A stretch of 64,000 nt of DNA from Candidatus Poribacteria bacterium (lineage in GTDB: Bacteria; Poribacteria; WGA-4E; WGA-3G). The notes beneath the pieces are model-generated. The model ran no database searches. It was not told where the DNA came from and saw nothing but the letters and a program-made list of their open reading frames with translations. How positions within the stretch are numbered: position 1 is the first letter of the stretch; each line of letters begins with the position of its first letter. Position numbers and translations under genes: made by a program. The stretch spans positions 8,828 through 72,827 of the forward strand of contig JAJDXV010000098.1 of the NCBI GenBank assembly GCA_022823085.1. Direction: 5' to 3'. This document shows, in pieces, positions 1 through 64,000 of this stretch.

Positions 1-431
1 AGGGCATATTTACTGGAGAACCGATTTTGGAGACGCAGATTGAGTTTGGTATAGATACGGGGACTGTGAAGTTTCGTGCGTAGGTAGGGCGGGTAGGCAT
101 AGGTGCAGATGCCGTCTCGGATACGCGCCTCTGCTAAGAGACTGGCGACCCCCCATTCTTCGACTTTGTCTTTGTCAAGAAGGTTCCATTCCACCTCACA
201 GGAACGAAGCGACCGTAACATCTCTTTGAGATACTCTTGATTGCCATCGCCGAAACCGAGTTTCGCTGCGAGTTCGCCGACGCTGATGCTGTGGATCTCT
301 TTGTTAGGGAGTTCATTATAGGCGTTGGCGAGTAGGACGTTCCACGCCCGCCTTTGTAGGAGCGTCATTTTGCTCTGGACTTGAATCGCCGGACTGGCTT
401 TGATAACTTCGTTAATGTTCGCTAAATTCAT
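1..431 (-). CDS. Iteron-type plasmid replication initiator (Rep), N-terminal 143 codons only; the gene continues past the left window edge
   Basis: Minus-strand ATG at 431..429 sits behind GAGGTGG. The translation MNLANINEVIKASPAIQVQSKMTLLQRRAWNVLLANAYNELP... is a close paralogue of the N-terminus of the complete ORF 7338..8651. Iterons lie directly upstream. Confidence 0.8.
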   Translation of the reverse strand, partial: MNLANINEVIKASPAIQVQSKMTLLQRRAWNVLLANAYNELPNKEIHSISVGELAAKLGFGDGNQEYLKEMLRSLRSCEVEWNLLDKDKVEEWGVASLLAEARIRDGICTYAYPPYLRTKLHSPRIYTKLNLRLQNRFSSKYA

Positions 432-495
432 GAATCTTGCCACCTCTGGATTTTTGTTTATATTCTACCATAAAAGTATAAGTTTTTTCAAATTT

Positions 496-697
496 TCTAT
501 ACCTTTAGCGATATAAACCTATACCTTAAACCCCAAGAATCCGATCTATTGCCGCTGATGTGCCCGCCTATACGTAGGGGTTCAGAGGGTTCGATATAAA
601 CCTATGCCTTACCTATATAAACACTTACCTTTACGATATAAACCTATGCCTTTACGATATAAACCTATGCCTTTAGCGATATAAACCTATGCCTTAA
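496..697. repeat. Iteron array 1: ~21-bp direct repeats CGATATAAACCTATGCCTTTA (509-528, 592-611, degenerate 613-633, 634-654, 655-675, 677-697)
   Basis: Read directly. The last four copies are head-to-tail with a 21-22 bp period, immediately upstream of the rep start. Confidence 0.85.
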
Positions 698-735
698 AGT
701 CTGGAAACGTAGGTGTAGCGTGGGCTGGTGGCACC

Positions 736-780
736 CTTAAAACATTTAAAAGTATATATTAAAATAGTTAAACAACAATT
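736..780. promoter_or_regulatory. AT-rich stretch next to the iterons; putative DNA-unwinding element of a plasmid origin
   Basis: The sequence TTAAAACATTTAAAAGTATATATTAAAATAGTTAAACAACAATT is conserved in all three ori copies (also ~8874-8918, and in reverse orientation ~39008-39052). Confidence 0.4.
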
Positions 781-1070
781 GGGGGTTTCAGGTTTTTTGG
801 GAAAGGGCAGGACTCTCTTTAAATTGTTGTTCAACGATAAAAAAATAAAAAAGAAACTGCGCGGGCGTATCACTGGTGGGCGGTGGTTCTAATTTGTATA
901 CGTACTGTGGGTCTGTGTCAAAGTCTATGGAGATTTAAAAGTCTTCGGAGGTTTTACCACAGGGACGTGATTTCAAAGGCGTTGTAGAGCATTTGGCGCA
1001 CAGGCAGATATTTGTTTGCGACTCTCTGTAACCTGCCTGGATCTCTAACGTTTTATCTCAGTGATTGATT

Positions 1071-1150
1071 GCTGGCATGCTGGCACGCTGGCGTGATGGT
1101 ATACTGGTTTGCTGTCACGCGGGTATGCTGGTTTGCTGGCGTGATGGCAT
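1071..1150. repeat. Ten consecutive 8-bp units (GCTGGCAT GCTGGCAC GCTGGCGT GATGGTAT ACTGGTTT GCTGTCAC GCGGGTAT GCTGGTTT GCTGGCGT GATGGCAT); candidate par centromere/operator
   Basis: Strict 8-bp periodicity read directly. The array ends 18 bp before the parA start codon. Confidence 0.6.
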
Positions 1151-1168
1151 GTATACATGGAGGTTTTT

Positions 1169-1792
1169 ATGAAGACGTTAGCGATTCTCTCTCGGAAGGG
1201 TGGGAGTGGGAAAAGTACTTTTGCGGTGCACCTTGCGGTTGCCGCGGAGAAGGCGGGGCATACGGCTGCGTTGATTGATCTGGATCCGCAGGCGTCGGCG
1301 GTGAAGTGGAGTCGGCGGCGCGAAGGGGATTCACCGGTGGTTATCTCGGCGCACTCGACGCTATTGGCGCAGGTCTTGGAGACGGCTGAAGCGGGGGGTG
1401 TGTCTTTTTGTGTTTTGGATACGTCTCCGCATTCGGAGTCGGCGGCTTTGGATGCTGCGAGGGTTTCGGATCTGGCGGTGATTCCGTCGCGACCGGCGAT
1501 TTTTGATTTGGAGGCTGTCGGTGATACGATCCAGATTGCGAATATGGCGAAGGTGCCGATCCGGGTTGTTTTGAATGGTGTCAAGCCGTCGGGGAGTGTT
1601 GTTCTCAAGGCGAGAAAGGCGTTGGAAATGTATGATGTGCCGTGCGCACCGTGTACGCTGGGGGATCGTGTGGCGTTCTCGTATTCAGTTGTCGATGGTG
1701 TAACCGCTCAGGAATACGAACCGACGGGGAAGGCGAGTCGAGAGGTTGGGGCTTTATACAAATATTTATCGAGAGAATTGGAGGGTGTGTAG
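1169..1792 (+). CDS. parA: ParA-family partition ATPase
   Basis: Deviant Walker A motif in MKTLAILSRKGGSGKSTFAVHLA, followed by LIDLDPQASA. The start was moved to the ATG at 1169, which lies behind GGAGG. Confidence 0.85.
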   Translation: MKTLAILSRKGGSGKSTFAVHLAVAAEKAGHTAALIDLDPQASAVKWSRRREGDSPVVISAHSTLLAQVLETAEAGGVSFCVLDTSPHSESAALDAARVSDLAVIPSRPAIFDLEAVGDTIQIANMAKVPIRVVLNGVKPSGSVVLKARKALEMYDVPCAPCTLGDRVAFSYSVVDGVTAQEYEPTGKASREVGALYKYLSRELEGV

Positions 1793-1793
1793 T

Positions 1794-2072
1794 ATGTCGG
1801 GACCGAAAACGGATTTAAAAGATGCTTTACAGCGGAGCGGTGGTAAGTTGCCTGCCTCGGAACGGGAGGTTCAGGAAAATGGAGCGTCTCCTGGGCTGCG
1901 TCAACAGAGTGCGTCTCGGATGGGGAAAAAGCCTGTGACGGTGTATTATGAAAAGGCGGCGCATTTGCAGTTGAAAGTTTTGGCTGCGGAGCTGGAGACG
2001 ACGATTCAGGGGCTGCACGAGGAGGCTTTGAATGGGTTGTTTGAGAAGCACGGTAAGCCGCCGATTGCGTAA
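1794..2072 (+). CDS. Small ribbon-helix-helix-type partner of ParA (ParG/CopG-like), putative centromere-binding protein
   Basis: 92 aa, 2 nt after the parA stop. It has a disordered basic N-terminus, then KKPVTVYYEKAAHLQLKVLAAELETTIQGLHEEAL (beta-strand plus two helices, RHH pattern). Confidence 0.55.
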   Translation: MSGPKTDLKDALQRSGGKLPASEREVQENGASPGLRQQSASRMGKKPVTVYYEKAAHLQLKVLAAELETTIQGLHEEALNGLFEKHGKPPIA

Positions 2073-2192
2073 TAGCAGTTAGGGCGTTTCGCTGTGCTCC
2101 ACTCTCAGTAGTTAGGGCGTTTTGCTACGCTTCGTGCCTCTTGCTGTCGACTGCGGCGTGAATTTATGACACATGGGAAGCTTTGATAGACT

Positions 2193-2624
2193 ATGAAACA
2201 TCATCTTGCAATTCTAATACCCATTTGGATAGAATTGATTCTTGACGGGAGTAAGACAATCGGATGTTGGTTCACCAAAATTCGATGTGCGCCCTATGGC
2301 AAAGTCAATACAGGTGACGTCATTTATATGAAAGAGAGTGGCGGTCTTGTTAAGGGCATGTTTACGGTTTCCGAAGTGAAAACCCTGGATATCTATGCGA
2401 ATTATGGTCAGCAGATGTTTGGCATGCGTCATTTTTCTCAGGAGTGGGATGCGTTTTATAAATCGGGGTTGTTAGCTGAAGAGTTGAAGAAATGGGATGC
2501 TTCAAATTACGCAACATTCCTTCATATTGAAAACCCAATTGTTTTTTCCAAACCGTTTGCGTATCCGAAAAAAGACCCGCGGGCGTGGGTTGTTCTTGAT
2601 GCCCCGCTTCGGGTTTCTGAGTGA
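2193..2624 (+). CDS. ASCH/PUA-like domain protein
   Basis: 143 aa. The pattern ...ELILDGSKTIGCWFTK...GDVIYMKESGG.VKGMFTVSEV... resembles the ASCH fold signature. Confidence 0.4.
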   Translation: MKHHLAILIPIWIELILDGSKTIGCWFTKIRCAPYGKVNTGDVIYMKESGGLVKGMFTVSEVKTLDIYANYGQQMFGMRHFSQEWDAFYKSGLLAEELKKWDASNYATFLHIENPIVFSKPFAYPKKDPRAWVVLDAPLRVSE

Positions 2625-2697
2625 ATACATAGGAGAAGTCCCAGAAATACGTTCTGAGGGCATTCTCGCAAACTTTTTTCCAAGGAGAAGAAAGTAA

Positions 2698-3075
2698 GTG
2701 ATGAATAATACATTTACAAAAACCCTGTCTGACTTGCCTGAATATGAACAAGAGTTTGCAAAGGCTATCATTGATATTGTTGAGAGTAGACATAAAATGT
2801 ATGTTCGTGATCGTAATAACTTGGGAGAAGATATTCCGTTGGAAAACATACACTTCGGTGTAGAAAATTTCGAGAATAATATAGGCATACCTATATTGCA
2901 AGAGATAGCTAAAAGACGCGGGAACCATAGCGGGAAATTGGAGGGAACAGCCCGACACATGTTAGGCGTATACTGCCGGATCGGTGAAATAGAACCGGAT
3001 CAAGGATCTTATACACTTACTAAGCATGGGGAATTATACAAGCGTTTAGGAAAAAAATTAGCGAGTACACTATGA
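2698..3075 (+). CDS. Hypothetical protein, translationally coupled to the recombinase
   Basis: 125-aa ORF whose stop overlaps the next ATG (ATGA). No recognisable motifs. Confidence 0.4.
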   Translation: MMNNTFTKTLSDLPEYEQEFAKAIIDIVESRHKMYVRDRNNLGEDIPLENIHFGVENFENNIGIPILQEIAKRRGNHSGKLEGTARHMLGVYCRIGEIEPDQGSYTLTKHGELYKRLGKKLASTL

Positions 3076-3812
3076 AAGGTACAAGACCTCTTGATAATCA
3101 AGAAATCAGATTAGTCTCGGCGTGCTTTGACGGTAAGTTTGAGTCGCGCAATCGCGGGCTTTTCATGCTTGGGGTTTCCACCGGTGGTCGTATCAGCGAA
3201 TTGCTAAGCCTACAGATCGGGGATGTCTGGCAAAATAAGAGAGCCGTCGGCGACCTGCTTTTTGATAAATCCGTTGTCAAGGGTGGCGAGGTATCGAGAG
3301 CCGTGCCGGTGAATTCAGACGGCAGACGCGCCATAGCGGATATTATTGCTTGGCATCGTGCGGCATACAACACTACCCATAAAAGTCGTCCGCTGTTCCC
3401 ATCGCGTAACGGACAAGGCACGAAACGGATGTCTCGCCGTACCGCGCACAACGTTTTAAAAGCTGCTTTTGAGGCAGCTGGGCTGAACGGGCATCTTGCG
3501 ACACATTCCCTGCGGAAATCGTTTGCGCAACGTCTCTACGATCGCACCGGTGATATTTTCGCTGTCCAAGAGATGTTGGGGCATAAGAGTGTCGCGACAA
3601 CGCAGAAATACTTGGGTGTCAACTATGCGACTGTGCGTGAGGCGTTAGAGGAAATGTCCTTGGATTCTGAACTGCACGAAAGAGGTATTTTGGGCAGTTC
3701 GCTAAAAACAACCGCAGACGAAACGCTGTTCTTGGAGCTCGCACTGCGGGGTTACGACTTATCGCGGTTGCGTGATAACGATACAACTGGTGAGATTATC
3801 AAAATATCCTGA
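3072..3812 (+). CDS. Tyrosine recombinase/integrase (catalytic domain only)
   Basis: GGRISELLSL..., HSLRKSFAQRLY and LGHKSVATTQKYLG give the R..HxxR..Y pattern of phage-integrase-family enzymes. Confidence 0.8.
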   Translation: MKGTRPLDNQEIRLVSACFDGKFESRNRGLFMLGVSTGGRISELLSLQIGDVWQNKRAVGDLLFDKSVVKGGEVSRAVPVNSDGRRAIADIIAWHRAAYNTTHKSRPLFPSRNGQGTKRMSRRTAHNVLKAAFEAAGLNGHLATHSLRKSFAQRLYDRTGDIFAVQEMLGHKSVATTQKYLGVNYATVREALEEMSLDSELHERGILGSSLKTTADETLFLELALRGYDLSRLRDNDTTGEIIKIS

Positions 3813-3884
3813 CAAAAACGATGTGTTTTTTTGACTGCCCCATCTGTACGATAGTAATTGAAACATATTTTGGAGGTAAACATA

Positions 3885-4544
3885 ATGAGTACTCAAAACG
3901 AAGTAGATGAACAGTTGTGTAAGATTATCACTTTTAACGGACAAGGGTGTTCGGGGAAATCAACGCAATCAGAACTGCTTGCCAAATCAGATAAGGAAAA
4001 GTATAAACTCATTCATAGTTATGAACTTCGGAGGAACTTCAGAGATAATCTTTATAAAGAACTGGGGAGTATGAATACATGTATCAAATACTTAGATGAG
4101 AATAGGACTTGTAAGACGCTATACCAAGTGGAGGTTATCGGAATTCCAACGCTCGCTTGGTTGACGGCTTATTTTTACAAGGAAGTCAAACCGCGCATGT
4201 CAGAAGGTTCCATTGTTGTTTTAGATCACTATCTTGGAGATTATTATGTCGATATGTTAGCCGGTGTTGATATTGAAAAATTTCGATGCTTCGTTCGGGA
4301 ATATTTGGCTATACCTGACTTTGATCAAGGTATTCATTTCTATCTTGATATTGATTATGATACCTATCAAAATAGGTGGTACAAGCGCGAAGGAACAGAT
4401 CCTCCAGTGACTTCAGGTCTTTTTAAAGAACGTCGTAGACGCTATCTGGAACTTTATAAGAAAGGGTATCTGAAATGTATTAATGCTACTGGTACGAGTA
4501 AGGAGAGGGTTGCTGAGGAGATACGAAAAAAATTATCTCAGTGA
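3885..4544 (+). CDS. P-loop nucleotide/nucleoside kinase-like protein (dTMP-kinase-like)
   Basis: P-loop in ITFNGQGCSGKSTQSELLAK. ATG at 3885 lies behind GGAGG. Confidence 0.5.
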   Translation: MSTQNEVDEQLCKIITFNGQGCSGKSTQSELLAKSDKEKYKLIHSYELRRNFRDNLYKELGSMNTCIKYLDENRTCKTLYQVEVIGIPTLAWLTAYFYKEVKPRMSEGSIVVLDHYLGDYYVDMLAGVDIEKFRCFVREYLAIPDFDQGIHFYLDIDYDTYQNRWYKREGTDPPVTSGLFKERRRRYLELYKKGYLKCINATGTSKERVAEEIRKKLSQ

Positions 4545-4559
4545 ATACTATCTGGAGTT

Positions 4560-4817
4560 TCAAAGCTGCTTGTCAAAATGATTGAGTTGATTTTCTATTG
4601 GCGGGGCTGACGGCGATCTCCACGATTGAATTGAGGTGAGGTATTGCATCTCGGCTTCAATGATTTCCTTCCCTGTTCCCTCGCTTCCGGGTGCGCTGGA
4701 GTGCTTCCACTTCTCGATCAGCGTTTTCCATGCATCCGATTGGAGATACCGACGGTAGCGTTCCCTTGCTTCTTTTCCCCAATACTTTTGCGCCCAGCGC
4801 ATTTGATACCACTTCAT
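4560..4817 (-). CDS. Hypothetical small protein
   Basis: 85-aa ORF, Trp/Arg/Lys-rich, no recognisable motifs. Confidence 0.25.
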   Translation of the reverse strand: MKWYQMRWAQKYWGKEARERYRRYLQSDAWKTLIEKWKHSSAPGSEGTGKEIIEAEMQYLTSIQSWRSPSAPPIENQLNHFDKQL

Positions 4818-4861
4818 GAAATAAGTCCTTTTTGAATCCTAAACGCCGATTGCGCTCTGCT

Positions 4862-5995
4862 TCAGTATGATGGATTGAGTAGGGCTTCCCAATACCGCAA
4901 ATGTGTTTCTTTGATTTCTGCTTTCTGTTGAAAATCTAACTGAAGATTTTTCGAGTAACCTTCTAAAAAAAGTTGGGGACCACTTAACAATCGCAGATAA
5001 TATTTCAATGAAGGAAGAATACCGTTGACAATCACCTCGCACCCGTGCTGTTTGTGAATTTCACTTACTAAGTTGTTTACTGAATCTACATCTTCAACAT
5101 TTGGCTCTGCTGTGGTGAGGAGATAGTACCGAGAAACAGGGGTCTGTGCGAATTTTTGATAGGCATCTTCAACAAGTCCCAAGGAAATGGGGATGTTATG
5201 TTTGATTTCGACGCCCTCAAAAAAACTATTGTTGTGCATGACCTCGATATCTCCGATTGCGCGTATGCCATGAGATTTGGTATCTGCTGTGGTATGGCTC
5301 TTCAATGGCGAGAGTGTTTTCCCTTCATAGCGCTGAATCTCCATCAGCAGCTCATAAGCGGAATAAACAGCCAATACTGGTAGCCGTGAAGCACCCGCAA
5401 CGCCATAGTCGTGCGAAAAGTGGCGGCTGAGAAGATCTACTATTTTTTGAATCGTTACGGTCTCTGTGTGTTGTGTTTCTTTTAGAAAGTCGAAGCGTAT
5501 CTGTGATCCTTCCATCAAGGTAATTAGGGCAGAAAAAATCGCTCGGAGATATTTTTTCGGATCGGCTTTATTTTCTTCAATGTCGTTGAGAATTTGAAGA
5601 AAGGCATTTTTCACGGTTTTATTACGAATCTTACCCTCATAGTCTAATGTGTAAGGGTAAGGCTGCTCAAGAGAGCGGGTCAACCATCCACTTTCTGCCA
5701 TAGCAAACCGTCTAAATTTCTCTTTCATGAAGGGGGTTATATGATCTGTGTCTAAGCCTCTGCCTGAATAACCATTTGGGAGTTCTTTTTGATGATAGCG
5801 GACATCTTGGGTCGGGGTCTCAATTTTTTTGACGAGCGATGTAATCAGGACGGTCAGAACGGCTCTAAAGGATTCGGCTTTTTCGATGATGGTGTTAACC
5901 CAACGTTCCTGGCTTTGGGAGAGAGCAGAATAGGCAGTATCGCTTGATTCTGCGAGTTGATAGGTATCTTCTAAAATTGAACGGATTTGGTTCAT
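4862..5995 (-). CDS. Putative type II restriction endonuclease (by context)
   Basis: Lies 9 bp downstream of the methyltransferase gene on the same strand. Contains a PD-(D/E)xK-like string, IGDIEVMHNNSFFEGVEIKHN. Confidence 0.45.
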   Translation of the reverse strand: MNQIRSILEDTYQLAESSDTAYSALSQSQERWVNTIIEKAESFRAVLTVLITSLVKKIETPTQDVRYHQKELPNGYSGRGLDTDHITPFMKEKFRRFAMAESGWLTRSLEQPYPYTLDYEGKIRNKTVKNAFLQILNDIEENKADPKKYLRAIFSALITLMEGSQIRFDFLKETQHTETVTIQKIVDLLSRHFSHDYGVAGASRLPVLAVYSAYELLMEIQRYEGKTLSPLKSHTTADTKSHGIRAIGDIEVMHNNSFFEGVEIKHNIPISLGLVEDAYQKFAQTPVSRYYLLTTAEPNVEDVDSVNNLVSEIHKQHGCEVIVNGILPSLKYYLRLLSGPQLFLEGYSKNLQLDFQQKAEIKETHLRYWEALLNPSY

Positions 5996-6004
5996 GAATT
6001 CGCC

Positions 6005-7126
6005 TCAAATCTCAAAGAGGTGCTGCTGCGACACACCCGGCGTTTGTAGGACACGCTGTCGGGCATCTTCACAGTATTCGGCATTAATATCATAGCCGAT
6101 ATAATGCCTTCCGAGTTTTTTGCAAGCAACTGCGGTTGAGCCGGAACCTATAAATGGATCGAGGACCACTGCACCGGTGGGTGTGAGGAGATGTAAGAAT
6201 TCTTCTACGACTTCTACGGGATAGATGGCTGGGTGTTTATTCCCCTTAAGGGTCGCAACGGGTGTTTCAATCACATCGGATGTTTCGATCAGATCATCGG
6301 TTTTAATTACATCTCGTTTGAGTTTGTTGCCGTGAATCCGAATGATTGTAAACCCTTTATTTCTGAGCTGCGATGTGCGCCCGCCTTCTTGTCCACCGAA
6401 TGGCGCAGCGTGGATGCCGCGTATTTTCATCCGAAAACTATGGATTTTCCCGCTTTTTGCCTCTTGAATCACTTGTGTTAATTCTGTCCGTGCGAGGGTT
6501 TTTTCTGCGTCGGAGAGATCGGATTTATCGATCAGTTGAAAATATTTCTGCCCGACAGTGGTGCCATTTTTTTTCTTTCGGGGCTGCGGGGCATGGGTTT
6601 TTGCGAGGAAGGCTTTGGGGTTGTAGAAATAGCGGTCTGATTTGGCAAAATGGAAGAAGGGTTCTGTACTACTGACGAGGCGGCGACTGAACTGACGAGG
6701 CGTTGGATTCTTTTTGACCCATGTAATTTCATTTACGAGTCTAACTCCGCCTGTATCCATCGCTGCGAGCGCAAAACGATAGGGAACCAGAAGTAAATTG
6801 CTGTTCTGATATTTATCGCCGATATTGAACACGATATTGCCATCATCCGCCAGAACACGGACGCATTCTCGGAAAAGACAAAGTAGGATGTCGATGTACG
6901 CATTAACATTCTTTTCATTTCCCATACCGCTGCCGTAATTGCGTTGCTGAAAGTAAGGGGGTGAGGTAATAACCAATTGGATACTACGATCGGGTAATTG
7001 CTGAATAAGTTCGAGATTATCCCCACACAGGATTTGATCAATGGGTACGCCATTATCGGTAGCGCGCATACTTGAAACTCCTTTCCTGGCAGCGTCTGTA
7101 ACGGTAGCGTCTGCTATTTTTGTCAT
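6005..7126 (-). CDS. DNA methyltransferase, beta-class (N4-C or N6-A)
   Basis: Motif IV ITSPPYFQQRNYG precedes motif I LDPFIGSGSTAVACKKLGRHYIGYDIN. Confidence 0.85.
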   Translation of the reverse strand: MTKIADATVTDAARKGVSSMRATDNGVPIDQILCGDNLELIQQLPDRSIQLVITSPPYFQQRNYGSGMGNEKNVNAYIDILLCLFRECVRVLADDGNIVFNIGDKYQNSNLLLVPYRFALAAMDTGGVRLVNEITWVKKNPTPRQFSRRLVSSTEPFFHFAKSDRYFYNPKAFLAKTHAPQPRKKKNGTTVGQKYFQLIDKSDLSDAEKTLARTELTQVIQEAKSGKIHSFRMKIRGIHAAPFGGQEGGRTSQLRNKGFTIIRIHGNKLKRDVIKTDDLIETSDVIETPVATLKGNKHPAIYPVEVVEEFLHLLTPTGAVVLDPFIGSGSTAVACKKLGRHYIGYDINAEYCEDARQRVLQTPGVSQQHLFEI

Positions 7127-7337
7127 ATTGAATTCCAGTCCCAGTCTCTTTATCTCCTTGCTACAGGGGAGGGTGGCAGAGGCGGAATTGGGTTACCGCC
7201 TCGTAGCAATGCCACCCGAAACTGGTGATTAAATTATACCATAGATGCCTCGAGAACGCAACGTTTTTGTGCTGTTTCTCAGGGGATCGCGTTGGTTGGC
7301 GAAGTGGGGTATTCACAGAAAACAAGACCGGCGGAAT

Positions 7338-8651
7338 TCACAGGTACCTGGTGGATTCGGCGAGTATTTTTTCTTTTTCGTCCTCATAGGCTGTCTGTAC
7401 GGGTGCGATGAGGTCTTGGCAGAACTCTGCGGCGAGGATGGCGTTGATCTCTGCGGTGACCATGCCGCCTTTCTGGTAGGCCTCGATGGGGGATGAGTGT
7501 TCGATAAGACGTTGCCGGACGATGTAAGACTGGATCCGTTCTGCGGCAGCATCAACGAGTTCAGGGTTTGCATGGACGGCTTGCCTGAGGAGGTTTTTGC
7601 ACTTGACGTTGTATTCTTCTTCGAGTTCGGCAAGTTGCTTTTCTTTGGCTTTTTCGGCGCGCTGGGCGCGTGTTTTTTGGACTTCAGGGTCTTGATAGTT
7701 TTCTCGGATGGCTTCAACGATATAACCGGCACGATTTTTCACCGCGGCACCCGCCAGCGACATCTCAACCTTCTCGGCGATGTAGGTGAGAAAGTCGGGA
7801 TAGGTGCCGAGGGGTGGTAATTTTTCGGGGCGGATGAAGTCCCACTCGGCGGACGCGATTTTCAATGCGATTTTCCGGTCAATACCGGCTTGGAGGAGTT
7901 CAATAGCGACAAGCGGGAGGTTCTCTATATCGGGGAAGAGCGATTCCTGAACAGGGATATGTTTGACGCGCGTGATACGGAACTTGAGTTCGGCGATGCG
8001 CCGTCCGACCCGTTTTTGTTCCACCTCAACGTGGTAGTTGGTCAGGTCGTTGATCTCTTTGATGGCAGGTTTGATGACATTTCGGTTGAGTTCCTTAAAC
8101 AGTGGGTATTCATCTTTTTCGAGACCCATCAGCTCCTTAAAGATTTCAAGGGAAATGAAAGGTGTTTCGCCTTGGTCTCGGTCGGTATCGAAGTAGTCAA
8201 AACAAACTTCCCATAAAACGAGAGCGTATTTACTGGAGAACTGGTTTTGGAGCCGGAGGTTGAGTTTGGCGTAAATGCGGGGATTGTAGAGTTGTCGGCG
8301 GAGATGGGGTGCGAAGCCGTAGGTACAGATACCGTTTTCGATCTCGGCAGATGCCAAGAGCGAGGCAACGCCCCAGACCTGTTTTTTGTCTTTGTTAAGG
8401 AGATTCCATTCAACCTCACAGGAACGAAGCGACCGTAATACCTCCTTGAGGTACTCTTGATTTCCATCGCCGAAACCGAGTTTTGCGGAGAGTTCGACCA
8501 TACTGACACTATGGATGTCCTGATTTGGAAGTTCGTTGTAGGCGTTGGCGAGCAGCACGTTCCACGCTCGGCGTTGTAGGAGCGTCATTTTGCTCTGGAC
8601 TTGAATCGCCGGACTCGCTTTAATGACATCACTGATTTTTGCTAAGTTCAT
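7338..8651 (-). CDS. Iteron-type plasmid replication initiator (Rep), complete copy
   Basis: 437 aa from the ATG at 8651, which lies behind AAGGAG. It is paralogous to 1..431, with iterons directly upstream and a basic/acidic C-terminal tail. Confidence 0.75.
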   Translation of the reverse strand: MNLAKISDVIKASPAIQVQSKMTLLQRRAWNVLLANAYNELPNQDIHSVSMVELSAKLGFGDGNQEYLKEVLRSLRSCEVEWNLLNKDKKQVWGVASLLASAEIENGICTYGFAPHLRRQLYNPRIYAKLNLRLQNQFSSKYALVLWEVCFDYFDTDRDQGETPFISLEIFKELMGLEKDEYPLFKELNRNVIKPAIKEINDLTNYHVEVEQKRVGRRIAELKFRITRVKHIPVQESLFPDIENLPLVAIELLQAGIDRKIALKIASAEWDFIRPEKLPPLGTYPDFLTYIAEKVEMSLAGAAVKNRAGYIVEAIRENYQDPEVQKTRAQRAEKAKEKQLAELEEEYNVKCKNLLRQAVHANPELVDAAAERIQSYIVRQRLIEHSSPIEAYQKGGMVTAEINAILAAEFCQDLIAPVQTAYEDEKEKILAESTRYL

Positions 8652-8717
8652 GAACACGATCTCCTTGAGATATTTGCCTATATTCTAACATAAAGGCGTA
8701 TGGTCTTTCAATATAAT

Positions 8718-8833
8718 TTACACCTTTAGCGATATAAACCTACACCTTTACCACTGCTATCAGTTGGTTTCCAAAGGCTCTCTATAGACACGATATAAAC
8801 CTACACCTTTAGCGATATAAACCTACACCTTAA
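8718..8833. repeat. Iteron array 2: CGATATAAACCTACACCTTTA (8730-8750, 8791-8811, 8813-8833, plus a half-site at 8718-8729)
   Basis: Read directly. The core differs from array 1 (CCTACACC vs CCTATGCC). Confidence 0.85.
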
Positions 8834-9184
8834 AGTCTGGGAATGTAGGTGTGTCGTGGGTTGGTGGCACCCTTAAAACATTTAAAAGTATATATTAAAA
8901 TTGTTAAACAACAATTGGGGGTTTCAGGGTTCTTTGGAAAGGGTGAGCGTCTCTTTAAAGTGTTGTTTAATGATAAAGAAATAAAAAAGAAACCGCGCGG
9001 GCGTATAACTGGTAGGTGGTGTGAGGTTTGTGTCAAAGCCCATGGGGATTTAAAAATCTTCGGAGGTTTTACCACAGGGGGTTGATTTCAAAGGCGTTGT
9101 AGGGCATTTGGTGCACGGGGGATATTTGTTTGCGAATCTCTGTAACCTGCCTGGATATCTAACATTTTATCTCAGTGATTGATT

Positions 9185-9240
9185 GCTGGCATGCTGGCAC
9201 ACTGTCACGCTGGCGTGATGGCATGCTGGCATGCTGGCAT
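9185..9240. repeat. Seven consecutive 8-bp units (GCTGGCAT GCTGGCAC ACTGTCAC GCTGGCGT GATGGCAT GCTGGCAT GCTGGCAT)
   Basis: Second copy of the 8-bp periodic array. Here it is not followed by parA. Confidence 0.6.
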
Positions 9241-9644
9241 GTATACCCCGCTTGTAACTTTTTTCAGAAATTTCAGCCCCCGGCGCGTCAGAATTGTCCG
9301 TTTTGCCCGCAGAATACCACACCCAACAGACGGGAGAGAACCTGATCGAAAGGTAGTAGACACTGACACCACAAGCAGATAAGATGGCTTCTCGCGTCTT
9401 TGCTCCGTCGTCTGAGCCGACGCACCCTGATGCAGTTTCGATCGCAGAAAACGCCTTCAAAAAACGTATTAAACGTAATAATGAGAGAAAAAAACGCTAA
9501 AAACGCTAAAATAAACAGCGAAGGTGACAAAAGATGTTCTGTAACTTTCAGATAACACATTTTTACTTATCAGGTATCACGCGTGCATAATTCCCATTTC
9601 GTTATAAGTACGCTATATAGCGTTTTGGGAATTTTGCACGCGTG

Positions 9645-12605
9645 CTAAAACTTTCGGTTTTCCCCCCACCGTTTGACTGTCGTTCTGTGAATCGGTTCCG
9701 GTAAGCCTTCAGACAAACGCCGGGCAATCTCTGTCAAGCTCACTTTTTCATCATACCAGATAAACGCCTGTGTTTTCTGCGCGGATTTTGTGCGCGTACG
9801 TCTGCTTCGTGTCTTGCGATAAGCCGTGCTTTTTGATACCCCGGCGTCGACGAGTTCCGCAACGCTTGCATCTTCTCTTTTCTGTAGATTCTCAACAAAC
9901 GTCGCCCAATTGCCATCAAACCCGTTGCCGTCGGAAAGCGAAAACGCTACCGGTGTAACAGGAATATCGACAGGTTCCGCCGTCAGAAACACAATAATTT
10001 TCTTCTTGTGGATGTTCGGACGCAAGCGCATGGCAGCTTGCATCAGCCGTTGCCGGCATTCCCGGTTATAGACGGATTGAACCCTCGTGTCGATGTAAAC
10101 GTTCTTTTTCAAGGTTACACCGTTCACAGTGACCTTCTGTCTCTCTCTCGTGAAATCAAGGGGCTGCTGAACATTCCGATAGAGGCGTTTGGCAATGTTT
10201 TGTATCTCATGATGTTCCGGCTCGTGGTGGAAGACGAAAACAATATCGTGGTCCTGATAATCGTTGCGTCCCTCGGCGTGATGGTGATTGATGAGATCGC
10301 AGTCTAACGATCCGACGGTTTGAATCTCTTGAAACGCTTTCGGGGCGACAACCAGCACCTTTAATCCCGCCTCGATACTCGGTCCGATAAAGCGATCGAC
10401 CATCTCTTGGGCGCGGGGCTTCAGTACCAATGCCTCACCGTCGCGACGGATCAGCGAGTGCCGCGGCAGATAATTCCCGGTTGAGAGTTGAAAAACAAGC
10501 CGACTTTTCCAAATCGGTGGCGTTCCCGTATGCCGAGTGATCTCGATACCGCTACCCCGATAGGCTTCGCTTATCAGGTTATCGGGATCGCTGGCGGTGT
10601 TGAATATGACGCGCCTGTGGTTGAGCGTGGGGTTCAGGTGGTAGTCAAACTTCTGTTCCTCGGGGTCGAAGGTGAACGGCGCGGTCTTCGGGTTCGGGTT
10701 CTCGTCAAGGAAGGTTTGAAGCTCGGAGAGAAACGCATTAAACCGCCGCGGTGGAGCCTCGAAGTCAACAAGCCCGACCTTCAGAAGGACCGAGAGCGGG
10801 AAAAATGAGAGTTGCCATCTGTCTGTCTGAATCGGTGTGTCGTCTGAAATCTCAAGAACTTTCGTATGAATAGCGGTTTCATGGCTGACGACAGGAACGG
10901 TTACCTCTTTACCGCGGTAATGCATCGTGGCTTCAAACGCATAGTTCTTTTCTCGGGGCGCCGGGCGAAAGGCATACCCGACAGGATATTTCTGAATCTT
11001 ATCGTCGAACCCGTCCAGATCGTCAATTGCGTCTACCTGTGCTTTGAGTCCGTCGAAGAACGCTTTTTCATCTTCCGCAGTGCTGATCAAATTGAGGAAA
11101 CCCTTGAGCGTCTCAAACTCGCTAACGGTGTGAGGGTCTCTAAACCGTTCGGTTAAGTCGAAAAGCATTTCCCTTGTCAGCTTCCGGGATTGTGTCAGGT
11201 TCGCAGGGTTCACCTCGTCGAGAATCAGGATATCCTCTTTGGAGCAGATACGTTTGACGCGGTCTGAATGTTTTGAATCACACGCCACGACTTCGTCCCA
11301 TGAATAAACGACTTTCATAGCATTCTTTTCGCGGTGCTTTTGACTCAAATAGCCGTCTTTCTTACAATCGGAAAACAGCGGGCAGCGGTGGCAGACTTCG
11401 TGCGTTGGGTGGCCACGCGCAGCATAAGTGTCGCAGCGTTCTGGCGAGATACAGGGTCGATCGTTTTCGGTTAAGCCAAGGGGTAAGGTGTTCCAGTTCT
11501 CATGGTCACGATTGAACATTCGCGATCGATGCCGGTGAACATCATCTTCACGATCCCAGAGCGTCTGAAAAACTTGATCTGCCTCCTCAACAGTTTTCGA
11601 GATGTAAAGCAGCCGCGCCGCAGTTGTTATCGCGACGGTCGTTTTACCTGTCCCGGCAGCACTCCCCAGCACCAGCAGATGTTTCCCCTTTTTTTCTTGA
11701 GTCTTCTGAAGCCACTTCACCAGGACATTCTTATTTTCCGTGCGTTCGGTGTCGAGAGTGCTTGTCTCGTGCTGAAAATCGGCGTTGCGATGATACCGTT
11801 TGCGATCAAGGCGAAAAGGGTCACGTTTAATGCCTTTCTGCTCAAAGAACCAGCCCGACTTCTTATGGGTGCAATGTGAGTGCGAACAATGGTAGATCAG
11901 CCCATTCTCAGAAAGCCGTATAAAGCTATCGGTCTTACCTTGTAAACCCCCGGTATGTTCCGATCGGTTCAAGCATTCTACAAAGAACCCGCCCCGCTGT
12001 CGTGTCCCGAGGATTTTCACATCTTGAGACTTCAGAAATGCGCGAAGGCTGGTGGTGTCAGCATCGGTATGCGCATAATCCTCTAAATCGGAGGTATACA
12101 GGTAGACATCGTCGGCATCCCATTGAATAGGGATTACGTCTTGATTGACAATCGCGAGCGGATCATGCGCGAGATAACACAACCGATTGCAATCTGTGCC
12201 GCGGGGATCTATCTCAAAACCATATTCATCCGCCAACGCCTCAAAGAAATCAACGCAGGCATGCCACGCCGTTTTATGCTCGGCATCGTTTTTGGGTGTT
12301 GGCGATACAGGCACGACGACCTTAATCCCTTTGCCTGACGGTGAGATAAAGGAAAGTTTCACCTGTTGGAGTTGTGCGAGTTCAGAGAGAAGGACCGGCA
12401 TATCGAGTTCGCAGAGATGATCTATATCGAGGACGACAAGGGACGAGTGGACAGCAAGATGCGCGGCAAGCCGGCGGTTTTTCGGAAAGGTCCCAGCGAA
12501 GGTTACCGCTGGCAGTGCTTTTGCTTTATAATCTCGGTACGCCTCTTTATTTGTTGCGGCGAGCGTGTGACTGAAGTGCCACCGTTTATTCAGACCAAAA
12601 AATAG
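9645..12605 (-). CDS. Primase/helicase-like replication protein (BT4734/VirE-N-like N-terminal region plus P-loop NTPase plus C-terminal HTH); 5' end truncated by an IS3-derived element
   Basis: The frame stays open above the annotated Met: ...LFFGLNKRWHFSHTLAATNKEAYRDYKAKALPAVTFAGTFPKNRRLAAHLAVHSSLVVLDIDHL.... There is no start codon before it runs into IS sequence at ~12606. P-loop LGSAAGTGKTT. C-terminal VSLTEIARRLS... HTH. Confidence 0.6.
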   Translation of the reverse strand, partial: LFFGLNKRWHFSHTLAATNKEAYRDYKAKALPAVTFAGTFPKNRRLAAHLAVHSSLVVLDIDHLCELDMPVLLSELAQLQQVKLSFISPSGKGIKVVVPVSPTPKNDAEHKTAWHACVDFFEALADEYGFEIDPRGTDCNRLCYLAHDPLAIVNQDVIPIQWDADDVYLYTSDLEDYAHTDADTTSLRAFLKSQDVKILGTRQRGGFFVECLNRSEHTGGLQGKTDSFIRLSENGLIYHCSHSHCTHKKSGWFFEQKGIKRDPFRLDRKRYHRNADFQHETSTLDTERTENKNVLVKWLQKTQEKKGKHLLVLGSAAGTGKTTVAITTAARLLYISKTVEEADQVFQTLWDREDDVHRHRSRMFNRDHENWNTLPLGLTENDRPCISPERCDTYAARGHPTHEVCHRCPLFSDCKKDGYLSQKHREKNAMKVVYSWDEVVACDSKHSDRVKRICSKEDILILDEVNPANLTQSRKLTREMLFDLTERFRDPHTVSEFETLKGFLNLISTAEDEKAFFDGLKAQVDAIDDLDGFDDKIQKYPVGYAFRPAPREKNYAFEATMHYRGKEVTVPVVSHETAIHTKVLEISDDTPIQTDRWQLSFFPLSVLLKVGLVDFEAPPRRFNAFLSELQTFLDENPNPKTAPFTFDPEEQKFDYHLNPTLNHRRVIFNTASDPDNLISEAYRGSGIEITRHTGTPPIWKSRLVFQLSTGNYLPRHSLIRRDGEALVLKPRAQEMVDRFIGPSIEAGLKVLVVAPKAFQEIQTVGSLDCDLINHHHAEGRNDYQDHDIVFVFHHEPEHHEIQNIAKRLYRNVQQPLDFTRERQKVTVNGVTLKKNVYIDTRVQSVYNRECRQRLMQAAMRLRPNIHKKKIIVFLTAEPVDIPVTPVAFSLSDGNGFDGNWATFVENLQKREDASVAELVDAGVSKSTAYRKTRSRRTRTKSAQKTQAFIWYDEKVSLTEIARRLSEGLPEPIHRTTVKRWGENRKF

Positions 12606-12931
12606 TAAAGTTAAGACAAGTTTTTTTCAAATTCGATAGGGGTCAAATACCCTAACGCCGAGTGCAGACGTTTCTAATTATACACCTGTGTGATAAGCGG
12701 ATTCAAAGAGACCTGCCGCATTTTCAACGAGTTGTTGCTTCCGCTTCGAGAGTTGATTTTCGTTCAGATTGTATCGCCGACACAGTTCGGAGACCTGCTA
12801 ACTTTCACCGCGGGGGGCTCAAGGACAACTTCGGCTTTAAATGCAGCCGTGAATCTTCTTCGTTTCGCCATCGGATACTCCTTTCAGTTAGATCGTCATT
12901 GTAGCACGATCTTGGTTTAGAGAGTGGTCTA
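12606..12931 (-). mobile_element. Miniature internally deleted IS3-family derivative (OrfA 5' part joined to the IS right end)
   Basis: The minus strand reads ...CTAAACCAAGATCG...GAAAGGAGTATCCG ATG GCG AAA CGA AGA AGA TTC ACG (MAKRRRFTAAFKAEVVLE...) with a frameshift and a TAG. It then reads ...CACTCGGCGTTAGGGTATTTGACCCCTATCGAATTTGAAAAAAACTTGTCTTAACTTT, matching both ends of the IS3 copy at 58348-59521. Confidence 0.75.
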
Positions 12932-13086
12932 AAAAACCGATGACAATACACGTTCTATTTCGCGGTGGGTTTCAGTTTATATTTTGGGGTATGGTGTTTT
13001 GTGGTATTCGGCGGGAGAAGATTTGAGAGGATCCTTTTCTTGTCAGGATCCTCTTCTGAACGTATCACTGAGTGTTAAATGGATTG

Positions 13087-14520
13087 TCAAATATCAGAAC
13101 GGAAGAACTTCAGAAACGCCCCGGTTGTCAACGCCGCTAAAAAGAAACAGAGCAGAAGTACATCCACGAGAGAGTGACTCAACGTCTCAACTAACGAGGG
13201 AGTTTTTATGGCGGGGGGCTGCGTGATTGTAACAACATCGTCGGGTCTCATGATTCTTATAGAGACGTGATCTACGATTTTACTAAACAGCTCCGCATAA
13301 AGCATGCCATAATAATGCACGCTGGTGTCAAAGTAGTTGTTTCTTTTTACCTTTCCGGTCTGTGTTAAGTTCGTGACAAGATAAATAAGCGAAGAAGTTG
13401 GGGTGATGCGCGAGAGTGTCTCTCCGACCTGTTCTTGTCGCGCGATTTGACGTTTGTAATCCCGTTCAATTTTATCAGAGTGGTTTTGAAGTTTCGATCG
13501 ATATTCCTCTTCAAGAGGTTTGACACTTTCATCAATTTTTTTCAGTGCTTCCCCTGAGACTGCAGTAACACCTCTCTCATCGGGGGGGATCTCTCTGATA
13601 ATTTTCATTTTTTCCTTGTTGATTTGCTCATTGAAATCATCTCGCATGGCTGTTTTCTCCATGTAGATACTCTGCGCCGTTCGTGTGGGGACAATAAGTT
13701 TAGCTGTCAAAAATCCAACCCGGGGTGTAATTAACGCGGCGAACACCCAGACGGTAAAGGCAACGATGAGTGCTGTCTTGGAAGTGTCTAAGTAGGTAGA
13801 AATCACCGTGCCGATGGCGAAAAACACCGCGATGTAGAGCAGCGAGATAAGTGTCAGACTTAGGACTCGCGGGAAGATATCGGGTTCGCCGAGAGGAAAC
13901 CCCTGCCAGACGATTAACAGTAACCCGAACAGAAACGACACTAAGAAGGGCACCACAAACACAAGGTATCCGCCAATGAGTTTGCTCCATAAGAAGAGGT
14001 CCCGCGGGAGTGCGTTTGACAGGTTAATCCGCAACGTTCCGGCTTCTTTCTCCCCGGCAATAGCATCGAAGGTAAATAACAGTGCCAGTAGACTGAAGAC
14101 TGTGCCGACGACGAACAGAAAATCGAGATGCCCTAATAGATAGGAGACCGAGGAAGACAAGGCAGGTGGGCCTTGGGTGATTCCATTGCGAGTCATGCCG
14201 AGATAGCTCGGCAGCGTCTCACCTAATCCGTTTGCGAAGACACTCATGAGTGTGGGTTTGAGAAAAAGTTTGGAGACTTCGAGTTCGGGTTCCAAAGTGT
14301 CGTTGGGGTTCACGGTGGCTTCTTCGATATTTGCCAGTTTAACGGCTTCTTGGTAATCCACTAAGTTCTGGCGATAATTTTGGTAACTGATAGAAAGGGT
14401 CAGCGGGATGAGCAGGAGACACATCAAAAGGAGGGCGACGAACCTTGCACTCAGAATATGATGCATCATCTCTTTTTGAATCAATGTCATTAACATGGTA
14501 ACTTCTCCTCTATTTTTCAT
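13087..14520 (-). CDS. ABC-2-type transporter permease with a long cytoplasmic/coiled insertion
   Basis: Multiple hydrophobic spans (LLMCLLLIPLTL, FVVGTVFSLLALLF, GGYLVFVVPFLVSFLFGLLLIVW, ...) and a charged ~110-aa insert. Last gene of cassette 1. Confidence 0.45.
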   Translation of the reverse strand: MKNRGEVTMLMTLIQKEMMHHILSARFVALLLMCLLLIPLTLSISYQNYRQNLVDYQEAVKLANIEEATVNPNDTLEPELEVSKLFLKPTLMSVFANGLGETLPSYLGMTRNGITQGPPALSSSVSYLLGHLDFLFVVGTVFSLLALLFTFDAIAGEKEAGTLRINLSNALPRDLFLWSKLIGGYLVFVVPFLVSFLFGLLLIVWQGFPLGEPDIFPRVLSLTLISLLYIAVFFAIGTVISTYLDTSKTALIVAFTVWVFAALITPRVGFLTAKLIVPTRTAQSIYMEKTAMRDDFNEQINKEKMKIIREIPPDERGVTAVSGEALKKIDESVKPLEEEYRSKLQNHSDKIERDYKRQIARQEQVGETLSRITPTSSLIYLVTNLTQTGKVKRNNYFDTSVHYYGMLYAELFSKIVDHVSIRIMRPDDVVTITQPPAIKTPSLVETLSHSLVDVLLLCFFLAALTTGAFLKFFRSDI

Positions 14521-14583
14521 TGATGAACGGCTCTATCTTTCGCAGCAGCGGTTGTAGATTAGGATGTGTTGCGGAATAGAGCA

Positions 14584-16209
14584 TCAAGGGGACAACAACG
14601 CCGATAGCTTTGGTTCATGTTTTGCCGGTTGATCTGATAGTTCCACGGTGCGATAAGGGCGTTCTTTCATCCACTGTCTAGGGGTCCAAGTTTTTGTAAA
14701 ATCAACCTCCGTGAAATCAGCGGCATCAATAATTTTAATATACACTTGGTCTGTTCCAGCAAATATGGGACTCTCATTGAGTTGATAGCCGAGTCGGATC
14801 CAATGCTTGTTAAGATAAGCTTCAACTTGACTGTGTCCGACAATCGTAACTTGATTGGGAGCCGATGGTTTCTCGTAAGAAAAGCTGCCAGCGACTCTTT
14901 CATCATTCAGGTTTTTAACCAGTCGCTTCCATTCACCTGTGCCTTTGTAATAATATATCAGGGGGACTCCCATGGTTACACGGGCAGGAATGCCGACGGC
15001 TCTCAACATTGTAGCAAGGAGGCGTGCCCGAGAAATACAGGCACCATATTGTTTTCGCTTAAACATTGAGTCACCAAAGTAATTCACCGCTAAAGCCTCT
15101 GTGACCTCTGCTTGGGTTACCTCCCTGCCTATGCTCTCAAAGAACGACCAGTCGGTAACGAGTTCTCCGTGCTGTTTATAAGTGTAAATAAAAGGGGCGT
15201 AAAGAGGAAGGGTTAATTTCATTTGCCCAACTTCGTGCATGAGTTTAGCTAGGACGTCTAATGTATTCGTTGCAGTGGATAGCATTTGCTGAATCTCCAG
15301 CTGCATTTCTGGTGAGTAATTCAGATCATAAGCAGGTGCAACATACTTTCTGAAGGATCCAGAGGGGGACTGATACGGATATGGTTCTGGAAGTAGAACG
15401 GGGGAAGCATACGGATAAACAATAACCTCTACCTTCTGATAGTCGGACTGCGTACTTTCCATAAGTCGTGCGTCTTGGAAAAGATCGTTCATCGCATCAA
15501 TATTCCAGGGCGGTTTTATATCAAGAACTGCCCTGATATTATAGGTATACTCTCTTCTCTCATCCCAATCTGTGTCGGATATCCCATCTCTATCACTATC
15601 AGCTAAGGTTGGATCTGTTCGATATTTGCAATACTCTTGATAATCTGTCAATCCATCCGCATCTGTATCAGAGGTTGTGGAGAGCGTGCCGAGTTGGGCT
15701 TCGAGTTCATCATCTAAGCCATCTTTGTCTGTGTCGCGTAGGGTTCCTGCATTAAATTTCTCGATGCGACTTTGCATTGTATGCGAGGGGGCGGTCATAA
15801 ACGTCAAGACATATTCATTGAGAGGTCTGCCCCATTTCCCTTTCATCAAGCCAGGGTCGTGGGATGTATTGTTTAAGTCGTCGTTCAAGACAATGCCATA
15901 AAACGCTTCTGGTTTTAACGGTTCTGTGAGATTCAAGGCTAAAATTGTTCGGTGTTCATCCATCCATTTGGGTGTGCCTTTGATCCGCATTCCTCGAAAG
16001 GTAAGGTGTTTTTCTTTTCTCATGGACTGATTAAAGACAAACCTAATTTGCCGTGTCTCAATTGGGACATGAGTTGCTGACATCGTTGGCACGGTTTCGA
16101 TAACTTTAGGGGCTGGCAAGAAACGTTTCACCAGAGATGGCAATAATGCCACGCAAAAAATTAGGATAAAAATAGTAAGGAGAAGCCGTTCTATTTTGAT
16201 TTTAGGCAT
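14584..16209 (-). CDS. Secreted/anchored protein: N-terminal Ig-like region, thrombospondin-type-3-like Ca-binding repeats, C-terminal transglutaminase-like cysteine-protease fold
   Basis: N-terminal TM/signal. DTDKDGLDD, DTDADGLTD and DSDRDGISD repeats. GACISRARLLATMLRAVGIPARV ... GHSQVEAYLNKHWIRLG fits the Cys/His pattern of the transglutaminase core. Confidence 0.55.
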   Translation of the reverse strand: MPKIKIERLLLTIFILIFCVALLPSLVKRFLPAPKVIETVPTMSATHVPIETRQIRFVFNQSMRKEKHLTFRGMRIKGTPKWMDEHRTILALNLTEPLKPEAFYGIVLNDDLNNTSHDPGLMKGKWGRPLNEYVLTFMTAPSHTMQSRIEKFNAGTLRDTDKDGLDDELEAQLGTLSTTSDTDADGLTDYQEYCKYRTDPTLADSDRDGISDTDWDERREYTYNIRAVLDIKPPWNIDAMNDLFQDARLMESTQSDYQKVEVIVYPYASPVLLPEPYPYQSPSGSFRKYVAPAYDLNYSPEMQLEIQQMLSTATNTLDVLAKLMHEVGQMKLTLPLYAPFIYTYKQHGELVTDWSFFESIGREVTQAEVTEALAVNYFGDSMFKRKQYGACISRARLLATMLRAVGIPARVTMGVPLIYYYKGTGEWKRLVKNLNDERVAGSFSYEKPSAPNQVTIVGHSQVEAYLNKHWIRLGYQLNESPIFAGTDQVYIKIIDAADFTEVDFTKTWTPRQWMKERPYRTVELSDQPAKHEPKLSALLSP

Positions 16210-16241
16210 TTTCTTTGTCCTGTTTTCTCAAGAAATACGAA

Positions 16242-17906
16242 TTAAAGAGTGAGTGTAGACAGTAGCCTATCGGCTTTATCGGCATCTTGGAGCAGATACC
16301 TTAGGACTGTCCGAATTTCCTCCGAGGTATGATCTGTCAGGAGTGTTTGCGCGACTCCTTCCTCAACGCGCTGCTTAAAAAGTCCGTCAAGTTGCATCGC
16401 CCCTGTTTTCGTGACATTCTGTCCCTTTTCGTAGTATTGGGCGAAAGCAACATCGGGATATTTTGGTTTTGTGCTTTGGTTTCTTTTCCTGTTAAGTTGA
16501 GAAAATAATGTGACGAAACGTTGTGCTGTTCGATCCCAAGAGTAGTTCTTGACGACTTGTCGGGCCTGAGTTGACAAAGTTTCCCTTCTCTCCTGATCCA
16601 CGATTAATGTGTGAATCTGTTCTGAAATGGCGGTTGTTGGCATCATAAACTTACCGGTCATGTCCTCTCGAGTAAGTGGGACGGATATTAGACATGCCGC
16701 CAGGTCTTCAGGTAACTTCGTTGAATTGAGAGCGATCCCCGGTACCCCGCACGCAAGTGCCTCAAGCACTATGGAGAAGGACGTGCCAATAACTGTTGGA
16801 AAAATGATAAGTTTGCAAGCGTTGTAAATCCAAGGGAGGGCGACGATATCCTCTGGTTGCTGAAGATTAATATAAAAGACATTAGGGTAGCGTTGATATT
16901 TCTGATGTGCGAGGATGGGGTCAAGAACGATGAAAACAACATCCTTGTGTAGGTTTGCCAACTCCGCTATCAGTTCTACGCTATTTTGGGGTTGGAAGCC
17001 ATTGAGGATTCCAACCACTGGTGCCTCCAGAACGCTTTTCTCTCCAACAATTGAAGCGACTATCTCTCTGGCGTGTTGATGCTTTTTCGGGGAATAAACT
17101 TGCGTATCCACTCCATTAGGGATAGTGTGCAGTGCTTTGGGAGGAAATGATTGGATCGCGGCCAACTCATCTTCTATCCAAGGCGTGTCGGGACAAATTT
17201 GGTCGAAATCCCGCCGGAGTGCTTGATGGCTTAGCACCCTGTTAAGCGTTGCTTCGCGCAGATTTCTATCACTATAGATGCGAGAAACGACGGGTATAGT
17301 ATTGTGCCGAAAGTAGTTCAACTCTTCGTAAGGATGCGGGGAAAGTGCGAGAATTCCGTTGCAGTCCCTGACGATGAAACGATTCGAGGCATGCGTCACC
17401 TGATTCGTTGATTCAAAAATGTCGGAGACGAATTGAATGCCGAGTTCCATGAGTTGTTCTCGTTGTGCCAAGGCTTTCGAGTCGTTATCAATTTCTACAA
17501 ATACTTCGGCATACTTTGCGAGTGCCTTCAACAGATTATAAATCTCAACATTTGTATTTGGACTCAAAATTCCTTTATAGTTCATAAAACTGTGAGGAAC
17601 AAATATCCTTAATCTATCCTCGGCTGATGTTGGTGGGAAAATCGGCACCCTTTCAGGTTCAAACAGAAGGGTTTCTATGTCCCCGCTCAATGCATTCAGA
17701 CTTCCAAGAATTTGTCCTTCCGAATATTGGTTCCCGAGTTTTTCAAGGATACGTGCGTTATCAGATGTGCCGCAGAGTTCCAGAATTTCTGCGGCGATGG
17801 CATCGATTTGAAATATTTCTCCTGTTTGAAGATTCGTGACGTACCAAATTCCGTCCTTTTCAAATTTGTAGATGTGTTGTTGAAGTGTCCTTGGAAATCT
17901 AATCAT
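16242..17906 (-). CDS. GT4-family glycosyltransferase with an N-terminal PqqD/RRE-like peptide-binding domain and a conserved C-terminal helical tail
   Basis: N-terminus HIYKFEKDGIWYVTNLQTGEIFQIDAIAAEILELCGTSDNARILEKL... (HKF..dg.yv.dl....i.e.d pattern of SPASM-maturase RREs). GT core ...TSFSIVLEALACGVPGIALNS. Tail VEEGVAQTLLTDHTSEEIRTVLRYL. Confidence 0.65.
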   Translation of the reverse strand: MIRFPRTLQQHIYKFEKDGIWYVTNLQTGEIFQIDAIAAEILELCGTSDNARILEKLGNQYSEGQILGSLNALSGDIETLLFEPERVPIFPPTSAEDRLRIFVPHSFMNYKGILSPNTNVEIYNLLKALAKYAEVFVEIDNDSKALAQREQLMELGIQFVSDIFESTNQVTHASNRFIVRDCNGILALSPHPYEELNYFRHNTIPVVSRIYSDRNLREATLNRVLSHQALRRDFDQICPDTPWIEDELAAIQSFPPKALHTIPNGVDTQVYSPKKHQHAREIVASIVGEKSVLEAPVVGILNGFQPQNSVELIAELANLHKDVVFIVLDPILAHQKYQRYPNVFYINLQQPEDIVALPWIYNACKLIIFPTVIGTSFSIVLEALACGVPGIALNSTKLPEDLAACLISVPLTREDMTGKFMMPTTAISEQIHTLIVDQERRETLSTQARQVVKNYSWDRTAQRFVTLFSQLNRKRNQSTKPKYPDVAFAQYYEKGQNVTKTGAMQLDGLFKQRVEEGVAQTLLTDHTSEEIRTVLRYLLQDADKADRLLSTLTL

Positions 17907-18000
17907 TTGAAATTCCTACCCCTTTTTCTCTTCGGTTGGCTGCTGTCTATGAAGCTAAGGTTTCCCTAACGTTTAGGTTGTGGGTGCTATGACCGGTAAT

Positions 18001-19752
18001 CTATGCCAAGGTGTTAAGAAAATTCTGGACCCGCTCAACGACTTGGGCAGCCTTTGACGTATCGTCTAAGACGTGTGTTAAAACGGCTTCGACCTGTTTG
18101 GGTGTGTGTCGTTTCAGCAATGTCAGTGCTAGGCCCTCTTCCATCGTTTGAACGTATGCCCCTTTTTGCTGTAGCGGTGTCTCCAGAGATGGCGTCAAAT
18201 TGAGGAGGAGTGCTCGGTTTTCGACTTGATTCTGAAAAGCATCAAAATAGGGAACGAAAGCGACAGATAGATCAGGCGATGTTCTGTGATTTTGTTTGAT
18301 TCTATTCAAATTTTGAAAGAGTTGAATAAGATGTTTCACACACCGCTCCCAAGTAAAAGCCAATGCCCGGGATCGTGCCTTCTCACCAAGTTCATGGCGA
18401 AAATCATCTTCAAGCAGAGAAACAATACCTTTAGAAAGTTCTGCCGCTGACACAGCGGCGGCGAACCCCGCCATGTCTTCTGAAAACTCCTTCGCAGGGA
18501 CAACTATTCCCGTTTCCCCGACAACCTCCGGCAATCCATCAAATCTCGGAACAACAGGAGGCACACCACATGCCATCGCTTCCAAGAGTGTGAGTCCGAA
18601 AGTCTCTTCTGCCGCCATAGAGGGGAAACAGTAAATATCAAAAGCGTTGTAGAGAGTCGGTAACTGTTTTCTGGGTAAAAAACCGGCATAGATTAAGTTA
18701 TCTGGCAAGGGACCAAACGAAGGTCTTAGTAAAAAATTCCCGCCCACCAAGAAAAGCAGATCGGGATGCATTTCAGCCAATTGGATAAAGACATGTGCCC
18801 CTTTCTCTGGCTGAAACCGCGAGAGAAAACCAACTGTTAACTTCTCCTCAATTCGCGTATCTTCAAGAAGTGTGGCGATCTCTGTTTTTGCCTTGGATTT
18901 ATTTAGGGGTCTGAAGGTATTGGCATCTACTCCATTTTGAAGCGTGTGAAAATGAGATGTATCCCCAACAAATCTTGCGTAGTATCTGGCAACAGAGTCT
19001 GAAGGTGCTGTGAAGGCATCATAGGCACGCATTATGGAATGATAGAACAGTGTCGTGCTGATTGCTAACCCTGCGTGTCCCCTCGGTGCATGATTCTGTA
19101 GGATAATGGGTAGATCGACTTCTCGGAAGAAAGGAACGAGGTCATAACTTCCCCAGCTTTGATGTGCCAAGATGCCGTTGACGCCAAGCTGATTTAACCT
19201 TTGGTTGAATCTTCGGGGTGATTGCAGTATTTCCTCTGCGGGCAGTCCCACTGTATAGAGGCCTGGAGCGATTTCTCCTTCTGTTTCCCCGGATAGGTAG
19301 ATATCAGCAAACTTTGAGAGACTTCTCGACATGTGATATAAAGCAACGTTGGTGCCTGCTTCAACTGTTTCGGGGTTTAAAAACCATGAGTCTTTACTTT
19401 GCGGGACATATATCTTTAACCGCTCGCTGTCCGCTGCAGGAAGACCGCCCCATGAAGGGAGAGAAAAAATTAATCCGTTACTTTGAAAATCACCAAGTAA
19501 TTCTAAGGTTTCGAGAACCAAATTCCTATCGTAGGTTTGACTCAACTGATTAATTAATTCTTGTGTTTCCAATATAGGTGCCAATTCCAGGGCATCCCAA
19601 GCAATTTGATTAATTTCAACTATCATGAAGCGAGAAAGATCTGCAACATAGAATTTATCATCGTGCTTGAATTTGTGAATGTGACATGTCTGGGTTGGGC
19701 ATTGAAGCATGGAAAACCCTCTTATGGAAAATGTTGATGCTATTGTGTTCAA
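18001..19752 (-). CDS. GT4-family glycosyltransferase with an N-terminal PqqD/RRE-like domain
   Basis: HIHKFKHDDKFYVADLSRFMIVEINQIAWDALELAPILETQELINQLSQTY...LELLGDFQSNGLIF. GT core EETFGLTLLEAMACGVPPVVP. Tail MEEGLALTLLKRHTPKQVEAVLTHVL. Closest paralogue is 36521..38266. Confidence 0.7.
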   Translation of the reverse strand: MNTIASTFSIRGFSMLQCPTQTCHIHKFKHDDKFYVADLSRFMIVEINQIAWDALELAPILETQELINQLSQTYDRNLVLETLELLGDFQSNGLIFSLPSWGGLPAADSERLKIYVPQSKDSWFLNPETVEAGTNVALYHMSRSLSKFADIYLSGETEGEIAPGLYTVGLPAEEILQSPRRFNQRLNQLGVNGILAHQSWGSYDLVPFFREVDLPIILQNHAPRGHAGLAISTTLFYHSIMRAYDAFTAPSDSVARYYARFVGDTSHFHTLQNGVDANTFRPLNKSKAKTEIATLLEDTRIEEKLTVGFLSRFQPEKGAHVFIQLAEMHPDLLFLVGGNFLLRPSFGPLPDNLIYAGFLPRKQLPTLYNAFDIYCFPSMAAEETFGLTLLEAMACGVPPVVPRFDGLPEVVGETGIVVPAKEFSEDMAGFAAAVSAAELSKGIVSLLEDDFRHELGEKARSRALAFTWERCVKHLIQLFQNLNRIKQNHRTSPDLSVAFVPYFDAFQNQVENRALLLNLTPSLETPLQQKGAYVQTMEEGLALTLLKRHTPKQVEAVLTHVLDDTSKAAQVVERVQNFLNTLA

Positions 19753-19850
19753 ATTAACTTTTCTATTTTCGATACACTCGTTATTGAAATCACTTTGCTC
19801 TGAATATCAGTTTACGATAAACAGAAGCAAAGTAATTTCAGTTAGGAATG

Positions 19851-20069
19851 TTAGATTGCTGTAATTACAGTCCCATCAGGAAGGACTGTCGTGCTAGCTT
19901 GCGCGAGCGACTCGCTGAGTGTGAGTGCTGCTGCAAACGCTCCGATTGCGGCGGCGTTTTTGACACCGACACTACCAGTTTCAGAGCGGACGAATTCAGA
20001 AATGGTCTTTTTACTGACTGCTTTGATTCGGTTCAGTTCAGTTACTTTCACAGGTTTTTCTCCTTTCAT
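19851..20069 (-). CDS. Small Flp-prepilin-like peptide; candidate precursor/substrate of cassette 1
   Basis: MKGEKPVKVTELNRIKAVSKKTISEFVRSETGSVGVKNAAAIGAFAAALTLSESLAQASTTVLPDGTVITAI. A GTG 18 nt downstream has a better RBS (AAGGAG). It shares the F-x-x-SE-x-G-x-x-G-(V/I)-(K/R) plus hydrophobic stretch with 31197..31457. The promoter-like motif lies ~90 nt upstream. Confidence 0.55.
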   Translation of the reverse strand: MKGEKPVKVTELNRIKAVSKKTISEFVRSETGSVGVKNAAAIGAFAAALTLSESLAQASTTVLPDGTVITAI

Positions 20070-20153
20070 TTAGATTTTGAAAATCCCGTAGTCAAGGCAT
20101 CGCGAATGCGTTTGTTGACTTCGGGTTAATGTGGATTGAATCCACGTCCTTTC

Positions 20154-20191
20154 ATAATTAAGGACACAATTTTGCGGTGGAAAGGGTGCAG
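20154..20191 (-). promoter_or_regulatory. Conserved promoter-like motif, copy 1 (minus strand CTGCACCCTTTCCACCGCAAAATTGTGTCCTTAATTAT)
   Basis: One of 8 same-orientation copies; lies upstream of the small peptide gene. Confidence 0.5.
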
Positions 20192-20214
20192 AGTCGGAAG
20201 AAAAATCAAAAGGA

Positions 20215-21360
20215 TCAGAGGATTTGACTGATATCGACATCCCTGAGAAAAGAATGAACCATTCCCTTGGCGAGAAAGTTCACCAGTGCCCCTGCAACAA
20301 TCATGAAAGCAAAGGGGATCTTTTCTTGAATGAGCAAACTATTTCCAAACTTCAGAAAGCAGCCTTGCTCAGCAAGTCGCTGCAAGTCTGCTATTTGCGC
20401 CTGTGTCAATCCTTCGGAGGAAACATCGACGACAATATTATCTGCTGCTGGATTTGCAAAACCGACTGGGACCTTTACATGTATATCGGTTGCGTGTGGG
20501 CCTGGCATCCTGAGGATGCGTTCTGCGGGGATCATGTTAGGTTTAAGGGCTTTGATGGGTGTTGGCTTTGTAAACAAGGAACGGACGTAAGAACTGAATA
20601 TGAGTAGGCACAACGAAATTAGAAAAATATAGAAGATTAAACTCCCAAGGTCGATCAGCGATCGAATCAGTAAAAATATTGCCAGCGGGACAAAGAGCAT
20701 ATCAAATGCAAGTTGATACTTCTCTGGGATATGCCTTCTAACGCCCTTATTGAAGGCGAAGGCGATCATTACAAACAGGGCAAGTCGAAGGGCGAAGTCT
20801 AGCTCTATGCCGAGCCGTGATGGTATGTAAAAAGCCAATCCACCGACCGTTATATATGAAAACACTTCAAGGATGCGTCTCGGAAATTGTTTCAGTTGCA
20901 TCCGAAAACTTTCCGAAATTAATTGCTGCTGTAGCCGCAACGGCATTTTGTAAACTGCTTTCACAGTGACATAGATAAAAAACAGCAAAAAAATATTAGT
21001 CAGCAAAATCAACGGATAAAACTGCGTCTCTACAGTTTGGCTGAAGGCACTTGGGGGCATCAGTAAGATGATACCCCAAAACAATTTCGCATCTCCCGCT
21101 GCCCATATTCCTGTGTAAAACATCGCGAACGAGATCCCGAATCCGCCCAAAACGGTTGCGCAACTGTGAGCCCAGGTTATCTCACCTGCGGTTATGAAAA
21201 GTGCTTGACTGATACCGCCGAGAGCGATCAAAGTTAGGGTGTAGCTATTGGCAATTTTCCCATAGCGGAAATCGGTATAGCCTGTATAGAGCCCACAACT
21301 GAGGATCGCCAAGAATATTAGGTTTTCGTGTGTCAGAAGTTCAAAAATATTGATGTCCAT
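20215..21360 (-). CDS. Polytopic membrane protein with an A24 (prepilin/TadV-type) aspartic peptidase-like N-terminal half and an extra C-terminal domain
   Basis: ...YTGYTDFRYGKIANSYT... and ...GIWAAGDAKLFWGIILLMP... match the two Asp motifs of A24 peptidases. About 10 TM segments. The C-terminal ~110-aa soluble insert (MIPAERILRMPG...LTQAQIADLQRLAEQGCF) is shared with 33679..34815. Confidence 0.6.
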   Translation of the reverse strand: MDINIFELLTHENLIFLAILSCGLYTGYTDFRYGKIANSYTLTLIALGGISQALFITAGEITWAHSCATVLGGFGISFAMFYTGIWAAGDAKLFWGIILLMPPSAFSQTVETQFYPLILLTNIFLLFFIYVTVKAVYKMPLRLQQQLISESFRMQLKQFPRRILEVFSYITVGGLAFYIPSRLGIELDFALRLALFVMIAFAFNKGVRRHIPEKYQLAFDMLFVPLAIFLLIRSLIDLGSLIFYIFLISLCLLIFSSYVRSLFTKPTPIKALKPNMIPAERILRMPGPHATDIHVKVPVGFANPAADNIVVDVSSEGLTQAQIADLQRLAEQGCFLKFGNSLLIQEKIPFAFMIVAGALVNFLAKGMVHSFLRDVDISQIL

Positions 21361-21469
21361 ATCTGTGGGTATACTCCGTGATAATGAATGTTAAAAATTG
21401 TAAACATATTTTTAACTGTTTTGATTGAAGGTCGCTCCTACAAGGAGTGTTCTGGTTCGAGGTTCGTTC

Positions 21470-22861
21470 TTATTTAATCCATTGCATGGTTTCTCGGAGT
21501 TTTTCCTTGGCTTGTGCGTAATCTCGGCGTGTCTGATAGTAGACGCGTTGTGCCTCTGTAAATTGCGCCTGCGCTTGAAAGGCATCGTTGTAGGTCAGAC
21601 CTTGATAGCCGGGGATTTCGACGGTGACTTCATCCAGGACGCGCTCAATCGTCCGCAGCTGCTGCTCGAAAATTCTCACCCGCTTTTCTTCAATCTCCAT
21701 CCGTTCTCTCGCATTCGCCACCTCACGATAGTCACGTCGCACCTCTACGCGGATTGACTTCGTTTTCTCAATGTACTCCAACTGCATTCGCTCGAGTTCT
21801 GCGACTTCTCGGGAGCGAAGGTTCTTCGTCTTATTCCCATCGTATAACGGGATGTTGAACTTAAAACCCAGTTCCCATCCGTCTTGGGTGCGTGGATTTG
21901 TCTCAAAGAGACTCGCCCCATCTCGTTCACGGTCGAGTATCACCGGGTCATAGATGGCTTTTGCGTCCCACGTCTGGTTCCCTGCCTGTTGCTCCAGGAG
22001 TACACTGAGATCCTTATAGCGTGCTTCGGCAGTGAGTTCAGGGAAGCGACTCCAGAGGGTCTCTCCGGCGAGACGTTCTTGACGCAGCATATCGCCTTGT
22101 AAATCGCGTAGGTCAAGACTGTTTACGATTGCGAGTTCAACGGCAGCTTCGAGCGTCACATCGTCGTCTGGAAGCGGTCGTGAAAGCACAACTTGTGTGA
22201 GTGGGTCAAGTCCAGTGAGACTGATGAGTTCAGCGGTGTCTACGTCGAGTTGTCGTTGGAGTTCATTGAGTGCAAGTTGCTGTTCTGAGAGTTCCAATTC
22301 TGTATTGAGTTGGCGAAGGAAGGGGATCCGCCTTTGGGTCTGCTCAATTTTTGTGCCTTCCAGTTTTTTTTCGAGTTCCACTGCAATGGCACCGCGTTCT
22401 TTAATCTCTTCTTGTGTGAGGATAATATTATGCCAGAGATTCCGGGTAGCGTAGACGATCTCCTTCTTGGCGCGTTCGTATTCAATCTCGGCTTTGCGGA
22501 CCTCTTCCTGTGCGTCATCAAGACCTCGGGGGATCTCCCCGAATTGCGCAAAGAGCATGCTCATCTGTGCGCGCGTGAGATAGTCTCTATCATCAATGTC
22601 GCCATCTTTTTGGCGTTGATATTCACCAGTGAGTCCTACCTGTGGTAGGTAAACGGCTTTCGACACACGAAGGTTGGCTTTTGCGCGTTCAACGACTTTC
22701 TCTGCTTTTTTGACCGTCTCGTTGTTTTGCAAAGCGAGTTCTATTGCGCGTTTTGGCTGAAGCGAAACGAGTCGCTGTGCTGAAACGGTGCCCGAAAGGT
22801 ACAAACTTATAGTTTGTGCGACAAGCAGATACACCGCAAGTGGGGTCAACCTTTTGTTCAT
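21470..22861 (-). CDS. TolC-family outer-membrane efflux protein
   Basis: Signal peptide, then two long coiled/beta repeats typical of OEP family proteins (LQNNETVKKAEKVVERAKANLRVSKAVYLPQV...). Confidence 0.7.
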   Translation of the reverse strand: MNKRLTPLAVYLLVAQTISLYLSGTVSAQRLVSLQPKRAIELALQNNETVKKAEKVVERAKANLRVSKAVYLPQVGLTGEYQRQKDGDIDDRDYLTRAQMSMLFAQFGEIPRGLDDAQEEVRKAEIEYERAKKEIVYATRNLWHNIILTQEEIKERGAIAVELEKKLEGTKIEQTQRRIPFLRQLNTELELSEQQLALNELQRQLDVDTAELISLTGLDPLTQVVLSRPLPDDDVTLEAAVELAIVNSLDLRDLQGDMLRQERLAGETLWSRFPELTAEARYKDLSVLLEQQAGNQTWDAKAIYDPVILDRERDGASLFETNPRTQDGWELGFKFNIPLYDGNKTKNLRSREVAELERMQLEYIEKTKSIRVEVRRDYREVANARERMEIEEKRVRIFEQQLRTIERVLDEVTVEIPGYQGLTYNDAFQAQAQFTEAQRVYYQTRRDYAQAKEKLRETMQWIK

Positions 22862-23006
22862 TGTGATCTCCATTTTAATAGTTATCAGCAGTCAGGTTGC
22901 TGCGCTTTCAGCGATCAGTAGATTGTGTGGCGGCTGTGGACGTTTGTCCCTACCCGAAAATCTCTTTGCTGAAGGCTGGCAGACCACCGACAGCCGAGAG
23001 CCATCA

Positions 23007-25250
23007 CTACCGTCGACTGATGCGGATTGTGACGATGACAATTCCAACCATGAGAAGTATCAACGCACCAAATAGCAATGTCGTCACCGACATTTGGGTC
23101 TTTGATTCAACCTGCACAGTGATCGAGCGGTCGCGTGCCTCAAACTTCCGGTTATCCACAGTGACTTCGGCGTTCAACTTCGCCTGATATTCGCCAACGC
23201 CAATGTCCGTAGGTGGACTCAGCGTGAGTTGTATTTCTGTTTCCTCATTCCGCTCCAACGATTTGACAACTTCAGGGACAAAGGTGTATTTCCAATCGGT
23301 GTTGACATCAACGATCATACGGATGTTGACGAGGTCGCGGGTGCCGATGTTCTGTAGCGTTGCTGTCATGTTGACTTCTTCGCCTATCTTGATGGTCTGG
23401 AATGCATTCGGCACGAATACTTCAATCTCTGGAACACCTTTTGGAATCAGTTCAAACCGCTCGACACCGCCTTGTATGCCTGCAATCCTATCGGCAGGTA
23501 AATCCAAACGATTGTTGACGCCGCTGAGTTCGGTTGCCTCCGTCTCATCTAACACAGCGACATAGAACTCAAGCGTGCTGTCGAGGTAGGAGGCATCCAA
23601 TTCTTCGGGCAGATAGACAATCAGTGACAGATCCCGTTTCGACTGTTCTTGTGTGAACTTCACCTGTGACTGCCGAGACTTCGTTTCTGGGTCTTGGAAT
23701 TCAAAGGAGAGGCGGTTGAGTAGATTAATGACGCGGAGTTGGAATGTGTTCTCCGTCTCTGCCAACCGATCGAGTGTCAAATCGTAAGTGACACTGCTCC
23801 CTAAGTTTCCCTCTTGCGAAAAGCGGAGCGAACTGACGTTTACGACATCAAGGGCAGACTCTTTTTGTAGATAGATGAGGCGTGTATCGGGTTCGGCGAG
23901 TTCGGGGTAGTTCAGCGATACCTTCAGACTCTCGACATCTTTCTGGAGTTGGAACGTCAATTCCACGGTTTCGTTGTAGCCGAGGACTGGGATTTTCTCT
24001 TCGTAGGGTTTGACGATATTTGTGTCATCAGTGACATCGAGTAAGGAGACATAGATTCCTCGAATCTCGTTCGCTGCTGCGATCTCTTCCGGCGTGGCAT
24101 TGCTCGGCATCGCCTCTGTGGTGGAGGTGTTCTTGAATTGGAGCGTCACCATCATCTGGTTCTCAAGGCGAAACTTTTTTGCACTGAGGATAGAGATGTA
24201 GCGGGTATCCTCTTCAAGGTGTATGTTATAGGGGTGGTCGGTGTCAAGGTATCTGAGATTGACGATGAGACTATCAATATTGCGGCGAAGTTCAAAATCA
24301 AGGTTTTTTTCCTGTCCATCTTTGAGTGTTGGAATTCGGTATTCATAGGGGAAGCCGATGATGGCTTGTGTATCGTCTTTAATGGAGACATAGATGTTGT
24401 TGATTTCTTGTGCTGTGTTGGTTTCTACTTCTTCTTTACCGCCATTTAGTGCTCCGTATGTGACGACAAGTTCCAATCGTCGCCGATCCTCTTGCTTGTA
24501 CCGCCTTGCGGAGACAATGGAGATATGCGGATCTTCTTGTTTGAGGTGGATATTCTTTTCCTCAATACGGTCGGAGTATTTTAGTTCTACAACGACATCC
24601 CGGACATCCTCTTTTATGAGTTCAAACTCCAATGTAATAGATTCACTCTCTTTAAGGGTCTCAATACGTTGTTCATAAGGTTCGGCGATAATTGCCCCGC
24701 TTGTTCCAAAAGCTTCTTGTTCTTTAATCGAGACGAAAATATCGTCAATCTGTGCGCTGATGATTATGTCTCTCCCTAACACTTTGGAACTCTCGACGAG
24801 TTTGACGGGGAGGGAGCTGTTCCGCAAGGTGATTGAGAACAATCCCTTTCCATCGGGTGATTCATACAAGTTTGTGTTTTCAACGCTGATATGCCAAGCG
24901 TTTTGGAGCGAGTTAAGTTCGACCTCTTGTAGTTTTAGTTTTGCTTGTTCGTATTCGGAGACGGCAAATTCATAATCTTCCTCGGCTTCATTCACCTCAG
25001 AGACGGTGACGATATTGTTTTCCTCGCGCATCATTGCCTTGAGATTTTCAAGTTCAACCAACTTTTTTTTCATTAAGTTTTCTTTCAATTCCATGTTCAA
25101 ACGCTCGACCTCTATCATAATCTGGCGGCTCTGTTCATCCTTGGTTCTTGGATGGTCGGCATCGGCAAGTTGCGGATCTTCTGCAAACGCCATCGGTGTG
25201 AGAAGAGACAGGAGCATTTTAATGGCGATCATAAAAGCGATCATACGCAT
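23007..25250 (-). CDS. Secreted, C-terminally anchored repeat protein (coiled coil, three ~100-aa tandem repeats, CARDB/NEW3-like beta-sandwich, TM anchor)
   Basis: ATG at 25250 lies behind AAGGAG. Signal MRMIAFMIAIKMLLSLLTPMAFA. Repeats are marked by IFVSIKEQEA..PYEQRIETL, IYVSIKDDTQ..PYEYRIPTL and IYVSLLDVTD..PYEEKIPVL. C-terminal LLFGALILLMVGIVIVTIRISRR. Confidence 0.5.
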   Translation of the reverse strand: MRMIAFMIAIKMLLSLLTPMAFAEDPQLADADHPRTKDEQSRQIMIEVERLNMELKENLMKKKLVELENLKAMMREENNIVTVSEVNEAEEDYEFAVSEYEQAKLKLQEVELNSLQNAWHISVENTNLYESPDGKGLFSITLRNSSLPVKLVESSKVLGRDIIISAQIDDIFVSIKEQEAFGTSGAIIAEPYEQRIETLKESESITLEFELIKEDVRDVVVELKYSDRIEEKNIHLKQEDPHISIVSARRYKQEDRRRLELVVTYGALNGGKEEVETNTAQEINNIYVSIKDDTQAIIGFPYEYRIPTLKDGQEKNLDFELRRNIDSLIVNLRYLDTDHPYNIHLEEDTRYISILSAKKFRLENQMMVTLQFKNTSTTEAMPSNATPEEIAAANEIRGIYVSLLDVTDDTNIVKPYEEKIPVLGYNETVELTFQLQKDVESLKVSLNYPELAEPDTRLIYLQKESALDVVNVSSLRFSQEGNLGSSVTYDLTLDRLAETENTFQLRVINLLNRLSFEFQDPETKSRQSQVKFTQEQSKRDLSLIVYLPEELDASYLDSTLEFYVAVLDETEATELSGVNNRLDLPADRIAGIQGGVERFELIPKGVPEIEVFVPNAFQTIKIGEEVNMTATLQNIGTRDLVNIRMIVDVNTDWKYTFVPEVVKSLERNEETEIQLTLSPPTDIGVGEYQAKLNAEVTVDNRKFEARDRSITVQVESKTQMSVTTLLFGALILLMVGIVIVTIRISRR

Positions 25251-25315
25251 TTTGATAATCTCCTTGGGGGTCCGATGCGCCAATGCGCGGTTTGACGCAT
25301 CGGAGGTGATAGAGT

Positions 25316-26050
25316 TTATGCGGCGGTATCTGCTTTGGGTGTGTATCCGGCGACGTACTGGAGATACAACGCCTCAAGGTTTTCTTTCAGGATTTCCTCG
25401 CGTGTGAGTTCCAGTTCGAGATTGCCTTGGACGAGAATACCGATGGTGTCGGCGATCTCCTTGGCGCGGAAGATGTCGTGTGTGGACATGAAGATGGAGG
25501 TGCCTTCCTCTTTGAGCTCACGCAGCAGATTCAGGAAATCCGCACCGCCTTTGGGGTCTAAGCCGGAGGTCGGCTCATCAAGTAGGACGGCTTTTGCGTT
25601 CTTCATAATTGTAATGGCGATACCGAGGCGTTGACGCATCCCTTTGGAGAAGGTTTTGACGCGTCGCGTAAACGCGGCTTCAGGTAATCCGACGCGTCCG
25701 AGTGTAGCATCGAGTTCTGCATTTGATACACTTTTGCGTCCGCCGAGTTTGGCGAAGAAGGAGAGGTTCTGCCGCGCTGTGAAGTTGCGATAGAGTTCTA
25801 CGTTTTCTGAGACGTAAGCGAGGTGCTTCTTCGCCTCGAGCGGAAACTTCGGGATTTCGATATCGTTTACGAATGCAGTGCCGCTTGTCGGCTCAATGAA
25901 GTTCAGGAGCATGGACATGGTCGTGCTCTTTCCAGCCCCGTTGCCACCGAGAACGACATAGATTTCGCCGTCTTCTACTTTCAGGTTGAGTTTGTTGACG
26001 GCTAAAACGTTTTCGTTGTAAACTTTCGTGAGGTCACGGGTTTTTAACAT
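25316..26050 (-). CDS. ABC transporter ATP-binding protein
   Basis: Walker A GGNGAGKSTT, signature FSKGMRQRLG, Walker B VLLDEPTSGLD. Confidence 0.9.
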   Translation of the reverse strand: MLKTRDLTKVYNENVLAVNKLNLKVEDGEIYVVLGGNGAGKSTTMSMLLNFIEPTSGTAFVNDIEIPKFPLEAKKHLAYVSENVELYRNFTARQNLSFFAKLGGRKSVSNAELDATLGRVGLPEAAFTRRVKTFSKGMRQRLGIAITIMKNAKAVLLDEPTSGLDPKGGADFLNLLRELKEEGTSIFMSTHDIFRAKEIADTIGILVQGNLELELTREEILKENLEALYLQYVAGYTPKADTAA

Positions 26051-26137
26051 CGGGTTTCTCCTCGGTTTTGTTTTCTTTTCTGTAGAGGGTGAACGGAAAT
26101 TTTTAAATTTGAAACACTACGTCATATCTCGCCCTAC

Positions 26138-26175
26138 ATAATTAAAGACACAATTTTGCGGTGGAAAGGGTGCAG
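26138..26175 (-). promoter_or_regulatory. Conserved promoter-like motif, copy 2
   Basis: Minus strand CTGCACCCTTTCCACCGCAAAATTGTGTCTTTAATTAT, ~85 nt upstream of the ABC ATPase start. Confidence 0.5.
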
Positions 26176-26516
26176 AGCAAGTTTTGTTAATTTTTCTTCA
26201 AAAGGTATGTTTTGCTGAAAAGTTGCTATTTATGGATTTTAGAGTTACTTAGACATTCTTGCTTTATCCATCTCGGATTTAAGAGTTCGCTTGTAGTCGT
26301 GCGATTCATCGCCCGTTCGTGTTCAACAACGGGCAATAAGCGGTTTCTCTCCTACAAACCAAAGCAGATACCGATACTTTGAAAGTGAATAAAGTGCTAT
26401 GAGGGCGAGATTAGGAAACTTCGCCAACGGAAATGGAGCGTTTGTGACGACTAAAGGAAGGGTGTGTGGTAAGTGTTGCCCCTCAGTTTTGGATGGGGAA
26501 GTGCGCCAGAAGTTTC

Positions 26517-26996
26517 TCAACAGGGTATTTTGTTGTGTTTGGTGGGAGGAAGTTTGAGAGGCTCCTTAATACGTCTGGCTTCATCAGGCGGAAACGCTTT
26601 ATACATCGAAGCCGGTTTATGCGTATTGAGATTATCGCAAACGAGAATAATCTTTTCAGCCACCGGGAAATGAACATCTATTAAGTCTCGACAGATATGC
26701 GCAAAATCAACAGCCGTGCGTTTGTCAGTAACTTCGACATGCCGAAATCCCTGAAGGGGTGCGAAAATCATAAACAAATTGCTGACGCCATTGCGTCGAT
26801 ATTCCGAATCATATCGACGTGGCAGCCCTTCAACAATAGGGAGAGGCTGCCGGGTTTCTTGAAGCTGTTGTTTACTTGTTTCATCAACGCAGACGACAGG
26901 AGCCGTGGCATCTTCAGGACGTTGATAGATTTCTAAGACATCTTCCATTGCAGCAACAAACTCCGCTGAGGCTACGGATTGGTGTGGATGGGACAA
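26517..26996 (-). pseudogene. IS630-family transposase fragment (DDE domain, truncated at both ends)
   Basis: VVCVDETSKQQL...YRRNGVSNLF...ILVCDNLNTHK is the DDE_3 pattern. There is no HTH N-terminus, no proper ATG, and the C-terminus is missing. Confidence 0.6.
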
Positions 26997-27608
26997 TTAA
27001 TCTTGTTGGTCCTCACCGGCTTGGCGCAAATCTGAGGCGAGTTTCTCAAGTTCAGATGCGACTTTTTTTACGTCAACATCTACGCCTTGAAGGACGAGTT
27101 GATAACAGAGGTCTTCCCACTTTTGCCCTCGCGCCCAGGCTATTTTACAGATCGCCAGCCAAATATCAGCACCAAGGGGTAGCAGGAGTTCTTGGATTTT
27201 ATCAAAACGGACACCTGCCAGAATACGTAGGGTCTCTCTAAGTGACTGACCCTCTTTAAGAACGAGATTAACAACCTTGCGACATTCCTTTGCAGTGAGT
27301 GCCTTGGTCTCTGTAACAGCGATAGCTAATAACCATTGGTCTTCTTCCCGCTTAAGTCTGGCGATTTGATAGCCTTGTTCAATACTGATTTTCCCCTCAT
27401 CAATTTTCCACCGGATGCCGCCTGGCAGTCCGAAGATGCGATGTCGCACAATCCAGAACTTGTCGGATCTCCCTATTTCTTGTGTGATGGCTTGATAGGT
27501 GCCGAAAGCCTGATATAAGACATCAACAGCGTCTGCAATTTCAGAGGGTTTTCTCTTCCCAGGTACATCTATAATGTTTTTCGCGGTTTTTAAATCCATC
27601 TGTCTCAC
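26997..27608 (-). CDS. ParB-like HTH DNA-binding protein (no ParB N-terminal domain)
   Basis: ITQEIGRSDKFWIVRHRIFGLPGGIRWKIDEGKISIEQGYQIARLKREEDQWLLAIAV...LTAKECRKVV resembles the ParB/Spo0J HTH region. Confidence 0.35.
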   Translation of the reverse strand: MRQMDLKTAKNIIDVPGKRKPSEIADAVDVLYQAFGTYQAITQEIGRSDKFWIVRHRIFGLPGGIRWKIDEGKISIEQGYQIARLKREEDQWLLAIAVTETKALTAKECRKVVNLVLKEGQSLRETLRILAGVRFDKIQELLLPLGADIWLAICKIAWARGQKWEDLCYQLVLQGVDVDVKKVASELEKLASDLRQAGEDQQD

Positions 27609-27940
27609 CTGTGATACATACCAGCAACATCAGTTAACGGGAACATAATTGCTATCTAACTTAAGTTGCTACCTTTGTAGCATAATCTGTTAGATTGTGC
27701 ATCTTATAGTAAAATTTGAAAATAAGTTTACATTTTGGAAAACCCGCGCCCTGCTTCACAAACCCTGTAGGAGGGAACCCTGATTCCCGACGCTTCTCCG
27801 GGTGTATAAGTAATTACGGGCTCTACTATAAGCCCGCAGACTCACAGTCTACGCTACGAAATGCGTCTGAATCACGAACAGTCTTGAATGAAAAATAAGG
27901 TTCATTTATCTAAAATCCTATAAGTAGCAACTTGGGGCCC

Positions 27941-30865
27941 CTAATATACTGGCTCAAGGGATATATGGAACAGCCCGCGCCGCTGGGTAACACCATAGAG
28001 CTTATTGTTTAGGATAGCAAGAGATGTAACGTCCTCTGGAATGCCTTCTGAGGAAATCTGTTTCCATTGCCCATGAGTCTCCAAGCGATAAACGCCTGTC
28101 TCTCCGGCACCATAGACCGTGGCACCCTCCACAGCCAATTGGTTTATGACGGTCGGCTTATTGACTGTATCTGCTATCACTTGCCAATATTCACCGGTCG
28201 CCGAAATGAGGACACCCTTGTCTGTTGCGACGTAAACCGTGGATCCTGCAAAAACTATCTCTTTGAAGCGAGTAAAGCGGAGGGGTAGGGTAGGTGTGAC
28301 ATCTCTCCAACTGTTTCCGGCATCAATCGACTGGAAAAGTTTCCCATCGCGTTTTCCAACATAGACGGTTTCTCCTGAAACAGCTAATTCAAATCCTTTT
28401 CCCCAGCTGTCATCAGGCGCTTCACCAGCATCTAACAATCCTGTGTATGTCCATTGGGGATCTCCAAGTTTCCATTTGAAGAGCCCCCGCTTGTATTCCA
28501 CGTAGAAGACATCGCGACTGATTGTAAGCGTGTCTTCTCTCATTTGTGCTTCAGTATAGTGTGATAGAATTTCAGATAAGGGAGCGGATTGAGTTCCTTG
28601 ACTCCCTTTCTTTAACTCAGATGGTAATGCTCCACTATCCAGTGTCGGTATGTCTTGAATCCGGATAAACATGTTCCCGTCTGCAGATAATCCGAAAATT
28701 TGTGGATCACTTTTAGTATCAAAAGTAAAATAAAGTATGTCCCCTGCAACCAGCAGTTCCGCGCCAGTACTATTGGGAGCAATATGACCTAGCTTGCTCT
28801 CATATTTACTAATCTCATGATTACCCATCATCTGAATAGTTTTCCAAGACACACCCCCATCAACGGATTGAAAAACTTCATGGCCATTATATGCGTATAA
28901 TCTATTGTTGAAGGCAACCAAACTCCTTATCCGTGTTCCCAGAATCCCATTCATAAAGAGCTCCCACGACTTGCCGGCATCGGTTGTCCGATGGATGCCA
29001 AATCCGCCGACCTTGTAAAAGGTCTTTTCATCCACCGCCACAGATGGAATATAATGGTGCAAAAAAGCCATTGGGTCGACCCCAAGATTTGTCCAATTTT
29101 TCCCGCCATCTGTGGAATGAAAGTGGGTAGCCCCCAATGCTAAGAGCGTTTCACCGGCGGCCAAAACCGTTATACCTGCGGGTATCACCATTGGGTAAAG
29201 GTTGTTTTTAGGTGTTATATCGTTCCATGATGTGCCTAAGTCAGCGGAGTAGTAAAGTCTGGATATATGCTGTGGGTCCCGCCTGAATGTATGGTACTTA
29301 TTCAGTACGGGCGGGGACAAACGAAATAGGTCGGGTCCCATTCCAACATAGAGCCCCTTTTGAAACACCGTCAAGGAGTAGACAGCATCTGTGCCTACGG
29401 GCAATGGCTCCCATCTCCCTGAATCAAGACGGTAGAGTCCCTGGTTTGTGCCAGCAAACAGCGTGTCTTCAACGGCATCCAGTGCGGTCATCCTTTCACC
29501 GACAAGTCCATCGTTGAGAGGGTTCCATTGCATGCCGGCATCTGCAGATCGGAAAATCCCTTTATCTCTGAGAGCGAGATACATTGTCTGCGTGCGGTCT
29601 GCCTGTCGGGTCTGGGTAATGATGAATCCGACAGCGCGCCCTGTTGGCCGCGGGCAAAATGGGTGCCATGTCTCTCCATCATCGGTTGAAGCGAATATCT
29701 TGTCAGTGGATACGATATAAAGCGTACCGTGATGTTCTGCAGTCGGCATCAAGACATCGGTTGGAATAGCGGCGTTGAGGCGTGTCCATGCAGTGGCATC
29801 TGATGTGAGTTTATACATCCCTGTTAGAGACATAGCGTAGACATTGCCTTGAGATGTCGTAAAAATATCGCGGACCATCCCGCCTGGGGGGCCATATCCT
29901 TGCGTCCACTGCGCGTTAGAAAAATCGAGTTTATCTTCTTGTCCGTTGGCTCTTAGAGTTACCTCAGAAATCTGCGCGCCCGTGCCGCTGCTTTTGCCGG
30001 GGGCGGCGGCTCTTCCCAACTGCCTTCGGGTGCTTGGTTTTGATACAAAGTCAAGGACGATCGGTGCTTTAACGATCTCCACCTTCGGTTCAGAATGTGC
30101 CTCGAAACTATAAGGTCTCTGAAATCGGGCAAGATAGTGGTTCCCAACACCGAGCATCAAGACAATCACAGCAGTCGCAGCACCCAAAGCCGCCCATGGG
30201 ACCAATGGCTTTCCGTTTCCAGGAGGGGCTGTTGGGTTAATGTCGGCAACTTCCCGCATGACGCGCGCTGTCAAATCAGTGGAGAGTTGCACGCCACCGA
30301 GCATTTCACGAACTAAGGGTTCTGACTGTTGTAAACGCTCTCGTCCGCGGCGAAGTCGGCTTTTAATTGTGTTCACCGACACACCTAAGTACTTACCAAT
30401 TTCCTTTGCCGTCATTTCCCCGAGATAGTAGAGTGTTACGACGGTTCGCTCACTCTCTGGCAGGACTTCAAGAAGCTCTTTGACGACTTCAGAGCGGTTT
30501 TCAGCTGCTGCTGCTTGGCGTTTTTCGGTCATATAGTGTTTGTAAGAAGATTCCTCTATCTCTTCCACAGGTGTGTCCTCCAACGATTCCATCGTAGGTT
30601 TACGCCTTTGAATCCAATTCAGCGAGAGTCGACTCGCGATGACATACAACCACCCAGAGAAATGCTTCGGGTCTTTCAGTGTTGCGAGTTTTTTGTAAGC
30701 CTGGATGAAAGTATCTTGGGCAACCTCTTCGGCATGATGGAAATCCCCAATTTTCCGCCAGACAAGCGCATGGATCCCCTTTTGATGCCTTTCGACTAAG
30801 GTGGCGAATGCCGAGTCATCGCCCGACAAAACTCTCCGAATCAACTGAACGTCGTTTTCTAACAT
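27941..30865 (-). CDS. ECF sigma factor fused through one TM helix to a large BNR/Asp-box (sortilin/Ycf48-like) beta-propeller region
   Basis: Sigma regions 2 and 4 (HHAEEVAQDTFIQAYKKL..., YYLGEMTAKEIGKYLGVSVNTIKSRLRRGR). TM helix WAALGAATAVIVLMLGV. Repeated S/T-x-D-x-G-x-x-W boxes (STDDGETW, SADAGMQW, SADLGTSW, STDGGKNW, TTDAGKSW, SVDGGVSW, SIDAGNSW). ATG at 30865 lies behind GGAGGA. Confidence 0.75.
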   Translation of the reverse strand: MLENDVQLIRRVLSGDDSAFATLVERHQKGIHALVWRKIGDFHHAEEVAQDTFIQAYKKLATLKDPKHFSGWLYVIASRLSLNWIQRRKPTMESLEDTPVEEIEESSYKHYMTEKRQAAAAENRSEVVKELLEVLPESERTVVTLYYLGEMTAKEIGKYLGVSVNTIKSRLRRGRERLQQSEPLVREMLGGVQLSTDLTARVMREVADINPTAPPGNGKPLVPWAALGAATAVIVLMLGVGNHYLARFQRPYSFEAHSEPKVEIVKAPIVLDFVSKPSTRRQLGRAAAPGKSSGTGAQISEVTLRANGQEDKLDFSNAQWTQGYGPPGGMVRDIFTTSQGNVYAMSLTGMYKLTSDATAWTRLNAAIPTDVLMPTAEHHGTLYIVSTDKIFASTDDGETWHPFCPRPTGRAVGFIITQTRQADRTQTMYLALRDKGIFRSADAGMQWNPLNDGLVGERMTALDAVEDTLFAGTNQGLYRLDSGRWEPLPVGTDAVYSLTVFQKGLYVGMGPDLFRLSPPVLNKYHTFRRDPQHISRLYYSADLGTSWNDITPKNNLYPMVIPAGITVLAAGETLLALGATHFHSTDGGKNWTNLGVDPMAFLHHYIPSVAVDEKTFYKVGGFGIHRTTDAGKSWELFMNGILGTRIRSLVAFNNRLYAYNGHEVFQSVDGGVSWKTIQMMGNHEISKYESKLGHIAPNSTGAELLVAGDILYFTFDTKSDPQIFGLSADGNMFIRIQDIPTLDSGALPSELKKGSQGTQSAPLSEILSHYTEAQMREDTLTISRDVFYVEYKRGLFKWKLGDPQWTYTGLLDAGEAPDDSWGKGFELAVSGETVYVGKRDGKLFQSIDAGNSWRDVTPTLPLRFTRFKEIVFAGSTVYVATDKGVLISATGEYWQVIADTVNKPTVINQLAVEGATVYGAGETGVYRLETHGQWKQISSEGIPEDVTSLAILNNKLYGVTQRRGLFHISLEPVY

Positions 30866-31039
30866 TAGAGTCCTCCATAGTAAATAAATGGATCCGCGCA
30901 ACGGATCAAATATTAGATGAGCACGAATGCAAAATATGCAAGGTCTCCGAAAATGCCGCTGTCCGACAAGGAGTATACCAAATGTGCGGGATTATGAGGA
31001 ATGTTTTAAATTTAAAGCACTCTTCTGCAATCTTACTCT

Positions 31040-31077
31040 ATAATTAATGACACAATTTTGGCGTAGAAAGGGTGCAG
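31040..31077 (-). promoter_or_regulatory. Conserved promoter-like motif, copy 3
   Basis: Minus strand CTGCACCCTTTCTACGCCAAAATTGTGTCATTAATTAT, upstream of the sigma-fusion gene. Confidence 0.45.
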
Positions 31078-31196
31078 AATGAAAAAAAAACAGAAAAAAC
31101 GAATTTTAAGTTAAAAATTACGTGCGTTTGATAAAGGGAAAGAGGCGTTCCCACTGCAAAAAACAGTGGGAACCAGAACACAGGTTAACCCATAGG

Positions 31197-31457
31197 TTAG
31201 GAACATTCAGAACCCAATTCTCCGTCACATGTCCCGTCAGACCATCCTGTAGAACATGTGAGTTGGCACGTCTCGCCGTCTCCGCAGTCAGCATTACTAT
31301 GACACTCATAAGAGGCTTCGGCGATGGGTGTATGCATGACTTGTGATAACAAGAAGGCACTGCCTGCTACCCCCAAAACTAAGGGGGCTCTGATGCCTGC
31401 GCGTCCAACTTCGGATGTAAGGAATTGCTTGATTTTGTTATTAATGTTCTTCTTCAT
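31197..31457 (-). CDS. Small Flp-prepilin-like peptide with a Cys-rich C-terminus; candidate precursor/substrate of cassette 2
   Basis: From the ATG at 31457 (AAGGA RBS): MKKNINNKIKQFLTSEVGRAGIRAPLVLGVAGSAFLLSQVMHTPIAEASYECHSNADCGDGETCQLTCSTGWSDGTCDGELGSECS (6 Cys). The N-terminal half aligns with 19851..20069. Confidence 0.55.
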   Translation of the reverse strand: MKKNINNKIKQFLTSEVGRAGIRAPLVLGVAGSAFLLSQVMHTPIAEASYECHSNADCGDGETCQLTCSTGWSDGTCDGELGSECS

Positions 31458-31715
31458 TAGATTTTTATCCTTTCTGCTGGATGTCTCATCCAGCAAAGTT
31501 AGTTTCCCAAGACGTTTTGGGAAATCCATTTCCAGCACAAGTTAATTAAACAAACATATATACCATTGGATTGGGTGGATTCCCAAACCAAAGCCCCTAT
31601 AGGAGCGTCTCAGAGGAAATAAGTCTAAACCTTATTTCTTTGTCATGCGTGGGAGTAACATTCTCCCGCTGGAAATGCTTGAAAACGAAAACGTGTAATT
31701 GTTTTCAAGGTGTTC

Positions 31716-31744
31716 GGACCTGTTTTGCCTTAACAAACAGGTCC
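31716..31744 (-). terminator. 10-bp perfect stem hairpin (GGACCTGTTT...AAACAGGTCC) 29 nt after the stop of 31773..33644
   Basis: Read directly. There is no clear U-tract, so it may be a terminator or a processing/stability hairpin. Confidence 0.35.
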
Positions 31745-31772
31745 ATTAAATTCTTTGTTCATAAACGTCTGC

Positions 31773-33644
31773 TCATTGACAAGCTGTTCCGCTGGTTTGC
31801 TTTAGCAAGTGCGTAACTTGAAATCGGTGATTGTCTACCAAAAGGGTTGGTGAAGCCTTAATGTCCAGTGCCGCGGCACGCTGGATGTTTTCTCGGAAGC
31901 GATGCTCGGTTTCTGGCGTGGCAAACAACCGCTGAATCCTTTCAACATCGATACCGAGTTTCTCCGCGCAGTCTTCCCAGGTCTTGTCCAATTTTTTGCC
32001 GCGACATAAGATGTAGTCGAGATACCGGTGCGGGTATTCTTCCGCGATGAGGAGCTGCCGGATGTTTTCAGCGACTTCAGGGTAACCGTGTAGGCTCACA
32101 AATGGCGTTATATCCTGCGGCGAAGGGTTCTCCTTCTCAGCTGCGATAAACCGGAGCTTGAAGTCGATTTGGTCGCCAAACTTTTTCACGATTGGAATAA
32201 TCTGCTCTTCCGCCTGAACACCGAAAGGGCAGTAGCTCATTACAAATAGTTCCAAAGTGGGTTTGCCCATGCGTGCGATGCGAGACCTCAAGAGTGCCTC
32301 CAAATTCATCGGCGCGCCGCTGTGGTCTATATCCTTGGTATGGAGTGCTACGACCTCAGCAAACCCGGGTGAATGTTTTGTATCGTGGCATTCTAAACAG
32401 GCAGTCGTATCGGCACCGTTGCGGATGTTCGTTTTCTTAGGATTGCCGATATGGTGTTTACCGGGCCCGTGGCAGGTTTCACATTGCACACCTTTGAGGG
32501 TTAGGTCGGGGTCACCTATCTGAAAGCCGGTTGGGTAACCAAACCCCGTGGTGTGGCAGGAGACACACCCTGCATCGAAGTGGCGTTGCTTTTTCAGAAG
32601 CGTTTGAAAGGCGAAGGCATGTCGCGTTGTGGACCACTGGCGATATTCTTGTTGGTGACACTTCCGACACGCTGTCGCTGAGACGTATCCGTTTTGCCCA
32701 TCTTCTTCCAAGTGTTGCCCAGCGAAAAGCCGGGGCAGCGGAGCTGGCTGCCCGACAACTTGATAGAAATCGGTGAGGAGTTGACGCACGGATTCAGATT
32801 CGGGGACATCCCCGGTGAGGGCGACTTGTGTGGCATAATGGTGGTCGAGTCCTCCGTTTGGGTGTATCCAGAGTGCTAAGACTCCGAGTGTTTTACCTTC
32901 CGGCTGGCAGCCGACAGAAAGTGTCCCGTTCTTAGTTCTCACGGTGTGGATGTTCTCTGGCTGAATGAGAATATCAATGTACTTGGAGACCTCAGCGTTG
33001 CCGATCCCGACGATAATATCGGCTTGGGCTCTAATGTGTTGGGTTGCCTCTCCGGCGACCAAAGCAACACTATGTGGTCCGACTTGCTGAATAAGGAAGG
33101 GTTGAGTGAAATCGTTTGCCGTGGCAGCCAAGAATGGAAATGCCGCGGCAGCGTGTTGCTGCTTCAGATAGCCATCGTCATAGGAAAGATCGGTTTCACT
33201 CAAGGCGAGGGCGGTGTATTGCATCATCGCCATTGCTTTGAGGTTAACACTGCACCGCTGCGCATCCATCTTTTCTGTGCCATCAAAAATGTTTCCTGCG
33301 TCTACCAAGAGTGTCGGGAATCCGTGGTGTCGAATTTGCTCGACGATGTGGGCGCGCCTGGGCAGTCCGCCCGATTGTTCTTGATAACACCCGCAGGGCT
33401 CGAGATGGCTTTTAGTGCCCCCGGTATGCAAGATGAGGAGAGAAGGCGGTTTGTCGTTTCTGAGTGCTGAGAGAATATCCTCTAAGCGTTCTCCTAAAAC
33501 GGGGCGCGCTTGTTGCTTGACCCGTTCTATCTGGCGGCGTCTTTGAGATTCCGACCACTGCGTGTAGAGGGGTGGTAATGTTACACTTACGGTTAAAAAC
33601 ACTAAAACAAAGATCGCACGTTTCATAAAAACGGACCGAATCAA
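31773..33644 (-). CDS. Exported three-part fusion: metallophosphatase/5'-nucleotidase-like N-domain, tetrahaem c-type cytochrome region, thioredoxin-fold (DsbA-like) C-domain
   Basis: Signal MKRAIFVLVFLTVSV. LILHTGGTKSHLEPCGC...GGLPRRA. Four CxxCH motifs (CRKCH, CVSCH, CETCH, CLECH). LELFVMSYCPFGVQAEEQIIPIVKKFG...SPTLLVDN. Confidence 0.6.
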   Translation of the reverse strand: MIRSVFMKRAIFVLVFLTVSVTLPPLYTQWSESQRRRQIERVKQQARPVLGERLEDILSALRNDKPPSLLILHTGGTKSHLEPCGCYQEQSGGLPRRAHIVEQIRHHGFPTLLVDAGNIFDGTEKMDAQRCSVNLKAMAMMQYTALALSETDLSYDDGYLKQQHAAAAFPFLAATANDFTQPFLIQQVGPHSVALVAGEATQHIRAQADIIVGIGNAEVSKYIDILIQPENIHTVRTKNGTLSVGCQPEGKTLGVLALWIHPNGGLDHHYATQVALTGDVPESESVRQLLTDFYQVVGQPAPLPRLFAGQHLEEDGQNGYVSATACRKCHQQEYRQWSTTRHAFAFQTLLKKQRHFDAGCVSCHTTGFGYPTGFQIGDPDLTLKGVQCETCHGPGKHHIGNPKKTNIRNGADTTACLECHDTKHSPGFAEVVALHTKDIDHSGAPMNLEALLRSRIARMGKPTLELFVMSYCPFGVQAEEQIIPIVKKFGDQIDFKLRFIAAEKENPSPQDITPFVSLHGYPEVAENIRQLLIAEEYPHRYLDYILCRGKKLDKTWEDCAEKLGIDVERIQRLFATPETEHRFRENIQRAAALDIKASPTLLVDNHRFQVTHLLKQTSGTACQ

Positions 33645-33678
33645 GACGTGTTGATTTGGTTTCCTTTCAGGCGTAAAG

Positions 33679-34815
33679 TTAGAAGAGTTGCGTCAATTTG
33701 AGATAAAACGGACCTTGGCAGAAAATCGTCAGGAGCACACCCAGAGAAATAACGGGTGCGAAGCGAATTGCAGGTTGAATTTTTATTTCATTGTTAAATT
33801 CCGTAAATGCACCCTGTTTTGCGAGATGTTGTAATTGGGCTATCTTCTCAGGTGTGAGTCCTTCGGGATCGGGTGAAATAACGATATCATCGCCCTGACG
33901 ACTTGAGAACTCGACGTGCTTTTTTTCGTAACGGGTACTGCCATTGTCCTGTGGAATCTCGACAATTTGCTCAGCAGGTATCATGCCGACTTGGAGACGG
34001 TTGACATCAACGGTGTTCTCCAATGCCAAACTCACTAAACTCAGAACGAATTGTTTCGCAGCAACGAAAATAAGGAAGGACAGCCCAAAGAAAAAGGTGA
34101 AACCTGAGAGCAAGGTCATTACGGACGGCGTTGCTTGTATTATTAAGCAGACACATAGGAAACTCACAAGTCCATAATAGACCGGGGTTTTCGGCAAAAT
34201 CGATAACAATTTCTGGACCAATGTGAAGCAGACTAAAATTACAGCGAGCCGCAGAAAGGGATCGGTATGCCATCTGGCGACCGCTAACAAGGACGTCAAC
34301 GCCGATCCGACACCAATAAACACGAGTAGACTGAAGAATCTTTCGAGGACTGCTGCTTTTTGAAAGTTGCATCTCAGGAGATACCGCAGAAAATCGCGTT
34401 TATTTTCCATTGATACAAATTTGAAGAGGAGATAACCTAAGATACCTATCGCGTAAGGAATGATGATATTCAGTGCGAGTATCAAGGGGGGAAACCCCAA
34501 AACTCCGCGAAGGCTTTCAAAAAGCGATAGTGGGAATATTAAGCAGAGTCCCCAGAAAAGTTTGGCATCTCCGGGCGAGAAGATCCCGAACCAGTACAAG
34601 GCAAATGCCATAATTCCGCTCCCGAGGAAAAGCCCTAAAATATAGAGTGGTGTCGCTGTGCCAAGATACCACGCCATCAACTGGCTGAGTGTTCCTACAT
34701 AAAGAAGTCCGAGAGAGCAGAAGTTGCGAATCTTCTGTGTCTTCAAGTCGGTATAACTTGCATAGGCACAGAAGGCAGGTGCTAAAAAAATCAGAAAGTA
34801 TTCATAGTGTGACAT
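33679..34815 (-). CDS. A24 peptidase-like polytopic membrane protein, paralogue of 20215..21360
   Basis: ASYTDLKTQKIRN and FSPGDAKLFWGLCLIFP Asp motifs. Same C-terminal insert (MIPAEQIVEIPQ...LTPEKIAQLQHLAKQGAF). Confidence 0.6.
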   Translation of the reverse strand: MSHYEYFLIFLAPAFCAYASYTDLKTQKIRNFCSLGLLYVGTLSQLMAWYLGTATPLYILGLFLGSGIMAFALYWFGIFSPGDAKLFWGLCLIFPLSLFESLRGVLGFPPLILALNIIIPYAIGILGYLLFKFVSMENKRDFLRYLLRCNFQKAAVLERFFSLLVFIGVGSALTSLLAVARWHTDPFLRLAVILVCFTLVQKLLSILPKTPVYYGLVSFLCVCLIIQATPSVMTLLSGFTFFFGLSFLIFVAAKQFVLSLVSLALENTVDVNRLQVGMIPAEQIVEIPQDNGSTRYEKKHVEFSSRQGDDIVISPDPEGLTPEKIAQLQHLAKQGAFTEFNNEIKIQPAIRFAPVISLGVLLTIFCQGPFYLKLTQLF

Positions 34816-34845
34816 TGGCTCAAAAGGTCCTTAATGCTTAGCAGG

Positions 34846-36505
34846 TTAATATCTCTGCTTTGGGAGAGGGGAGCCCGCTTTAAAATGTTTGAAAATTGAC
34901 TCAATTTCCGTGGTTTTGTGCTGTTCGACGAGCGTCTCTGCCAAAGCTTTTTCAAGATGTTCATATCGGTTGATCCCTAACCGATATGCATCAGATGTCG
35001 TTTGACGTGTCTGCGGATTATACCGGCGGCAGAAGATCGGTGGGAACAAATTCTGAGGTGTTTGATAACTTTCCGTTTCCGAGCATTGGCTTTTCTTAAA
35101 GTGTTGAATAATCTCTGTGGCTGTCTTTTGCCAGGTATATTTTTTTTGTCAAACTTTTTGCGACGCTTTGTGCTGCAGCACGCATATTAGAAGGTACCAA
35201 CCATTGATTTATTGTTGCTGAGAGCTGATGCATCGGTACATGAAAATTGCCAAAATTATCCCATTGGGATTTGATGCTAACGCCGGCACCCGAAACTTCT
35301 GGAGGTAGACCGTATTTGGTCATAGCGATACACGGTGTCCCATAAGCCATTGCCTCTAGAACCACTGAAAGGGATGTTCCCGGAATCGCGGGAAAACAGA
35401 CCAGGTCGAGTGCTTGAAAGAAAATCGGTAGGATCGTAGCCATGTCTTCATCCGCTGCACTGAAAATTACGACGTTGTCTGGAACATTGCTATAATGCTG
35501 TGCTAACACGGCATCATAGACAAAAATGGCGAGGTCTGGGTTGGCTTCAGCGAACTCGGATATCCACGCTGCTCCCTGATTGGGTTCAAATCCGGAAATC
35601 AGTCCGACAACGGGGCGTTGGGCAAACATTGGTTTGTCAAAGAGAGTCGCGGTATGTTGTTTTGCTAAGGCTTTATCAATAGGTTCAACGGCGTTGATGC
35701 CATCTGGGATCACACATAGGTTTTTCTCGGGGATATCAAACTCGTTGAGCCAGGCTTTCATCCACGATGCTTTAACAACTAAGGTATCGTTTGCTTTCTG
35801 ACAGGCCTGGAGATGCAGGAGGGTTTCAAGCAGAGAGTGCTGTAGTTTCTGGGTGTTTTCTATGCAGTGAACGATTGGTACATCGGGGACCTGATAGTAC
35901 AAGAGGTTATCTGTCAAAAATGGCGATAAGAGCAAAATACCATCGTATCCTTTCCTTGCATACCATGCGGGTGTGAAGGTATTGCCTTGATCAACTTTTA
36001 TCTGTCGCATGCGAAGTTTCCCGAAATTTTTGGTATGCTCGGATCGTTGGACGTTTCCTGTTTTGACTTTTGAAAAACTGAGTGTTTCTAACTCGGCGGC
36101 TTGTGTGAGCGTCGTCAAGAGTTGATACCGATTCAGATTCGTGATGTAGTCGAGGGCTGACTTCTCTTTGGTAAAATCAAAGGGAACTAACACCTTGAGT
36201 TTGCGGTCGATGTGTTGTGAAACATCAGATTTCCTGCCGGTGTTAGGTATTTGTGTTAAAAGTTGCCCGTGCTTACTCAGGCGTTGTAACCGCGCGATAC
36301 CCTCAAAGACAGTTGTTGATTTATACTTTCCTTTCAAAGCTTCAACGATTTGATATGCTGTCTGAGTCGCATATCGACCAAGAATGTCCCATTCGACATC
36401 ATTGACTTCAATGATGTCGTTGGTTTCAAGGTCGGCAACATATTTGCGTCCATCTTGTTGAAATTTATGATGCCGGTTCAATCGGTAATCGGTGTAAGAT
36501 GTCAT
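34846..36505 (-). pseudogene. RRE-GT4 glycosyltransferase split by a +1 frameshift in an A8 run (T8 on the plus strand, 35140-35147)
   Basis: ORF 35096..36505 (N-terminus HHKFQQDGRKYVADLETNDIIEVNDVEWDILGRY...) ends ...SLTKKIYLAKDSHRDYSTL*. Removing one A gives ...TKKYTWQKTATEIIQHFKK...NLFPPIFCRRYNP... and joins ORF 34846..35049. That ORF carries the family tail LEKALAETLVEQHKTTEIESIFKHF. Confidence 0.7.
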
Positions 36506-36520
36506 AGCTGCGTCCTTCTT

Positions 36521-38266
36521 TCAGGCGGTTGCCTGGATTAAGCCACAAACCCTTTTGAGGATTGCCTTTGCCTCGGTTTCGTCCTCGACCACGGCGGTAA
36601 GGAGTGCTTCGGCTTCCCTTGCTGTGTGATTTTTCAAAATGCTCAGTACAAGCCCATCTTCAACACGTAGGGGATATGCTGCATCCCGGATCAGACAACG
36701 CTCATAATGCTCATTCATTCCTAATACAAGAGACTTATACCCGATTTTCTGTTTTCCTTGATGGGTTGGTTCGATACCGTGTAAACCGTGGACTGCCTCC
36801 GGGGGTGTGGGTGCGAACACATTGAGGAGTCTATTTGGACTGACGAGTTGTCTTTTCTGATGAAGCCCTTCAAATAATTGGATAATCCGATGTGCGGTTT
36901 TCTCCCAGGTAAAGGAGCGTGCCCGTTCTCTGGCTTTTTTGGAAAGGGATTGCCGGAGTTGATCATTGGTGAACAGCAAGTTAATTTTCTCCGAAAAATC
37001 GAGGGGCGAAGGGTAACTGACAAACGTTGCGATATCCTGGTGAAAGTTCTCGGCATCGGCGATCAAGCCCGCCTCGCCGACGACTGATGGCACGCCATCA
37101 AAATTGGGAACGACAGGCGGCACACCACACGCCATGGCTTCAAGGACAGTGAGACCGAAGGTCTCTTCCCCTGACATTGACAGGAAACAATACACATCAA
37201 AGGCGTTGTAGACCCGCGGCAATGCTTCACGGGGATGGAAACCGGCGTAGACGAGATTGTTGGGGAGATCTCTTGAAGCATATCTTCCGAGACTGGGCCC
37301 TGCGATTAAAAATAAGAGGTGTGGATTCAATTCAGCGAGTTTCAAGTAGACCGAGGCACCTTTTTCAGACTCTACTCGAGAAAGGTAGCCAACGGTTGGG
37401 GTTGTTAGGATGCGATCGTCTCCAAGGTGTTCAGCGAGTGCTTGTTTGGCTTTTTGTTTCTCCATTGGGCGGAACAAAGCCGAGTCTACACCGTTGGGGA
37501 GGGTGTTGAAGAAACTGGTGTCCCAGACATAATCGGCATAGAACTCACGGACATAATCAGAGGGGGCGGTGAAAGCATCGAAATCCCGCATTGCAGCATA
37601 ATGCCGGAGCATGGAATTGATTGCATCGCCACCATGTCCACGGGGTGCATGACACTGAACAAGGATCGGTGGGAGCTCAACATGCTGATACAGCGGTAAG
37701 AGCCATGTCTCATGGTCGCGATGTAAGGTGAGGATGCCGAAATAGGTGGCGTTGAGACGCCGGCTGAGTCGTCCAAAGTCAGCCACACTGATATCTACTT
37801 CATAGACATTATCGGCTAACTTTCGATTTCGGGTGCCAGCAAAATGCAGGTCTACATATTTGGTGAGATGTTCAAACATGTAAGAAAGTGCCATGTTGGT
37901 GCCGGCGGATAACGTTTCAATATCAAAGAAGGAATCTACAGGGATGCCGGGGATCACAACAAGTAACTTGCGCCGCTCGTTTTCCAAGGCGCGGGTTTTT
38001 GTGAGATTCTCACCGCGATTGAATAGCAAGCCTTCTTTTTCGAGTGCTTCAAAGCTTTGAAACGCTTCAAAAATATCGTCCGCTGTATAAGAAGTTTTCA
38101 GTGTTTGGAGGATCCACTCACGCGTGTGGGTTTCGGCGAGTTTTAAGATGTCGACCATCACAGCGGAAAGTTCAATGACACTGGCTTTCTCAAGGTCTGC
38201 GGCATAAAACGCAGCATCTTCTTCAAACAAGTAATGCTTATGTAAAGTTCTGGGAAAATCAAACAA
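36521..38266 (-). CDS. GT4-family glycosyltransferase with an N-terminal PqqD/RRE-like domain
   Basis: LHKHYLFEEDAAFYAADLEKASVIELSAVMVDILKLAETHTREWILQTL...ALEKEGLLF. EETFGLTVLEAMACGVPPVVP. Tail VEDGLVLSILKNHTAREAEALLTAVV. Confidence 0.7.
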   Translation of the reverse strand: MFDFPRTLHKHYLFEEDAAFYAADLEKASVIELSAVMVDILKLAETHTREWILQTLKTSYTADDIFEAFQSFEALEKEGLLFNRGENLTKTRALENERRKLLVVIPGIPVDSFFDIETLSAGTNMALSYMFEHLTKYVDLHFAGTRNRKLADNVYEVDISVADFGRLSRRLNATYFGILTLHRDHETWLLPLYQHVELPPILVQCHAPRGHGGDAINSMLRHYAAMRDFDAFTAPSDYVREFYADYVWDTSFFNTLPNGVDSALFRPMEKQKAKQALAEHLGDDRILTTPTVGYLSRVESEKGASVYLKLAELNPHLLFLIAGPSLGRYASRDLPNNLVYAGFHPREALPRVYNAFDVYCFLSMSGEETFGLTVLEAMACGVPPVVPNFDGVPSVVGEAGLIADAENFHQDIATFVSYPSPLDFSEKINLLFTNDQLRQSLSKKARERARSFTWEKTAHRIIQLFEGLHQKRQLVSPNRLLNVFAPTPPEAVHGLHGIEPTHQGKQKIGYKSLVLGMNEHYERCLIRDAAYPLRVEDGLVLSILKNHTAREAEALLTAVVEDETEAKAILKRVCGLIQATA

Positions 38267-38307
38267 GGTTTTTTCTCACCTTTCTATTGTTCACTAAGAG
38301 TGCTTTC

Positions 38308-38345
38308 AAAATTAAGGACACAATTTTCGGGGCAAAAAGGTGCAT
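38308..38345 (-). promoter_or_regulatory. Conserved promoter-like motif, copy 4
   Basis: Minus strand ATGCACCTTTTTGCCCCGAAAATTGTGTCCTTAATTTT, ~45 nt upstream of the GT start at 38266. Confidence 0.5.
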
Positions 38346-38396
38346 GATTTGAAAAAAATATGCGAACAGAATAGATCTAAAATGCATCCAGCCTTC

Positions 38397-38434
38397 AAAA
38401 TTAAGGACACAATTTTCGGGGCAAAAAGGTGCAT
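38397..38434 (-). promoter_or_regulatory. Conserved promoter-like motif, copy 5 (89-bp tandem duplicate of copy 4)
   Basis: Identical to copy 4 and part of a direct duplication of ~38304-38362. Confidence 0.45.
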
Positions 38435-39165
38435 GATTTGAAAAAAATATGCTGCTACCTTCGGCTAAAATATGGCTCAAATCCCTGAAATAGCAGGATT
38501 ATAGACGGACTTTATCTTTAAAAATTACATGATTTGAAAAAAATATGCGAACGTAGGATGGGACAATCGGATTGAAATTGTTATGTTTTTGATATTCAAA
38601 AACACATATTTATGCTGAAAAATTTGGATATAATATGCGAACTTGACACACCTCGAATCCCGGTAGCGGTCGTGGAATGTATTACTGACAAACACTTACA
38701 AGGAGCTCCCGCCTGCCCGAGTTTGTCCAACAAGCCGACATCACAGCCGTCCAGGAATCTCTGATTTCCCTCATTTTTTTTACGATACCCTCAAATCCTT
38801 TCACCAAAGCCCCTATAACGTCCGCAGAAGGACATCGCAGTGGAGATTCGCCGATTGTTATCTGTCCTTCCTGTAGCCCACAGATGCATAGATAGGGGTA
38901 TTCTCTAAAGGATCCCTCCTCTTTTTTCTGTTCTTCTTGTTAAACAGCAAAAATCAGTGGCTTTTCTGCCTTAAGAAGGGCCCCGTTTGCCTGCCTGTTT
39001 TTTAACAATTTTAATATATACTTTTAAATGTTTTAAGGGTGCTACCAACCCACGCCACATCTGACTTCCCAGACTTTAAGATGAGTATTTATGGTATGAA
39101 AGGTGAGTATTAATATTGGCAAAACTTTCCTTTATGATAGAATTTACTTAAGGAGGGTATCTCTC

Positions 39166-39285
39166 ATGAATTTAGCGAAAATTAATGAAGTTGTTAAGGC
39201 GAGCCCTGCTATCCAGATTCAGAGTAAGATTTCCCTTTTCCAGCGGCGTGCTTGGAATGTGTTGCTGGCGAATGCCTATAAAATC
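39166..39285 (+). pseudogene. Rep gene remnant (first ~39 codons) with an adjacent ori-like AT-rich remnant
   Basis: MNLAKINEVVKASPAIQIQSKISLFQRRAWNVLLANAYK, after which similarity to Rep is lost. The upstream 38990-39060 is the reverse-oriented copy of the conserved GGTGGCACCCTTAAAACATTTAAAAGTATATATTAAAAT segment. Confidence 0.75.
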
Positions 39286-39503
39286 AAAACTATGCGCTTA
39301 TCAAGGAAGCCACAAGTTAGAAAAAAAGACGCTAAAAGCAGCGATATTGCTTCACACGACGAATCAGTTCAATATAGATTAATGAGTTTGCGATGCTGTC
39401 CTGACATATATCAGGGGCTGCCAATCGCGAGAAGAGTTATAGAAAAATGGACTCATAATCCATACACTAAGGCACTGAATGCATTTGATGATTGATGCCT
39501 TTC

Positions 39504-39542
39504 ATAATATAAGGACACAATTTTTTGACGGAAAGGGTGCAA
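39504..39542 (-). promoter_or_regulatory. Conserved promoter-like motif, copy 6
   Basis: Minus strand CTTGCACCCTTTCCGTCAAAAAATTGTGTCCTTATATTAT. It lies downstream of the lasso-cluster operon end and faces the rep remnant. Confidence 0.35.
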
Positions 39543-39814
39543 GATGGGCAAAAATGAAAAGGTCTGATTTTTCGTCTAAAAATTGGCAGTGCTGTTGGGA
39601 AATTGTCAGACACGCTTTTTAGGTTGAAGTGCGGTAGGTAAAAAATGACAGATTTTATTATCCCTGCACCGGCAGAAAACCTTCGCTGGAACGAACGCAT
39701 GCATTCGGGGGTCTATCACCAGGTAGAACTACAGTAGAAACGGTGGATGCTTGGGTCAAATTAGGGGCAGTTTTGACGACTCCTGAAATTCTTGGCAGGT
39801 ATCAGCAAATCGTT

Positions 39815-41296
39815 TTATTTCTCTCGCAGTCCCTCTTCCCAGCGGAACTGCGTCTCTCGCCTTGCGCCGAGACTCTGAAGTTTTTCAGTTATCCGCATTG
39901 TTTGTTCAATGAGAAGGGCCTCGCATCCGATCGTTTCAACGTTGAGTCGTAACAAGGGTTCGGTGTTCGACTCTCGGAGATTGAACCGCCAACGGGTGGG
40001 TTTCAAACCCTTATGAACACATGAGTGGAAATCTGGGAGAAATCTGACAGATAGACCGTCAACTGGTGTTTCAAGACAGGGGCGGTTCCCCCAAGCGTCT
40101 ATTGTTTTTTGGACGACATCCATAGCATCTCGCATCTGAGAGCGGGTTTCAAAGGAAAAGTTAATCTCACCGGAAACGGGGTATGCTGCTCGGAAGGGGT
40201 CTACAGCTTCAGCGAGGGACTTTCCACTTTCGTTGAGGTATTCAAGGACGAGTAGAAACGGGATCATGCCATTATCGGTATGGAAATTATCTTTGAAGTA
40301 ATAGTGTCCGCTCGCCTCTCCTGCGAACAAGGCCCCGGTTTTTTGCATACGGGTTTTGATAAACGAATGCCCACATCGGTTGAGAATCGGTGTCCCATTT
40401 GCGGTGACAACGGCGTTTTCTACCGCCCATACGGCTCTTGGATCAAAGATGACAGCACCCTTTTCTTGTTCCCGGAGGCATTTTTCAGCGAGCAGTGCCG
40501 TAATATAGCAGCCCTCAACGAACATTCCATTTTCATCGAAGAAAAAACATCTGTCGGCATCAGCATCCCATGCCACTGCTAAATCTGCACCCTTCCGCTT
40601 AACTGCCGCCGTGGTTAATTTACGATTCTCCGGTCTGAGTGGGTCGGGTCTGCCTGCCGGGATCTGGGAGAATGTTCCATCGGGTTGCGTAAATAACCGT
40701 TCACAGATTTCGATGGGTGTCTCGGCTAACAAGCGGTTAGCGACCTGTCCAGCAAGTCCGTTATTGGCGTTGATGACAATGCGCCTGTTAGATAACTCCT
40801 CGGCGTTTACAAACGAGCGAAGGTGTTCCAAATAGACATCTAAAAACGAAACAGATTCAAGGGTGCCGCTACGGTGGGTATTTCCGTTTAGAGATAAAGT
40901 TTTCCTTTCAAGGATATCGCGAAGATCGAGAAGCCCTGTATTCGCGGATAGCGGTGCGGCATGCTGACGGACGAGTTTCATGCCGTTATATGCCGCTGGA
41001 TTGTGAGATGCCGAGATGATAATACCTCCGTCTGTCTGGTAGTGGACTACAGCGAAATAGAGCATATCCGTAGAGATCCGACCGAGATTGAGAACATCAA
41101 CACCAGCGTCAAGGAGTCCCTCGGCGACTTGCTGGTAGAGCTGGAAAGAACTCTCGCGGACATCGTGTCCCAAGGCGACGGTTTTAGGTTGAAAGCGCGC
41201 TGCATACGCACGGGCGATTTGATAGAAATCCTCGGGTTGGAAATCGACACCAAAAATACCCCGAATATCATACGCCTGGAAGATGTCACGGTTCAT
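39815..41296 (-). CDS. Phosphomannomutase/phosphoglucomutase
   Basis: MNRDIFQAYDIRGIFG..., active-site ISASHNPAAYNGMK, ...GEASGHYYF. The start is set at the ATG overlapping the upstream stop (TAATG) rather than the longer ORF. Confidence 0.85.
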   Translation of the reverse strand: MNRDIFQAYDIRGIFGVDFQPEDFYQIARAYAARFQPKTVALGHDVRESSFQLYQQVAEGLLDAGVDVLNLGRISTDMLYFAVVHYQTDGGIIISASHNPAAYNGMKLVRQHAAPLSANTGLLDLRDILERKTLSLNGNTHRSGTLESVSFLDVYLEHLRSFVNAEELSNRRIVINANNGLAGQVANRLLAETPIEICERLFTQPDGTFSQIPAGRPDPLRPENRKLTTAAVKRKGADLAVAWDADADRCFFFDENGMFVEGCYITALLAEKCLREQEKGAVIFDPRAVWAVENAVVTANGTPILNRCGHSFIKTRMQKTGALFAGEASGHYYFKDNFHTDNGMIPFLLVLEYLNESGKSLAEAVDPFRAAYPVSGEINFSFETRSQMRDAMDVVQKTIDAWGNRPCLETPVDGLSVRFLPDFHSCVHKGLKPTRWRFNLRESNTEPLLRLNVETIGCEALLIEQTMRITEKLQSLGARRETQFRWEEGLREK

Positions 41297-41991
41297 TAGA
41301 AAACTCCATTTTGGAAGTGTTGTTGGGCATACGCCAGCCGCGCCGGGACACCAATGTCGATCCAATCCGCATGGGCTTGTAAAGTATAAAGACCCCGAAC
41401 ATTGGGGAAAACATCGCGCTCAATTGAGAAGCTCTCCTGATCTTTCGGAAACGCGTCAGCAATCGTCTTGCTGAAGATGTATACACCACTGTTGATGTAA
41501 CCCGGGCGACAGACGGATTGTTTCTCGCGGAAGGCTTTGACTTTTCCATCGCCATCGGAGACGATCTCGCCGTAGGCGTGAATATCGTCAACACGCACAC
41601 TCAGTAGCACACCTAACATGTCTTGCTGAAACTTCTGTAACATCTCGCGCAGCGAAAAGTTAGCGAGGAGTACGTCGCCGTTGAGAACGAAAAAAGGCGA
41701 TGTGCTGATATGTCTCATGGCATTCTGAATAGCACCACCCGTGCCGAGTCTCTTCTCCTCTTTGGCGTATCGAACACGCACACCGGCGTAGGAAGTACCG
41801 ACGCGTTCATAAATCACATCATGGAGGTGTCCCGATGCGAGGATAACTTCGTCAACATTGGTCTCTTTTAGCAGTTGGATCTGCCAGTCCAACACCGTTT
41901 TACCTGCAATTTGAAGCAGAATTTTGGGGACTGTCTTTGTCAGGTTCCCTAACCGTGTCGCTAGCCCGCCACATAAAATGATCGCTTGCAT
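41296..41991 (-). CDS. Sugar-1-phosphate nucleotidyltransferase (NTP_transferase family)
   Basis: MQAIILCGGLATRLGNLTKTVPKILLQIAGK..., ...GTGGAIQNA.... Confidence 0.8.
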   Translation of the reverse strand: MQAIILCGGLATRLGNLTKTVPKILLQIAGKTVLDWQIQLLKETNVDEVILASGHLHDVIYERVGTSYAGVRVRYAKEEKRLGTGGAIQNAMRHISTSPFFVLNGDVLLANFSLREMLQKFQQDMLGVLLSVRVDDIHAYGEIVSDGDGKVKAFREKQSVCRPGYINSGVYIFSKTIADAFPKDQESFSIERDVFPNVRGLYTLQAHADWIDIGVPARLAYAQQHFQNGVF

Positions 41992-42007
41992 CTGTATTGC
42001 CCCTCTG

Positions 42008-42054
42008 CGGACGGTCGAGGTTTCTTCGACTCTTGAAAAGAACTCGACCGTCCG
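42008..42054 (-). terminator. Strong hairpin (12-bp perfect arms CGGACGGTCGAG/CTCGACCGTCCG) between the MacB-like permease gene and the nucleotidyltransferase gene
   Basis: Read directly. The loop is partly self-complementary and there is no U-tract. Confidence 0.3.
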
Positions 42055-42131
42055 AAAATCAGTGTTACCTATCTGCTAACCTACAACGCAGGCAGTTTTT
42101 AGCCTGATACGCGCGAAACCTCAAAACAACT

Positions 42132-43433
42132 TCACTCTTTCTGGAGTGCTTCAACCGGTGAAAGCGTCGCGGCTTTTATTGCGGGATACATCCCGAACGA
42201 AATGCCGATGATCGCAGAAAATGAGACGGAGATGAGGATCCACTGCCAAGAGATAACTGCAGGCCACTCGGGAACAATTTTGACAATTTTCACGGCAAGC
42301 ATCGCCATCCCTTCACCGGCAAGGCTACCTAATCCAATACCGATGGCACCGCCTACACCACATATTAGCACCGCTTCTATGAGAAACTGAAGTAGAATAT
42401 CCCAACGTTTTGCGCCGACAGCTTTCCGCAGCCCGATTTCGCGCGTTCGCTCACTTACAGCGACGAGCATCATATTCATAATGCCGATTCCCCCAACGAA
42501 AAGTGAAAACCCGGCAATGCTGCCTAAGGTTACTTTTATGATTTTACTGATTTTTTCGAGTTGTGCCATTCCTTTTCGCATCTCAAAGATTCCGATGAAG
42601 TCGTCTTGGTTTCTATGTCTTTTTCTGACAACTGTTTTTACCTCTTCAATTGCCTTGGGAACATCCTCAACCGTCCGTGCATAGACCGAAATATACTCAA
42701 TGTAGTCGTTGCCAGTGAAACGTTTTTGGACGGTTGATATAGGAATAAAGGCAAGGTTGTCGAAACTCCATCCGAACCGAAGACTTCTACCCCTCGGCAT
42801 CAACGTTCCAACGACTCTGAAACGCTCTGTGAATCGTATCCCTTTTTTCGGATGTCGCCGGTTATAAGAGTTGCTGTGCCGTGCGATTTTAATTTCTGCG
42901 CTTAAGGGAGATTTATCACCGAATAAGGCAGTGGCGACCTCGTCTCCCAGTACGCAGATTTTCGTTGCGTTTTCCACATCTTCATCCGTGATAAAACGTC
43001 CTTCCTTAAGGTTCCAATCCATTGCGGTTGTATAATTGGCATCTACACCGTTCCAGCCTGCCCGGGTTTCAGTACCCCCTGGCCCTTGGATGAGTACCCC
43101 TCCCGAACTCCAGACTTGCGGCGTGATAGCCTTCAGAGACAGGCACTCTGCCTCCATTGCCAAGACATCTTCGTATTTCAGGTATTCACTACTACGGTTG
43201 CGGACCCAGCGGTTGTTTACGCGTTTGTACCACATCCGGTACATGATGAACTGATTCGCACCCCCTAGTTTCTGTGCGTCTTGTACCACAATTTCCTTAG
43301 CCCCATCCCCAATAGCGATCATTGCTAATACGGCGGCGACACCAATGATAATGCCAAGCATGGTGAGCAGGGAACGCATTTTGTTTGAGCGCATTGCAGC
43401 GATACCAATTGTGGTGGTTTCAACGATATGCAT
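42132..43433 (-). CDS. MacB/FtsX-type ABC transporter permease (periplasmic MacB_PCD-like domain plus FtsX C-terminal TM bundle)
   Basis: MRSLLTMLGIIIGVAAVLAMIAIGDGA...; C-terminal SERTREIGLRKAVGAKRWDILLQFLIEAV.... Confidence 0.8.
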   Translation of the reverse strand: MHIVETTTIGIAAMRSNKMRSLLTMLGIIIGVAAVLAMIAIGDGAKEIVVQDAQKLGGANQFIMYRMWYKRVNNRWVRNRSSEYLKYEDVLAMEAECLSLKAITPQVWSSGGVLIQGPGGTETRAGWNGVDANYTTAMDWNLKEGRFITDEDVENATKICVLGDEVATALFGDKSPLSAEIKIARHSNSYNRRHPKKGIRFTERFRVVGTLMPRGRSLRFGWSFDNLAFIPISTVQKRFTGNDYIEYISVYARTVEDVPKAIEEVKTVVRKRHRNQDDFIGIFEMRKGMAQLEKISKIIKVTLGSIAGFSLFVGGIGIMNMMLVAVSERTREIGLRKAVGAKRWDILLQFLIEAVLICGVGGAIGIGLGSLAGEGMAMLAVKIVKIVPEWPAVISWQWILISVSFSAIIGISFGMYPAIKAATLSPVEALQKE

Positions 43434-43451
43434 TTCATGCCTCCCAAGATT

Positions 43452-45281
43452 TCAGCTAAAATTTTTTCCGTATTTTTCCGATTGCATTCGATATAATGTT
43501 GCATACCGCCCACCTTTGTTCATCAGTTGATCGTGTGTACCTTCCTCAAGAACTTGCCCTTGGTCAATGACGAGAATTCTGTCTGCCATGCGGACGGTCG
43601 AAAAACGGTGAGAGATTAACAAGGTTGACACACCTTCCGTAAGAATTTTGAAGCGTTGAAAGAGGCCGTATTCAGATTCTGCATCGAGTGCGGCTGTCGG
43701 TTCATCAAGGATAAGGATTTGTGCATCTCTCATAAATGCGCGCGAGATGGCGATTTTCTGCCACTCTCCACCAGATAAATCGACACCGCCTTCAAATTGT
43801 CGACCCAGCTGTGTCTGGTAGCCTTCAGACATCTTTGAAACCACGGCATCCGCTTGGCCTTGCTCGGCAGCCTGAATCACCGCGGTATCGTTGTTAACTT
43901 GTGCTACATTCCCAATACCGATGTTTTCGCCTGCGGTCAAGAAAAAGCGCGAGAAATCCTGAAAGACGGGGGCGATTTTCTGGCGTAAACTATCAAGGCG
44001 ATACCGGTCTAGTGGAACATCGTCAATGAATATCTCACCTTGTGTTGGGTCATAGAAACGACAGAGTAGTTTTACAAGCGTCGTTTTGCCAACACCGTTT
44101 TCTCCAACGATAGCGAGTGTCTCTCCGGCGTTTATTGAAAAGGAGATGTTGTTAAACACGGATTGCTTACGCCCTGGATAAGAGAAAGAGACATTCCTAA
44201 ACTCGACAGATCGGCTAATGTGAGAAAACTCCTGGGGTGCCTCAACTGTTTTAAGTGCAGGCACCAAATCAAAGAAGGACCAGAAAGAACGAAGACCCGC
44301 CGTCGAACCGATAAGTTGTCCCGCCATCAAGGTCAGCATCCAGAAACTCTGTTGCATCGAGGCAACGATGGAAAAATACATTGCCAAGTCCCCTACAGTA
44401 ATTTTCCCCTGGACCGAAATCAGCACGACGTAGGCGTATAAGAGTGTAAGTCCAATCCCATGCAAGAGTGAAAAAAGTACTGTGCTTCTCGTATGCGAAA
44501 TTTTCACGGAACGAACGCGTTTGAAAACCGTGTCAAAAAGTTCGCGGTACTGGTTGATAAAGTAACCACCGAGGTTAAAGAGTTTTATCTCTTTTGCACT
44601 TTTTGTATCAACAAGGAGTCGGTTGTAGTATGCCAATTGCCGCGATTCGGGCATCTGGTCCCAAGTAACGTCAAAGGCATATCTGTAATGGTGATATTCA
44701 ACCCACAGGTGAGGCAGAGCAACCAAGAGCATTGCAACAGGGATGAACGGACTGATTGTGGTCGTTAAGATCAATAGGGAGATTAAGGTAATCCCGTTGC
44801 TAAGCGTAGACGACATAAGCCATAATGTGCTTTCAGGGAGTGTTGTGTTCTCTTGGATAAATCGGAGTTGATTGTAAAATTGACTCTCATCAAAATGCAC
44901 CATCCCTGGTAGTTTCGATGCCTTTTTCATAACCTTTTTATCTATGTCAGCGATAAGCAGATCCGAAAGCGTACTACGGATTGCCTCTGATGCTGGCATC
45001 AGAATGAAGGGAAGGACTTGACAGACGAGGTAGCTAATACCCCAAAACACTGTTATGTTTTCTAATGAACTTCCCGCCTTCAGGAGTGTCACCACGTCAT
45101 TGACAAGTCGGTTGAGCAACGCAGCAGAAATCGCAGGGAGGCCGCTCGAAACAACCAGCAATAGCAGCAGTAAAGTGGTTAGTTTCGCTGAGCTGCGCCA
45201 GGCGACAGGAAGCATTCTCAGGCTTAATTTTGCCGCATCCACAACTTGTGTTGTCCAAGAACGTAATTTTTTAAACATCAT
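43452..45281 (-). CDS. ABC exporter, fused TMD-NBD half-transporter
   Basis: Six-TM N-half. Walker A GENGVGKTT, signature LSGGEWQKIAISRA, Walker B ILILDEPTAALD. Overlaps the upstream paralogue by 11 nt. Confidence 0.85.
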   Translation of the reverse strand: MMFKKLRSWTTQVVDAAKLSLRMLPVAWRSSAKLTTLLLLLLVVSSGLPAISAALLNRLVNDVVTLLKAGSSLENITVFWGISYLVCQVLPFILMPASEAIRSTLSDLLIADIDKKVMKKASKLPGMVHFDESQFYNQLRFIQENTTLPESTLWLMSSTLSNGITLISLLILTTTISPFIPVAMLLVALPHLWVEYHHYRYAFDVTWDQMPESRQLAYYNRLLVDTKSAKEIKLFNLGGYFINQYRELFDTVFKRVRSVKISHTRSTVLFSLLHGIGLTLLYAYVVLISVQGKITVGDLAMYFSIVASMQQSFWMLTLMAGQLIGSTAGLRSFWSFFDLVPALKTVEAPQEFSHISRSVEFRNVSFSYPGRKQSVFNNISFSINAGETLAIVGENGVGKTTLVKLLCRFYDPTQGEIFIDDVPLDRYRLDSLRQKIAPVFQDFSRFFLTAGENIGIGNVAQVNNDTAVIQAAEQGQADAVVSKMSEGYQTQLGRQFEGGVDLSGGEWQKIAISRAFMRDAQILILDEPTAALDAESEYGLFQRFKILTEGVSTLLISHRFSTVRMADRILVIDQGQVLEEGTHDQLMNKGGRYATLYRMQSEKYGKNFS

Positions 45282-47121
45282 AGTGCTCCGCTTGTAGGTT
45301 GTATAGTCTGGCGTATAGGCCCTTACGCTTCATCAGTTCGTCATGTGCGCCTTCCTCGATGAGTTTTCCGCCATCAAGCACGAGAATCCTGTCTGCCATG
45401 CGTACAGTTGACATGCGATGCGAAATCAATATGGTTGTTTTATCTTTCGTTAGTTCTTGAAAACGTGCGTAGATTTCGTATTCGCTTCGCACATCCAAGG
45501 CAGCTGTTGGTTCATCAAGGATAAGGATTTGTGCGTTTCGGATAAGGGCACGGGCGATCGCGATTTTTTGCCATTGTCCACCTGAGAGTTCTGTGCCATC
45601 TTCAAACTGACGAGAGAGTATCGTTTCATATCCATTTGGAAGTTGGTCGATGAAATCTGCACCTGCGTCTTTAGCAGCGGCTTTTATGAATCCCATTTGG
45701 GAAAGTTGCGCGACATTGCCGAGACCAATGTTTTCTTGGACGCTGAGTTGATATTTGAGAAAGTCTTGGTCAACAACGCCCATTTGGTGCCGTAAATTGT
45801 CGAGGTTAAAATAGTGGATAGGGGCATCCTCGAGCCTAATTTCACCATCAGTTGGGTCATACATTCGGGTAATCAATTTAACTAGAGTTGTTTTCCCTTC
45901 TCCATTTTTGCCGACGATTGCCACGGTCTCCTTAGGGTGAATATGGAAGGAAACACCATCCAAAATCTTCCGCTCCGTGTTAGGGTATTGAAAGTGGACC
46001 TCTTTGAAGGCAATACCTTTCTCAAGGGATCGTGGGACACGTTTGGCGAATGCTTTCGGGACCATTTTAATCGCTGGCTTCCTTTTCAGAAAATCGTAAA
46101 GATGCGTCAAAAAGCCGCCGATCTGATGCATGAAAGCAAAATTAGCGAGAGATGTGTTCAGCGTCGTCCACGCGAGAATCGTAGCACCACCATAAGCGGT
46201 AAGTTCACCAACACTTACCTCACCACCGATTGTCTGTCGAAAGAGATAGACATAAAGAGCACACAAGCCCACACCACCTAACAGGGCATACAGTGAAAGC
46301 GAACGAAATTCACGCCATCGGACTGACCACAGCACGCTAAGAATGCGTTTAAAAGTACGCACATATTGTCCTAAAAAGAAATCGTGAAGCCCAAAAATAC
46401 GCACATCTTTGGCTGTTTCGTTAAAAAGAAACTGGTTCCTGAAATAGTCGAGTTTTCTGGCTTCTGGTGCCTGAAATTGAATCGCGATTCCAGCAAGATT
46501 GGCGTAACGATATTGCATCAAGGCGTAGGGTAACGCGCATAAAATTAAAAGAATTGGTGCTAACGGGTGAAACAACGAAAGAAACAGAGCAGTTGACAAT
46601 AATTCCCAACAATCTCGACCGGCTTGAAAAGCGTAGATAACTAAGTCAGCACTACTTCGCTCAATATGCCGGACCTGTTGGAGTTGGTCATGGAGTTTTG
46701 GATCTTCAATGTGGGCAAGGTCGGGATGTCGATTCGAAGCTTCCATAACAAGAAGTGTCAAATGACGGCGCATTCTGTCGCCAAGGATGCTTTTAACCGC
46801 AAGGAAAATCGGTCCTGTTGTTTGCAAGACGACGGTGGCAAGTGCTAACACCATCAAGACCGGAGCTACCTCACCGAAGTCCCCCTCGTTTGAACCAGAG
46901 ATAGCGATGACCATGTCAATCACATCTCGGCTCAAGTAGAGAATCAGCACGGGTAGCAAACCTTGGATGAACATTAAGAAAAAAATAAGTAGGGTCTCAA
47001 ATTTTCCGGCGGCCCATATCATTCCGAAAGACCGGAAAATCGCTTTGTAAACCGGACCCCATTCTTTTACAGGTGGATTCCACTGTTCAAGTTTGATATC
47101 AGATGCTTTGTGTTGTTTCAT
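45271..47121 (-). CDS. ABC exporter, fused TMD-NBD half-transporter (likely heterodimer partner)
   Basis: Walker A GKNGEGKTT, signature LSGGQWQKIAIARA, Walker B ILILDEPTAALD. Confidence 0.85.
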   Translation of the reverse strand: MKQHKASDIKLEQWNPPVKEWGPVYKAIFRSFGMIWAAGKFETLLIFFLMFIQGLLPVLILYLSRDVIDMVIAISGSNEGDFGEVAPVLMVLALATVVLQTTGPIFLAVKSILGDRMRRHLTLLVMEASNRHPDLAHIEDPKLHDQLQQVRHIERSSADLVIYAFQAGRDCWELLSTALFLSLFHPLAPILLILCALPYALMQYRYANLAGIAIQFQAPEARKLDYFRNQFLFNETAKDVRIFGLHDFFLGQYVRTFKRILSVLWSVRWREFRSLSLYALLGGVGLCALYVYLFRQTIGGEVSVGELTAYGGATILAWTTLNTSLANFAFMHQIGGFLTHLYDFLKRKPAIKMVPKAFAKRVPRSLEKGIAFKEVHFQYPNTERKILDGVSFHIHPKETVAIVGKNGEGKTTLVKLITRMYDPTDGEIRLEDAPIHYFNLDNLRHQMGVVDQDFLKYQLSVQENIGLGNVAQLSQMGFIKAAAKDAGADFIDQLPNGYETILSRQFEDGTELSGGQWQKIAIARALIRNAQILILDEPTAALDVRSEYEIYARFQELTKDKTTILISHRMSTVRMADRILVLDGGKLIEEGAHDELMKRKGLYARLYNLQAEHYDV

Positions 47122-47139
47122 TTTTCTACAACCTCGCGT

Positions 47140-48132
47140 TCAGATGGCATCCTGTTGGTTGATTTCAAGGGCTCGCTGTAATTCGCCACCCCACTGTTGT
47201 AGTGTAGAGTGCACGTAACGCCGTCTCTTAGTATTCCAGCTGGGATGAATATCAACTGTCCATTTCCAGACACAATTTAGAGTCGCAGGAAACGAGCGAA
47301 TCTGGAGATCTATTAAATCTCCTGCTCTAACAGTACAAGGTTTAAGGATTGGGAAAAAAATATTATCCCAACTTAGAACTGGGGATGGCGGTTCGTTGGT
47401 TAACCACGTGTTTTCCGAGAGTTGAGCATTAAACCAGCCACAGAAACCGTGTAACACCCCGTCGTTCTCAATTTGAAAAGTGACTCGTTCGTTCAACATA
47501 GAGTGTTCTGGCATGTTTGCGAAATCAATTGTGTGTAATTGCGCCGGTGCAGATAAGAAGTTGGTTTTATTAAACCGGTTGCTATACACTTCGTTGAGAG
47601 CCGTTTCTCGTGCCAAAGAAAAATCAAGATTATAGAAATCTGAAGACCAGACATCAATGGTGTTGTAAAAATCTGCGTCTTGGATTGGAACAATCGTCAT
47701 TTCCAGCCAAGAGGGCAAGGATTTCCCACCGGGTTTCAGGAATCGTCGCTGGGCATCAGAGATGACATCGACTAAATTTTGACCTACACCAAACTTAGAA
47801 ATCAACTCTGAGATAATTACATCTGCCTTCGTTGGCAGTTCGATCTTCCGAGAATCCTGATTAATAAAAACTACTTGATCCACGAGCCCGTTGGCTTCGG
47901 CGATGGCTTTGGCAATCTCGATAATTTTAGTTCTTTCAATCGCGTAGACCCGCTTTGCTCCGGCTTGACAAGCGAAAAAGGAGAGGACTCCGCTTCCGGC
48001 ACCGATATCTACTACAGTATCCCCTTTTTTTACTGTTTCAAAGATACTCTGACGGTAGCGTTCATTTCGGAGCGTGTCAGCGACTAAGACCCCGTGAAAT
48101 TCTGTGCTATCAAAATCAAAAGACAAAATCAC
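47140..48132 (-). CDS. PRMT-like (protein arginine N-methyltransferase-like) class I SAM-dependent methyltransferase
   Basis: HGVLVADTLRNERYRQSI (PRMT H..ML.D..R...Y), motif I VVDIGAGSGVLSFFACQAGAKRVYAIE, KADVIISELISKFGVGQN (double-E-loop position), then a ~150-aa beta-barrel-sized C-terminal half. Confidence 0.6.
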   Translation of the reverse strand: MILSFDFDSTEFHGVLVADTLRNERYRQSIFETVKKGDTVVDIGAGSGVLSFFACQAGAKRVYAIERTKIIEIAKAIAEANGLVDQVVFINQDSRKIELPTKADVIISELISKFGVGQNLVDVISDAQRRFLKPGGKSLPSWLEMTIVPIQDADFYNTIDVWSSDFYNLDFSLARETALNEVYSNRFNKTNFLSAPAQLHTIDFANMPEHSMLNERVTFQIENDGVLHGFCGWFNAQLSENTWLTNEPPSPVLSWDNIFFPILKPCTVRAGDLIDLQIRSFPATLNCVWKWTVDIHPSWNTKRRRYVHSTLQQWGGELQRALEINQQDAI

Positions 48133-48138
48133 TTCCTC

Positions 48139-49215
48139 CTAATTGAGATGTGATAAAATAATATCAGCTGCAGTTTGAGAGGCATTGTCGTATTGGTAGA
48201 CGGATGCTGCCTCTGCCATCTCTTGCTGCTTTTGCGGTGAACTGAGAATTGATTCAACCAACGCAGCTAACCTGTTTCCAGTAATCTCATCAAAGTCCAC
48301 AGGGGCCGTGATGCCTAATCGTTTCAAATTCATTACATGAAAAGTGTCGACGGCATTACCACCATCTATTATTGAAATCGACGGAACCCCAAATCGTGCG
48401 AGTTCGCAGAGCGTCCCAAACGATCCACGCGTAATAGCGAGCGTACTCACCGCCTGCAAGCGCAGAATGTTCCAATCCCATGACTTGACTACAGCGTACG
48501 GATAGTCTGTTAACTTTTGGCGATAATAATCCGCATCCTCTCCAGCAATTAGGATAAGTCCATATTGCTTTGGGTCAAGTTTCATGTACGTATCGACAGC
48601 AGATGCTAACATCTCTTTGCGTCGGGACTGGCTATTTCCGCCCATACTCACAAAAATTAGCGGTAAATCCGCTGGCACGCCTAATTCTTGCCTTACTGAG
48701 AGTCCCCCATCTTCGAGCGGTTCAGCTGTTCGTAAGATGGGTCCGATAAAAGAGACCGGAACTTTTAGTGTCGGCGGAACAGTATGCCCTGATTCTATAT
48801 CCCGTATTACAATTTCCGTAGCGCAATTGAAAAAACGCGCCAATAAGCCGGTAAATGCTGTCATATCGCCCAACTCCTCAAAAAACCAGTGTGTAATAAG
48901 GACGCTGGGGATATTATATTTTTTTGCTACAGGTAAAGCATAAAAAACTTCATGTGTAACAATAATATCCGGTTCGACTGAAGGGATAATGCTCTGAAGT
49001 GCGCTCAATTCTTTCTGCGTGTACTCATCGTCGAGTTCCATCTCAAGATCCAAGGCACTTCGCCCATTAGACGAGATAGCCTTAAGTCCATCAGCATAAG
49101 AACCGAGGATGATATTTACATCCGGTCGCATGGATTCCAAACGATCTACGACCATTAGATCGGGGATTGCGTGTCCAAAGCCTCGCCCACGTGAAAAATA
49201 GAGAATTTTTGGCAT
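48139..49215 (-). CDS. GT1/GT28-like (MGT/UDP-glycosyltransferase-type) glycosyltransferase
   Basis: From ATG 49215: MPKILYFSRGRGFGHAIPDLMV... and C-terminal ...TRGSFGTLCELARFGVPSISI.... Confidence 0.6.
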   Translation of the reverse strand: MPKILYFSRGRGFGHAIPDLMVVDRLESMRPDVNIILGSYADGLKAISSNGRSALDLEMELDDEYTQKELSALQSIIPSVEPDIIVTHEVFYALPVAKKYNIPSVLITHWFFEELGDMTAFTGLLARFFNCATEIVIRDIESGHTVPPTLKVPVSFIGPILRTAEPLEDGGLSVRQELGVPADLPLIFVSMGGNSQSRRKEMLASAVDTYMKLDPKQYGLILIAGEDADYYRQKLTDYPYAVVKSWDWNILRLQAVSTLAITRGSFGTLCELARFGVPSISIIDGGNAVDTFHVMNLKRLGITAPVDFDEITGNRLAALVESILSSPQKQQEMAEAASVYQYDNASQTAADIILSHLN

Positions 49216-49346
49216 AGCAAATGTCCTTTTATAGTGAATTCCAAAAATAAGTTTACATTTTAAAGTTCCCAAATTCCCCCCTGATAAGGGGGGTTAGGGG
49301 GTTCTTTTGTTTGGCAGTGTGCAATTAATTATGAGATCCACTATAA

Positions 49347-50003
49347 TTAAATTCTGCCGAGTCGTCGCTGCTCAATGATGTGTTTTACGCCAACATCAAG
49401 CAGTGCTGTCGGTCCGTTATGTTTCAGACCTTCAATGTACATTTCAACAGGCGCAATTCCCGGATAGATCCGTTCCGCTGTAAAAAGCGCAACAGGGTGC
49501 CCCTTCGCTCTGTCAACTTCGGCTTTCAAGATGGCAACGACCGTTTCCCGTAACAGTGCGGTATTCGTCCAATTCGCTTTAAACACAACTTGACCGTTTC
49601 GGTCAACGATGAAACTCATGTTAGGACCGTACCCATATCGTTTGTGAGCATATTCATCCCATCCATCAACCCATACAGGGCGAGAAATACAATTTTTCGC
49701 CCTGAAGTCAGAGGCACGTTCCATTTTTTCTTCAAAAGAGAAAAGTTCAGGATAATTCTCACCCGGGTGTGCCTCTTTGGTATAGACGAATAACACTTCG
49801 ACCCCTCGATGTTGATAATCCTTATACAGTCGATCCATTGACGGAGACTCCGCCACACAATACGGTCACGTCATACTTCCAAACTCAAGGACAACTAACT
49901 TTCCTCTAAGATCCGACAATTTCACGAATTTATTGTCAGTGTCAGTTGCTTCAAAGGGAGGGGCAGGTCCCAATACATTAATTCTTCTTCTCGGTATGCT
50001 CAT
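49347..50003 (-). CDS. Thioredoxin-fold (AhpC/TSA/redoxin-like) protein with an in-frame TGA at the first position of the redox motif (T-U-P-Y-C); candidate selenoprotein
   Basis: ATG at 50003..50001 opens MSIPRRRINVLGPAPPFEATDTDNKFVKLSDLRGKLVVLEFGSMT-TGA(49868..49866)-PYCVAESPSMDRLYKDYQHRGVEVLFVY.... It is in frame with track ORF 49347..49856, which only starts at a GTG 4 codons after the TGA. Confidence 0.55.
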
Positions 50004-50094
50004 TGTAGGATTGTCCTTTTTTAGAATTGCGTCAGTCCCCCGGATTGTATCTATCTAAAGTAACAAATAGAATCCCTTTCCGAATTGACCAAGT

Positions 50095-52038
50095 TCACTT
50101 GGTTGTGTATCGCCTCAACCAGAGCTCAAGCGATAATGTATTAACCACATTCCCAATTTTTTCCCAGTCCCCGAGCATCCATCGAGAAAGGATCCCTCGC
50201 AAGCGCTCCCGGTTGACGTATCCTCTTTTAACCACCTCAACCGCATCTTGGTCTAACTGCGTTATCAGTTCGGGTAATGCAAGCTTTAACCCCTTCATGG
50301 CATGTCTTCCCAGATTCGGTTGGCTAAGGCGGTTTCGGATCATATCGGGTAGAATACCTTTCATTCCGTTGCGGATGAGGAGTTTCCTTACGATTCTTCC
50401 TTTTGCGTCGACAGTGATTCTATGGTGCATTGGGACACCCATAACATATTCGACAAGCCGTTGGTCAAAGAAAGGCTGACGGATTTCGATATTCAGTGGG
50501 CAGTAGACGACTTGAACCGCCTGACATGAGTTACTTTCACGTAGATACCGATATTCAAGCCGCAGCGATTTTTTATGACAATCTCTATCAGGAATTAAAC
50601 GTCGTATACGCTGGGTAACAGCTTGTTCCCGAGCAAAGCGTTCGTCGAGCCATTCAGGAATCATTGGACCCGTATCTTCTACACCGATATGATTCCAGAA
50701 TTCCAGCGGCTTTCGGATAATTGCGCCCACGAAGGGTTGCATGAAATATGGGATGTGCGGTTTAATCCCAAACTCTGATAATGCATACAGATAAGACATG
50801 TTAGGTGCACGTGCCCATTTCGACAATTCGCCTCTGAGTTTTCTGAACTTTCCATCGCGGAGCAAATCTGCGATATTTAGCGCACTTCCTTGCATAATCT
50901 CGTCGCCCCCGATTCCAGAAAACAGAACAGTTGCTCCAAAATCGTTGGCGGCTTCAGGGGTTAGGTAGTGTTCATGACAAGCGAGATAAACGCCGTAGGG
51001 TTCATCGGGACACGGGTAAGATTCCGTACTTTGCATGAAAAGCCGATCATCCGTCGGGATCCTCCGATTGATGAGATTATACTTCTGTATAACTGATTGC
51101 TGATAGCTTGCTTCGTCTGCTTCTCTAAAGACGTCAAACCCTTTTGATAGCGTAAGCAATTCATTGTTCGGCATCTCGCCGCTTTGATAGATGTCAGCCG
51201 CCATTGAAACAATAGACGAGGAATCTAATCCGCCGCTCAATTCAGAAGCGATGGGTGCTTTATTACGCATCCTGCATTTTACAGCTTCACGAAATGCTTC
51301 CCTGAAGCCGTCAGCATAATCGTCTGGATCGGAATACTGTATTTCTTTTATCCCTGCCGTGGACCAGTATTCAACTGGTTCGGAAATGCCACGCTGATCT
51401 ACCCAAATATAGCAGGCAGGAGGTAGACGCTTAACACCCTTAATTGCTGTGTTTGGCGAATTCAGCGATCCAGTCACCGGATTTAATAGAAAATCTGCCA
51501 TATATTCATTATTGAGTTCCCTTGATATTCGCGGATGCTCATAAAATTGCGCGATTGTCGAGCCAAATATAAGGGTCCGATCAACAAGCGTATAATATAA
51601 AGGTCTCATACCTGCATAATCCCGGGCACAAAACAGGCGTTGTTGTTTTTTGTCCCAGATTGCAAAAGCATAGTCACCGATAATACGTTTTACACAGTCA
51701 GCACCCCACCGTTTATAGGCAGCAAGGATTAACTCAACATCCGTGACAATACGTTCTTTCGCATTAATACCGCAATGCTTGATTAACGCTTCTCGATTAT
51801 CAACGCGTCCGTCAGAAACGATACATAAGGAACCGGATTCGTCTGAAAAGGGCTGATGCTCCCATTGCGATTCCTCTGTTGTATGGAATTGACACTGTCC
51901 CATGCCTATTTGCCTGTCAACGAAATTACTTATTTTCTTGCCGCCTCGCCGAACGCGCGTGACAACCATCATCTTTTGTAATAATTCTTGGTTAACAGGC
52001 GAAGCATCTAAATTAAATAGTCCTGCAAAACCACCCAT
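50095..52038 (-). CDS. Lasso peptide cyclase (asparagine synthetase B-like, C protein)
   Basis: MGGFAGLF... N-terminus without the Cys2 nucleophile. PP-loop SELSGGLDSSSIV. 647 aa, directly downstream of B1/B2. Confidence 0.85.
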   Translation of the reverse strand: MGGFAGLFNLDASPVNQELLQKMMVVTRVRRGGKKISNFVDRQIGMGQCQFHTTEESQWEHQPFSDESGSLCIVSDGRVDNREALIKHCGINAKERIVTDVELILAAYKRWGADCVKRIIGDYAFAIWDKKQQRLFCARDYAGMRPLYYTLVDRTLIFGSTIAQFYEHPRISRELNNEYMADFLLNPVTGSLNSPNTAIKGVKRLPPACYIWVDQRGISEPVEYWSTAGIKEIQYSDPDDYADGFREAFREAVKCRMRNKAPIASELSGGLDSSSIVSMAADIYQSGEMPNNELLTLSKGFDVFREADEASYQQSVIQKYNLINRRIPTDDRLFMQSTESYPCPDEPYGVYLACHEHYLTPEAANDFGATVLFSGIGGDEIMQGSALNIADLLRDGKFRKLRGELSKWARAPNMSYLYALSEFGIKPHIPYFMQPFVGAIIRKPLEFWNHIGVEDTGPMIPEWLDERFAREQAVTQRIRRLIPDRDCHKKSLRLEYRYLRESNSCQAVQVVYCPLNIEIRQPFFDQRLVEYVMGVPMHHRITVDAKGRIVRKLLIRNGMKGILPDMIRNRLSQPNLGRHAMKGLKLALPELITQLDQDAVEVVKRGYVNRERLRGILSRWMLGDWEKIGNVVNTLSLELWLRRYTTK

Positions 52039-52058
52039 ACTTTTAACCCTCCTCGAAC

Positions 52059-52472
52059 CTATTTCACAGAAACCTTCACATATCTTTCTTTAACAATATC
52101 TCCGTCGTTGACAACTCGCCCGTTACATTCAACCCAGGCATGAAAAGTAAGTGGTGGATACTTGCTACATCCCAAACAGAGCTGAGCAGGTATACCTTCG
52201 CGCCGCAGGAGAGAATAGACAACCAGTGATCTTTCCAGACATTCAATTCGACGTCTGATATACAGACGAAATGATTTTTTTGCAATTTTGACGGTTTTGG
52301 AAATCTTTTCCCAATCAACCTCCGCTTCCTGACTTCCCGTTGATTTTTGCCATTTGAGTATGGTTCTGACAACTTGATGAAACCCAAAAGACCACAAACC
52401 AAAGTCAATCAAAAATATCAGGACGTATGCACGAAGAAATGTTGAGCTGTCTCTTATAATCTGTTTAGCCAT
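52059..52472 (-). CDS. Lasso peptide leader peptidase (B2, transglutaminase-like Cys protease)
   Basis: CLERSLVVYSLLRREGIPAQLCLG ... FHAWVECNGRVVND (Cys/His/Asp triad pattern). Confidence 0.85.
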   Translation of the reverse strand: MAKQIIRDSSTFLRAYVLIFLIDFGLWSFGFHQVVRTILKWQKSTGSQEAEVDWEKISKTVKIAKKSFRLYIRRRIECLERSLVVYSLLRREGIPAQLCLGCSKYPPLTFHAWVECNGRVVNDGDIVKERYVKVSVK

Positions 52473-52746
52473 CGGTTATCTCCAGTAAGTTGTTCTCCTG
52501 AAGCGCATTAAACAACGCTATCAAATCCTCTCGGAGCGTTTCCTCAGGGACATCATACTCTGTCTTGAGTTGCTCAAGAATCGGGCCAAGTTTATTTTCT
52601 TCTTCAAGCAAGGAAAAAACGTCTGTTCCGACACTACCGACGCCATAAAAATCGCCCGTTTCAAAATTGAGCAACACCAGATCGTCATCTACGATCGCTT
52701 TTTCAACGTGTTCTGGTATTGTGAAAATCGATGTATCTGTAATCAT
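52465..52746 (-). CDS. Lasso peptide B1 protein (stand-alone PqqD-family RRE)
   Basis: 93 aa, ...AIVDDDLVLLNFETGDFYGVGSVGTDVFSLLEEENKLGPILEQLKTEYDVPEETLREDLIALFNALQENNLL. Overlaps both neighbouring genes. Confidence 0.85.
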   Translation of the reverse strand: MITDTSIFTIPEHVEKAIVDDDLVLLNFETGDFYGVGSVGTDVFSLLEEENKLGPILEQLKTEYDVPEETLREDLIALFNALQENNLLEITDG

Positions 52747-54371
52747 TGTATTACCTCTATATTGTTTGGGATTGGTTTAGTCAACCGAGAAGAACTTTGC
52801 ACAACAATTCCTTCTCGCAGCAGGTTCCGAAGTGATGCCTTTATTTCCGCTTCAGATCCAACGTCGGCTAACGCCGAGATAAGCGTTTGCGTTTTGATAG
52901 CATCAGAAGCATCCAAATACTGAATAATCGCTTTTTCAGCGTCGTCAATTTCGTAAGTCCGTGCCCACACAGGATCTTGCATCTCTATTGCATGAGCCTT
53001 TACATGATAAAAAAGCGTCCCGAGGGACAAGATATTTTCCGCGCAAAGTTCTTCGGTAACGTATCCTGAACTATAGGGGAGAATTATTTTTGAGTAAAAC
53101 TCATAGTTTTGCTTGGTGTATCGAGGTCTCCTCGTGATCAGAGAAGTAATAGCACCTTCATTTTCTCGGTCGTATTGTGCGTTCATGAGGGCGTATTTCA
53201 AACCAAATCGGCTCATCTGGTTTCCATCCGTCGAATGCTTTGAGGTCTTCAAACAACCATCAACAATAGCGCACAATTTCTGTTCAAAGCGACGACGACT
53301 AAATTTTGACAGGACAGTCCGACGTGCTGCATCTCCTATCTCTTCTCTCTCTTCTCTTGACGCAATGAGTCTCGCAGAGTAATGAAGCACCGAGTGTAAA
53401 TCCACGCGGATACCCCAGTCGGTTACAAAGGTATCGACCTGAAATCCAGTTTTTCCGTGCTCAATGGTATCCTTCAAACCACCCCAACTTGTACCTATGA
53501 CAGGCGTGCCACAACTCATTGCTTCAACTTGGGTTAAACCAAAGTTCTCATCGTGATGTATCGTCAGATTCATGAATACATCGGCAATATTGTAAAGAAT
53601 CGGAAGCGCCTCTTGGTCGATATATGGAAGCATTCTGACCCGTTCTTTTACGTCACGGTTCTCGTCCAATAATTTGGAAAAGAGTACATCCAACGCATTG
53701 GGACCCGATTCAAATTCCTCAAATTTAACATCATCAATAGGTCCGACGATTAGCAGTCGGACATTCGGATACAGCTTTACTAATTTTTTGAAGACGGACA
53801 AGATGGAATGGACATTTTTTTCAGAAGTTATACGACCCACATACAAAAACACGACATCATCAGGATCAAAGCCGAAGTGTTTACGATATTCTTCCTGCTG
53901 CTCGGTAGAGAGAGGGCTAAGCATCTGCTCATCAGCAAAGAAGGGTAACATCGTTTCCGTCGCCGCACATTGGTCCGACATGAGGTGATAAATTTCCCGA
54001 TCCGCCGCACATGAAAACGCAATAGCATCGCCGGGCTGAAAATGAAAGAACGTACGTCTAAAATTGTAGGCACCCCGAGGGAACTCACCTAGCGGGAGGT
54101 ACACGACAGGTTGATCCAACGCAAGTTCCTCGCGGAAAACAAAAAATTCCGGCAGATCCCGATTGACGATGAGATCGCATTCCTTTAAAAAGGCTTTTCC
54201 GATCTCCTCACGCTGTTTAACATCCAGAAATGGATAATATACAGGCAAACGTCTCACCGTGTAATGTTTACTGAGGATCTTCTCAATTTCCGAGAAGACG
54301 ACTCTTAGACTTGAACCTGGAGATTCAGTTATCGTGTGGCGTGTTAGTCCAATTATTGGTTTAGTATCCAT
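52743..54371 (-). CDS. GT4-family glycosyltransferase with a C-terminal RRE/wHTH-like extension
   Basis: ENFGLTQVEAMSCGTPVIGTSWGGLKDTIEHGKTGF. The C-terminal ~90 aa, ...WARTYEIDDAEKAIIQYLDASDAIKTQTLISALADVGSEAEIKASLRNLLREGIVV, has the beta-beta-helix pattern of PqqD-like domains. ATG at 54371 lies behind GAAGGAAG. Confidence 0.65.
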   Translation of the reverse strand: MDTKPIIGLTRHTITESPGSSLRVVFSEIEKILSKHYTVRRLPVYYPFLDVKQREEIGKAFLKECDLIVNRDLPEFFVFREELALDQPVVYLPLGEFPRGAYNFRRTFFHFQPGDAIAFSCAADREIYHLMSDQCAATETMLPFFADEQMLSPLSTEQQEEYRKHFGFDPDDVVFLYVGRITSEKNVHSILSVFKKLVKLYPNVRLLIVGPIDDVKFEEFESGPNALDVLFSKLLDENRDVKERVRMLPYIDQEALPILYNIADVFMNLTIHHDENFGLTQVEAMSCGTPVIGTSWGGLKDTIEHGKTGFQVDTFVTDWGIRVDLHSVLHYSARLIASREEREEIGDAARRTVLSKFSRRRFEQKLCAIVDGCLKTSKHSTDGNQMSRFGLKYALMNAQYDRENEGAITSLITRRPRYTKQNYEFYSKIILPYSSGYVTEELCAENILSLGTLFYHVKAHAIEMQDPVWARTYEIDDAEKAIIQYLDASDAIKTQTLISALADVGSEAEIKASLRNLLREGIVVQSSSRLTKPIPNNIEVIQ

Positions 54372-54523
54372 CTTGTCTTCCTTCAAGTGTATAAACAGTA
54401 GTCGGGCAGCCTACGGCTTTCCCAATATCCAATAAAATTTGGATTGCTTGATGTCCGAGTTTTCAATGATAGAACTCTATCGGACATTCGTAAAAAAAAC
54501 GTGGGTGTATCGAAATAGCCTTT

Positions 54524-54670
54524 CTAACAATTGGTGTTTGCATGGGTTCGCCCACCACTGGAATCATATACAGTAGGAGTAGAACCTTTAACAAGGGTTC
54601 TGGCATTGCCATACTTGACAACCCGTGGTGCCGTGTAGGCTTTCTTCTTGGATTTCAACACCTTACGCAT
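54524..54670 (-). CDS. Lasso precursor peptide A
   Basis: GGAGG RBS. MRKVLKSKKKAYTAPRVVKYGNARTLVK/GSTPTVYDSSGGRTHANTNC. The leader fits YxxPxLxxxG; the predicted core has Gly1 and Asp8. Confidence 0.8.
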   Translation of the reverse strand: MRKVLKSKKKAYTAPRVVKYGNARTLVKGSTPTVYDSSGGRTHANTNC

Positions 54671-54812
54671 TGTTGTTATACCTCCTGGAATATATCAATT
54701 CAAATTAACGCTCACTTGACTTAAGCACTTAGCACATAAGTATCACTTTCAGAAACTGATTTGCCCTTCTGATTGTTCTTAGGCAAACACGGAACTACAA
54801 AATTTACTACAA

Positions 54813-55028
54813 TCAAGCCAAAATGTCGTGGACAACATGAACTTGAACACCAGTAAGACGGAAGTCCCGACCTTGGAAACGGTAGGTTAGCTTCTCGTAG
54901 TCAATGGAAAATAAATGCAACATTTTGGCGTGTAAATCGTGGACATACACAATATCTTCCACGGCGTTATATCCAAGTTCATCAGTTTTGCCGTGACTCA
55001 CACCGCCTTTGATGCCCCCGCCGGCTAA
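54813..55028 (-). pseudogene. 3' fragment of a DUF1501-type (sulfatase-like) gene
   Basis: [61 protein letters not shown]... is the characteristic C-terminal ~70 aa of DUF1501 proteins. It is preceded by a stop and has no N-terminal part. Confidence 0.6.
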
Positions 55029-55151
55029 CTATATTGAGAATCCACGGATGTCTTGTTTCTCATCAAATCAAATATTTAAGCGACGCTCCGGGCACAATGT
55101 TGGAGTGCCTTTTCTGTTTGACAACAATCAAACAGAAAAGGCATCTCTTAT

Positions 55152-55298
55152 GTTAACAGTTCGGTGGGCAATACTTTCTACCGCCACCTGTCTCATACTG
55201 ACAAGTGCTACTCCCTTTAACTAGAATAGTGGCATTGCCATATCTAACTAACCGGGGTGCTTCGTAGGTTTTCTTTTCAGGCTTCAGCATCTTACGCA
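55152..55298 (-). CDS. Lasso precursor peptide B
   Basis: AAAGGAGGTG RBS. MRKMLKPEKKTYEAPRLVRYGNATILVK/GSSTCQYETGGGRKYCPPNC. Confidence 0.8.
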
Positions 55299-55370
55299 TC
55301 GTTTTCACCTCCTTTCATATATTAATTTAGACACTCGACTGAAAAGTCGCATTCCACTCGTTACTGAGTG

Positions 55371-55511
55371 TTAACAGTTATGGTTTCTACGAGTACATGA
55401 GCCATCATAGAGTGGGCTTCCACCACTTTTTACGAGCACCGTGGCGTTGCCGTAACTGACTAACCGGGGTGCTTCGTAGGTTTTCTTTTCAGGCTTCAGC
55501 ATCTTACGCAT
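55371..55511 (-). CDS. Lasso precursor peptide C
   Basis: Identical RBS and leader DNA to B. MRKMLKPEKKTYEAPRLVSYGNATVLVK/SGGSPLYDGSCTRRNHNC. Confidence 0.75.
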   Translation of the reverse strand: MRKMLKPEKKTYEAPRLVSYGNATVLVKSGGSPLYDGSCTRRNHNC

Positions 55512-55581
55512 CGTTTTCACCTCCTTTCATATATTAATTTAGATATGCGACGAAAAGGTCGCAAACCACTTATTAGAAACA

Positions 55582-55709
55582 TTAGGTGTTATTCCGAGCA
55601 CTTGATTCATACTGAACAATGCCAGAGCCTTTGATTAACGCGGTAGCATTGCCGTAGCTAACTGAGATACTTGATAGTCTTTCTTTGTTGACTTTAACAT
55701 CTTACGCAT
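55582..55709 (-). pseudogene. Decayed lasso precursor copy D
   Basis: No RBS. MRKMLKSTKKDYQVSQL, then a 4-nt deletion relative to its siblings. The shifted frame still reads YGNATALIK/GSGIVQYESSARNNT*. Confidence 0.65.
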
Positions 55710-55776
55710 TTTTTCTTTTTTCAAACTTTAATTTGCAAACATGACTGAAAAATCGAAAAACACTCGCTACCGAGTA

Positions 55777-55917
55777 TTAGTAATTAGAGTTTTTGCGAGT
55801 ACCTCCGCAATCAAGATTTTTGGTTCCACCATTTTTTATGAGCACCATGGCATTGCCGTAGCTGACCAACTGAGGTGTTTCGTAGGTTTTCTTTCCAGAT
55901 ATGAACATCTTACGCAT
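55777..55917 (-). CDS. Lasso precursor peptide E
   Basis: AAAGGA RBS. MRKMFISGKKTYETPQLVSYGNAMVLIK/NGGTKNLDCGGTRKNSNY. Confidence 0.7.
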   Translation of the reverse strand: MRKMFISGKKTYETPQLVSYGNAMVLIKNGGTKNLDCGGTRKNSNY

Positions 55918-56015
55918 TGTTTCTCACATCCTTTCATATCTAATTTAAAACTTGTTTGCGGTGTTAGGATCTGCGATCTACCTATTACAAACATTACTGA
56001 CACGGCTTGCTTTCT

Positions 56016-56053
56016 ATACTTAAGGACACAATTTCAGATTGAAAAGGATGCAG
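56016..56053 (-). promoter_or_regulatory. Conserved promoter-like motif, copy 7
   Basis: Minus strand CTGCATCCTTTTCAATCTGAAATTGTGTCCTTAAGTAT, ~100 nt upstream of precursor E. Confidence 0.5.
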
Positions 56054-56090
56054 AAGCAGATACCACCTACAACCCAAAGACCTTTTATTC

Positions 56091-56798
56091 CTATACGCTC
56101 CTCAAAGCTTCAAAATCGGCGTTAAAGAAGTTGCTGGATTCATAGGAGAGTGGGTGCCCAACGGATTTCACTTCTTGAATCTGTATTTCTATACCATAAT
56201 CTATCATCCGCTGGAGGGCATTTGTGAGCTGATATTTTCCATTTCGGAGGTGTCCTGCCTGAATCAACTCATCCAGACACGCAAAGAGCAATTTGCTTTC
56301 TCGAATGAAATAACATCCTGCAATCACTAAGTCTGTCCGTCTCGGTTTATGAATTAAGCATCCAACGATGCCATCTCTGAGTTCGACTAAACCGTAAGGT
56401 TTCTCATCAACGATACGCCGGACAGCAATTGTTGAGCACTGACTTTGCGTAAACGCTGTCCAGTTCAGATTTACGCCTGCTTCCGCCTCGACGATGAGCA
56501 GCGGTTCCTCAGAGATATGATTACTGGCTAACGAAATCGAGTGCCCTAATCCTTTTTCTTCCGTCTGTTCAATGAAAGAAGCCGTCATCTCACTATAGTT
56601 AGCCTCCATATAGGCTTGAATCGGGTTGGTTGGATAATCGGTGATAAATATAAACTCAGACACCGGCAGTTTGCACAAGGGTTGAATCAAATGTGTAAGA
56701 GTCGGGCGCCCCTTGTATTGAGGTAGCGGGTCAGAGATCCGATCTGTATGTGGTACGAACGGCGATGTGTTTTCTGTAAATGGAAAGATTACTTTCAT
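56091..56798 (-). CDS. Sugar-phosphate nucleotidyltransferase-like protein
   Basis: ...KGRPTLTHLIQPL...EKGLGHSISLA...EKPYGLVEL.DG.V..LIHKP...VIAGCYF...GKYQLTNALQRMIDYG... (NTP_transferase pattern). Confidence 0.55.
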   Translation of the reverse strand: MKVIFPFTENTSPFVPHTDRISDPLPQYKGRPTLTHLIQPLCKLPVSEFIFITDYPTNPIQAYMEANYSEMTASFIEQTEEKGLGHSISLASNHISEEPLLIVEAEAGVNLNWTAFTQSQCSTIAVRRIVDEKPYGLVELRDGIVGCLIHKPRRTDLVIAGCYFIRESKLLFACLDELIQAGHLRNGKYQLTNALQRMIDYGIEIQIQEVKSVGHPLSYESSNFFNADFEALRSV

Positions 56799-56821
56799 AG
56801 TTCACCTCATCTAGGTGCGGC

Positions 56822-57451
56822 TTACGCGCCTCCACGACACTTAAGAGTTTCATACTGAAGATAAGGTTGCAGCTTATCGCGGAGTTTCCGGTGTGCTTGA
56901 TATAAGTGGGTTTTAATGGTTCCTTCGGCCTTGCTCAAGCGCGAGGCAATCTCTTTTATCTTGAGTCCATCTTGGTAGCGGAGATTAAAAACGCGACGTT
57001 GGATGGGGGATAATCGACGCACGGCCACGCTCAAGAGGTGGTTGAATTCCTCCTTTTCAAGGATTTCATCGGGCGATGCGTGCGTCCCATCAATTTGAAG
57101 CCCATCCGCTACGGTCTCGGGTAACTCTGCGACTCCAAAAACGATTTCTCGCTTTTGTCTGCGGAGGAAATCAAGGCTACAATTGATAGCAATTCGGTGG
57201 AGCCAACTGTAAAATGCGGCACCTCTTCTAAAATTCGGTAGTGCCTGCCAGGCCTTAAGGAATACTTCTTGACAGAGATCTTCTGCTGTTTCAGAGTGGC
57301 GAACCCGCTTGTAAATCAAATTATAGATTCTTTGTTGGTATCTACACACAATTGGATTAAACGCCTGTGTATCGCCATTCTGGGTCCGCTGAATGAGCTC
57401 GGTGTCACTTAGAGCGTTGAACGAGTCACGCGTCGTTAATACCTCTTTCAT
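56822..57451 (-). CDS. ECF-type sigma-70 family factor
   Basis: From ATG 57451 (AAGGAG RBS): ...FNPIVCRYQQRIYNLIYKRVRHSETAEDLCQEVFLKAWQAL... (region 2) and ...LRYQDGLKIKEIASRLSKAEGTIKTHLYQAHRKLR (region 4). Confidence 0.85.
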   Translation of the reverse strand: MKEVLTTRDSFNALSDTELIQRTQNGDTQAFNPIVCRYQQRIYNLIYKRVRHSETAEDLCQEVFLKAWQALPNFRRGAAFYSWLHRIAINCSLDFLRRQKREIVFGVAELPETVADGLQIDGTHASPDEILEKEEFNHLLSVAVRRLSPIQRRVFNLRYQDGLKIKEIASRLSKAEGTIKTHLYQAHRKLRDKLQPYLQYETLKCRGGA

Positions 57452-57487
57452 GTTTTGCTCCTTAGATGATGCTATTCTTATCCTTTT

Positions 57488-57525
57488 ATAATTAATGACA
57501 CAATCTTGAAGGGAAAAGGGTGCAT
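57488..57525 (-). promoter_or_regulatory. Conserved promoter-like motif, copy 8
   Basis: Minus strand ATGCACCCTTTTCCCTTCAAGATTGTGTCATTAATTAT, ~40 nt upstream of the ECF sigma start. Confidence 0.5.
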
Positions 57526-57799
57526 GCGGTGGAAAATGGATGCGATGTGCTCGGATCCACGGGTGGGCTTGCGGAGTAGATGGGGTTCCTAAAGGACGGG
57601 GTTTCCACACCGAAGAATTTGATAGATAAAAGGGTGGTATCTGATACACCGGGGATATAATAGCAATGCAAGTCAAGCGCGAGAAGCTGCGATCAAGCGG
57701 ATCTTGGTCGAGGTCGGCATCTGTTAGCACTGACAGAGCAGGGGTCGCGAACGGGCATAAGAGTATTGAGGGTAAATCAGATTTGACCTATTTCAATTC

Positions 57800-57985
57800 C
57801 TTTCTGCCTTTTCGTCCTCATAAGCGGCGTTGATGGGTACGAGGATGTCTTGGCAGAACTCTTCAGCGAGGATGGCGTTGATTTCTGCGGTGACCTACCA
57901 CCTTTTTTGATACACTGCGAGGGAGGCGTGTTCAAGGAATCGTTATAGGACGATGTAGGATTGTATTCTTTCTATGGATGTGATT
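57800..57985 (-). pseudogene. Rep gene remnant (3' end), interrupted by IS3 sequence
   Basis: DNA is alignable with 7360-7540. The translation ...RIQSYIVL*..VTAEINAILAEEFCQDILVPINAAYEDEKAE compares with Rep ...RIQSYIVRQRL...MVTAEINAILAAEFCQDLIAPVQTAYEDEKEK. Confidence 0.7.
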
Positions 57986-58341
57986 CCGCTTGTCGATAGA
58001 TAGGCCTTTGAAAGATACTGTACACCTTGATCGGAATGATGTATCTCAGGGACGCTTCGGTGTAATGCTGCTTCCAGGGGTTTCAACGTCAGCGGTTGCA
58101 TCAGATGTTGACTGAGCTGCCACGCTCTAATCATCCGAGTGAAGACATCCATGAGTAGAAAAACATAGACGAAGCGTCCCTTGAGACGCACATAGGTAAT
58201 ATCAGACACCCAGACCTGATCCTGATGAGAGACATTAAGGGTTTCAAGACGGTTACGCCAAGGCTTCTCTCCCTGAAGCGATGTTGTTGTTTGACAGGCA
58301 CGCTTGACGGCGACCAACAGATTATGGGTTTGTACTGCCAT
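57986..58341 (-). pseudogene. IS3-family OrfB (rve/DDE integrase core) fragment, 5'-truncated
   Basis: ...DQVWVSDITYVRLKGRFVYVFLLMDVFTRMIRAWQLS...VPEIHHSDQGVQYLSKAYL. Its 5' end abuts the left end of the oppositely oriented IS3 copy. Confidence 0.7.
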
Positions 58342-58405
58342 CGGAAATTAGGGCCACCCCCTAAACCAAGATTGTATAATACAATCTCACTGAAAGGAGC
58401 ATCCG

Positions 58406-58690
58406 ATGGCGAAACGAAAACGAAGAAACTTCACCCCCGAGTTTAAAGCGGCGGTCGTTCTGGAGGCCCTCCGCGGTGAAAGTTCCCAAGCAGAACTGTG
58501 TCGTCGACACAACCTCAGCGATGACCAACTCTCGAAGTGGAAGCAGCAGTTTCTTGAAAATGCAGCGTCTCTCTTTGCATCGAACGATAAGGCATCTGAA
58601 GATGCTGCGGAACGCATCGCGCACCTTGAGCAGCTCGTTGGGCGGTTGACTGTGGCCCTGGACATCGAAAAAAAGCCTCAACCTGGTTGA
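58406..58690 (+). CDS. IS3-family transposase OrfA (HTH)
   Basis: 94 aa, classic IS3/IS911 OrfA N-terminus. Confidence 0.8.
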   Translation: MAKRKRRNFTPEFKAAVVLEALRGESSQAELCRRHNLSDDQLSKWKQQFLENAASLFASNDKASEDAAERIAHLEQLVGRLTVALDIEKKPQPG

Positions 58691-59438
58691 ACTGACCTCG
58701 GCTGAGAAGCGAAACCTCGTAGAGGCGTTGCGGGACGATTATTCAGTTCGAGAGATTTGCGAGACACTCGGTTTCCACCGGAGCCTTCTCTATTATCCCC
58801 GAAAAGCGACCCTTCTCAAAAGGTGCTTGAAGCGGAAATAGAGCAGTTATGTGCGCGGTATCCGACATAGGGGTATAGGCGTATCACCCACTTGCTGGTA
58901 AATGCGGGATACACGGTTGGGTATCGCCGTGTTGCCCGATTGCTGAAAGAAAAGCATCTCTGGGTTTCCGGTAAACGGGGTGCCTGTCAAACCACGAGAT
59001 CGCTTGAAGGGGCAAGGTTTCCGTGGGTCAATCGACTTGAAGCTCTTGACATCTGCAGACGCGATCAGGTCTGGGTTGGCGATATTACCTACGTCCGTCT
59101 GAAAAGACGCTTCGTCTGTGTTTTCTACTCATGGATGTCTTCAGTCGCATGATAAAAGAGTGGAAACTCAGTCAACATTGAAACCGCTCCAAGAAGCGTT
59201 GTGCCAAAGCGTCCCGGAGATCCACCATTCCGATCAAGGCGCGCAGTATCTTTCAAGTGCTTATATTTCCACCCTCACGCGTCATGGGATTGAGATTTCA
59301 TTAGCACAGAGAGGCTGCCCTTGGGAGAACGGATATGCTGAACGCCTCATCCGCACGCTCAAGGAAAAAGAAGTTTACCTCAATGCATATGAGGACATTC
59401 ACGAAGTGAGAGTCCGCATTGGTCGTTTTATCACATAG
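58690..59438 (+). pseudogene. IS3-family transposase OrfB, broken by stops/frameshifts
   Basis: The reading frame must be switched at least twice (a TAG after ...CARYPT, and a shift near 59120-59150). Confidence 0.7.
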
Positions 59439-59722
59439 GTGTATCATTAGAAACGCCACACTCGGCGTTAGGGTATTTGACACCTGTCGAGTTTCAGCAA
59501 AAAACCTTGTCTTAACTTTGCGAAATTGTGGTATAAATAAACGTATGCACTACAGAACCTATTTTCTGGCGACATCGCGCGTTGCAGGCATGCAATATTT
59601 CCTGTGAGTTTCACTGGTGTGTGAAATACACAGAAAAGTGAATGGTTTCCCATAAGGACGCAACCTGCACGCGACACGATCCGTCCAAACTTTAGTATAA
59701 GATATACACAGAGGAAAACGGT

Positions 59723-61507
59723 ATGAACATCCGCGTCGGTAACTTATCTTATAAAGCCACGGAAAAAGAACTTGAAGAACTTTTTAGTAAATACGGAAGA
59801 GTGGTCGAGGTTACAATTAATCGTCATCAAAGCGGTCGCTACAAAGGTCAATCGAACGGGACAGGTTTTGTGAGGATGGAGAACCAAGAAGAAAGTAAGC
59901 AAGCAATAAAAGCGTTGGATGGGCACATGCTGAGGAAACGGCCGCTAGCGTGTCAGGACGAGAAAGAGCATTTCTTCCACAATCCGTACACCTTTGTTCC
60001 GACCCCTCCGCGTCCGTTAAGTTGTATGTGTGCTGGTGATTTCGCTGGCGACTTCAACCCATTAAAGCATCCATGCGGGGAAGAACACAATCTATGCCAT
60101 GCATCTCTCAAGAAGCATCTCTGGACAGGACATATCCCGATTAAACTGACCGCTGTCACACCCATCGTCTTACTTAAGAATGATGGCACGGAACGGGATT
60201 CAAAGGAACACCAGGTTTATGATGTACACGACCACATTCCAGCACCCTCGTTACGTGGTATATTGCGTAGTGCCTACGAAGTGGTGACAAACTCGCGCTA
60301 CGGGTGTTTTGATACAGATCAATCGAAACAATTGCGCTCCCTTGACGAATCGCTGAGACCAGCAGAAAATATGGATCAACTGTCACCTGCGGATCGCTTG
60401 TTCGGGTGGACCCCACAAGGACAACAAGTTCATGGTGGTTATAAGGGCCGGATACGCGTTATCTGCGAAGAGGTGGTTTCTGCGAACGCTGCTCGTAAAG
60501 ACGAGGAGAAACCAGAAATCATCAAACGCTTTGAAGGCGGAGACCTCCCTCTGACAATCCTAAGTGCCCCGAAACCCTCCTATGCCCGTTTTTATGTCGC
60601 TAAAGATAAGCAAGGAACACCACAGTATGATGGGATTCCAAAAAAAGAAATTGCCTATGAGGGTTTACGAGGTCGAAAGCAATATTGGCATCATAGAGGT
60701 TTGGAAATAGACCCATCCAAAAGCGAACACGATCAGGAACAGGCGACAGCATATTGGCATCCATCTGTTGAAGATCGCACGCAGATTAAGCATAACGATC
60801 GGTATCAAGAATACCGCCGACCTGATGGGCATCGTAAAGGTCAAAATCCAAGTAGGGAAGATCAGAATCCAAGTGGTTGGCAGCAAAAGAACAAAGACAA
60901 CCGCTCTATTAAAGGGTGGATTCCGCCTGGTACTGTGTTTAAAGCGAGTTTGTACGTGCAAAATCTGGAATCTACAGAGGTTGGGGCTCTGCTTTGGCTC
61001 CTATCACTTAACGAGAAAAAATGTAAGGCAGATGACAAGCATTACTTTCGGATTGGGTACGGCAAGCCTTTAGGTTTCGGCAGTGTAACGATGGAAATTG
61101 ATGAAGATCGATGCCTAGATGGGTATCTGCCACTCAGCACCGGCAAAGATTTGGAAAATTACTACGCGTCCTTTGACGCGGATATGTCTTCATTGGCAAA
61201 GTTAGATCAGAACCAACGGAGTTGTTGTATTCAGAAATTTAAGACCAGTATGGAGCAAACCTACCCTGATAGAGGATCTTTTGACAAGCTTCTGTTCATT
61301 GAGAGATTTCTACAGGTTCTACGCGGTCCGAAAACAGATCTCTCGATTCACTATCCGCGGCTAACTTGTAAACCAAGTACGGCGGGTCAGAACTTTGACT
61401 GGTTTAATGTGAATGACGATAAAAACAAAGAAAAGGAAGGTCTAAAACTTTCACTACCATATGTAACCGAGAAAAAAGGACTGCCCTATAATCCACACAA
61501 AAAGTGA
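59723..61507 (+). CDS. RRM-domain fusion to a large RAMP-superfamily (Cas7/TIGR03986-like) protein
   Basis: Residues 1-~80 are an RRM (RNP2 IRVGNL, RNP1 NGTGFVRM, AIKALDGHMLRKRPL). Then come FFHNPYTFVP, IPAPSLRGILRSAYEVV, ADRLFGW, YKGRIRV and a C-terminal Gly-loop IGYGKPLGFGSV. Confidence 0.7.
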   Translation: MNIRVGNLSYKATEKELEELFSKYGRVVEVTINRHQSGRYKGQSNGTGFVRMENQEESKQAIKALDGHMLRKRPLACQDEKEHFFHNPYTFVPTPPRPLSCMCAGDFAGDFNPLKHPCGEEHNLCHASLKKHLWTGHIPIKLTAVTPIVLLKNDGTERDSKEHQVYDVHDHIPAPSLRGILRSAYEVVTNSRYGCFDTDQSKQLRSLDESLRPAENMDQLSPADRLFGWTPQGQQVHGGYKGRIRVICEEVVSANAARKDEEKPEIIKRFEGGDLPLTILSAPKPSYARFYVAKDKQGTPQYDGIPKKEIAYEGLRGRKQYWHHRGLEIDPSKSEHDQEQATAYWHPSVEDRTQIKHNDRYQEYRRPDGHRKGQNPSREDQNPSGWQQKNKDNRSIKGWIPPGTVFKASLYVQNLESTEVGALLWLLSLNEKKCKADDKHYFRIGYGKPLGFGSVTMEIDEDRCLDGYLPLSTGKDLENYYASFDADMSSLAKLDQNQRSCCIQKFKTSMEQTYPDRGSFDKLLFIERFLQVLRGPKTDLSIHYPRLTCKPSTAGQNFDWFNVNDDKNKEKEGLKLSLPYVTEKKGLPYNPHKK

Positions 61508-61574
61508 AGCGCAGATGTTTGCTACCCACGTAAGCAATATGAAGAGAATCTTCATGTCTAAAAGGAGGAACAAG

Positions 61575-63023
61575 ATGCAGATTGACGTTAGTAATATCCC
61601 CTTTAAAGCCACGGAAGAAGAGTTGAAAACGCACCTTGAGTGCCATGGTGAGGTTACCTCTGTGGAAATTGTCCTCGCAAAAAAAGGTAAATTCAAAGGT
61701 AAATCTACAGGAAAGGCAATCGTCAAGACGGCAACCACAGAAGATGGGTTTGCCATCATTGAAGCCCTGAATGATGTTGAGTTTCAGGAACGCTGTCTAA
61801 CGATCAAACCCAGAAGCGGGACACAAGTCATTTTCACAGTTGGGGCCAACGCTTTGCCTATTTGGGTGGCTTGGAAACACTTGGTAGATTTTAAGGTTCT
61901 GGAGGAAGAAATTTGTGTGCCGCCACCGATTCAGGTACGCCTCGTGTATACAGAAAACACGAGTTTACAGAAAGATCGTATCGTGTCTTCATGTTCACTT
62001 CCAGCAACGCCAGGGTATGTCTCTGAAAAGAGGGATACTGTGAGCAGGGACATCCTAACGTCGCCGGGGGCACCAGAAATCATCCGCAAAGACATCCAAC
62101 GATATATTTTTGGTAGTAATGACGATGGTTTACCAGATAACATTGATCATCTTCACGTCCACTACACCGGTGGTACCCAGGCGATGGGTGTCGAAACAGT
62201 GGCAACCATTGAATCGAAAGTAAGTAGTAATCAAAAGATTAACAATAAGGAAATCGGATTCAGTACCACCTACTTGAATGCCCGTGACGATAGCGACGTG
62301 CCAAAAATTATGGGACCGCATGGGGAACTTGTGGGCGACGCTCGCGTAGGTATTGATCTCGATCTTGAATTTATTGCTAAACTCAACGGCATTAAGATCA
62401 AGGAACCTAAGTCGACCTTGGATCACGAACGGCGAGAAAAGGCGTTGGAAGTTGTTAAAAATTGGGATACTGAGAGGAAGAACACCATTGTGTCTGGTGA
62501 TCTCAAGGGTCAACCTTCTTTTATGGAATTGTTGGATAGTTCTGAATCCAAGATGTTTTGTAAAAAGGGCGACCCATTGGAGTACGCAGCGTATGCGACT
62601 TTTGATTCAGTTCTCCAAGAGATCCAGTCTCAAAACTCTGATCGTAAGTATAAGCTCTACCATGATGTAAAGCGTGACCGGGGATCTGCCCCCGATTTTC
62701 AACTGGATGTGGTGGCAGTATTAGGATATCAGATTATCCTTATTTCTTGTGGGGTTTCCGGTAAGAGAACTGAGATCAAATGCAAAGCCATGGAGGCCTA
62801 TCATCGGACAAAACAACTCGGCGGTGATGAGGCACGAGCTGTGATGTTGTGCGGTCTCACTGGAGACAAGGCAGAGGACCTCCAAGAAGATTTAAAGGAT
62901 GATATTGGGACTGACCACGCGCACCTCCAAGTATGGGGAAAGGATAAGTGGCCTACAAACACCGCACCTAATGAGTTGGTTGAAGCAGTTAGAAAATACT
63001 TAAACAAACTGGGTTGGCAGTGA
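61575..63023 (+). CDS. RRM-domain fusion to a CARF-like Rossmann region and a PD-(D/E)xK-nuclease-like C-terminal region
   Basis: ATG at 61575 lies behind AAAGGAGGA. RRM: IDVSNIPFKATEEELKTHL...GKAIVKT...ALNDVEFQERCLTIKPR. CARF-like: VIFTVGANALPIWVA...HVHYTGGTQAMG. Nuclease-like: LEYAAY...FQLDVVAVLGYQIILISCGVSGK...QLGGDEARAVMLC. Confidence 0.55.
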   Translation: MQIDVSNIPFKATEEELKTHLECHGEVTSVEIVLAKKGKFKGKSTGKAIVKTATTEDGFAIIEALNDVEFQERCLTIKPRSGTQVIFTVGANALPIWVAWKHLVDFKVLEEEICVPPPIQVRLVYTENTSLQKDRIVSSCSLPATPGYVSEKRDTVSRDILTSPGAPEIIRKDIQRYIFGSNDDGLPDNIDHLHVHYTGGTQAMGVETVATIESKVSSNQKINNKEIGFSTTYLNARDDSDVPKIMGPHGELVGDARVGIDLDLEFIAKLNGIKIKEPKSTLDHERREKALEVVKNWDTERKNTIVSGDLKGQPSFMELLDSSESKMFCKKGDPLEYAAYATFDSVLQEIQSQNSDRKYKLYHDVKRDRGSAPDFQLDVVAVLGYQIILISCGVSGKRTEIKCKAMEAYHRTKQLGGDEARAVMLCGLTGDKAEDLQEDLKDDIGTDHAHLQVWGKDKWPTNTAPNELVEAVRKYLNKLGWQ

Positions 63024-63042
63024 ACTGCTAAGGATACACCAT

Positions 63043-64000
63043 ATGTCAGTTTCTATTCACAAAGGTAAATGTATCGTACTCTTCGGGGCAGCGAGTCGTC
63101 AAAAATATATTTTTCAGAGCAACCGTTTGAAAGAAAACGTTGGCGCGTCGCATCTCGTTAAATGCGCTTTTGAAAAAGACCTGATCGATGCAATAGAACA
63201 AAAAACACCGTACTCTGTTAATACAGATGGATGGGATAAATATACGAAAGCGACTTGGGATAGTAATAGTGTGAATATCCCAGGACCTCAACCTATGCCC
63301 GGAAGTTGTGAGAAGGAGTTCGTTGAGGTCATCTACATCGGCGGTGGACAAGCTACACTACTCTGTGGAAGCCGAGATATTGCCAATGAAGTTGTCAAAG
63401 TGTGGAGTTGCAGACTCCTGAAAAAGGCACCCGGGTTCCGAGTTACTGTTGGTTACGGTGAGGTTGACGATGCCTATCCGACACTTGCCAAGGCGTATCG
63501 TCGAGCAGTGGATGACTTAATCCTTTGTGAGGAGGCGCTACCGTTCGGCACTACCTTTCACGGTTTGCCACCGGTTCGTACTTGCATCAGTACGGGGTTC
63601 CCCGCAAGTGAGCTTAGCACGGAACCAGAAGAGCCAGGCCAATGGATATCACGAGTTGCTCATCGGAAACGAGAGGTTTCAAAAGATGCTGTCACGGACG
63701 AGTTAGAATCGATTCTGGAAGAGGGCCAGGAATTTGTCATTCATTTTGATCAGTTAGGCGGTAGTGAAGGGCACTCCTATATTGCTGTGGTACATGCCGA
63801 TGGCGATAGAATGGGTAAATGGCTTGACAAAGTTATAGACGCGCCCGAAAAGGATGACGAAAAATTTATTCATAACCTTCGTGCATTTTCTGCTTCCGTA
63901 TCTTATCAGTCTCTGCGTGCTTTAAAGGCGACACTGAACTTCCTGAAAACCGAATTGGAACGTTTGAAAGATATTTTATCGGTCGATACTAAAAAACTTT
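63043..64000 (+). CDS. Cas10/Csm1-like polymerase-cyclase (Palm) protein without an N-terminal HD domain; partial, continues past the right edge
   Basis: Open frame with no stop from ATG 63043 (AAGGA RBS) to the window end. MSVSIHKGKCIVLFGAASRQKYIFQSNRLKENVGASHLVK..., EVIYIGGGQATLLCG..., SYIAVVHADGDRMGKWL.... This gene is not in the ORF track because it has no stop. Confidence 0.6.
   Translation, partial: MSVSIHKGKCIVLFGAASRQKYIFQSNRLKENVGASHLVKCAFEKDLIDAIEQKTPYSVNTDGWDKYTKATWDSNSVNIPGPQPMPGSCEKEFVEVIYIGGGQATLLCGSRDIANEVVKVWSCRLLKKAPGFRVTVGYGEVDDAYPTLAKAYRRAVDDLILCEEALPFGTTFHGLPPVRTCISTGFPASELSTEPEEPGQWISRVAHRKREVSKDAVTDELESILEEGQEFVIHFDQLGGSEGHSYIAVVHADGDRMGKWLDKVIDAPEKDDEKFIHNLRAFSASVSYQSLRALKATLNFLKTELERLKDILSVDTKKL

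Follow-up and report, generated by a model that had tools for sequence, protein, structure and literature searches.

Direct glycosylation of a lasso peptide has already been published for the davasins of Streptomyces davaonensis, which are O-glycosylated on Ser by the GT2-type, cluster-encoded enzyme IgtG (PMC11912497). An earlier note on the DNA studied here called such glycosylation at best rare, which is correct, but with the davasins it is no longer unprecedented. IgtG, in which a GT2 enzyme is fused to a polysaccharide deacetylase, is membrane-associated and works on the mature lasso peptide in an iterative manner (PMC11912497). In pseudomycoidin from Bacillus pseudomycoides, made with a kinase and the nucleotidyltransferase PsmN, hexoses are carried on the phosphate of the C-terminal Ser, and no glycosyltransferase is encoded (PMC11912497). 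Furthermore, fusions of an RRE with a GT2 domain (PF00535) have been reported from mining with RRE-Finder and AlphaFold (PMC12710340).

The window (the whole stretch of 64,000 nucleotides analysed) comes from a Candidatus Poribacteria bacterium, and its positions 39815-57451 make up a span of 17.6 kb in which all listed genes lie on the minus strand with short gaps. Poribacteria are a sponge-symbiont phylum, in which a lasso cyclase was found in 5 of 176 genomes and the C-terminal tail of the GT4 enzyme described below in 2 of 176. The earlier note had named the genes of this span, and each was recovered in place on the minus strand by Pfam or NCBIfam matches. Judged by gene content and order, the span is not one unit; it is an older sugar-nucleotide operon with an inserted lasso island. 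The island contained four intact precursors, the lasso genes B1, B2 and C, two glycosyltransferase genes (a GT4 with a winged-helix ending and a GT1/28-like one), a PRMT-like methyltransferase, a redoxin whose frame includes a TGA, and genes for two ABC half-transporters and a MacB-type permease.

The lasso enzymes were encoded on the minus strand by B1 (52746..52465; Pfam PqqD, PF05402, and NCBIfam lasso_PqqD), B2 (52472..52059; Pfam Transglut_core3, PF13471) and the cyclase C (52038..50095; Pfam Asn_synthase, PF00733, with GATase_7). The split B (B1 and B2) and an Asn-synthetase-like C in overlapping or adjacent genes are as expected of a lasso biosynthetic gene cluster. The precursors, also on the minus strand, were translated as the open reading frames D (55917..55777), at the upstream end of the island, C (55520..55371), B (55308..55153) and A (54670..54524), whose core GSTPTVYDSSGGRTHANTNC was identical in the metagenome contig L001; a decayed precursor (55724..55635) lay in the array D-C-B. 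By tblastn, this array was paralogous to precursor A. The cores of A and B began with GSTPT and GSST, in agreement with the earlier reading. The leaders carried YxxPxL/VxxYGNA, as in YxxP-type lasso precursors, and D/E at core position 8, corresponding to an 8-residue ring, was found in the four window precursors and in eight from relatives, one of which (L003b) had it one residue further out. At leader position -2 the window precursors had Val or Ile instead of the usual Thr; their cores opened with G, G, S and N, those of some relatives with E, T or A. The combination of Thr at -2 with Gly/Ala/Ser/Cys at core position 1 is thus not kept; it is common, not universal, and membership is not excluded. 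A same-genus Poribacteria chromosome (L006) carried the order sigma, B2, C, ABC, ABC, B1 and GT4-tail gene, closely followed downstream by a canonical precursor.

The first glycosyltransferase gene (52743..54371, minus strand) encoded a GT4-type, retaining GT-B enzyme matching Pfam Glycos_transf_1 (PF00534; E 5e-32, 111 bits). The EX7E (E275-x7-E283) and GRITSEKN (GR..EK) motifs were invariant across the family. The AF2 model, which was built on 9 sequences only, had a GT-B fold with a pLDDT of 87, and the best Foldseek matches were BshA, MshA and PimB' (E 1e-15 to 1e-16). The GT-B fold, the EX7E motif and the G-R...K loop are those of retaining glycosyltransferases, and from its intact motifs and modelled fold the enzyme is probably catalytically competent. 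The best NCBIfam match was TIGR04157 (glyco_rSAM_CFB; E 8e-28, residues 154-369 only); membership of that family was rejected at 97.6 bits, far under its cut-off of 400. The GT4 stop codon overlapped the B1 start (ATGA), an arrangement of translational coupling. Relatives at 29-43% identity were found in one other lasso cluster from Poribacteria as well as next to lanthipeptide synthetases of class I and class III/IV, with LanKC adjoining the GT4-tail gene at L009, L011, L013, L023, L026, L032 and L104-106, and LanB or LanC at L007, L086, L087 and L089.

The C-terminal extension of GT4, about 170 residues long, had no Pfam match. AF2 predicted the elements E447-474, H477-489, H494-500 and H507-519 with a pLDDT of about 90 in the tail, so that the protein is predicted to end in a winged-helix domain of a beta-sheet and three helices, a topology that fits an RRE. 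The 'RRE-like tail' of the earlier note holds at this level of predicted fold, but homology of the tail to PqqD was not detected. Searched against Pfam, PF05402 included, it gave no match at E 10; BLASTP against PqqD and B1 returned no alignment, and hhalign against the B1 and PqqD profiles gave probabilities of 0.2-1.3%. Its only profile matches, all sub-threshold, were to winged-helix families, TrmB, GntR, BlaI and MarR among them. An RRE assignment of the tail is therefore unproven.

The second glycosyltransferase gene (48139..49218, minus strand) encoded a GT1/GT28-type, inverting GT-B enzyme (PF04101, GT28_C; 33.8 bits, cut-off 22). The RGRGFGH and RGSFGT..E motifs were invariant, and the PDB profile matches were GT1 glycosyltransferases, the oleandomycin enzyme among them, and MurG. 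A PF04101-type C-terminal domain together with an N-terminal Gly-rich loop is characteristic of GT1/GT28. L001 held a 94% identical copy, L003 decayed pieces, and L166, a marine lasso cluster, a 37% homologue together with the end of a cyclase, a redoxin, an ABC gene and a precursor whose core is GSGTTQFDDGCTRADC. The redoxin gene of the island (49347..50003, minus strand) matched AhpC-TSA, Redoxin and T4_deiodinase when its TGA was read as U; the product has a thioredoxin fold and would carry T-U-P-Y-C if TGA is selenocysteine. The 'Sec-redoxin' of the earlier note is borne out as to the in-frame TGA, and the genome has tRNA-Sec and selB; the selenocysteine reading itself is possible only. 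The L166 redoxin has Cys at this site (CPFC), and that of L005 was called as one 217-aa protein with no stop. Further along the minus strand came the PRMT-like SAM methyltransferase (47140..48132; PRMT_C, PRMT5_C, PrmA), conserved in L001, L003 and L005, the two ABC half-transporters (43452..47121; ABC_tran) and the MacB/FtsX-type permease (42132..43433; Pfam), with which the insertion ends. The genome holds about 15 MacB paralogues, and a MacB follows the exporters in L004 and L191 too.

The claim of two glycosyltransferases was well founded: both exist and are conserved as part of the lasso gene set, as judged from the B1 coupling, their place in the block common to L001 (about 91% DNA identity), the relatives in RiPP clusters and the recurrence in L166. 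Since both are conserved in the lasso set and have relatives in RiPP clusters, a glycosylated lasso peptide is a reasonable prediction, to which the two island glycosyltransferases only, and not the flanking sugar genes, point; we infer such glycosylation from sequence. Overall, the best explanation, which we hold to be probable, is that an older operon was split by a lasso island whose glycosyltransferases glycosylate the peptide. Alternatively, these enzymes might act on an envelope component for self-protection or on another small molecule, with the tail serving as a DNA-binding or oligomerisation winged helix. Distant GT4-tail members from Acidobacteria and a deltaproteobacterium (about 30% identity) retain the tail among polysaccharide-type neighbours (epimerase, GT2 and PMT-like genes), and therefore the tail need not be a leader-binding domain. 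The weak tail matches to DNA-binding families and the structural neighbours BshA and MshA, which are small-molecule GT4 enzymes, are in line with such a role. Moreover, one or both glycosyltransferases were absent from the sister lasso clusters L003, L004 and L005, which indicates that glycosylation is dispensable for the lasso scaffold. However, the closer GT4 relatives recur in three RiPP classes across several phyla, which is hard to square with an envelope function, and GT4 is translationally coupled to B1; a non-peptide target is thus considered unlikely.

The genes on both sides of the island were compared with five relatives, four from the same genus and one from the same family (G119, G133, G167, G085 and G145). 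On the minus strand of the window, the flanks consist of the ECF sigma factor (56822..57451; Pfam Sigma70_r2, r4_2, ECF), an NTP-transferase-like gene (NTP-like, 56091..56798), a second nucleotidyltransferase (NTP2, 41991..41296; NTP_transferase, mannose-1-P guanylyltransferase/HddC-like) and PMM/PGM (41296..39815), the last two assigned by Pfam and NCBIfam and translationally coupled through a TAATG overlap. IS3 fragments lie beyond the sigma gene. The sigma, NTP-like and NTP2 genes were contiguous in all five relatives with no lasso genes between, the gap from NTP-like to NTP2 being 40-90 nt, and PMM followed NTP2 in the four that could be scored for it, the G145 contig ending about 1.2 kb past NTP2. 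The sigma orthologues (56-60% identity) head this operon in the five relatives, and the NTP2/PMM orthologues (73-78%) directly follow NTP-like. Synteny continues into the window's GT4 (581 aa) and GT-like (469 aa) pair (35096..38266, minus strand; Pfam): two such genes follow in three of the five relatives, with orthologues at 61-81% identity downstream of PMM in L178, L179 and L180. Gene order in the relatives establishes an ancestral, genus-conserved operon of ECF sigma, degenerate NTP-like, NTP2, PMM and two GT4 genes. Because NTP-like and NTP2 are contiguous and lasso-free in relatives, it likewise identifies 55917..42132, about 14 kb from precursor D to MacB in the same orientation, as an insertion between them. 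By the same comparison, the island is younger than the four genes for sigma, NTP-like, NTP2 and PMM.

The earlier note had seen sugar genes packed around the lasso genes under a local ECF sigma factor. On such a model, the whole of 39815-57451 is one co-evolved cluster regulated by this sigma factor, in which NTP-like, NTP2 and PMM are dedicated to supplying NDP-sugars to the two peptide glycosyltransferases. The shared strand and short gaps accord with this, NTP2 and PMM could make GDP-hexose, and L006 also has an ECF sigma gene directly upstream of its lasso genes. However, the lasso-free operon of the relatives already largely refutes it: neither packing by design nor a dedicated regulatory role of the sigma factor is supported, and the sigma gene belongs to the ancestral operon and is one of about 50 ECF sigma genes in the genome. 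Furthermore, the homology with L001 (blastn) covers only 55051..43471, and the four flank genes lie outside it, as do MacB, precursors D, C and B and the decayed copy; that array was also absent between NTP-like and NTP2 in the relatives examined. The two claimed nucleotidyltransferase genes both exist, but the first is degenerate. NTP-like scored only 23.4 bits for PF00483 and matched the NCBIfam sugar-1-P nucleotidyltransferase superfamily (TIGR03992, E 1e-20); its GxGTR(L) position reads FTENTSPF, and its C-terminal LbH part is missing. Order-level homologues keep the GxGTRL signature and the LbH part, and the signature is absent from the genus-level orthologues too. By these features, NTP-like is a truncated, motif-degenerate paralogue of sugar-1-P nucleotidyltransferases. 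PMM has no other close copy in the genome.

Regulatory signals bear on the same question. A promoter-like motif, ATGCACCCTTTT..N..AAGATTGTGTC, was located at 57497..57525 (minus strand), about 45 nt upstream of the sigma start, and was the sole block that the window and the five relatives shared when their sequences upstream of sigma were aligned. It occurs 7 times in the window (0.54 expected) and 11 times in the 5.2-Mb genome. Two copies (38317-38343 and 38406-38432) lie ahead of the GT4/GT-like pair, others precede further non-lasso operons of the window, and none of the seven falls within the island (42132-55917). The motif of the sigma gene belongs to the ancestral operon, and control of the island by this sigma could only be read-through from the sigma's own promoter, which is possible, as the island lies downstream of it. 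In addition, a strong hairpin (12-bp stem; 42008..42054, minus strand) stands at the downstream island junction, in the gap from MacB to NTP2. Taken together, a single sigma-governed cluster with a dedicated sugar supply appears improbable. A second hairpin from the terminator/hairpin scan (17-bp stem; 55105..55144) lies immediately past precursor B and some 50 nt from the L001 homology boundary at 55051. Next to this boundary was a 79-codon 3' remnant of a DUF1501 gene (54813..55049, minus strand; tblastn, 86% over L001 residues 137-215), which is full-length in L001, upstream of precursor A. That the island is recently transferred and decaying or silent, without product in this organism, is very doubtful, since the decayed precursor, the DUF1501 remnant, the IS3 fragments and the visibly decayed GT1/28-like gene of L003 stand against 11 of 11 island enzyme and transporter genes with intact reading frames, whose proteins are 86-95% identical to those of L001 with catalytic motifs kept.

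For the favoured split operon with a glycosylating island, the following route is proposed. B1, B2 and C would form lasso peptides with an 8-residue ring. The retaining GT4 would transfer a sugar from the housekeeping NDP-sugar pool to Ser/Thr (or Cys) of the peptide, probably acting on the leader-bearing precursor held by the C-terminal winged-helix domain. The inverting GT1/28-like enzyme might add a second sugar or modify another site; methylation and redox tailoring would come next, and the ABC pair would export the product. GDP-mannose-type donors may incidentally come from the flanking NTP2 and PMM, which were not recruited for the lasso purpose.

Compared with described systems, the locus shares with pseudomycoidin a lasso peptide setting, with hexoses on the peptide there, and a nearby 'nucleotidyltransferase'. 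However, the PF00483-type genes here belong to the older flanking operon, one of them being degenerate, and no PsmK-type (HPr-kinase-like) kinase was found by Pfam among the genes of 39815-57451. With glycosylated lanthipeptides (NAI-112 with AplG; cacaoidin with Cao8, Cao16 and Cao24) the link is that relatives of the window GT4 adjoin class I and class III/IV synthetases. One enzyme of the cacaoidin cluster, Cao24, is a GT4 of unproven role, likened to the present enzyme by description and not by sequence; for none of AplG, Cao8, Cao16 and Cao24 has a C-terminal winged helix been described. TIGR04157, the NCBIfam family closest to the catalytic half of GT4, is tied by its name to radical-SAM systems. 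The RRE-GT2 fusions (PMC12710340) embody the same concept of a RiPP-cluster glycosyltransferase with its own peptide-recognition winged helix, but the catalytic domain here is PF00534 (GT4) and the tail lacks a PqqD/PF05402 signal. An IgtG-type GT2 was absent from the island, and no PF00535-led protein was found by Pfam among the genes of 39815-57451, where PF00535 appeared only as a sub-threshold secondary match on the flanking NTP2 (20.6 bits, cut-off 23.3). Unlike the davasin system of an actinomycete, which relies on IgtG, this locus of Poribacteria combines a soluble GT4 bearing a winged-helix tail with a GT1/28-type glycosyltransferase.

The gene inventory of the earlier note was correct, as Pfam and NCBIfam searches recovered every gene it had named, at the same positions and all on the minus strand. 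The ECF sigma factor gene (57451..56822; Sigma70_r2, r4_2 and ECF) is followed by the NTP-like gene, which encodes a truncated, degenerate nucleotidyltransferase paralogue (56798..56091; weak PF00483). Then come precursors D, C, B and A (55917..55777, 55520..55371, 55308..55153 and 54670..54524) with a decayed precursor copy (55724..55635), the glycosyltransferase gene GT4 (54371..52743; Glycos_transf_1), and the lasso genes B1, B2 and C (52746..50095; PqqD, Transglut_core3 and Asn_synthase), the GT4 stop and the B1 start overlapping as ATGA. Further downstream are a redoxin gene with an in-frame TGA (50003..49347; AhpC/TSA if TGA is read as U), a GT1/28-like glycosyltransferase (49218..48139; PF04101), a PRMT-like methyltransferase (48132..47140; PRMT_C, PRMT5_C and PrmA), two ABC half-transporters (47121..43452; ABC_tran) and a MacB/FtsX permease (43433..42132; MacB_PCD and FtsX). 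The intact nucleotidyltransferase NTP2 (41991..41296; NTP_transferase) and a PMM/PGM gene (41296..39815; PGM_PMM I-IV) close the series. Cores A and B begin with GSTPT and GSST, respectively, as had been claimed.

The proposal that all of these form one purpose-built, sigma-governed glycosylation cluster was wrong for the flanks and is plausible for the two internal glycosyltransferases. When 176 genomes of the phylum were searched with the NTP-like protein, seven, all of the same genus or family, gave orthologues with 53-60% identity. In five of the seven, a stretch of about 3 kb contains the ECF sigma (56-60%), NTP-like (55-60%) and NTP2 (76-78%) genes arranged head to tail, and the gap between NTP-like and NTP2 is only 40-90 nt. 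The PMM gene (73-76%) directly follows NTP2 in four of the five, and the contig of the fifth, G145, stops about 1.2 kb past NTP2. Furthermore, orthologues of the downstream genes GT4_581 (36521..38266; 76-81%) and GT_469 (35096..36505; 61-70%) follow in three of the five. None of these five relatives possessed lasso genes at the NTP-like/NTP2 site. Because the three genes are contiguous and lasso-free in the relatives, 55917..42132 of the window is an insertion of about 14 kb, in the same orientation, within an older operon. PMM, NTP2 and MacB were rejected as cluster-specific genes on synteny and paralogue counts: in this genome there are about 50 ECF sigma genes, about 15 MacB paralogues, a 74% paralogue of NTP2 and just one close PMM. 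Thus, same-strand, tailoring-looking genes with short gaps on both sides of this RiPP cluster belong to an older operon that the cluster has split, a methodological warning that the borders of RiPP clusters require synteny checks.

The window and the metagenome contig L001 were about 91% identical in DNA, over 55051..43471 only. In the window this block begins with the DUF1501 stub, followed by precursor A, GT4, B1, B2, C, redoxin, GT1/28-like, methyltransferase, ABC and ABC. The stub, a 3' remnant of DUF1501 (79 codons, 54813-55049), lies between precursors B and A and is 86% identical to the L001 gene, which is full-length upstream of precursor A in that contig. Since the gene is a stub here and complete in L001, recombination that cut it joined the B-D precursor array to an L001-like block. 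Moreover, among the 176 genomes only 5 have the cyclase and only 2 the GT4 tail, the second tail match being G154, labelled as the same genus. A mobile island is consistent with this rarity, with the DUF1501 stub and with the IS3 fragments present beyond the sigma gene.

Order-level homologues keep a GxGTR signature and a C-terminal domain, and the NTP-like protein has lost both. Its gene (56091-56798) begins 23 nt after the sigma gene, and the intact ORF is conserved across the genus. The slot directly after an ECF sigma gene usually encodes an anti-sigma factor. NTP-like could be a pseudo-enzyme that acts in sensing or regulation.

Upstream of the sigma gene, ATGCACCCTTTT-N-AAGATTGTGTC was the sole block that aligned between the window and the five relatives. 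The pattern GCACC-N15-20-GTGTC occurred 7 times in the window, all on the minus strand, against 0.54 expected, and a stricter form had only 11 copies in the entire 5.2-Mb genome. The fuller form, GCACC(C/T)TTT-N-AAAATTGTGTC-(C/A)TTAATT, had 7 copies in the window, likewise on the minus strand (20163-20189, 26147-26173, 31049-31075, 38317-38343, 38406-38432, 39514-39540 and 57497-57523). These copies stand ahead of two ECF sigma genes, the one described above and another that is fused to BNR repeats, and also of the GT4_581/GT_469 pair, of a further GT4 pair similar to it and of an ABC ATPase. The window scan found no copy inside the island. The set resembles a local regulon, possibly of ECF type, that belongs to the ancestral region, and transcription from the sigma motif could reach the island only by reading through NTP-like. 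There are hairpins after precursors D and B and a 12-bp stem after MacB; the scan for sigma-70 promoters and terminators performed no better than on shuffled sequences. In addition, the two pairs are alike two-gene cassettes (16242-19752 and 35096-38266), each preceded by the motif and composed of a 581-583-aa GT4 and then a 469-554-aa protein. The BNR fusion is a 986-aa protein (27941-30901) with an ECF sigma domain and BNR/sortilin-type repeats.

The tailoring genes differed among more distant lasso clusters of the same cyclase clade. L003 (cyclase 63% identical) retained the redoxin and methyltransferase; its GT1/28-like gene was present as decayed pieces only, at 12694-12978 and 13421-13534 between those two genes. 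L005 (43%) had the redoxin, two unknown genes and the methyltransferase, and the two genes at the GT1/28 position (422 and 351 aa) gave no glycosyltransferase signal. A 37% homologue of the GT1/28-like enzyme was found on the TARA scaffold L166, where it adjoins the 3' end of a cyclase gene and a precursor (core GSGTTQFDDGCTRADC), with a Cys-type redoxin and an ABC gene beside it. An L166 ORF that starts downstream of this homologue (4590-4913) has the motif VVDDSVNSGSQM, by eye resembling a phosphoribosyltransferase signature. L004 (59%) was without the redoxin, the methyltransferase and these glycosyltransferases, and owned a different 582-aa GT4 and MacB behind the exporters. L191 (54%, partial), whose upstream part lies past the contig end, likewise had a different 575-aa GT4 and MacB there. 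The GT4 genes of L004 had only the catalytic domain in common with the window GT4. The L004 and L191 enzymes (15965-17713 and 7709-9436; 575-582 aa) were 80% identical to each other, and their genes stand between the ABC exporters and MacB, immediately behind the former. By eye, their C-terminus (ITAAELE...RFRYHLLWLLKYDWL) also looks winged-helix-like, and they may represent a second, independent GT4-plus-winged-helix design.

The in-frame TGA of the redoxin gene (49347-50003) lies within T-U-P-Y-C, and the genome has both tRNA-Sec and selB. The L166 homologue (815-1462) has Cys at the TGA site (CPFC), and that of L005 (12511-13164) was called as a single 217-aa product without a stop. The hairpin 3' of the UGA was no more stable than shuffled sequences. 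Redoxin presence follows Cys in the cores, as the L004 cores have no Cys and L004 has no redoxin. L001, L003 and L005 all conserve the PRMT-like methyltransferase (47140-48132). Most cores have a Gly-Gly-(x)-Arg/Lys motif in their tails (SGGR, GGGRK, GGTRK and GGGK), similar to Gly/Arg-rich sites known for protein arginine methyltransferases.

The AF2 model of GT4 reached a pLDDT of 87 with a 9-sequence alignment, against 32 with a 2-sequence alignment. Residues 1-375 are predicted to form a GT-B core, the closest solved structures being BshA, MshA and PimB', and the top 50 Foldseek matches of the whole model were GT4 cores only. The catalytic motifs are intact, EX7E and GR..EK being invariant across the family. 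For the C-terminal tail (the last ~170 residues), a word-based search matched the L001 copy alone, and a full HMMER scan across 1.8 billion representatives returned 13 proteins, most of them 520-545 aa long and built in the same way. Of the claim that this tail is RRE-like, only a predicted winged-helix domain could be confirmed. The modelled end, with strands at 447-474 and then helices at 477-489, 494-500 and 507-519, fits a winged helix or RRE, but no PqqD signal was detected in the tail by Pfam, BLASTP or hhalign. The hhalign comparisons of the tail with B1 used profiles of 2, 34, 5 and 8 sequences and gave no homology. Against Pfam and PDB sequences nothing was significant, with only generic winged-helix families below threshold. 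P0124 (158 aa) joins the ~30 N-terminal residues typical of GT4 family members to the tail domain alone, and appears to be a deletion derivative retaining only the tail.

Genomic context is stronger evidence on GT4 than the tail fold. In L006, of the same genus, a lasso locus has the order sigma, B2, C, ABC, ABC, B1, GT4-tail and precursor. Homologues with 34-37% identity (L009, L011, L013, L032 and L104-106) or 29-32% identity (L023 and L026) accompany class III/IV lanthipeptide synthetases (RamC_N, Pkinase and LANC_like), and those of L007, L086, L087 and L089 have a class I LanB or LanC context. These RiPP loci belong to Poribacteria, Chloroflexi, Gorillibacterium and Myxococcaceae. Relatives at about 30% in Acidobacteria and a deltaproteobacterium lie amid epimerase, GT2, PMT-like and carbamoyltransferase genes. 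Because the tail also occurs in such non-RiPP contexts, it characterises the family and does not prove leader binding. The literature searched gave no description of a GT4-plus-winged-helix family common to lasso and lanthipeptide clusters.

From these features, GT4 would glycosylate the precursor, probably with the leader still attached, and the GT1/28-like enzyme would add a second sugar or modify another site. Donor sugars would come from general metabolism, and NTP2 and PMM may help to supply them simply because they happen to lie nearby. A joint reading, tentative and on balance rather doubtful, would make GT4 with its C-terminal winged helix an undescribed family, independent of RiPP class, that serves lasso peptides and class I and III/IV lanthipeptides in Poribacteria, Chloroflexi, Myxococcota and Bacillota. 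Its tail would bind the leader as a non-PqqD module, and the peptide would thus be glycosylated before the leader is removed. The window products would then be lasso peptides with two different sugars, from a retaining GT4 and an inverting GT1/28-type enzyme, with Arg methylation and selenoprotein-redoxin tailoring. If the inferred roles hold, a GT4 family in three RiPP classes with a putative peptide-docking domain would be a portable peptide-glycosylation tool and would offer genome mining a new entry point. Almost nothing is known of the natural products of Poribacteria, a phylum of uncultivated symbionts of sponges. To our knowledge, RiPPs are rarely glycosylated, and very few of the glycosyltransferases that act on them have been characterised.

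Several known systems can be compared with this locus. The cacaoidin cluster includes a GT4 of unknown role (PMC8068269). Structure-based mining reported RRE fusions to GT2 (PF00535) and not to GT4 (PMC12710340). In pseudomycoidin, the hexoses sit on phosphate and are attached without a glycosyltransferase (PMC11912497). Direct O-glycosylation of lasso peptides was published in 2025 for the davasins, where the GT2-deacetylase fusion IgtG acts on the mature peptide (PMC11912497).

Follow-up and report, generated by a model that had tools for sequence, protein, structure and literature searches.

A PRMT-fold methyltransferase in a lasso peptide operon of Candidatus Poribacteria and its candidate acceptor, arginine 13

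The lasso operon and its methyltransferase gene

The window, i.e. the entire 64,000-nt stretch analysed here, contains a lasso peptide operon on its minus strand (Table 1). The genes for B1, B2 and C are all present according to Pfam and NCBIfam, and the B2 match lies above the lasso_biosyn_B2 cut-off. Furthermore, the cluster holds three GT4-like genes, an NTP-transferase and a phosphomannomutase. The thioredoxin-fold gene carries an in-frame TGA at 49866-49868 within a U/C-P-Y-C motif; a SECIS element for this TGA was confirmed by neither Rfam nor folding energy. A promoter and terminator scan of the region between 39 and 57 kb yielded counts no higher than those obtained with shuffled sequences.

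The MurG/GT28-like gene stops 6 nt before the methyltransferase ORF, and the first ABC gene begins 18 nt past it. This gene order with short gaps on one strand had been described in an earlier interpretation of the DNA made without database searches (the sequence-only reading) and was confirmed, as was the ORF itself. The length of 330 aa given there is probably too high: The real product appears to comprise 328 aa, since TTG 48126 is preceded by an AGGAGG box at a distance of 8 nt and is also the start chosen in the database gene call P0001 (328 aa, 100% identical). An exact-sequence look-up with the 330-aa translation returned no match; the database version is the 328-aa P0001.

Table 1. Features of the lasso operon in the window (aa positions of cores counted from the predicted core start)
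Feature	Coordinates	Strand	Remarks
ABC exporter 2	43452..45281	-	
ABC exporter 1	45271..47121	-	follows the methyltransferase directly in all related loci
PRMT-fold SAM-dependent methyltransferase	47140..48132	-	starts at GTG 48132 (330 aa) or, more likely, at TTG 48126 (328 aa)
MurG/GT28-like (GT-B fold) glycosyltransferase	48139..49272	-	Pfam Glyco_tran_28_C 4e-8; directly upstream of the methyltransferase
Thioredoxin-fold (AhpC/TSA, deiodinase-like) protein	49347..50003	-	adjoins the methyltransferase in all related loci
C, asparagine-synthetase-like lasso cyclase	50095..52038	-	Pfam Asn_synthase 1e-36; NCBIfam lasso cyclase 8e-117
B2, transglutaminase-like leader peptidase	52059..52472	-	NCBIfam lasso_biosyn_B2 78 bits, cut-off 33
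B1, PqqD-like RiPP recognition element	52465..52746	-	Pfam PqqD 1.3e-13; NCBIfam lasso_PqqD
GT4-family glycosyltransferase with C-terminal extension	52743..54386	-	Pfam Glycos_transf_1 5e-32; between precursors and B1
Precursor peptide 4	54524..54670	-	core GSTPTVYDSSGGRTHANTNC (D8, R13); called protein in the precursor-profile search
Precursor peptide 3	55153..55308	-	core GSSTCQYETGGGRKYCPPNC (E8, R13)
Precursor peptide 2	55371..55520	-	core SGGSPLYDGSCTRRNHNC (D8, R13)
Precursor peptide 1	55777..55917	-	core NGGTKNLDCGGTRKNSNY (D8, R13)

The start of the cores was placed by the canonical YxxPxLxxxG leader spacing. All four intact precursors display the spacing of lasso precursors (Y-17, P-14, L-12, G-8) and Asp or Glu at core position 8. 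Position -2 is occupied by Val or Ile instead of the usual Thr, and one core starts with Asn. With the core start set in this way, the Arg13 that had been noticed in every intact core is indeed found in four out of four.

In every related locus found, the methyltransferase is kept with 50-76% identity to that of the window (lowest values about 49-50%): 76% in L002, 49-50% in L003 and 50% in L005, a Latescibacterota MAG that was the nearest match in the GTDB genome scan. The order B1-B2-C-thioredoxin-like protein-methyltransferase-ABC-ABC recurs in L002, L003, L005 and L004/L102. A precursor-profile search of 5.8 billion proteins detected the precursor family solely on contigs with the methyltransferase and never without it. 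A scan of metagenomes with a clade-1 profile revealed no more close relatives, only 27-41% homologues. This means, the methyltransferase clade of the window is rare and comprises five loci. Because the gene is co-directional with its neighbours, separated from them by gaps of 6 and 18 nt and kept in place in diverged loci, it belongs to the cluster as a conserved and integral component of this operon family. Its role as a lasso-tailoring methyltransferase is well supported.

Fold, active-site pocket and wider family

The protein encoded at 47140-48132 matches Pfam PRMT_C with 52 bits (cut-off 27) and PRMT5_C with 47.4 bits (cut-off 30.3). Its best phmmer matches in the PDB are PRMTs only (E = 2e-33 to 1e-19), with PRMT2 (2e-33) and CARM1 (5e-31) at the top; at the sequence level, this match is far beyond chance. 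With an AF2 model (pLDDT 84.5) as Foldseek query, the top 50 PDB matches were all PRMTs (TM 0.76-0.83). The model predicts β-barrel strands at residues 183-309 and, with lower confidence (pLDDT 63-74), a short helical insertion around residues 151-181, a possible dimerisation arm. Neither an O-methyltransferase nor a PCMT family was among the Pfam matches, and the only NCBIfam match to PIMT reached 17 bits, far under the 188-bit cut-off. The PRMT assignment of the sequence-only reading has therefore survived profile and structure searches: Sequence and predicted fold identify the protein as a genuine PRMT-family member rather than a member of another class I methyltransferase clade.

Two of the motifs named in that reading were recovered in full. 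The N-terminal helix H13..L16(V17).D19..R22...Y26 aligns with an H-D-R-Y spacing identical to that of PRMT1 (H45, D51, R54, Y58), PRMT2 and CARM1, and 12 homologues share H13, R22 and Y26 without exception, with D19 conserved to at least 90%. The SAM motif corresponds to motif I, VVDIGAGSGVLS, at residues 40-51. VVDIGAGSG (residues 40-48) as well as the ribose-binding Glu66 align to PRMT2 and CARM1 and show no variation within the window clade. The PRMT architecture is complete: It comprises the D19/R22 helix, a Rossmann domain with motif I and Glu66, and a β-barrel with Trp255.

The double-E loop, assigned earlier to ADVIISE, could be verified only for its first half. The last residue of ADVIISE (residues 103-109), E109, is aligned with the loop's first Glu. 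However, the position that holds the second Glu in PRMT2 and CARM1 is occupied by Gln118, nine residues past E109; its counterparts are E153 in PRMT1 and E444 in PRMT5. Gln118 is invariant across the four closest homologues. PRMT1 mutants with such a Glu-to-Gln exchange retain little activity. The THW loop is represented by S254-W255-D256 with an invariant Trp. L253-S254-W255 aligns to T-H-W of PRMT2 and to F577-S578-W579 of PRMT5, with L-S-W-D facing F577-S578-W579-F580 in the barrel alignment. In this alignment, the loop is PRMT5-like, and Ser instead of His is not a defect since Ser is the state found in PRMT5. Gln118, Asn119 and Asp256 are invariant in the window clade, and Asp256 is specific to it. 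From the PRMT5 alignment and the structure of PRMT5, Asp256 presumably lies in the arginine tunnel.

Of the 80 genome loci with related PRMT-fold methyltransferases, 24 have the gene beside a lasso cyclase; they stem from several phyla, among them Acidobacteriota, Desulfobacterota, Planctomycetota, Omnitrophota and Latescibacterota. The other 56, including about 30 from Nitrospirales, lie away from lasso genes, so these homologues are expected to have other substrates. Canonical E..E and (T/S)HW loops are kept by the non-lasso members in 53 of 57 loci. In the lasso-linked enzymes, the pocket motifs track core composition: E..E pockets pair with Arg-bearing cores, D..G pockets with Lys-bearing cores (MKHP cores in L031 and L061), and further pocket types with cores free of both Arg and Lys. 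The cores belonging to the four lasso-linked enzymes with a canonical E..E loop (L012, L063, L065, L077) hold one to three Arg and no Lys, and the L012 core, GTSANVTDAGVRQAC, resembles the ...GGGLRNAC of the window family. For some clades with other pockets, the cores are devoid of any basic residue and end with Cys-Leu, as in L017 and L079. Such pairings are clear evidence that lasso clusters have retargeted the PRMT fold. Neighbour joining places L018 and L096 as the sister group of the window clade, and this group shares the E..Q / S-W-D pocket. Its lasso cores (GISYNPLDGISNLTP and variants), to which the methyltransferase is linked only by a conserved adjacency across opposite strands, contain neither Arg nor Lys, and Tyr4 and Asn12 are invariant.

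Arg13 and other candidate substrates

Across the five loci, Arg is present at ring acceptor +5 (Arg13) in 10 of 11 cores, and the eleventh has Lys. All other positions of the core tails vary. Judged from these alignments, the Arg at acceptor +5 is the most conserved nucleophilic side chain of the cores. Tyr at acceptor -1 (Tyr7) and a penultimate Asn each occur in 8 of the 10 tabulated cores; two cores lack Tyr, one lacks a tail Asn, and every core contains at least one Cys. Type I PRMTs favour Gly-flanked Arg as in GAR/RGG motifs.

It is quite possible that the enzyme is a PRMT-fold N-methyltransferase dedicated to this lasso family with Arg13 as its acceptor; this is our best guess and not established. 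The methyltransferase would bind the flexible Gly/Thr-rich stretch that follows the ring (GGR, GGGR, GTR, CTR). The Arg at acceptor +5 would enter a narrow pocket formed by Glu109, Gln118, Leu16 and the Ser254-Trp255-Asp256 loop, and one or two methyl groups would be transferred to its guanidino nitrogen (+14 or +28 Da). Asp256 might supply the charge of the absent second Glu. Of the evidence for arginine methylation, which had already been proposed, the membership in the PRMT family, the place in the operon and the conservation of Arg13 are on firm ground. The Arg-bearing, Lys-free cores of the four E..E enzymes and the preference of type I PRMTs for Gly-flanked Arg speak in its favour as well. 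Against it stand the invariant Gln118 at the position of the second catalytic Glu and the Arg-free cores that accompany the same pocket in the sister group and other pockets elsewhere. Moreover, Tyr at acceptor -1 and the penultimate Asn are nearly as conserved as Arg13 and Cys is found in all cores, and the conservation of Arg13 may be purely structural (as a steric plug) or required for target binding.

A broader proposal, which is plausible in outline and still tentative, holds that PRMT-fold enzymes have been repeatedly recruited into lasso clusters and have radiated there in acceptor specificity. Enzymes with E..E and E..Q/S-W-D pockets would act on Arg, those with D..G/(D/E)-W pockets on Lys and the others on non-basic residues. 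The window would then encode the first side-chain N-methylarginine of a lasso peptide or any RiPP, made by a PRMT with a Glu/Asp pair instead of the canonical Glu/Glu.

The sequence-only reading had named methylation of another nucleophile as a fallback, and this stays a serious rival, albeit a rather less probable one than methylation of Arg13. The acceptor could be the carboxamide nitrogen of the penultimate or a tail Asn or Gln, the Tyr7 phenol, a free Cys thiol, Lys or the C-terminal carboxylate. Gln118 would retune the former guanidinium pocket, for instance with Gln as hydrogen-bond donor to a carbonyl oxygen in place of Glu as acceptor of such a bond from =NH2+. Not only this replacement, but also the sister group, whose pocket is identical and whose cores offer an invariant Tyr and Asn, and the non-basic cores of the clades with different pockets point in this direction. 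However, none of the candidate residues is as constant as the Arg at acceptor +5, and the acidic Glu109 and Asp256 that remain in the pocket suit a cationic side chain. Methylation of O, S or amide N is not known for any PRMT-fold enzyme. Side-chain N-methylation of Asn as such is already represented among RiPPs by PoyE, AerE and PbtM1 (PMC11285071).

It is improbable that the methyltransferase does not act on the lasso peptide at all and instead modifies free L-arginine, like SznE, or a cellular protein, e.g. the target of the peptide as a means of self-protection. A free-arginine N-methyltransferase does exist in natural-product pathways (PMC12637814), the majority of the bacterial homologues are found away from lasso genes, and Pfam recognised no leader-binding (RRE) domain in the protein. 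On the other hand, the gene is tightly embedded between tailoring and export genes, its position is conserved in loci that have diverged to 50% identity, and the precursor family was always found together with it. In addition, the active-site loops of the enzyme have moved away from the pattern of the non-lasso homologues, and two ABC exporters already provide a plausible route to immunity.

A catalytically dead pseudo-enzyme that has lost the second catalytic Glu and serves as scaffold or chaperone is very improbable. Degenerate PRMT modules are present in PRMT7 and PRMT9, and Gln118 lies at an essential Glu position, but the SAM-binding elements (motif I, Glu66, Asp19, Arg22 and His13) are all invariant across the clade. 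The invariance of Gln118, Asn119 and Asp256 themselves argues for selection on a working pocket.

O-methylation of a sugar added by the neighbouring glycosyltransferases, suggested by the location directly after the GT28-like gene in a cluster rich in sugar genes, is hardly credible and was rejected because the methyltransferase persists in L003 and L005, which have no glycosyltransferase homologue within 20 kb, as well as in L002, which retains just a fragment of the GT28-like gene. Sugar substrates are not known for the PRMT fold.

Significance and comparison with known systems

As scaffolds for antibiotics and enzyme inhibitors, lasso peptides are in demand, and every new tailoring enzyme extends the options. 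If Arg13 is methylated, Arg side-chain N-methylation would be a new modification of lasso peptides and, according to the reviews covered, of RiPPs. N-methyl-Arg would alter charge distribution, hydrogen bonding, the bulk of a residue that is likely part of the steric lock, and resistance to trypsin-like proteases. Furthermore, bacterial PRMT homologues would obtain their first defined, small and genetically linked substrate and become handy models of PRMT substrate recognition and product specificity. The Glu-to-Gln variant of the double-E loop and the core-tracking pocket motifs would represent a natural experiment on the retargeting of PRMT pockets. With 24 of 80 genome loci, the lasso-linked family is wide enough to serve as a genome-mining handle.

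Reviews to June 2026 contain neither Arg methylation nor side-chain N-methylation of any lasso peptide, which bears out the novelty assumed earlier. A link of lasso peptides or RiPPs with PRMT-type enzymes or methylarginine was not found in the literature covered, where subscription journals are thinly represented and absence is not proof. The lasso methyltransferases described so far are the C-terminal carboxyl O-methyltransferases LasF and StspM and the PIMT-type Asp O-methyltransferases TceM and LihM (PMC9266682; PMC13352647). Like the window protein, they are SAM-dependent tailoring enzymes encoded within lasso clusters. However, they O-methylate carboxylates, and their folds are unrelated to it: StspM has been modelled on mitomycin 7-O-methyltransferase, and TceM and LihM are PIMT homologues. 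By sequence, the window protein can be assigned to neither the StspM/LasF nor the PIMT type.

SAM-dependent N-methylation of ribosomal peptides is carried out by PoyE, AerE and PbtM1 on Asn and by CypM and PznL on N-termini (PMC11285071). For none of these five enzymes is a guanidino substrate reported, and none is described there as PRMT-fold. SznE, the N-methyltransferase of free L-arginine in streptozotocin biosynthesis (PMC12637814), is likened here by its description: It is bacterial and natural-product-associated like the window protein, but uses a free amino acid and is not encoded in a RiPP cluster. Other bacterial PRMT-fold proteins from Nitrospirales, Acidobacteriota, Desulfobacterota and other MAGs belong to the same family (33-44% identity to the window protein) and bear no functional names beyond automatic labels such as 'L11 methyltransferase'.

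PRMT-fold enzymes are known almost only as eukaryotic protein modifiers. With the eukaryotic PRMTs (the catalytic half of PRMT1, PRMT2, CARM1, PRMT6 and PRMT8, the barrel half of PRMT5), the window protein has in common the full two-domain architecture, the SAM-binding Asp/Arg helix, motif I, the ribose-binding Glu, the first Glu of the double-E loop and the loop Trp. It differs from them in the Gln that replaces the second Glu and in the residue after the loop Trp, which is Asp in the window protein, Phe in PRMT5 and Lys in zebrafish PRMT2. In contrast to the eukaryotic enzymes, it has a very short N-terminus without accessory domains. Given its bacterial origin and its place in a RiPP operon, its substrate is presumed to be a peptide of 16-20 residues rather than a protein.

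The methyltransferase gene within the lasso operon

The sequence-only reading had placed a PRMT-like gene inside a lasso operon, between a glycosyltransferase gene and the ABC exporters, on the same strand with short gaps. This arrangement and the observation as a whole are confirmed. An AGGAGG box lies 8 nt ahead of TTG 48126 and shares bases with the stop codon of the gene before it (upstream sequence TTAGGAGGAAGTGATTTTGTCT). Since the identical database protein, P0001 (328 aa), is called from this TTG, it is more likely than GTG to be the start codon.

Features of the lasso cluster and of related loci (window positions unless a locus is named)
Feature	Coordinates	Strand	Remark
Methyltransferase	47140-48132	minus	330 codons from GTG
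ABC exporter 1	45271-47121	minus	begins 18 nt past methyltransferase gene
ABC exporter 2	43452-45281	minus	
MurG/GT28-like glycosyltransferase	48139-49272	minus	ends 6 nt before methyltransferase gene
AhpC/TSA-deiodinase-like thioredoxin-fold gene	49347-50003	minus	between cyclase and GT28-like gene
Its in-frame TGA	49866-49868		
Lasso cyclase C	50095-52038	minus	upstream of methyltransferase
Protease B2	52059-52472	minus	upstream of methyltransferase
PqqD-like B1	52465-52746	minus	upstream of methyltransferase
Precursors	54524-55917	minus	four intact, one truncated
Truncated fifth precursor-like ORF	55635-55724	minus	MKKEKMRKMLKSTKKDYQVSQLATAMLPR; between precursors 1 and 2
Perfect 17-bp stem-loop	55105-55144		directly 3' of precursor gene 55153-55308
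Other glycosyltransferase/sugar genes	52743-54386, 36521-38266, 35096-36505, 41296-41991, 39815-41365, 56091-56798	minus	52743-54386 is the extended GT4, upstream of methyltransferase between precursors and B1
RRM_1-RAMP gene	59723-61507	plus	594 aa
Transposase fragments	57943-59438		adjoin RRM_1-RAMP gene
Precursor with core EKGNSMYETGGGKNNC	L002 4715-4861		
P0005/P0014 observation	L101 1277-1399; L099 2229-3236		

The closest homologues occupy the equivalent position in operons of this kind: P0002 (locus L002, 76% identity), P0003 (L003, 49-50%), P0004 (L004, continuing in L102, 50%) and a protein from a Latescibacterota MAG (L005, 50%). Each related locus shows the order B1-B2-C-(precursors)-thioredoxin-like gene-(0 to 2 variable genes)-methyltransferase-ABC-ABC. 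Because this position is kept, the gene is part of the lasso system. A search of 5.8 billion proteins with a profile of the ten precursors matched only precursors on these methyltransferase-bearing contigs. The truncated ORF looks like a decayed precursor copy, and the stem-loop, acting as a partial terminator or a stabiliser, may determine the ratio of precursor to enzyme transcripts.

The thioredoxin-fold gene is given as an ORF of 169 aa. Its frame extends upstream through a single TGA (...VVLEFGSMT[TGA]PYCVAESPS...). The L002 homologue shares this in-frame TGA, flanked by synonymous changes, and those in L003 and L005 carry Cys at this position (TCPYC). Such TGA/Cys alternation is a classic Sec/Cys pattern. 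The gene therefore probably codes for a ~218-aa selenoprotein that carries a U-P-Y-C redox motif and is conserved in the lasso cluster family. In the window and L002, a 7-bp hairpin is located ~14 nt past the TGA, with a stability no higher than that of shuffled sequence; Rfam yielded no SECIS match.

The sugar gene set comprises a GT4 with a ~170-aa C-terminal extension, the MurG/GT28-like gene, two further GT4-like genes, two NTP-transferases and one phosphomannomutase. The N-terminal segments of the two further GT4-like genes contain, judged by eye, putative PqqD-type peptide-binding regions. The products of the window cluster are probably glycosylated lasso peptides. Elsewhere in the window, an N-terminal RRM_1 (3e-18) is fused to a RAMP-superfamily domain (4e-8), an unusual combination for a CRISPR-type RAMP protein.

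Family assignment and catalytic pocket

Pfam, PDB sequence and Foldseek searches all assign the protein to the PRMTs and not to another methyltransferase clade. In Pfam, PRMT_C, the arginine methyltransferase beta-barrel, scores 52 bits (cut-off 27) and PRMT5_C 47 bits (cut-off 30); generic Rossmann methyltransferase models matched, too. NCBIfam, which holds prokaryotic annotation families, gave no match above any cut-off. The best 60 matches among PDB sequences are all PRMTs, led by PRMT2 (2e-33), CARM1 (5e-31) and PRMT6 (5e-29) and followed by PRMT8, PRMT3, PRMT1, PRMT7 and PRMT5. An AlphaFold2 model built with 12 homologues (mean pLDDT 84.5, pTM 0.82) has only PRMTs among its best 50 Foldseek matches in the PDB (TM-scores 0.75-0.83).

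PDB alignments bear out the proposed N-terminal helix (H13, D19, R22, Y26; pattern H..ML.D..R...Y) and SAM motif (motif I, VVDIGAGSG, residues 40-48). Glu66 is the ribose-binding residue. The double-E loop assigned to ADVIISE stands in part: Glu109 is its first Glu, but PRMT2 (FEYM) and CARM1 (NERM) have the second Glu nine residues on, where this protein has Gln118 (...GVGQNLV). As the spacing is identical, Gln118 is no alignment artefact, and Gln118-Asn119 is invariant among the four closest homologues. L253-S254-W255-D256 forms the THW loop. A PDB search with only the barrel half gave PRMT5 as best match (4e-7). In it, S254-W255 aligns with PRMT5 S578-W579, and D256 with F580; His-to-Ser is therefore the PRMT5 state and no defect. 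The pocket truly departs from that of a working PRMT at two points, Glu-to-Gln at 118 and a clade-specific Asp after Trp.

Lasso cores and pocket types

With core starts placed according to the canonical spacing of leader residues (Tyr-17, Pro-14, Leu-12, Gly-8), each of the four window cores shows Asp/Glu8 and Arg13, in accordance with the invariant Arg noted before. In related loci, core SGPVNQSYDTVCSRTKQNS, whose ring has nine residues, likewise has Arg five residues past the ring-closing acceptor, and AGGNSQYDGGGLRNAC, TGGSQAYDATCTRQVNC, AGGSQAYDANCTRKVNC, GNGNCQFETGGTRQHCG and GSHNCQYETGGGRTECG also carry Arg at acceptor+5. This makes 10 of 11 cores. The exception is EKGNSMYETGGGKNNC, in which Lys replaces this Arg and, unusually, Glu is the first core residue; it is either a copy in decay or a naturally occurring substrate variant with Lys for Arg. 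No tail column of the precursor alignment except this Arg reaches 90%. The residue ahead of the Arg is Gly, Thr or Ser, reminiscent of the Gly-rich surroundings favoured by type I PRMTs. Tyr at the position ahead of the acceptor and Asn at the penultimate position each occur in 8/10 tabulated cores, and at least one Cys in every core.

When one genome per GTDB species was scanned with the family profile, 80 loci emerged, 24 of them lasso-linked (cyclase homologue at E < 1e-30 within 6 kb of the PRMT-fold gene), usually with B1 and a YxxPxL-leader precursor. Hosts are Terriglobia and other Acidobacteriota, Deltaproteobacteria-type MAGs, Binataceae, Planctomycetia, Omnitrophota and Vicinamibacterales. 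E..E is kept in 53 of the 57 loci without an assigned lasso precursor (~30 of these loci Nitrospirales), mostly with (T/S)HW. Lasso-linked genes mostly lack E..E; they fall into at least four pocket types, and the motif goes with core content.

Pocket types of lasso-linked PRMT-fold genes (residues at the two double-E-loop positions; THW-loop residues)
Pocket	Loci	Cores
(a) canonical E..E	L012, L063, L065, L077	1-3 Arg, no Lys, e.g. NIVRNAVRDGGSNSQRT
(b) D..(Q)G, acidic residue before Trp	ten Terriglobia loci, nine with identified precursor (L016, L025, L026, L031, L042, L047, L048, L051, L061, L066); similar in L054, L088, L091	Lys always, Arg often absent, e.g. GGFGSVVEMMQMTNLMKHP
(c) D..(E)A, Arg in place of Trp	L017, L021, L055, L068, L072, L079	basic residue mostly absent (exceptions: L055, one Arg and two Lys; L068, one Lys); C-terminus Cys-Leu
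(d) E..Q / S-W-D	window clade; L018 with L096	window clade: Arg at acceptor+5; L018/L096: no Arg or Lys (GISYNPLDGISNLTP and variants)

PRMT-fold methyltransferases are thus a recurrent enzyme class of lasso clusters, whose clade-specific pockets track core composition; the window type is one of the rarer ones. This result goes further than the sequence-only reading. The L012 core GTSANVTDAGVRQAC resembles those of the window family. L018 and L096 are sister to the window clade in a neighbour-joining tree, and in both the gene, though on the opposite strand, lies in identical layout between two precursor genes and C/PqqD. The PRMT-linked core families have strongly conserved C-termini (MKHP, CL, NLTP, QRT), and several contain neither Arg nor Lys.

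The two nearest outgroup methyltransferases, P0005 and P0014, are each followed by a putative B12-binding radical SAM gene (CxxxCxxC motif, identified by eye). Because a 40-aa peptide gene (MKKKKKWVKPMLTVLVRPKDRAEQALKLQCGKYSCYNGQM) sits between P0005 and the radical SAM gene in L101, this locus may represent a different RiPP class also using a PRMT-fold enzyme.

Substrate and known modifications

The window protein is very likely a lasso tailoring methyltransferase. Tentatively, Arg13 may be its methyl acceptor, as originally suggested, a reading that is supported in part. PRMT ancestry, a pocket that retains two acidic residues, an Arg that is near-invariant within Gly-rich surroundings and the match of canonical pockets with Arg-bearing cores elsewhere, one of them like the window family's, argue for it. 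The absent second Glu and, weightiest, a sister group with the same pocket and Arg-free cores argue against it. Another peptide nucleophile (Asn/Gln amide, Tyr, Cys, Lys or the C-terminus), also considered in the sequence-only reading, is a doubtful but real possibility; those Arg-free cores speak in its favour. A non-peptide substrate is unlikely for an enzyme with such a place in the operon. That the enzyme is dead is very improbable. E-to-Q mutants of PRMT1 have lost most activity, and F580 lines the arginine tunnel of PRMT5; if both hold, Asp256 could replace the charge lost at position 118. A sugar can almost be dismissed because the glycosyltransferases of the window are not conserved: L003 and L005 have none within 20 kb, and L002 has only a GT28 fragment.

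Three reviews (PMC9266682, lasso modifications, 2022; PMC11285071, RiPP methyltransferases, 2024; PMC13352647, interlocked peptides, June 2026) jointly list disulfides, phosphorylation, C-terminal methyl esters, acetylation, hydroxylation, epimerisation, citrullination, aspartimide, Trp chlorination and prenylation, aromatic cross-links, Ser glycosylation and a second isopeptide bond in lasso peptides. The lasso methyltransferases they describe are carboxyl O-methyltransferases and PIMT homologues, and RiPP side-chain N-methylation is on record for Asn and Lys, not for guanidino groups. No literature linking lasso peptides or RiPPs with PRMT-type enzymes was found in a search that covered subscription journals thinly and leaves novelty unproven. 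The only lasso glycosyltransferase found described, IgtG, is a membrane GT2 (PMC11912497), and the GT4 and GT28-like enzymes of the window would therefore differ from it. SAM methyltransferases that tailor lasso peptides are known already, as is the PRMT family; the class of PRMT-fold enzymes in lasso clusters is apparently new to the literature.

Follow-up and report, generated by a model that had tools for sequence, protein, structure and literature searches.

A putative selenocysteine-containing, deiodinase-like redoxin encoded within a lasso-peptide gene cluster

Introduction

On the minus strand of the stretch of DNA analyzed here (64 kb, hereafter the window), a redoxin-like reading frame inside a lasso-peptide gene cluster is interrupted by a TGA codon. 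Is this TGA a stop codon, or does it encode selenocysteine (Sec), and what would the protein do in such a cluster? An earlier reading of the sequence alone (the sequence-only reading) had proposed a selenoprotein of thioredoxin fold with a T-U-P-Y-C redox motif. The prediction of a bacterial "deiodinase-like protein" family (pfam00837, UxxC) goes back to the Sargasso Sea selenoproteome (PMC1088965); deiodinase-like selenoproteins also appear in later catalogues (PMC9312934, PMC13188914). Together with Prx-like UxxC selenoproteins, they have been catalogued since 2005 without function or substrate (PMC1088965, PMC13188914).

Results

A redoxin gene continues through an in-frame UGA

The complete gene (49347..50003, minus strand) comprises, in translation, 218 codons followed by TAA. 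Its ATG at 50003 opens MSIPRRRINVLGPAPPFEATDTDNKFVKLSDLRGKLVVLEFGSMT, a redoxin N-terminus whose MSI... start is kept in the alignment of orthologues, and an AAGGA resembling a Shine-Dalgarno sequence (50014..50018, minus strand) can be read from the sequence 10 nt upstream. The frame meets TGA at codon 46 (49866..49868, minus strand), continues into PYCVAE... and runs unbroken to the TAA at 49349..49347. With codon 46 read as Sec, the product is a deiodinase-like redoxin of AhpC/TSA fold with the motif FGSMT-U46-P-Y-C49. Cys49 (codon at 49857..49859, minus strand), which is the resolving residue of U-x-x-C, is invariant in a family alignment of 45 sequences. The start codon, the T-U-P-Y-C motif with its in-frame TGA and the continuation into PYC, as described in the sequence-only reading, were all present.

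That reading had also placed the TGA at the first Cys of a CxxC motif, and alignment with homologues bore this out. Cys (TGT or TGC) occupies exactly this position in the homologues L020, P0007 and P0008 and in most distant homologues; most full-length relatives have FGSxT-C-Pxx, which in the four nearest takes the form C-P-[YF]-C.

We considered whether the TGA might be a real stop or a defect (a pseudogene, a sequencing error or two small genes), or be read through as Trp or Cys. Gene callers split the gene in every assembly into pieces of 45 and 163–164 amino acids, translation table 11 likewise gives two ORFs in the window (49866..50003, 45 aa; 49347..49856, 169 aa), and one U-P-P-F paralogue, at locus L043, has TGG (Trp) at the Sec site. 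However, the same TGA is kept in four independent metagenome assemblies (L015, L016, L018 and L019), whose orthologues align with the window redoxin along its full length at 66–68% protein identity. It also recurs in 78 of 80 distant relatives from many phyla. Comparison of the orthologues revealed the same codon-position substitution pattern on both sides of the UGA, dominated by the third position; upstream and downstream sequence thus evolve as parts of a single coding frame. In addition, an AlphaFold2 model of the protein is a single continuous fold (pLDDT 91.6), of which the 45-residue N-terminal piece supplies the first strands.

A covarying hairpin follows the UGA

A bacterial SECIS element had been suggested in the hairpin GGCGGA-GUC-UCCGUC. 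The hairpin was indeed found 11 nt past the UGA, and the first G of its loop is nt 18 after the UGA, or nt 21 if numbering starts at the U of that codon, a spacing that suits SelB. Adding a flanking U-A pair gives a 7-bp stem-loop that begins at 10 nt, UGGCGGA-GUC-UCCGUCA (49839..49855, minus strand; 5' arm 49855..49849, loop 49848..49846, 3' arm 49845..49839).

Across 82 sequences, 93.9% of the cells were paired and double-sided changes occurred in all seven pairs; part of this conservation is owed to the protein, because the hairpin lies inside conserved coding sequence. The covariation score was 0.427, compared with 0.161 for shuffled alignments (0/500 shuffles as high) and at most 0.084 for slid controls. 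In L016, a compensatory change from G-C to A-U in the stem was made at the price of a Pro-to-Leu substitution. The folding energy did not differ significantly from that of shuffled sequences (z = -0.5 to +1.4), and covariation and position were therefore used as evidence.

We then used a covariance model (R1) trained only on 77 non-lasso members of the family, with the window clade left out. Its sole match in the 64-kb window was the redoxin hairpin with its UGA context (49827..49868, minus strand), at 41.2 bits (E 5e-12). By contrast, the Cys forms scored only 9–11.5 bits, and the Cys homologue L020 (TGT) has just 2 of the 7 hairpin pairs in register. Genome-wide, only 2 of the 485 ordinary TGA stops had a SECIS-type hairpin at a matching distance, and among all TGA triplets the share was 0.17%. 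An Rfam scan of the window gave no family at gathering score and no match to a SECIS family.

The genome encodes Sec machinery and uses TGA as a stop

The selA, selB, selC and selD genes, on which the selenoprotein proposal depended, were all found in the genome. The score for selA was 525 bits; tRNA-Sec (anticodon TCA, 76 bits) adjoins selB, in which the SelB wing domain scored 70 bits; and selD (360 bits) is itself a selenoprotein gene with an in-frame TGA. Scanning the whole genome for ORFs split by TGA yielded 200 candidates, mostly spurious, of which only those confirmed by Pfam were kept. Besides the redoxin gene, the genome has at least six more genes with an in-frame TGA, encoding FdhA-type, Prx, UGSC and GrdB-like proteins, an HMA-type protein with GMT-U-GAC and a Trx-domain protein; four of the genome's other in-frame-TGA genes match recognized selenoprotein families. 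No hairpin meeting our strict rule accompanies the in-frame TGA of selD, so the six other genes were taken as the SECIS yardstick. All six share their hairpin design with the redoxin element. This shared design, together with the covariation, the R1 match and the loss of the hairpin from Cys forms, upheld the SECIS assignment.

TGA also serves as an ordinary stop, as the sequence-only reading had maintained. The two triplets it cited, at 4542-4544 and 58688-58690, terminate open frames that are 228 and 98 codons long, respectively. Genome-wide, TGA terminates 485 of 2282 long open frames (21%), and within the same operon it terminates lasC, the PRMT-like gene, GT4 and ABC2. A recoded genome was rejected on the basis of the TGA stops in this operon and in the long frames.

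The covarying SECIS that accompanies the TGA and is missing from Cys forms, and the full Sec machinery with other selenoproteins in the genome, add to the evidence against a stop, a defect or Trp/Cys read-through, which we regard as extremely improbable. A pseudogene and a sequencing error were rejected on account of the TGA kept across assemblies, the coding flanks, the covarying SECIS and the Sec machinery. Taken together, the presence of a conserved in-frame UGA, a SECIS behind it and Sec machinery in the genome support decoding as Sec, as judged from sequence analysis. UGA46 would be decoded by SelB and tRNA-Sec, the signal being the 7-bp stem-loop within the coding sequence, with a G-U apical loop, 10 nt downstream. 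The gene at 50003..49347 very probably encodes a real Sec-containing redox enzyme of the catalogued deiodinase-like family. We consider it highly likely that the product is one 218-residue selenoprotein in which UGA46 is translated as Sec via the SECIS, and that this deiodinase-like redoxin is a probable thiol-disulfide enzyme of lasso clusters.

The redoxin belongs to the deiodinase-like/Prx-like UxxC proteins

We next examined to which family the protein belongs. Its top Pfam match was AhpC-TSA (59.7 bits, threshold 26). T4_deiodinase was also matched above threshold (30.2 bits, threshold 27), locally in the window redoxin; in five relatives including the Cys form L020, this domain scored 37.6–46.8 bits with most of its length covered. 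The family is covered by no NCBIfam model: NF038285, "deiodinase family protein", scored 53–68 bits (cutoff 250) and the ResA model 54 bits (cutoff 170). A family profile searched against the PDB matched Dio3 (4TR3, E 1e-15) and Dio2 (9H48, E 2e-10), followed by ResA. The redoxin model superposed best on ResA (TM 0.87 on the target, rmsd ~2 Å), with TM values of 0.62–0.64 for the Dio cores.

With FGSxT-U-P, UxxC, the T4_deiodinase match, a presumed redox role, a bacterial SECIS with G in a small apical loop and the occurrence of both Sec and Cys forms, the protein resembles the deiodinase-like family as the catalogues describe it. It also shares the AhpC/TSA top match and U46-P-Y-C49 with the "Prx-like thiol:disulfide oxidoreductase" family (pfam00578, UxxC/UxxU); since catalogues label families by domain and motif, the window redoxin fits the Prx-like label too. 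Compared by domain and motif with that family (exemplar WP_010940744.1), it differs in that its family profile is nearer to deiodinases than to any solved peroxiredoxin or ResA. These results show that the redoxin belongs to the catalogued bacterial "deiodinase-like/Prx-like UxxC" kind of selenoprotein. In the family tree, the window clade forms a separate branch that contains both the Sec and the Cys lasso-linked proteins. It lacks the N-terminal YNYxxF extension of ~22 residues present in the main family. Members of this clade always lie inside a lasso-peptide cluster, unlike the rest of the family.

ResA/TlpA proteins resemble the redoxin in the superposition described above and in having a CxxC-type motif at a helix N-terminus. 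However, they are Cys proteins that serve cytochrome c maturation outside the cytoplasm, anchored in the membrane, whereas the redoxin has no signal or anchor, carries Sec in place of the first Cys and has a deiodinase-like EAHPGE block. Its sequence has no hydrophobic N-terminus, from which we infer that the protein is probably cytoplasmic.

Comparison of the active site with iodothyronine deiodinases

In the 45-sequence alignment, S43, T45, U46, Y74, E77 and H79 are invariant. Ser/Thr/Tyr/Glu/His relay residues have been named in iodothyronine deiodinases (PMC11592359), and the redoxin resembles Dio1-3 in its Trx/Prx-like fold, the FGSxT-U-P strand-loop-helix, this relay and the Sec nucleophile. 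By contrast with Dio1-3, the redoxin has no membrane anchor, and its resolving Cys is proximal (U-P-Y-C instead of U-P-P/S-F). The deiodinase-specific omega-loop is ~9 residues shorter, as a 9-residue gap in the profile alignment with Dio3 shows. The relay also lacks its final His in the window redoxin, which has YPELFSF where most relatives have His. The redoxin further differs in having a family-specific C-terminal extension of three helices (residues ~165–218), and its SECIS is bacterial and in frame instead of lying in a 3'-UTR.

These similarities raise the possibility of a true deiodinase-type reductive dehalogenase. Its halogenated substrate, a lasso peptide or some other metabolite, would give up a halonium to the selenolate. 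Among solved structures, Dio3 and Dio2 are nearest to the family profile, T4_deiodinase exceeds its Pfam threshold, the S-x-T-U ... Y-x-x-E-x-H relay is conserved, and other bacteria have paralogues that match FGSIT-U-PPF exactly. Against this, Pfam searches found no halogenase among the scanned cluster genes, the shortened loop and absent His depart from deiodinases, and U-P-Y-C with a proximal resolving Cys is typical of thiol-disulfide oxidoreductases, unlike U-P-P-F. The describers of the family themselves favoured a generic redox function (PMC1088965). We therefore judge dehalogenation highly improbable for the window redoxin.

The redoxin clade is confined to one family of lasso clusters

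The claim that the gene lies inside a lasso operon with Cys-bearing cores proved correct. The cluster genes named below are on the minus strand. Directly upstream of the redoxin gene is the lasso cyclase (Asn-synthase-like C protein; 50095..52038, TGA stop at 50097..50095), identified by Pfam Asn_synthase and GATase_7. Pfam also identified the lasso B2 protease (52059..52472, Transglut_core3) and the B1/PqqD leader-binding protein (52465..52746, PqqD), as well as, downstream, a GT28-like glycosyltransferase (48139..49272), a PRMT-like methyltransferase (47140..48132) and two ABC exporters (45271..47121 and 43452..45281). The redoxin gene is placed between the cyclase and the GT28-like gene. 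The translations of four lasso precursor genes (54524..54670, 55153..55308, 55371..55520 and 55777..55917) contain 1, 3, 2 and 1 core Cys, respectively; the core of precursor C is SGGSPLYDGSCTRRNHNC.

The gene order B1-B2-C ... redoxin ... PRMT-ABC-ABC was found in the window and at L015, L016, L018 and L019 (Sec), as well as at L020 and L100 (Cys); the downstream genes named above recur beside the redoxin at L015–L020 and L100. At L101, the redoxin gene, a Cys form, adjoins a cyclase. Thus, all eight loci of the lasso-linked clade, Sec and Cys forms alike, fall in one lasso-cluster family. The closest named relative of the cluster is a Latescibacterota MAG. Elsewhere the redoxin and a lasso cluster were never combined, whether in ~75 other Sec loci, in 80 distant lasso clusters or in 40 genomes of relatives. 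Genomes of the same genus without the lasso cluster also had no redoxin gene; one same-genus genome, G015, has the cluster without the redoxin, and its precursors lie past the contig end. Around non-lasso members of the family, no neighbour was conserved beyond antisense artefacts.

We then compared the precursor cores. A Cys at ring-acid + 3 was present in all six redoxin clusters with visible precursors, and five of the six also had a C-terminal Cys; several co-encoded cores had 0 or 1 Cys. Eleven precursors from PRMT-type clusters without a redoxin were read by hand from the lasC-PRMT gaps of the 80 distant clusters, where the leader motif failed. Ten of these have one core Cys and the other has none. 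The comparison is suggestive of a link between the redoxin and core Cys, although the clusters are distant and phylogenetically non-independent.

A similar type of protein in a similar setting is represented by the thioredoxin-domain CXXC oxidoreductases SviF and MslF of the class I lasso clusters for sviceucin and MS-271 (PMC9266682). They too are Trx-fold C/UxxC proteins encoded with Cys-bearing cores, with a plausible part in disulfide handling or export. Likened in this way by type and setting, the two groups differ in that SviF/MslF are from Streptomyces, whereas the redoxin clade is from a marine lineage and Latescibacterota, contains Sec and is deiodinase-like. Unlike SviF/MslF clusters, no DoxX partner was detected by Pfam among the scanned cluster genes. 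SviF and MslF are dispensable for disulfide formation, and SviF affects export (PMC9266682).

The protein could be a real selenoprotein that takes no part in peptide maturation. Travelling with the cluster, it might serve as a redox protector, general or of the peroxidase type, or else help with self-immunity or export. It might, for instance, detoxify peroxide or hold thiols of the exporter or peptide reduced. The AhpC/TSA top match fits this role, the ~75 Sec loci found away from lasso clusters lack a conserved neighbour, which suggests a general redox function, and the precedent of SviF, as well as the co-encoded cores without Cys, point the same way. However, the typical peroxidatic motif of peroxiredoxins is of the PxxxTxxC type, and the corresponding L39-E-F-G-S-M-T-U lacks Pro at -7; NCBIfam peroxiredoxin models scored far below their cutoffs (PrxU, 16.8 versus 270; thiol peroxidase, 21.2 versus 140). 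Moreover, the dithiol-type U-x-x-C motif is invariant, the clade is confined to lasso clusters whose cores bear additional conserved Cys, and the gene is missing from same-genus genomes without the cluster. On balance, a protective role appears somewhat unlikely.

Discussion

Most likely, judging from its context, the window clade is a dedicated part of one lasso-cluster family and handles thiol-disulfide exchange of peptide Cys. This role is read from conserved synteny and Cys patterns, and the link is correlative and phylogenetically non-independent. Sec46 stands at the N-terminus of helix 1 with Cys49 as the resolving residue, and the network of Ser43, Thr45, Tyr74, Glu77 and His79 is the counterpart of the proposed deiodinase proton relay. 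In the mechanism that we propose, the selenolate would attack an oxidized sulfur or another electrophile; Cys49 would then resolve the intermediate to an intramolecular selenenylsulfide, which a cellular reductant or oxidant could recycle. Acting before export, the enzyme might form, isomerize or reduce in a controlled manner a disulfide within or between lasso peptides. Both this substrate and the redox direction are ones that we infer, and the predicted cytoplasmic location argues against simple oxidative folding.

A more far-reaching interpretation is that no earlier natural selenoenzyme is devoted to maturing RiPPs and that this protein is the first, a cytoplasmic enzyme of deiodinase fold that installs or shuffles a specific lasso disulfide. 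At L016 and L018, a disulfide between two co-encoded peptides would then yield a lasso heterodimer, joining the Cys at ring-acid + 3 of one peptide to the C-terminal Cys of the other, and the oxidizing equivalents might come via a peroxide-driven relay through a selenenic acid. We regard this interpretation as unlikely. Our literature search found no report of a natural selenoprotein within a RiPP biosynthetic cluster. If maturation of this kind were true, a substrate would for the first time be defined for the orphan deiodinase-like family of bacteria.

The lasso setting is new for the family and offers its first concrete candidate substrate. A clade locked into a lasso cluster, beside the cyclase and the exporter, turns an orphan family into a testable enzyme-substrate pair; the co-encoded peptides have gained conserved extra Cys, and the redoxin exists in both Sec and Cys versions. 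Genome-mining pipelines will miss the redoxin because every gene caller splits it into pieces of 45 and ~164 amino acids. When such clusters are expressed in heterologous hosts without compatible Sec machinery, the redoxin would be silently truncated, for which the natural Cys versions at L020 and L100 provide a ready work-around.

Conservation of an in-frame TGA in a redoxin gene

The redoxin gene of the window is read on the reverse strand from an ATG at position 50003, 10 nt downstream of an AAGGA on the same strand, to a TAA at 49349..49347. Its translation (MSIPRRR...LVVLEFGSMT, TGA, PYCVAESPSMD...) passes through an in-frame TGA at codon 46 (49868..49866, minus strand), which under the standard code splits the gene into a 45-aa ORF (49866..50003) and a 169-aa ORF (49347..49856). 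When the sequence was read again, the coordinates, redox motif and downstream hairpin put forward in the sequence-only reading were all found to be correct, as were its instances of TGA serving as an ordinary stop.

In protein databases, this redoxin and its relatives are represented by truncated calls only (163–164 aa, covering about 73% of the query), and a separate 45-aa record aligns with residues 1–45. We read the underlying DNA of four relatives, which come from different metagenome assemblies: L015, L016 (also L017), L018 and L019, the last being a contig of 2x coverage with frameshifts. All four are annotated as a 45-aa call and then a 164-aa call, and read-through yields FGSLT-U-P[YF]C with 66–68% identity over the full length. 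Upstream of the TGA, these orthologues differ from the window at 17–19 third codon positions and at 7–11 first and second positions, and the same excess at position 3 is seen downstream. This bias towards the third position marks the 45 N-terminal codons as coding in this frame. The gene is very probably a selenoprotein gene mis-split by gene callers.

An exhaustive HMMER search returned 9,608 homologues. Most of the full-length ones carry Cys at the Sec position (FGSxT-C-Pxx), and the nearest four read C-P-[YF]-C, bearing out the proposal that the UGA stands where a redox Cys is expected. A scan of species-representative genomes identified 80 loci with 34–49% identity, 78 of which have TGA at exactly the same codon (EFGS[FLY]T-U-PYC). 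The loci are mostly from Chloroflexota, together with Acidobacteriota, Verrucomicrobiota, Actinomycetota, Myxococcota, Deinococcota and others.

Capacity for Sec decoding

The source genome (5.2 Mb, 181 contigs, 92% complete), of which the window is C61:8828-72827, was searched for the Sec machinery on which the proposal hinged, and all of selA, selB, selC and selD were represented. It encodes SelA (525 bits), a tRNA-Sec with anticodon TCA (76 bits versus a gathering score of 47) directly adjoined by a SelB wing-helix domain, and SelD (360 bits), which has its own in-frame TGA at the classic ...CAG-U-ASK... site. TGA closes 485 of 2282 long open frames genome-wide, and within the lasso operon holding the redoxin, lasC, the PRMT-like gene, GT4 and ABC2 all terminate with TGA. 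These stops rule out reassignment of TGA, in line with the earlier statement that the genome is not recoded.

When TGA-split ORFs were scanned for and then checked with Pfam, six other in-frame-TGA genes were confirmed in this genome (G000), encoding an FdhA-type formate dehydrogenase, a T-U-G-F-C peroxiredoxin, a UGSC-family protein, a GrdB-like protein, a GMT-U-GAC metal-binding-type protein and a Trx-domain protein. Their TGAs lie, with strand signed, at C67:+15250, C4:+17938, C145:+5466, C55:-47450, C133:+18592 and C130:-12602. The GMT-U-GAC protein is a WD40 protein with this motif in a metal-binding-type C-terminus.

A covarying hairpin downstream of the UGA

The candidate SECIS, UGGCGGA-GUC-UCCGUCA, has a 7-bp stem and a 3-nt loop and occupies 49855..49839 (minus strand), nt 14–30 from the U of UGA. 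Its folding energy was no better than that of shuffled sequence; since shuffled sequence folds as well, energy alone is no evidence for the hairpin. To test for covariation, 82 family sequences were aligned without gaps, with the UGA as anchor. Across the family, the same register pairs with differing sequences, such as GGAUGGC/GCCAUCC, GCGCUGGC/GCCAGCGC and CGCAGAGG/CCUCUGC. Paired cells amounted to 93.9%, versus 78% in shuffled sequences and 27–57% when the partner was slid, and double-sided changes were present at all seven pairs. The covariation score of 0.427 (0.161 in shuffles) was matched by none of 500 shuffles. In L016, a compensatory change from G-C to A-U comes at the price of a Pro-to-Leu replacement.

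A covariance model trained only on the 77 non-lasso sequences gave a single match in the 64-kb window, at 49827-49868 on the minus strand (41.2 bits, E 5e-12). It scored 34–45 bits on the Sec orthologues and only 9–11.5 bits at the homologous site of three Cys forms; in the Cys form L020, which has TGT, two of seven positions pair in register. The six other in-frame-TGA genes share the hairpin design (7–9-bp stem; 3–4-nt loop reading G-[G/U]-N, with its first nucleotide 22–28 nt from the U), which occurs after 2 of 485 ordinary TGA stops and after 0.17% of all TGA triplets in the genome. Covariation, the model match and its weakness in Cys forms thus sustain the suggestion that the hairpin is compatible with a bacterial SECIS. 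Judged from sequence, the UGA would in all likelihood be decoded as Sec.

Relationship to deiodinases

Pfam assigned the window redoxin to AhpC/TSA (59.7 bits), Redoxin (44.0 bits) and T4_deiodinase (30.2 bits, threshold 27); in five relatives tested, including L020, T4_deiodinase scored 37.6–46.8 bits over most of the domain. No NCBIfam model reached its cutoff, the best being ResA (54 versus 170) and 'deiodinase family protein' (53 versus 250). When a 45-member family profile was searched against all solved structures, Dio3 (4TR3, E 1e-15) and Dio2 (9H48, E 2e-10) led, followed by ResA-type oxidoreductases. The AlphaFold2 model was confident (pLDDT 91.6, pTM 0.89) and places residue 46 where the loop following strand 36–42 ends, just ahead of the long helix 47–66. 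In Foldseek, the model superposed on ResA with a target TM of 0.87 at about 2 Å, and deiodinase cores (TM 0.62–0.64) gave the largest query coverage. The protein belongs to an already catalogued selenoprotein family and is known at the family level.

Family invariants are E40, F41, G42, S43, T45, U46, P47, C49, Y74, T75, E77, A78, H79, P80, G81 and E82. Among them are counterparts of the Ser, Thr, Sec, Tyr, Glu and His that PMC11592359 names in the deiodinase relay. Unlike animal deiodinases, however, the redoxin carries a proximal resolving Cys (U-P-Y-C), has a Dio-specific loop about 9 residues shorter, lacks the last relay His (in the window protein) and the membrane anchor, and has a family-specific C-terminal three-helix extension. 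This extension beyond the Trx fold (residues ~150–218; window 49347-49550) has invariant L193, G197 and A200, is absent from ResA, and might serve in peptide binding or dimerisation.

In some genomes, a second deiodinase-like gene stands beside the U-P-Y-C gene, forming tandem selenoprotein paralogues. The second motif, FGSIT-U-PPF, is the exact animal-deiodinase motif. Paralogue Sec codons lie, in locus coordinates, at ~4043 and ~6935 in L043, ~6099 in L056 and ~5200 in L058, and in one L043 copy TGG (Trp) replaces the Sec codon.

A lasso-associated clade with Sec and Cys forms

As the sequence-only reading had it, the redoxin lies within the lasso operon: it sits between the lasso cyclase gene (50095..52038) and a GT28-like gene, with B1, B2 and four precursor genes on the 5' side and a PRMT-like methyltransferase and two ABC exporters on the 3' side. 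Between its stop and the GT28-like gene, whose putative start is a TTG, a 74-nt gap is filled by a palindrome rich in G and C (49277-49301; gene strand CCCCCC-TTATCA-GGGGGG). On the opposite strand, a scan marked this palindrome as resembling a terminator.

The same neighbourhood surrounds the four Sec orthologues and the much more distant Cys forms L020, from a Latescibacterota MAG with a 43% identical cyclase, and L100 (P0007); another Cys form, L101 (P0008), lies directly 5' of an Asn-synthase-type cyclase. In a maximum-likelihood tree, lasso-associated redoxins formed one clade (100% support for the four Sec forms, 88% on adding L020 and P0007, 92% on adding P0008), separate from the large U-P-Y-C clade and the U-P-P-F clade. 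The other ~75 Sec loci had neither lasso genes nearby nor a conserved neighbour in common. What is new is the context of this clade, which is dedicated to lasso clusters and in which Sec and Cys forms are interchangeable; the clade offers the orphan deiodinase-like family a substrate to test. No natural selenoprotein within a lasso or RiPP cluster was reported in the literature searched.

Among 80 more distant metagenomic lasso clusters, none had a redoxin-family gene within 8 kb, and 18 had the PRMT-like gene. The family is single copy in the source genome, and no orthologue was found in 24 same-genus or 16 same-order genomes. One same-genus genome (G015) has a lasso cluster stripped to lasC-ABC-ABC (C72, locus L119, 5560-10316; the contig ends inside lasC), with ABC genes 74% identical and redoxin, GT28 and PRMT absent. 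The redoxin therefore accompanies one particular lasso cluster, whose distribution is sporadic. In the window, this cluster is flanked by IS fragments; the IS3-type OrfA- and OrfB-like transposase fragments on both strands at 57943-59438, past the precursor array and a sigma factor, fit its sporadic spread within the genus.

Precursor peptides and possible function

In all six redoxin clusters with visible precursors, one core or more carries Cys at the third residue past the ring-forming Asp/Glu (D-x-x-C-[TS]-R), and in five clusters a C-terminal core Cys is present as well. Both are on the same peptide in window precursor C, L020 and L100, and on different co-encoded peptides in L016 and L018. 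Because two conserved Cys are on different peptides there, an inter-peptide disulfide is conceivable in L016 and L018. A peptide with a 1–8 ring and a tail disulfide would be similar to those of lasso class IV (PMC7689547). We put the chance that the redoxin performs thiol-disulfide chemistry on lasso peptides at about even; the main alternative is a general redox or export-helper role. SviF and MslF, thioredoxin-type CXXC proteins of class I lasso clusters, are not required for disulfide formation and have their effect on export or yield (PMC9266682), which tempers any firm functional claim for the window redoxin.

Precursors of the redoxin-bearing clusters are of two types, one with a leader like KKxYxxP[RQ]LVKYGNA and a core ending ...NC, the other with a leader like SAYxxPRLTLFGNAVDLVK and a core containing D-x-x-C-T-R. 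Precursor regions are window 54524-55917 (minus strand), L016 206-654, L018 1864-2230, L019 2027-2948, L020 5696 and L100 6477-6830. In each of eleven redoxin-less PRMT-type clusters, the interval from lasC to the PRMT gene encodes one candidate precursor; ten of the cores have a single Cys (nine as C-terminal ...C-L) and one has none. A conserved core end, ...MM[TAP]-C-L, characterises such distant clusters (L120, L121, L147, L149, L159, L160, L162, L168, L173 and L188). PRMT-associated lasso peptides thus seem to be marked by a conserved Cys close to the C-terminus.
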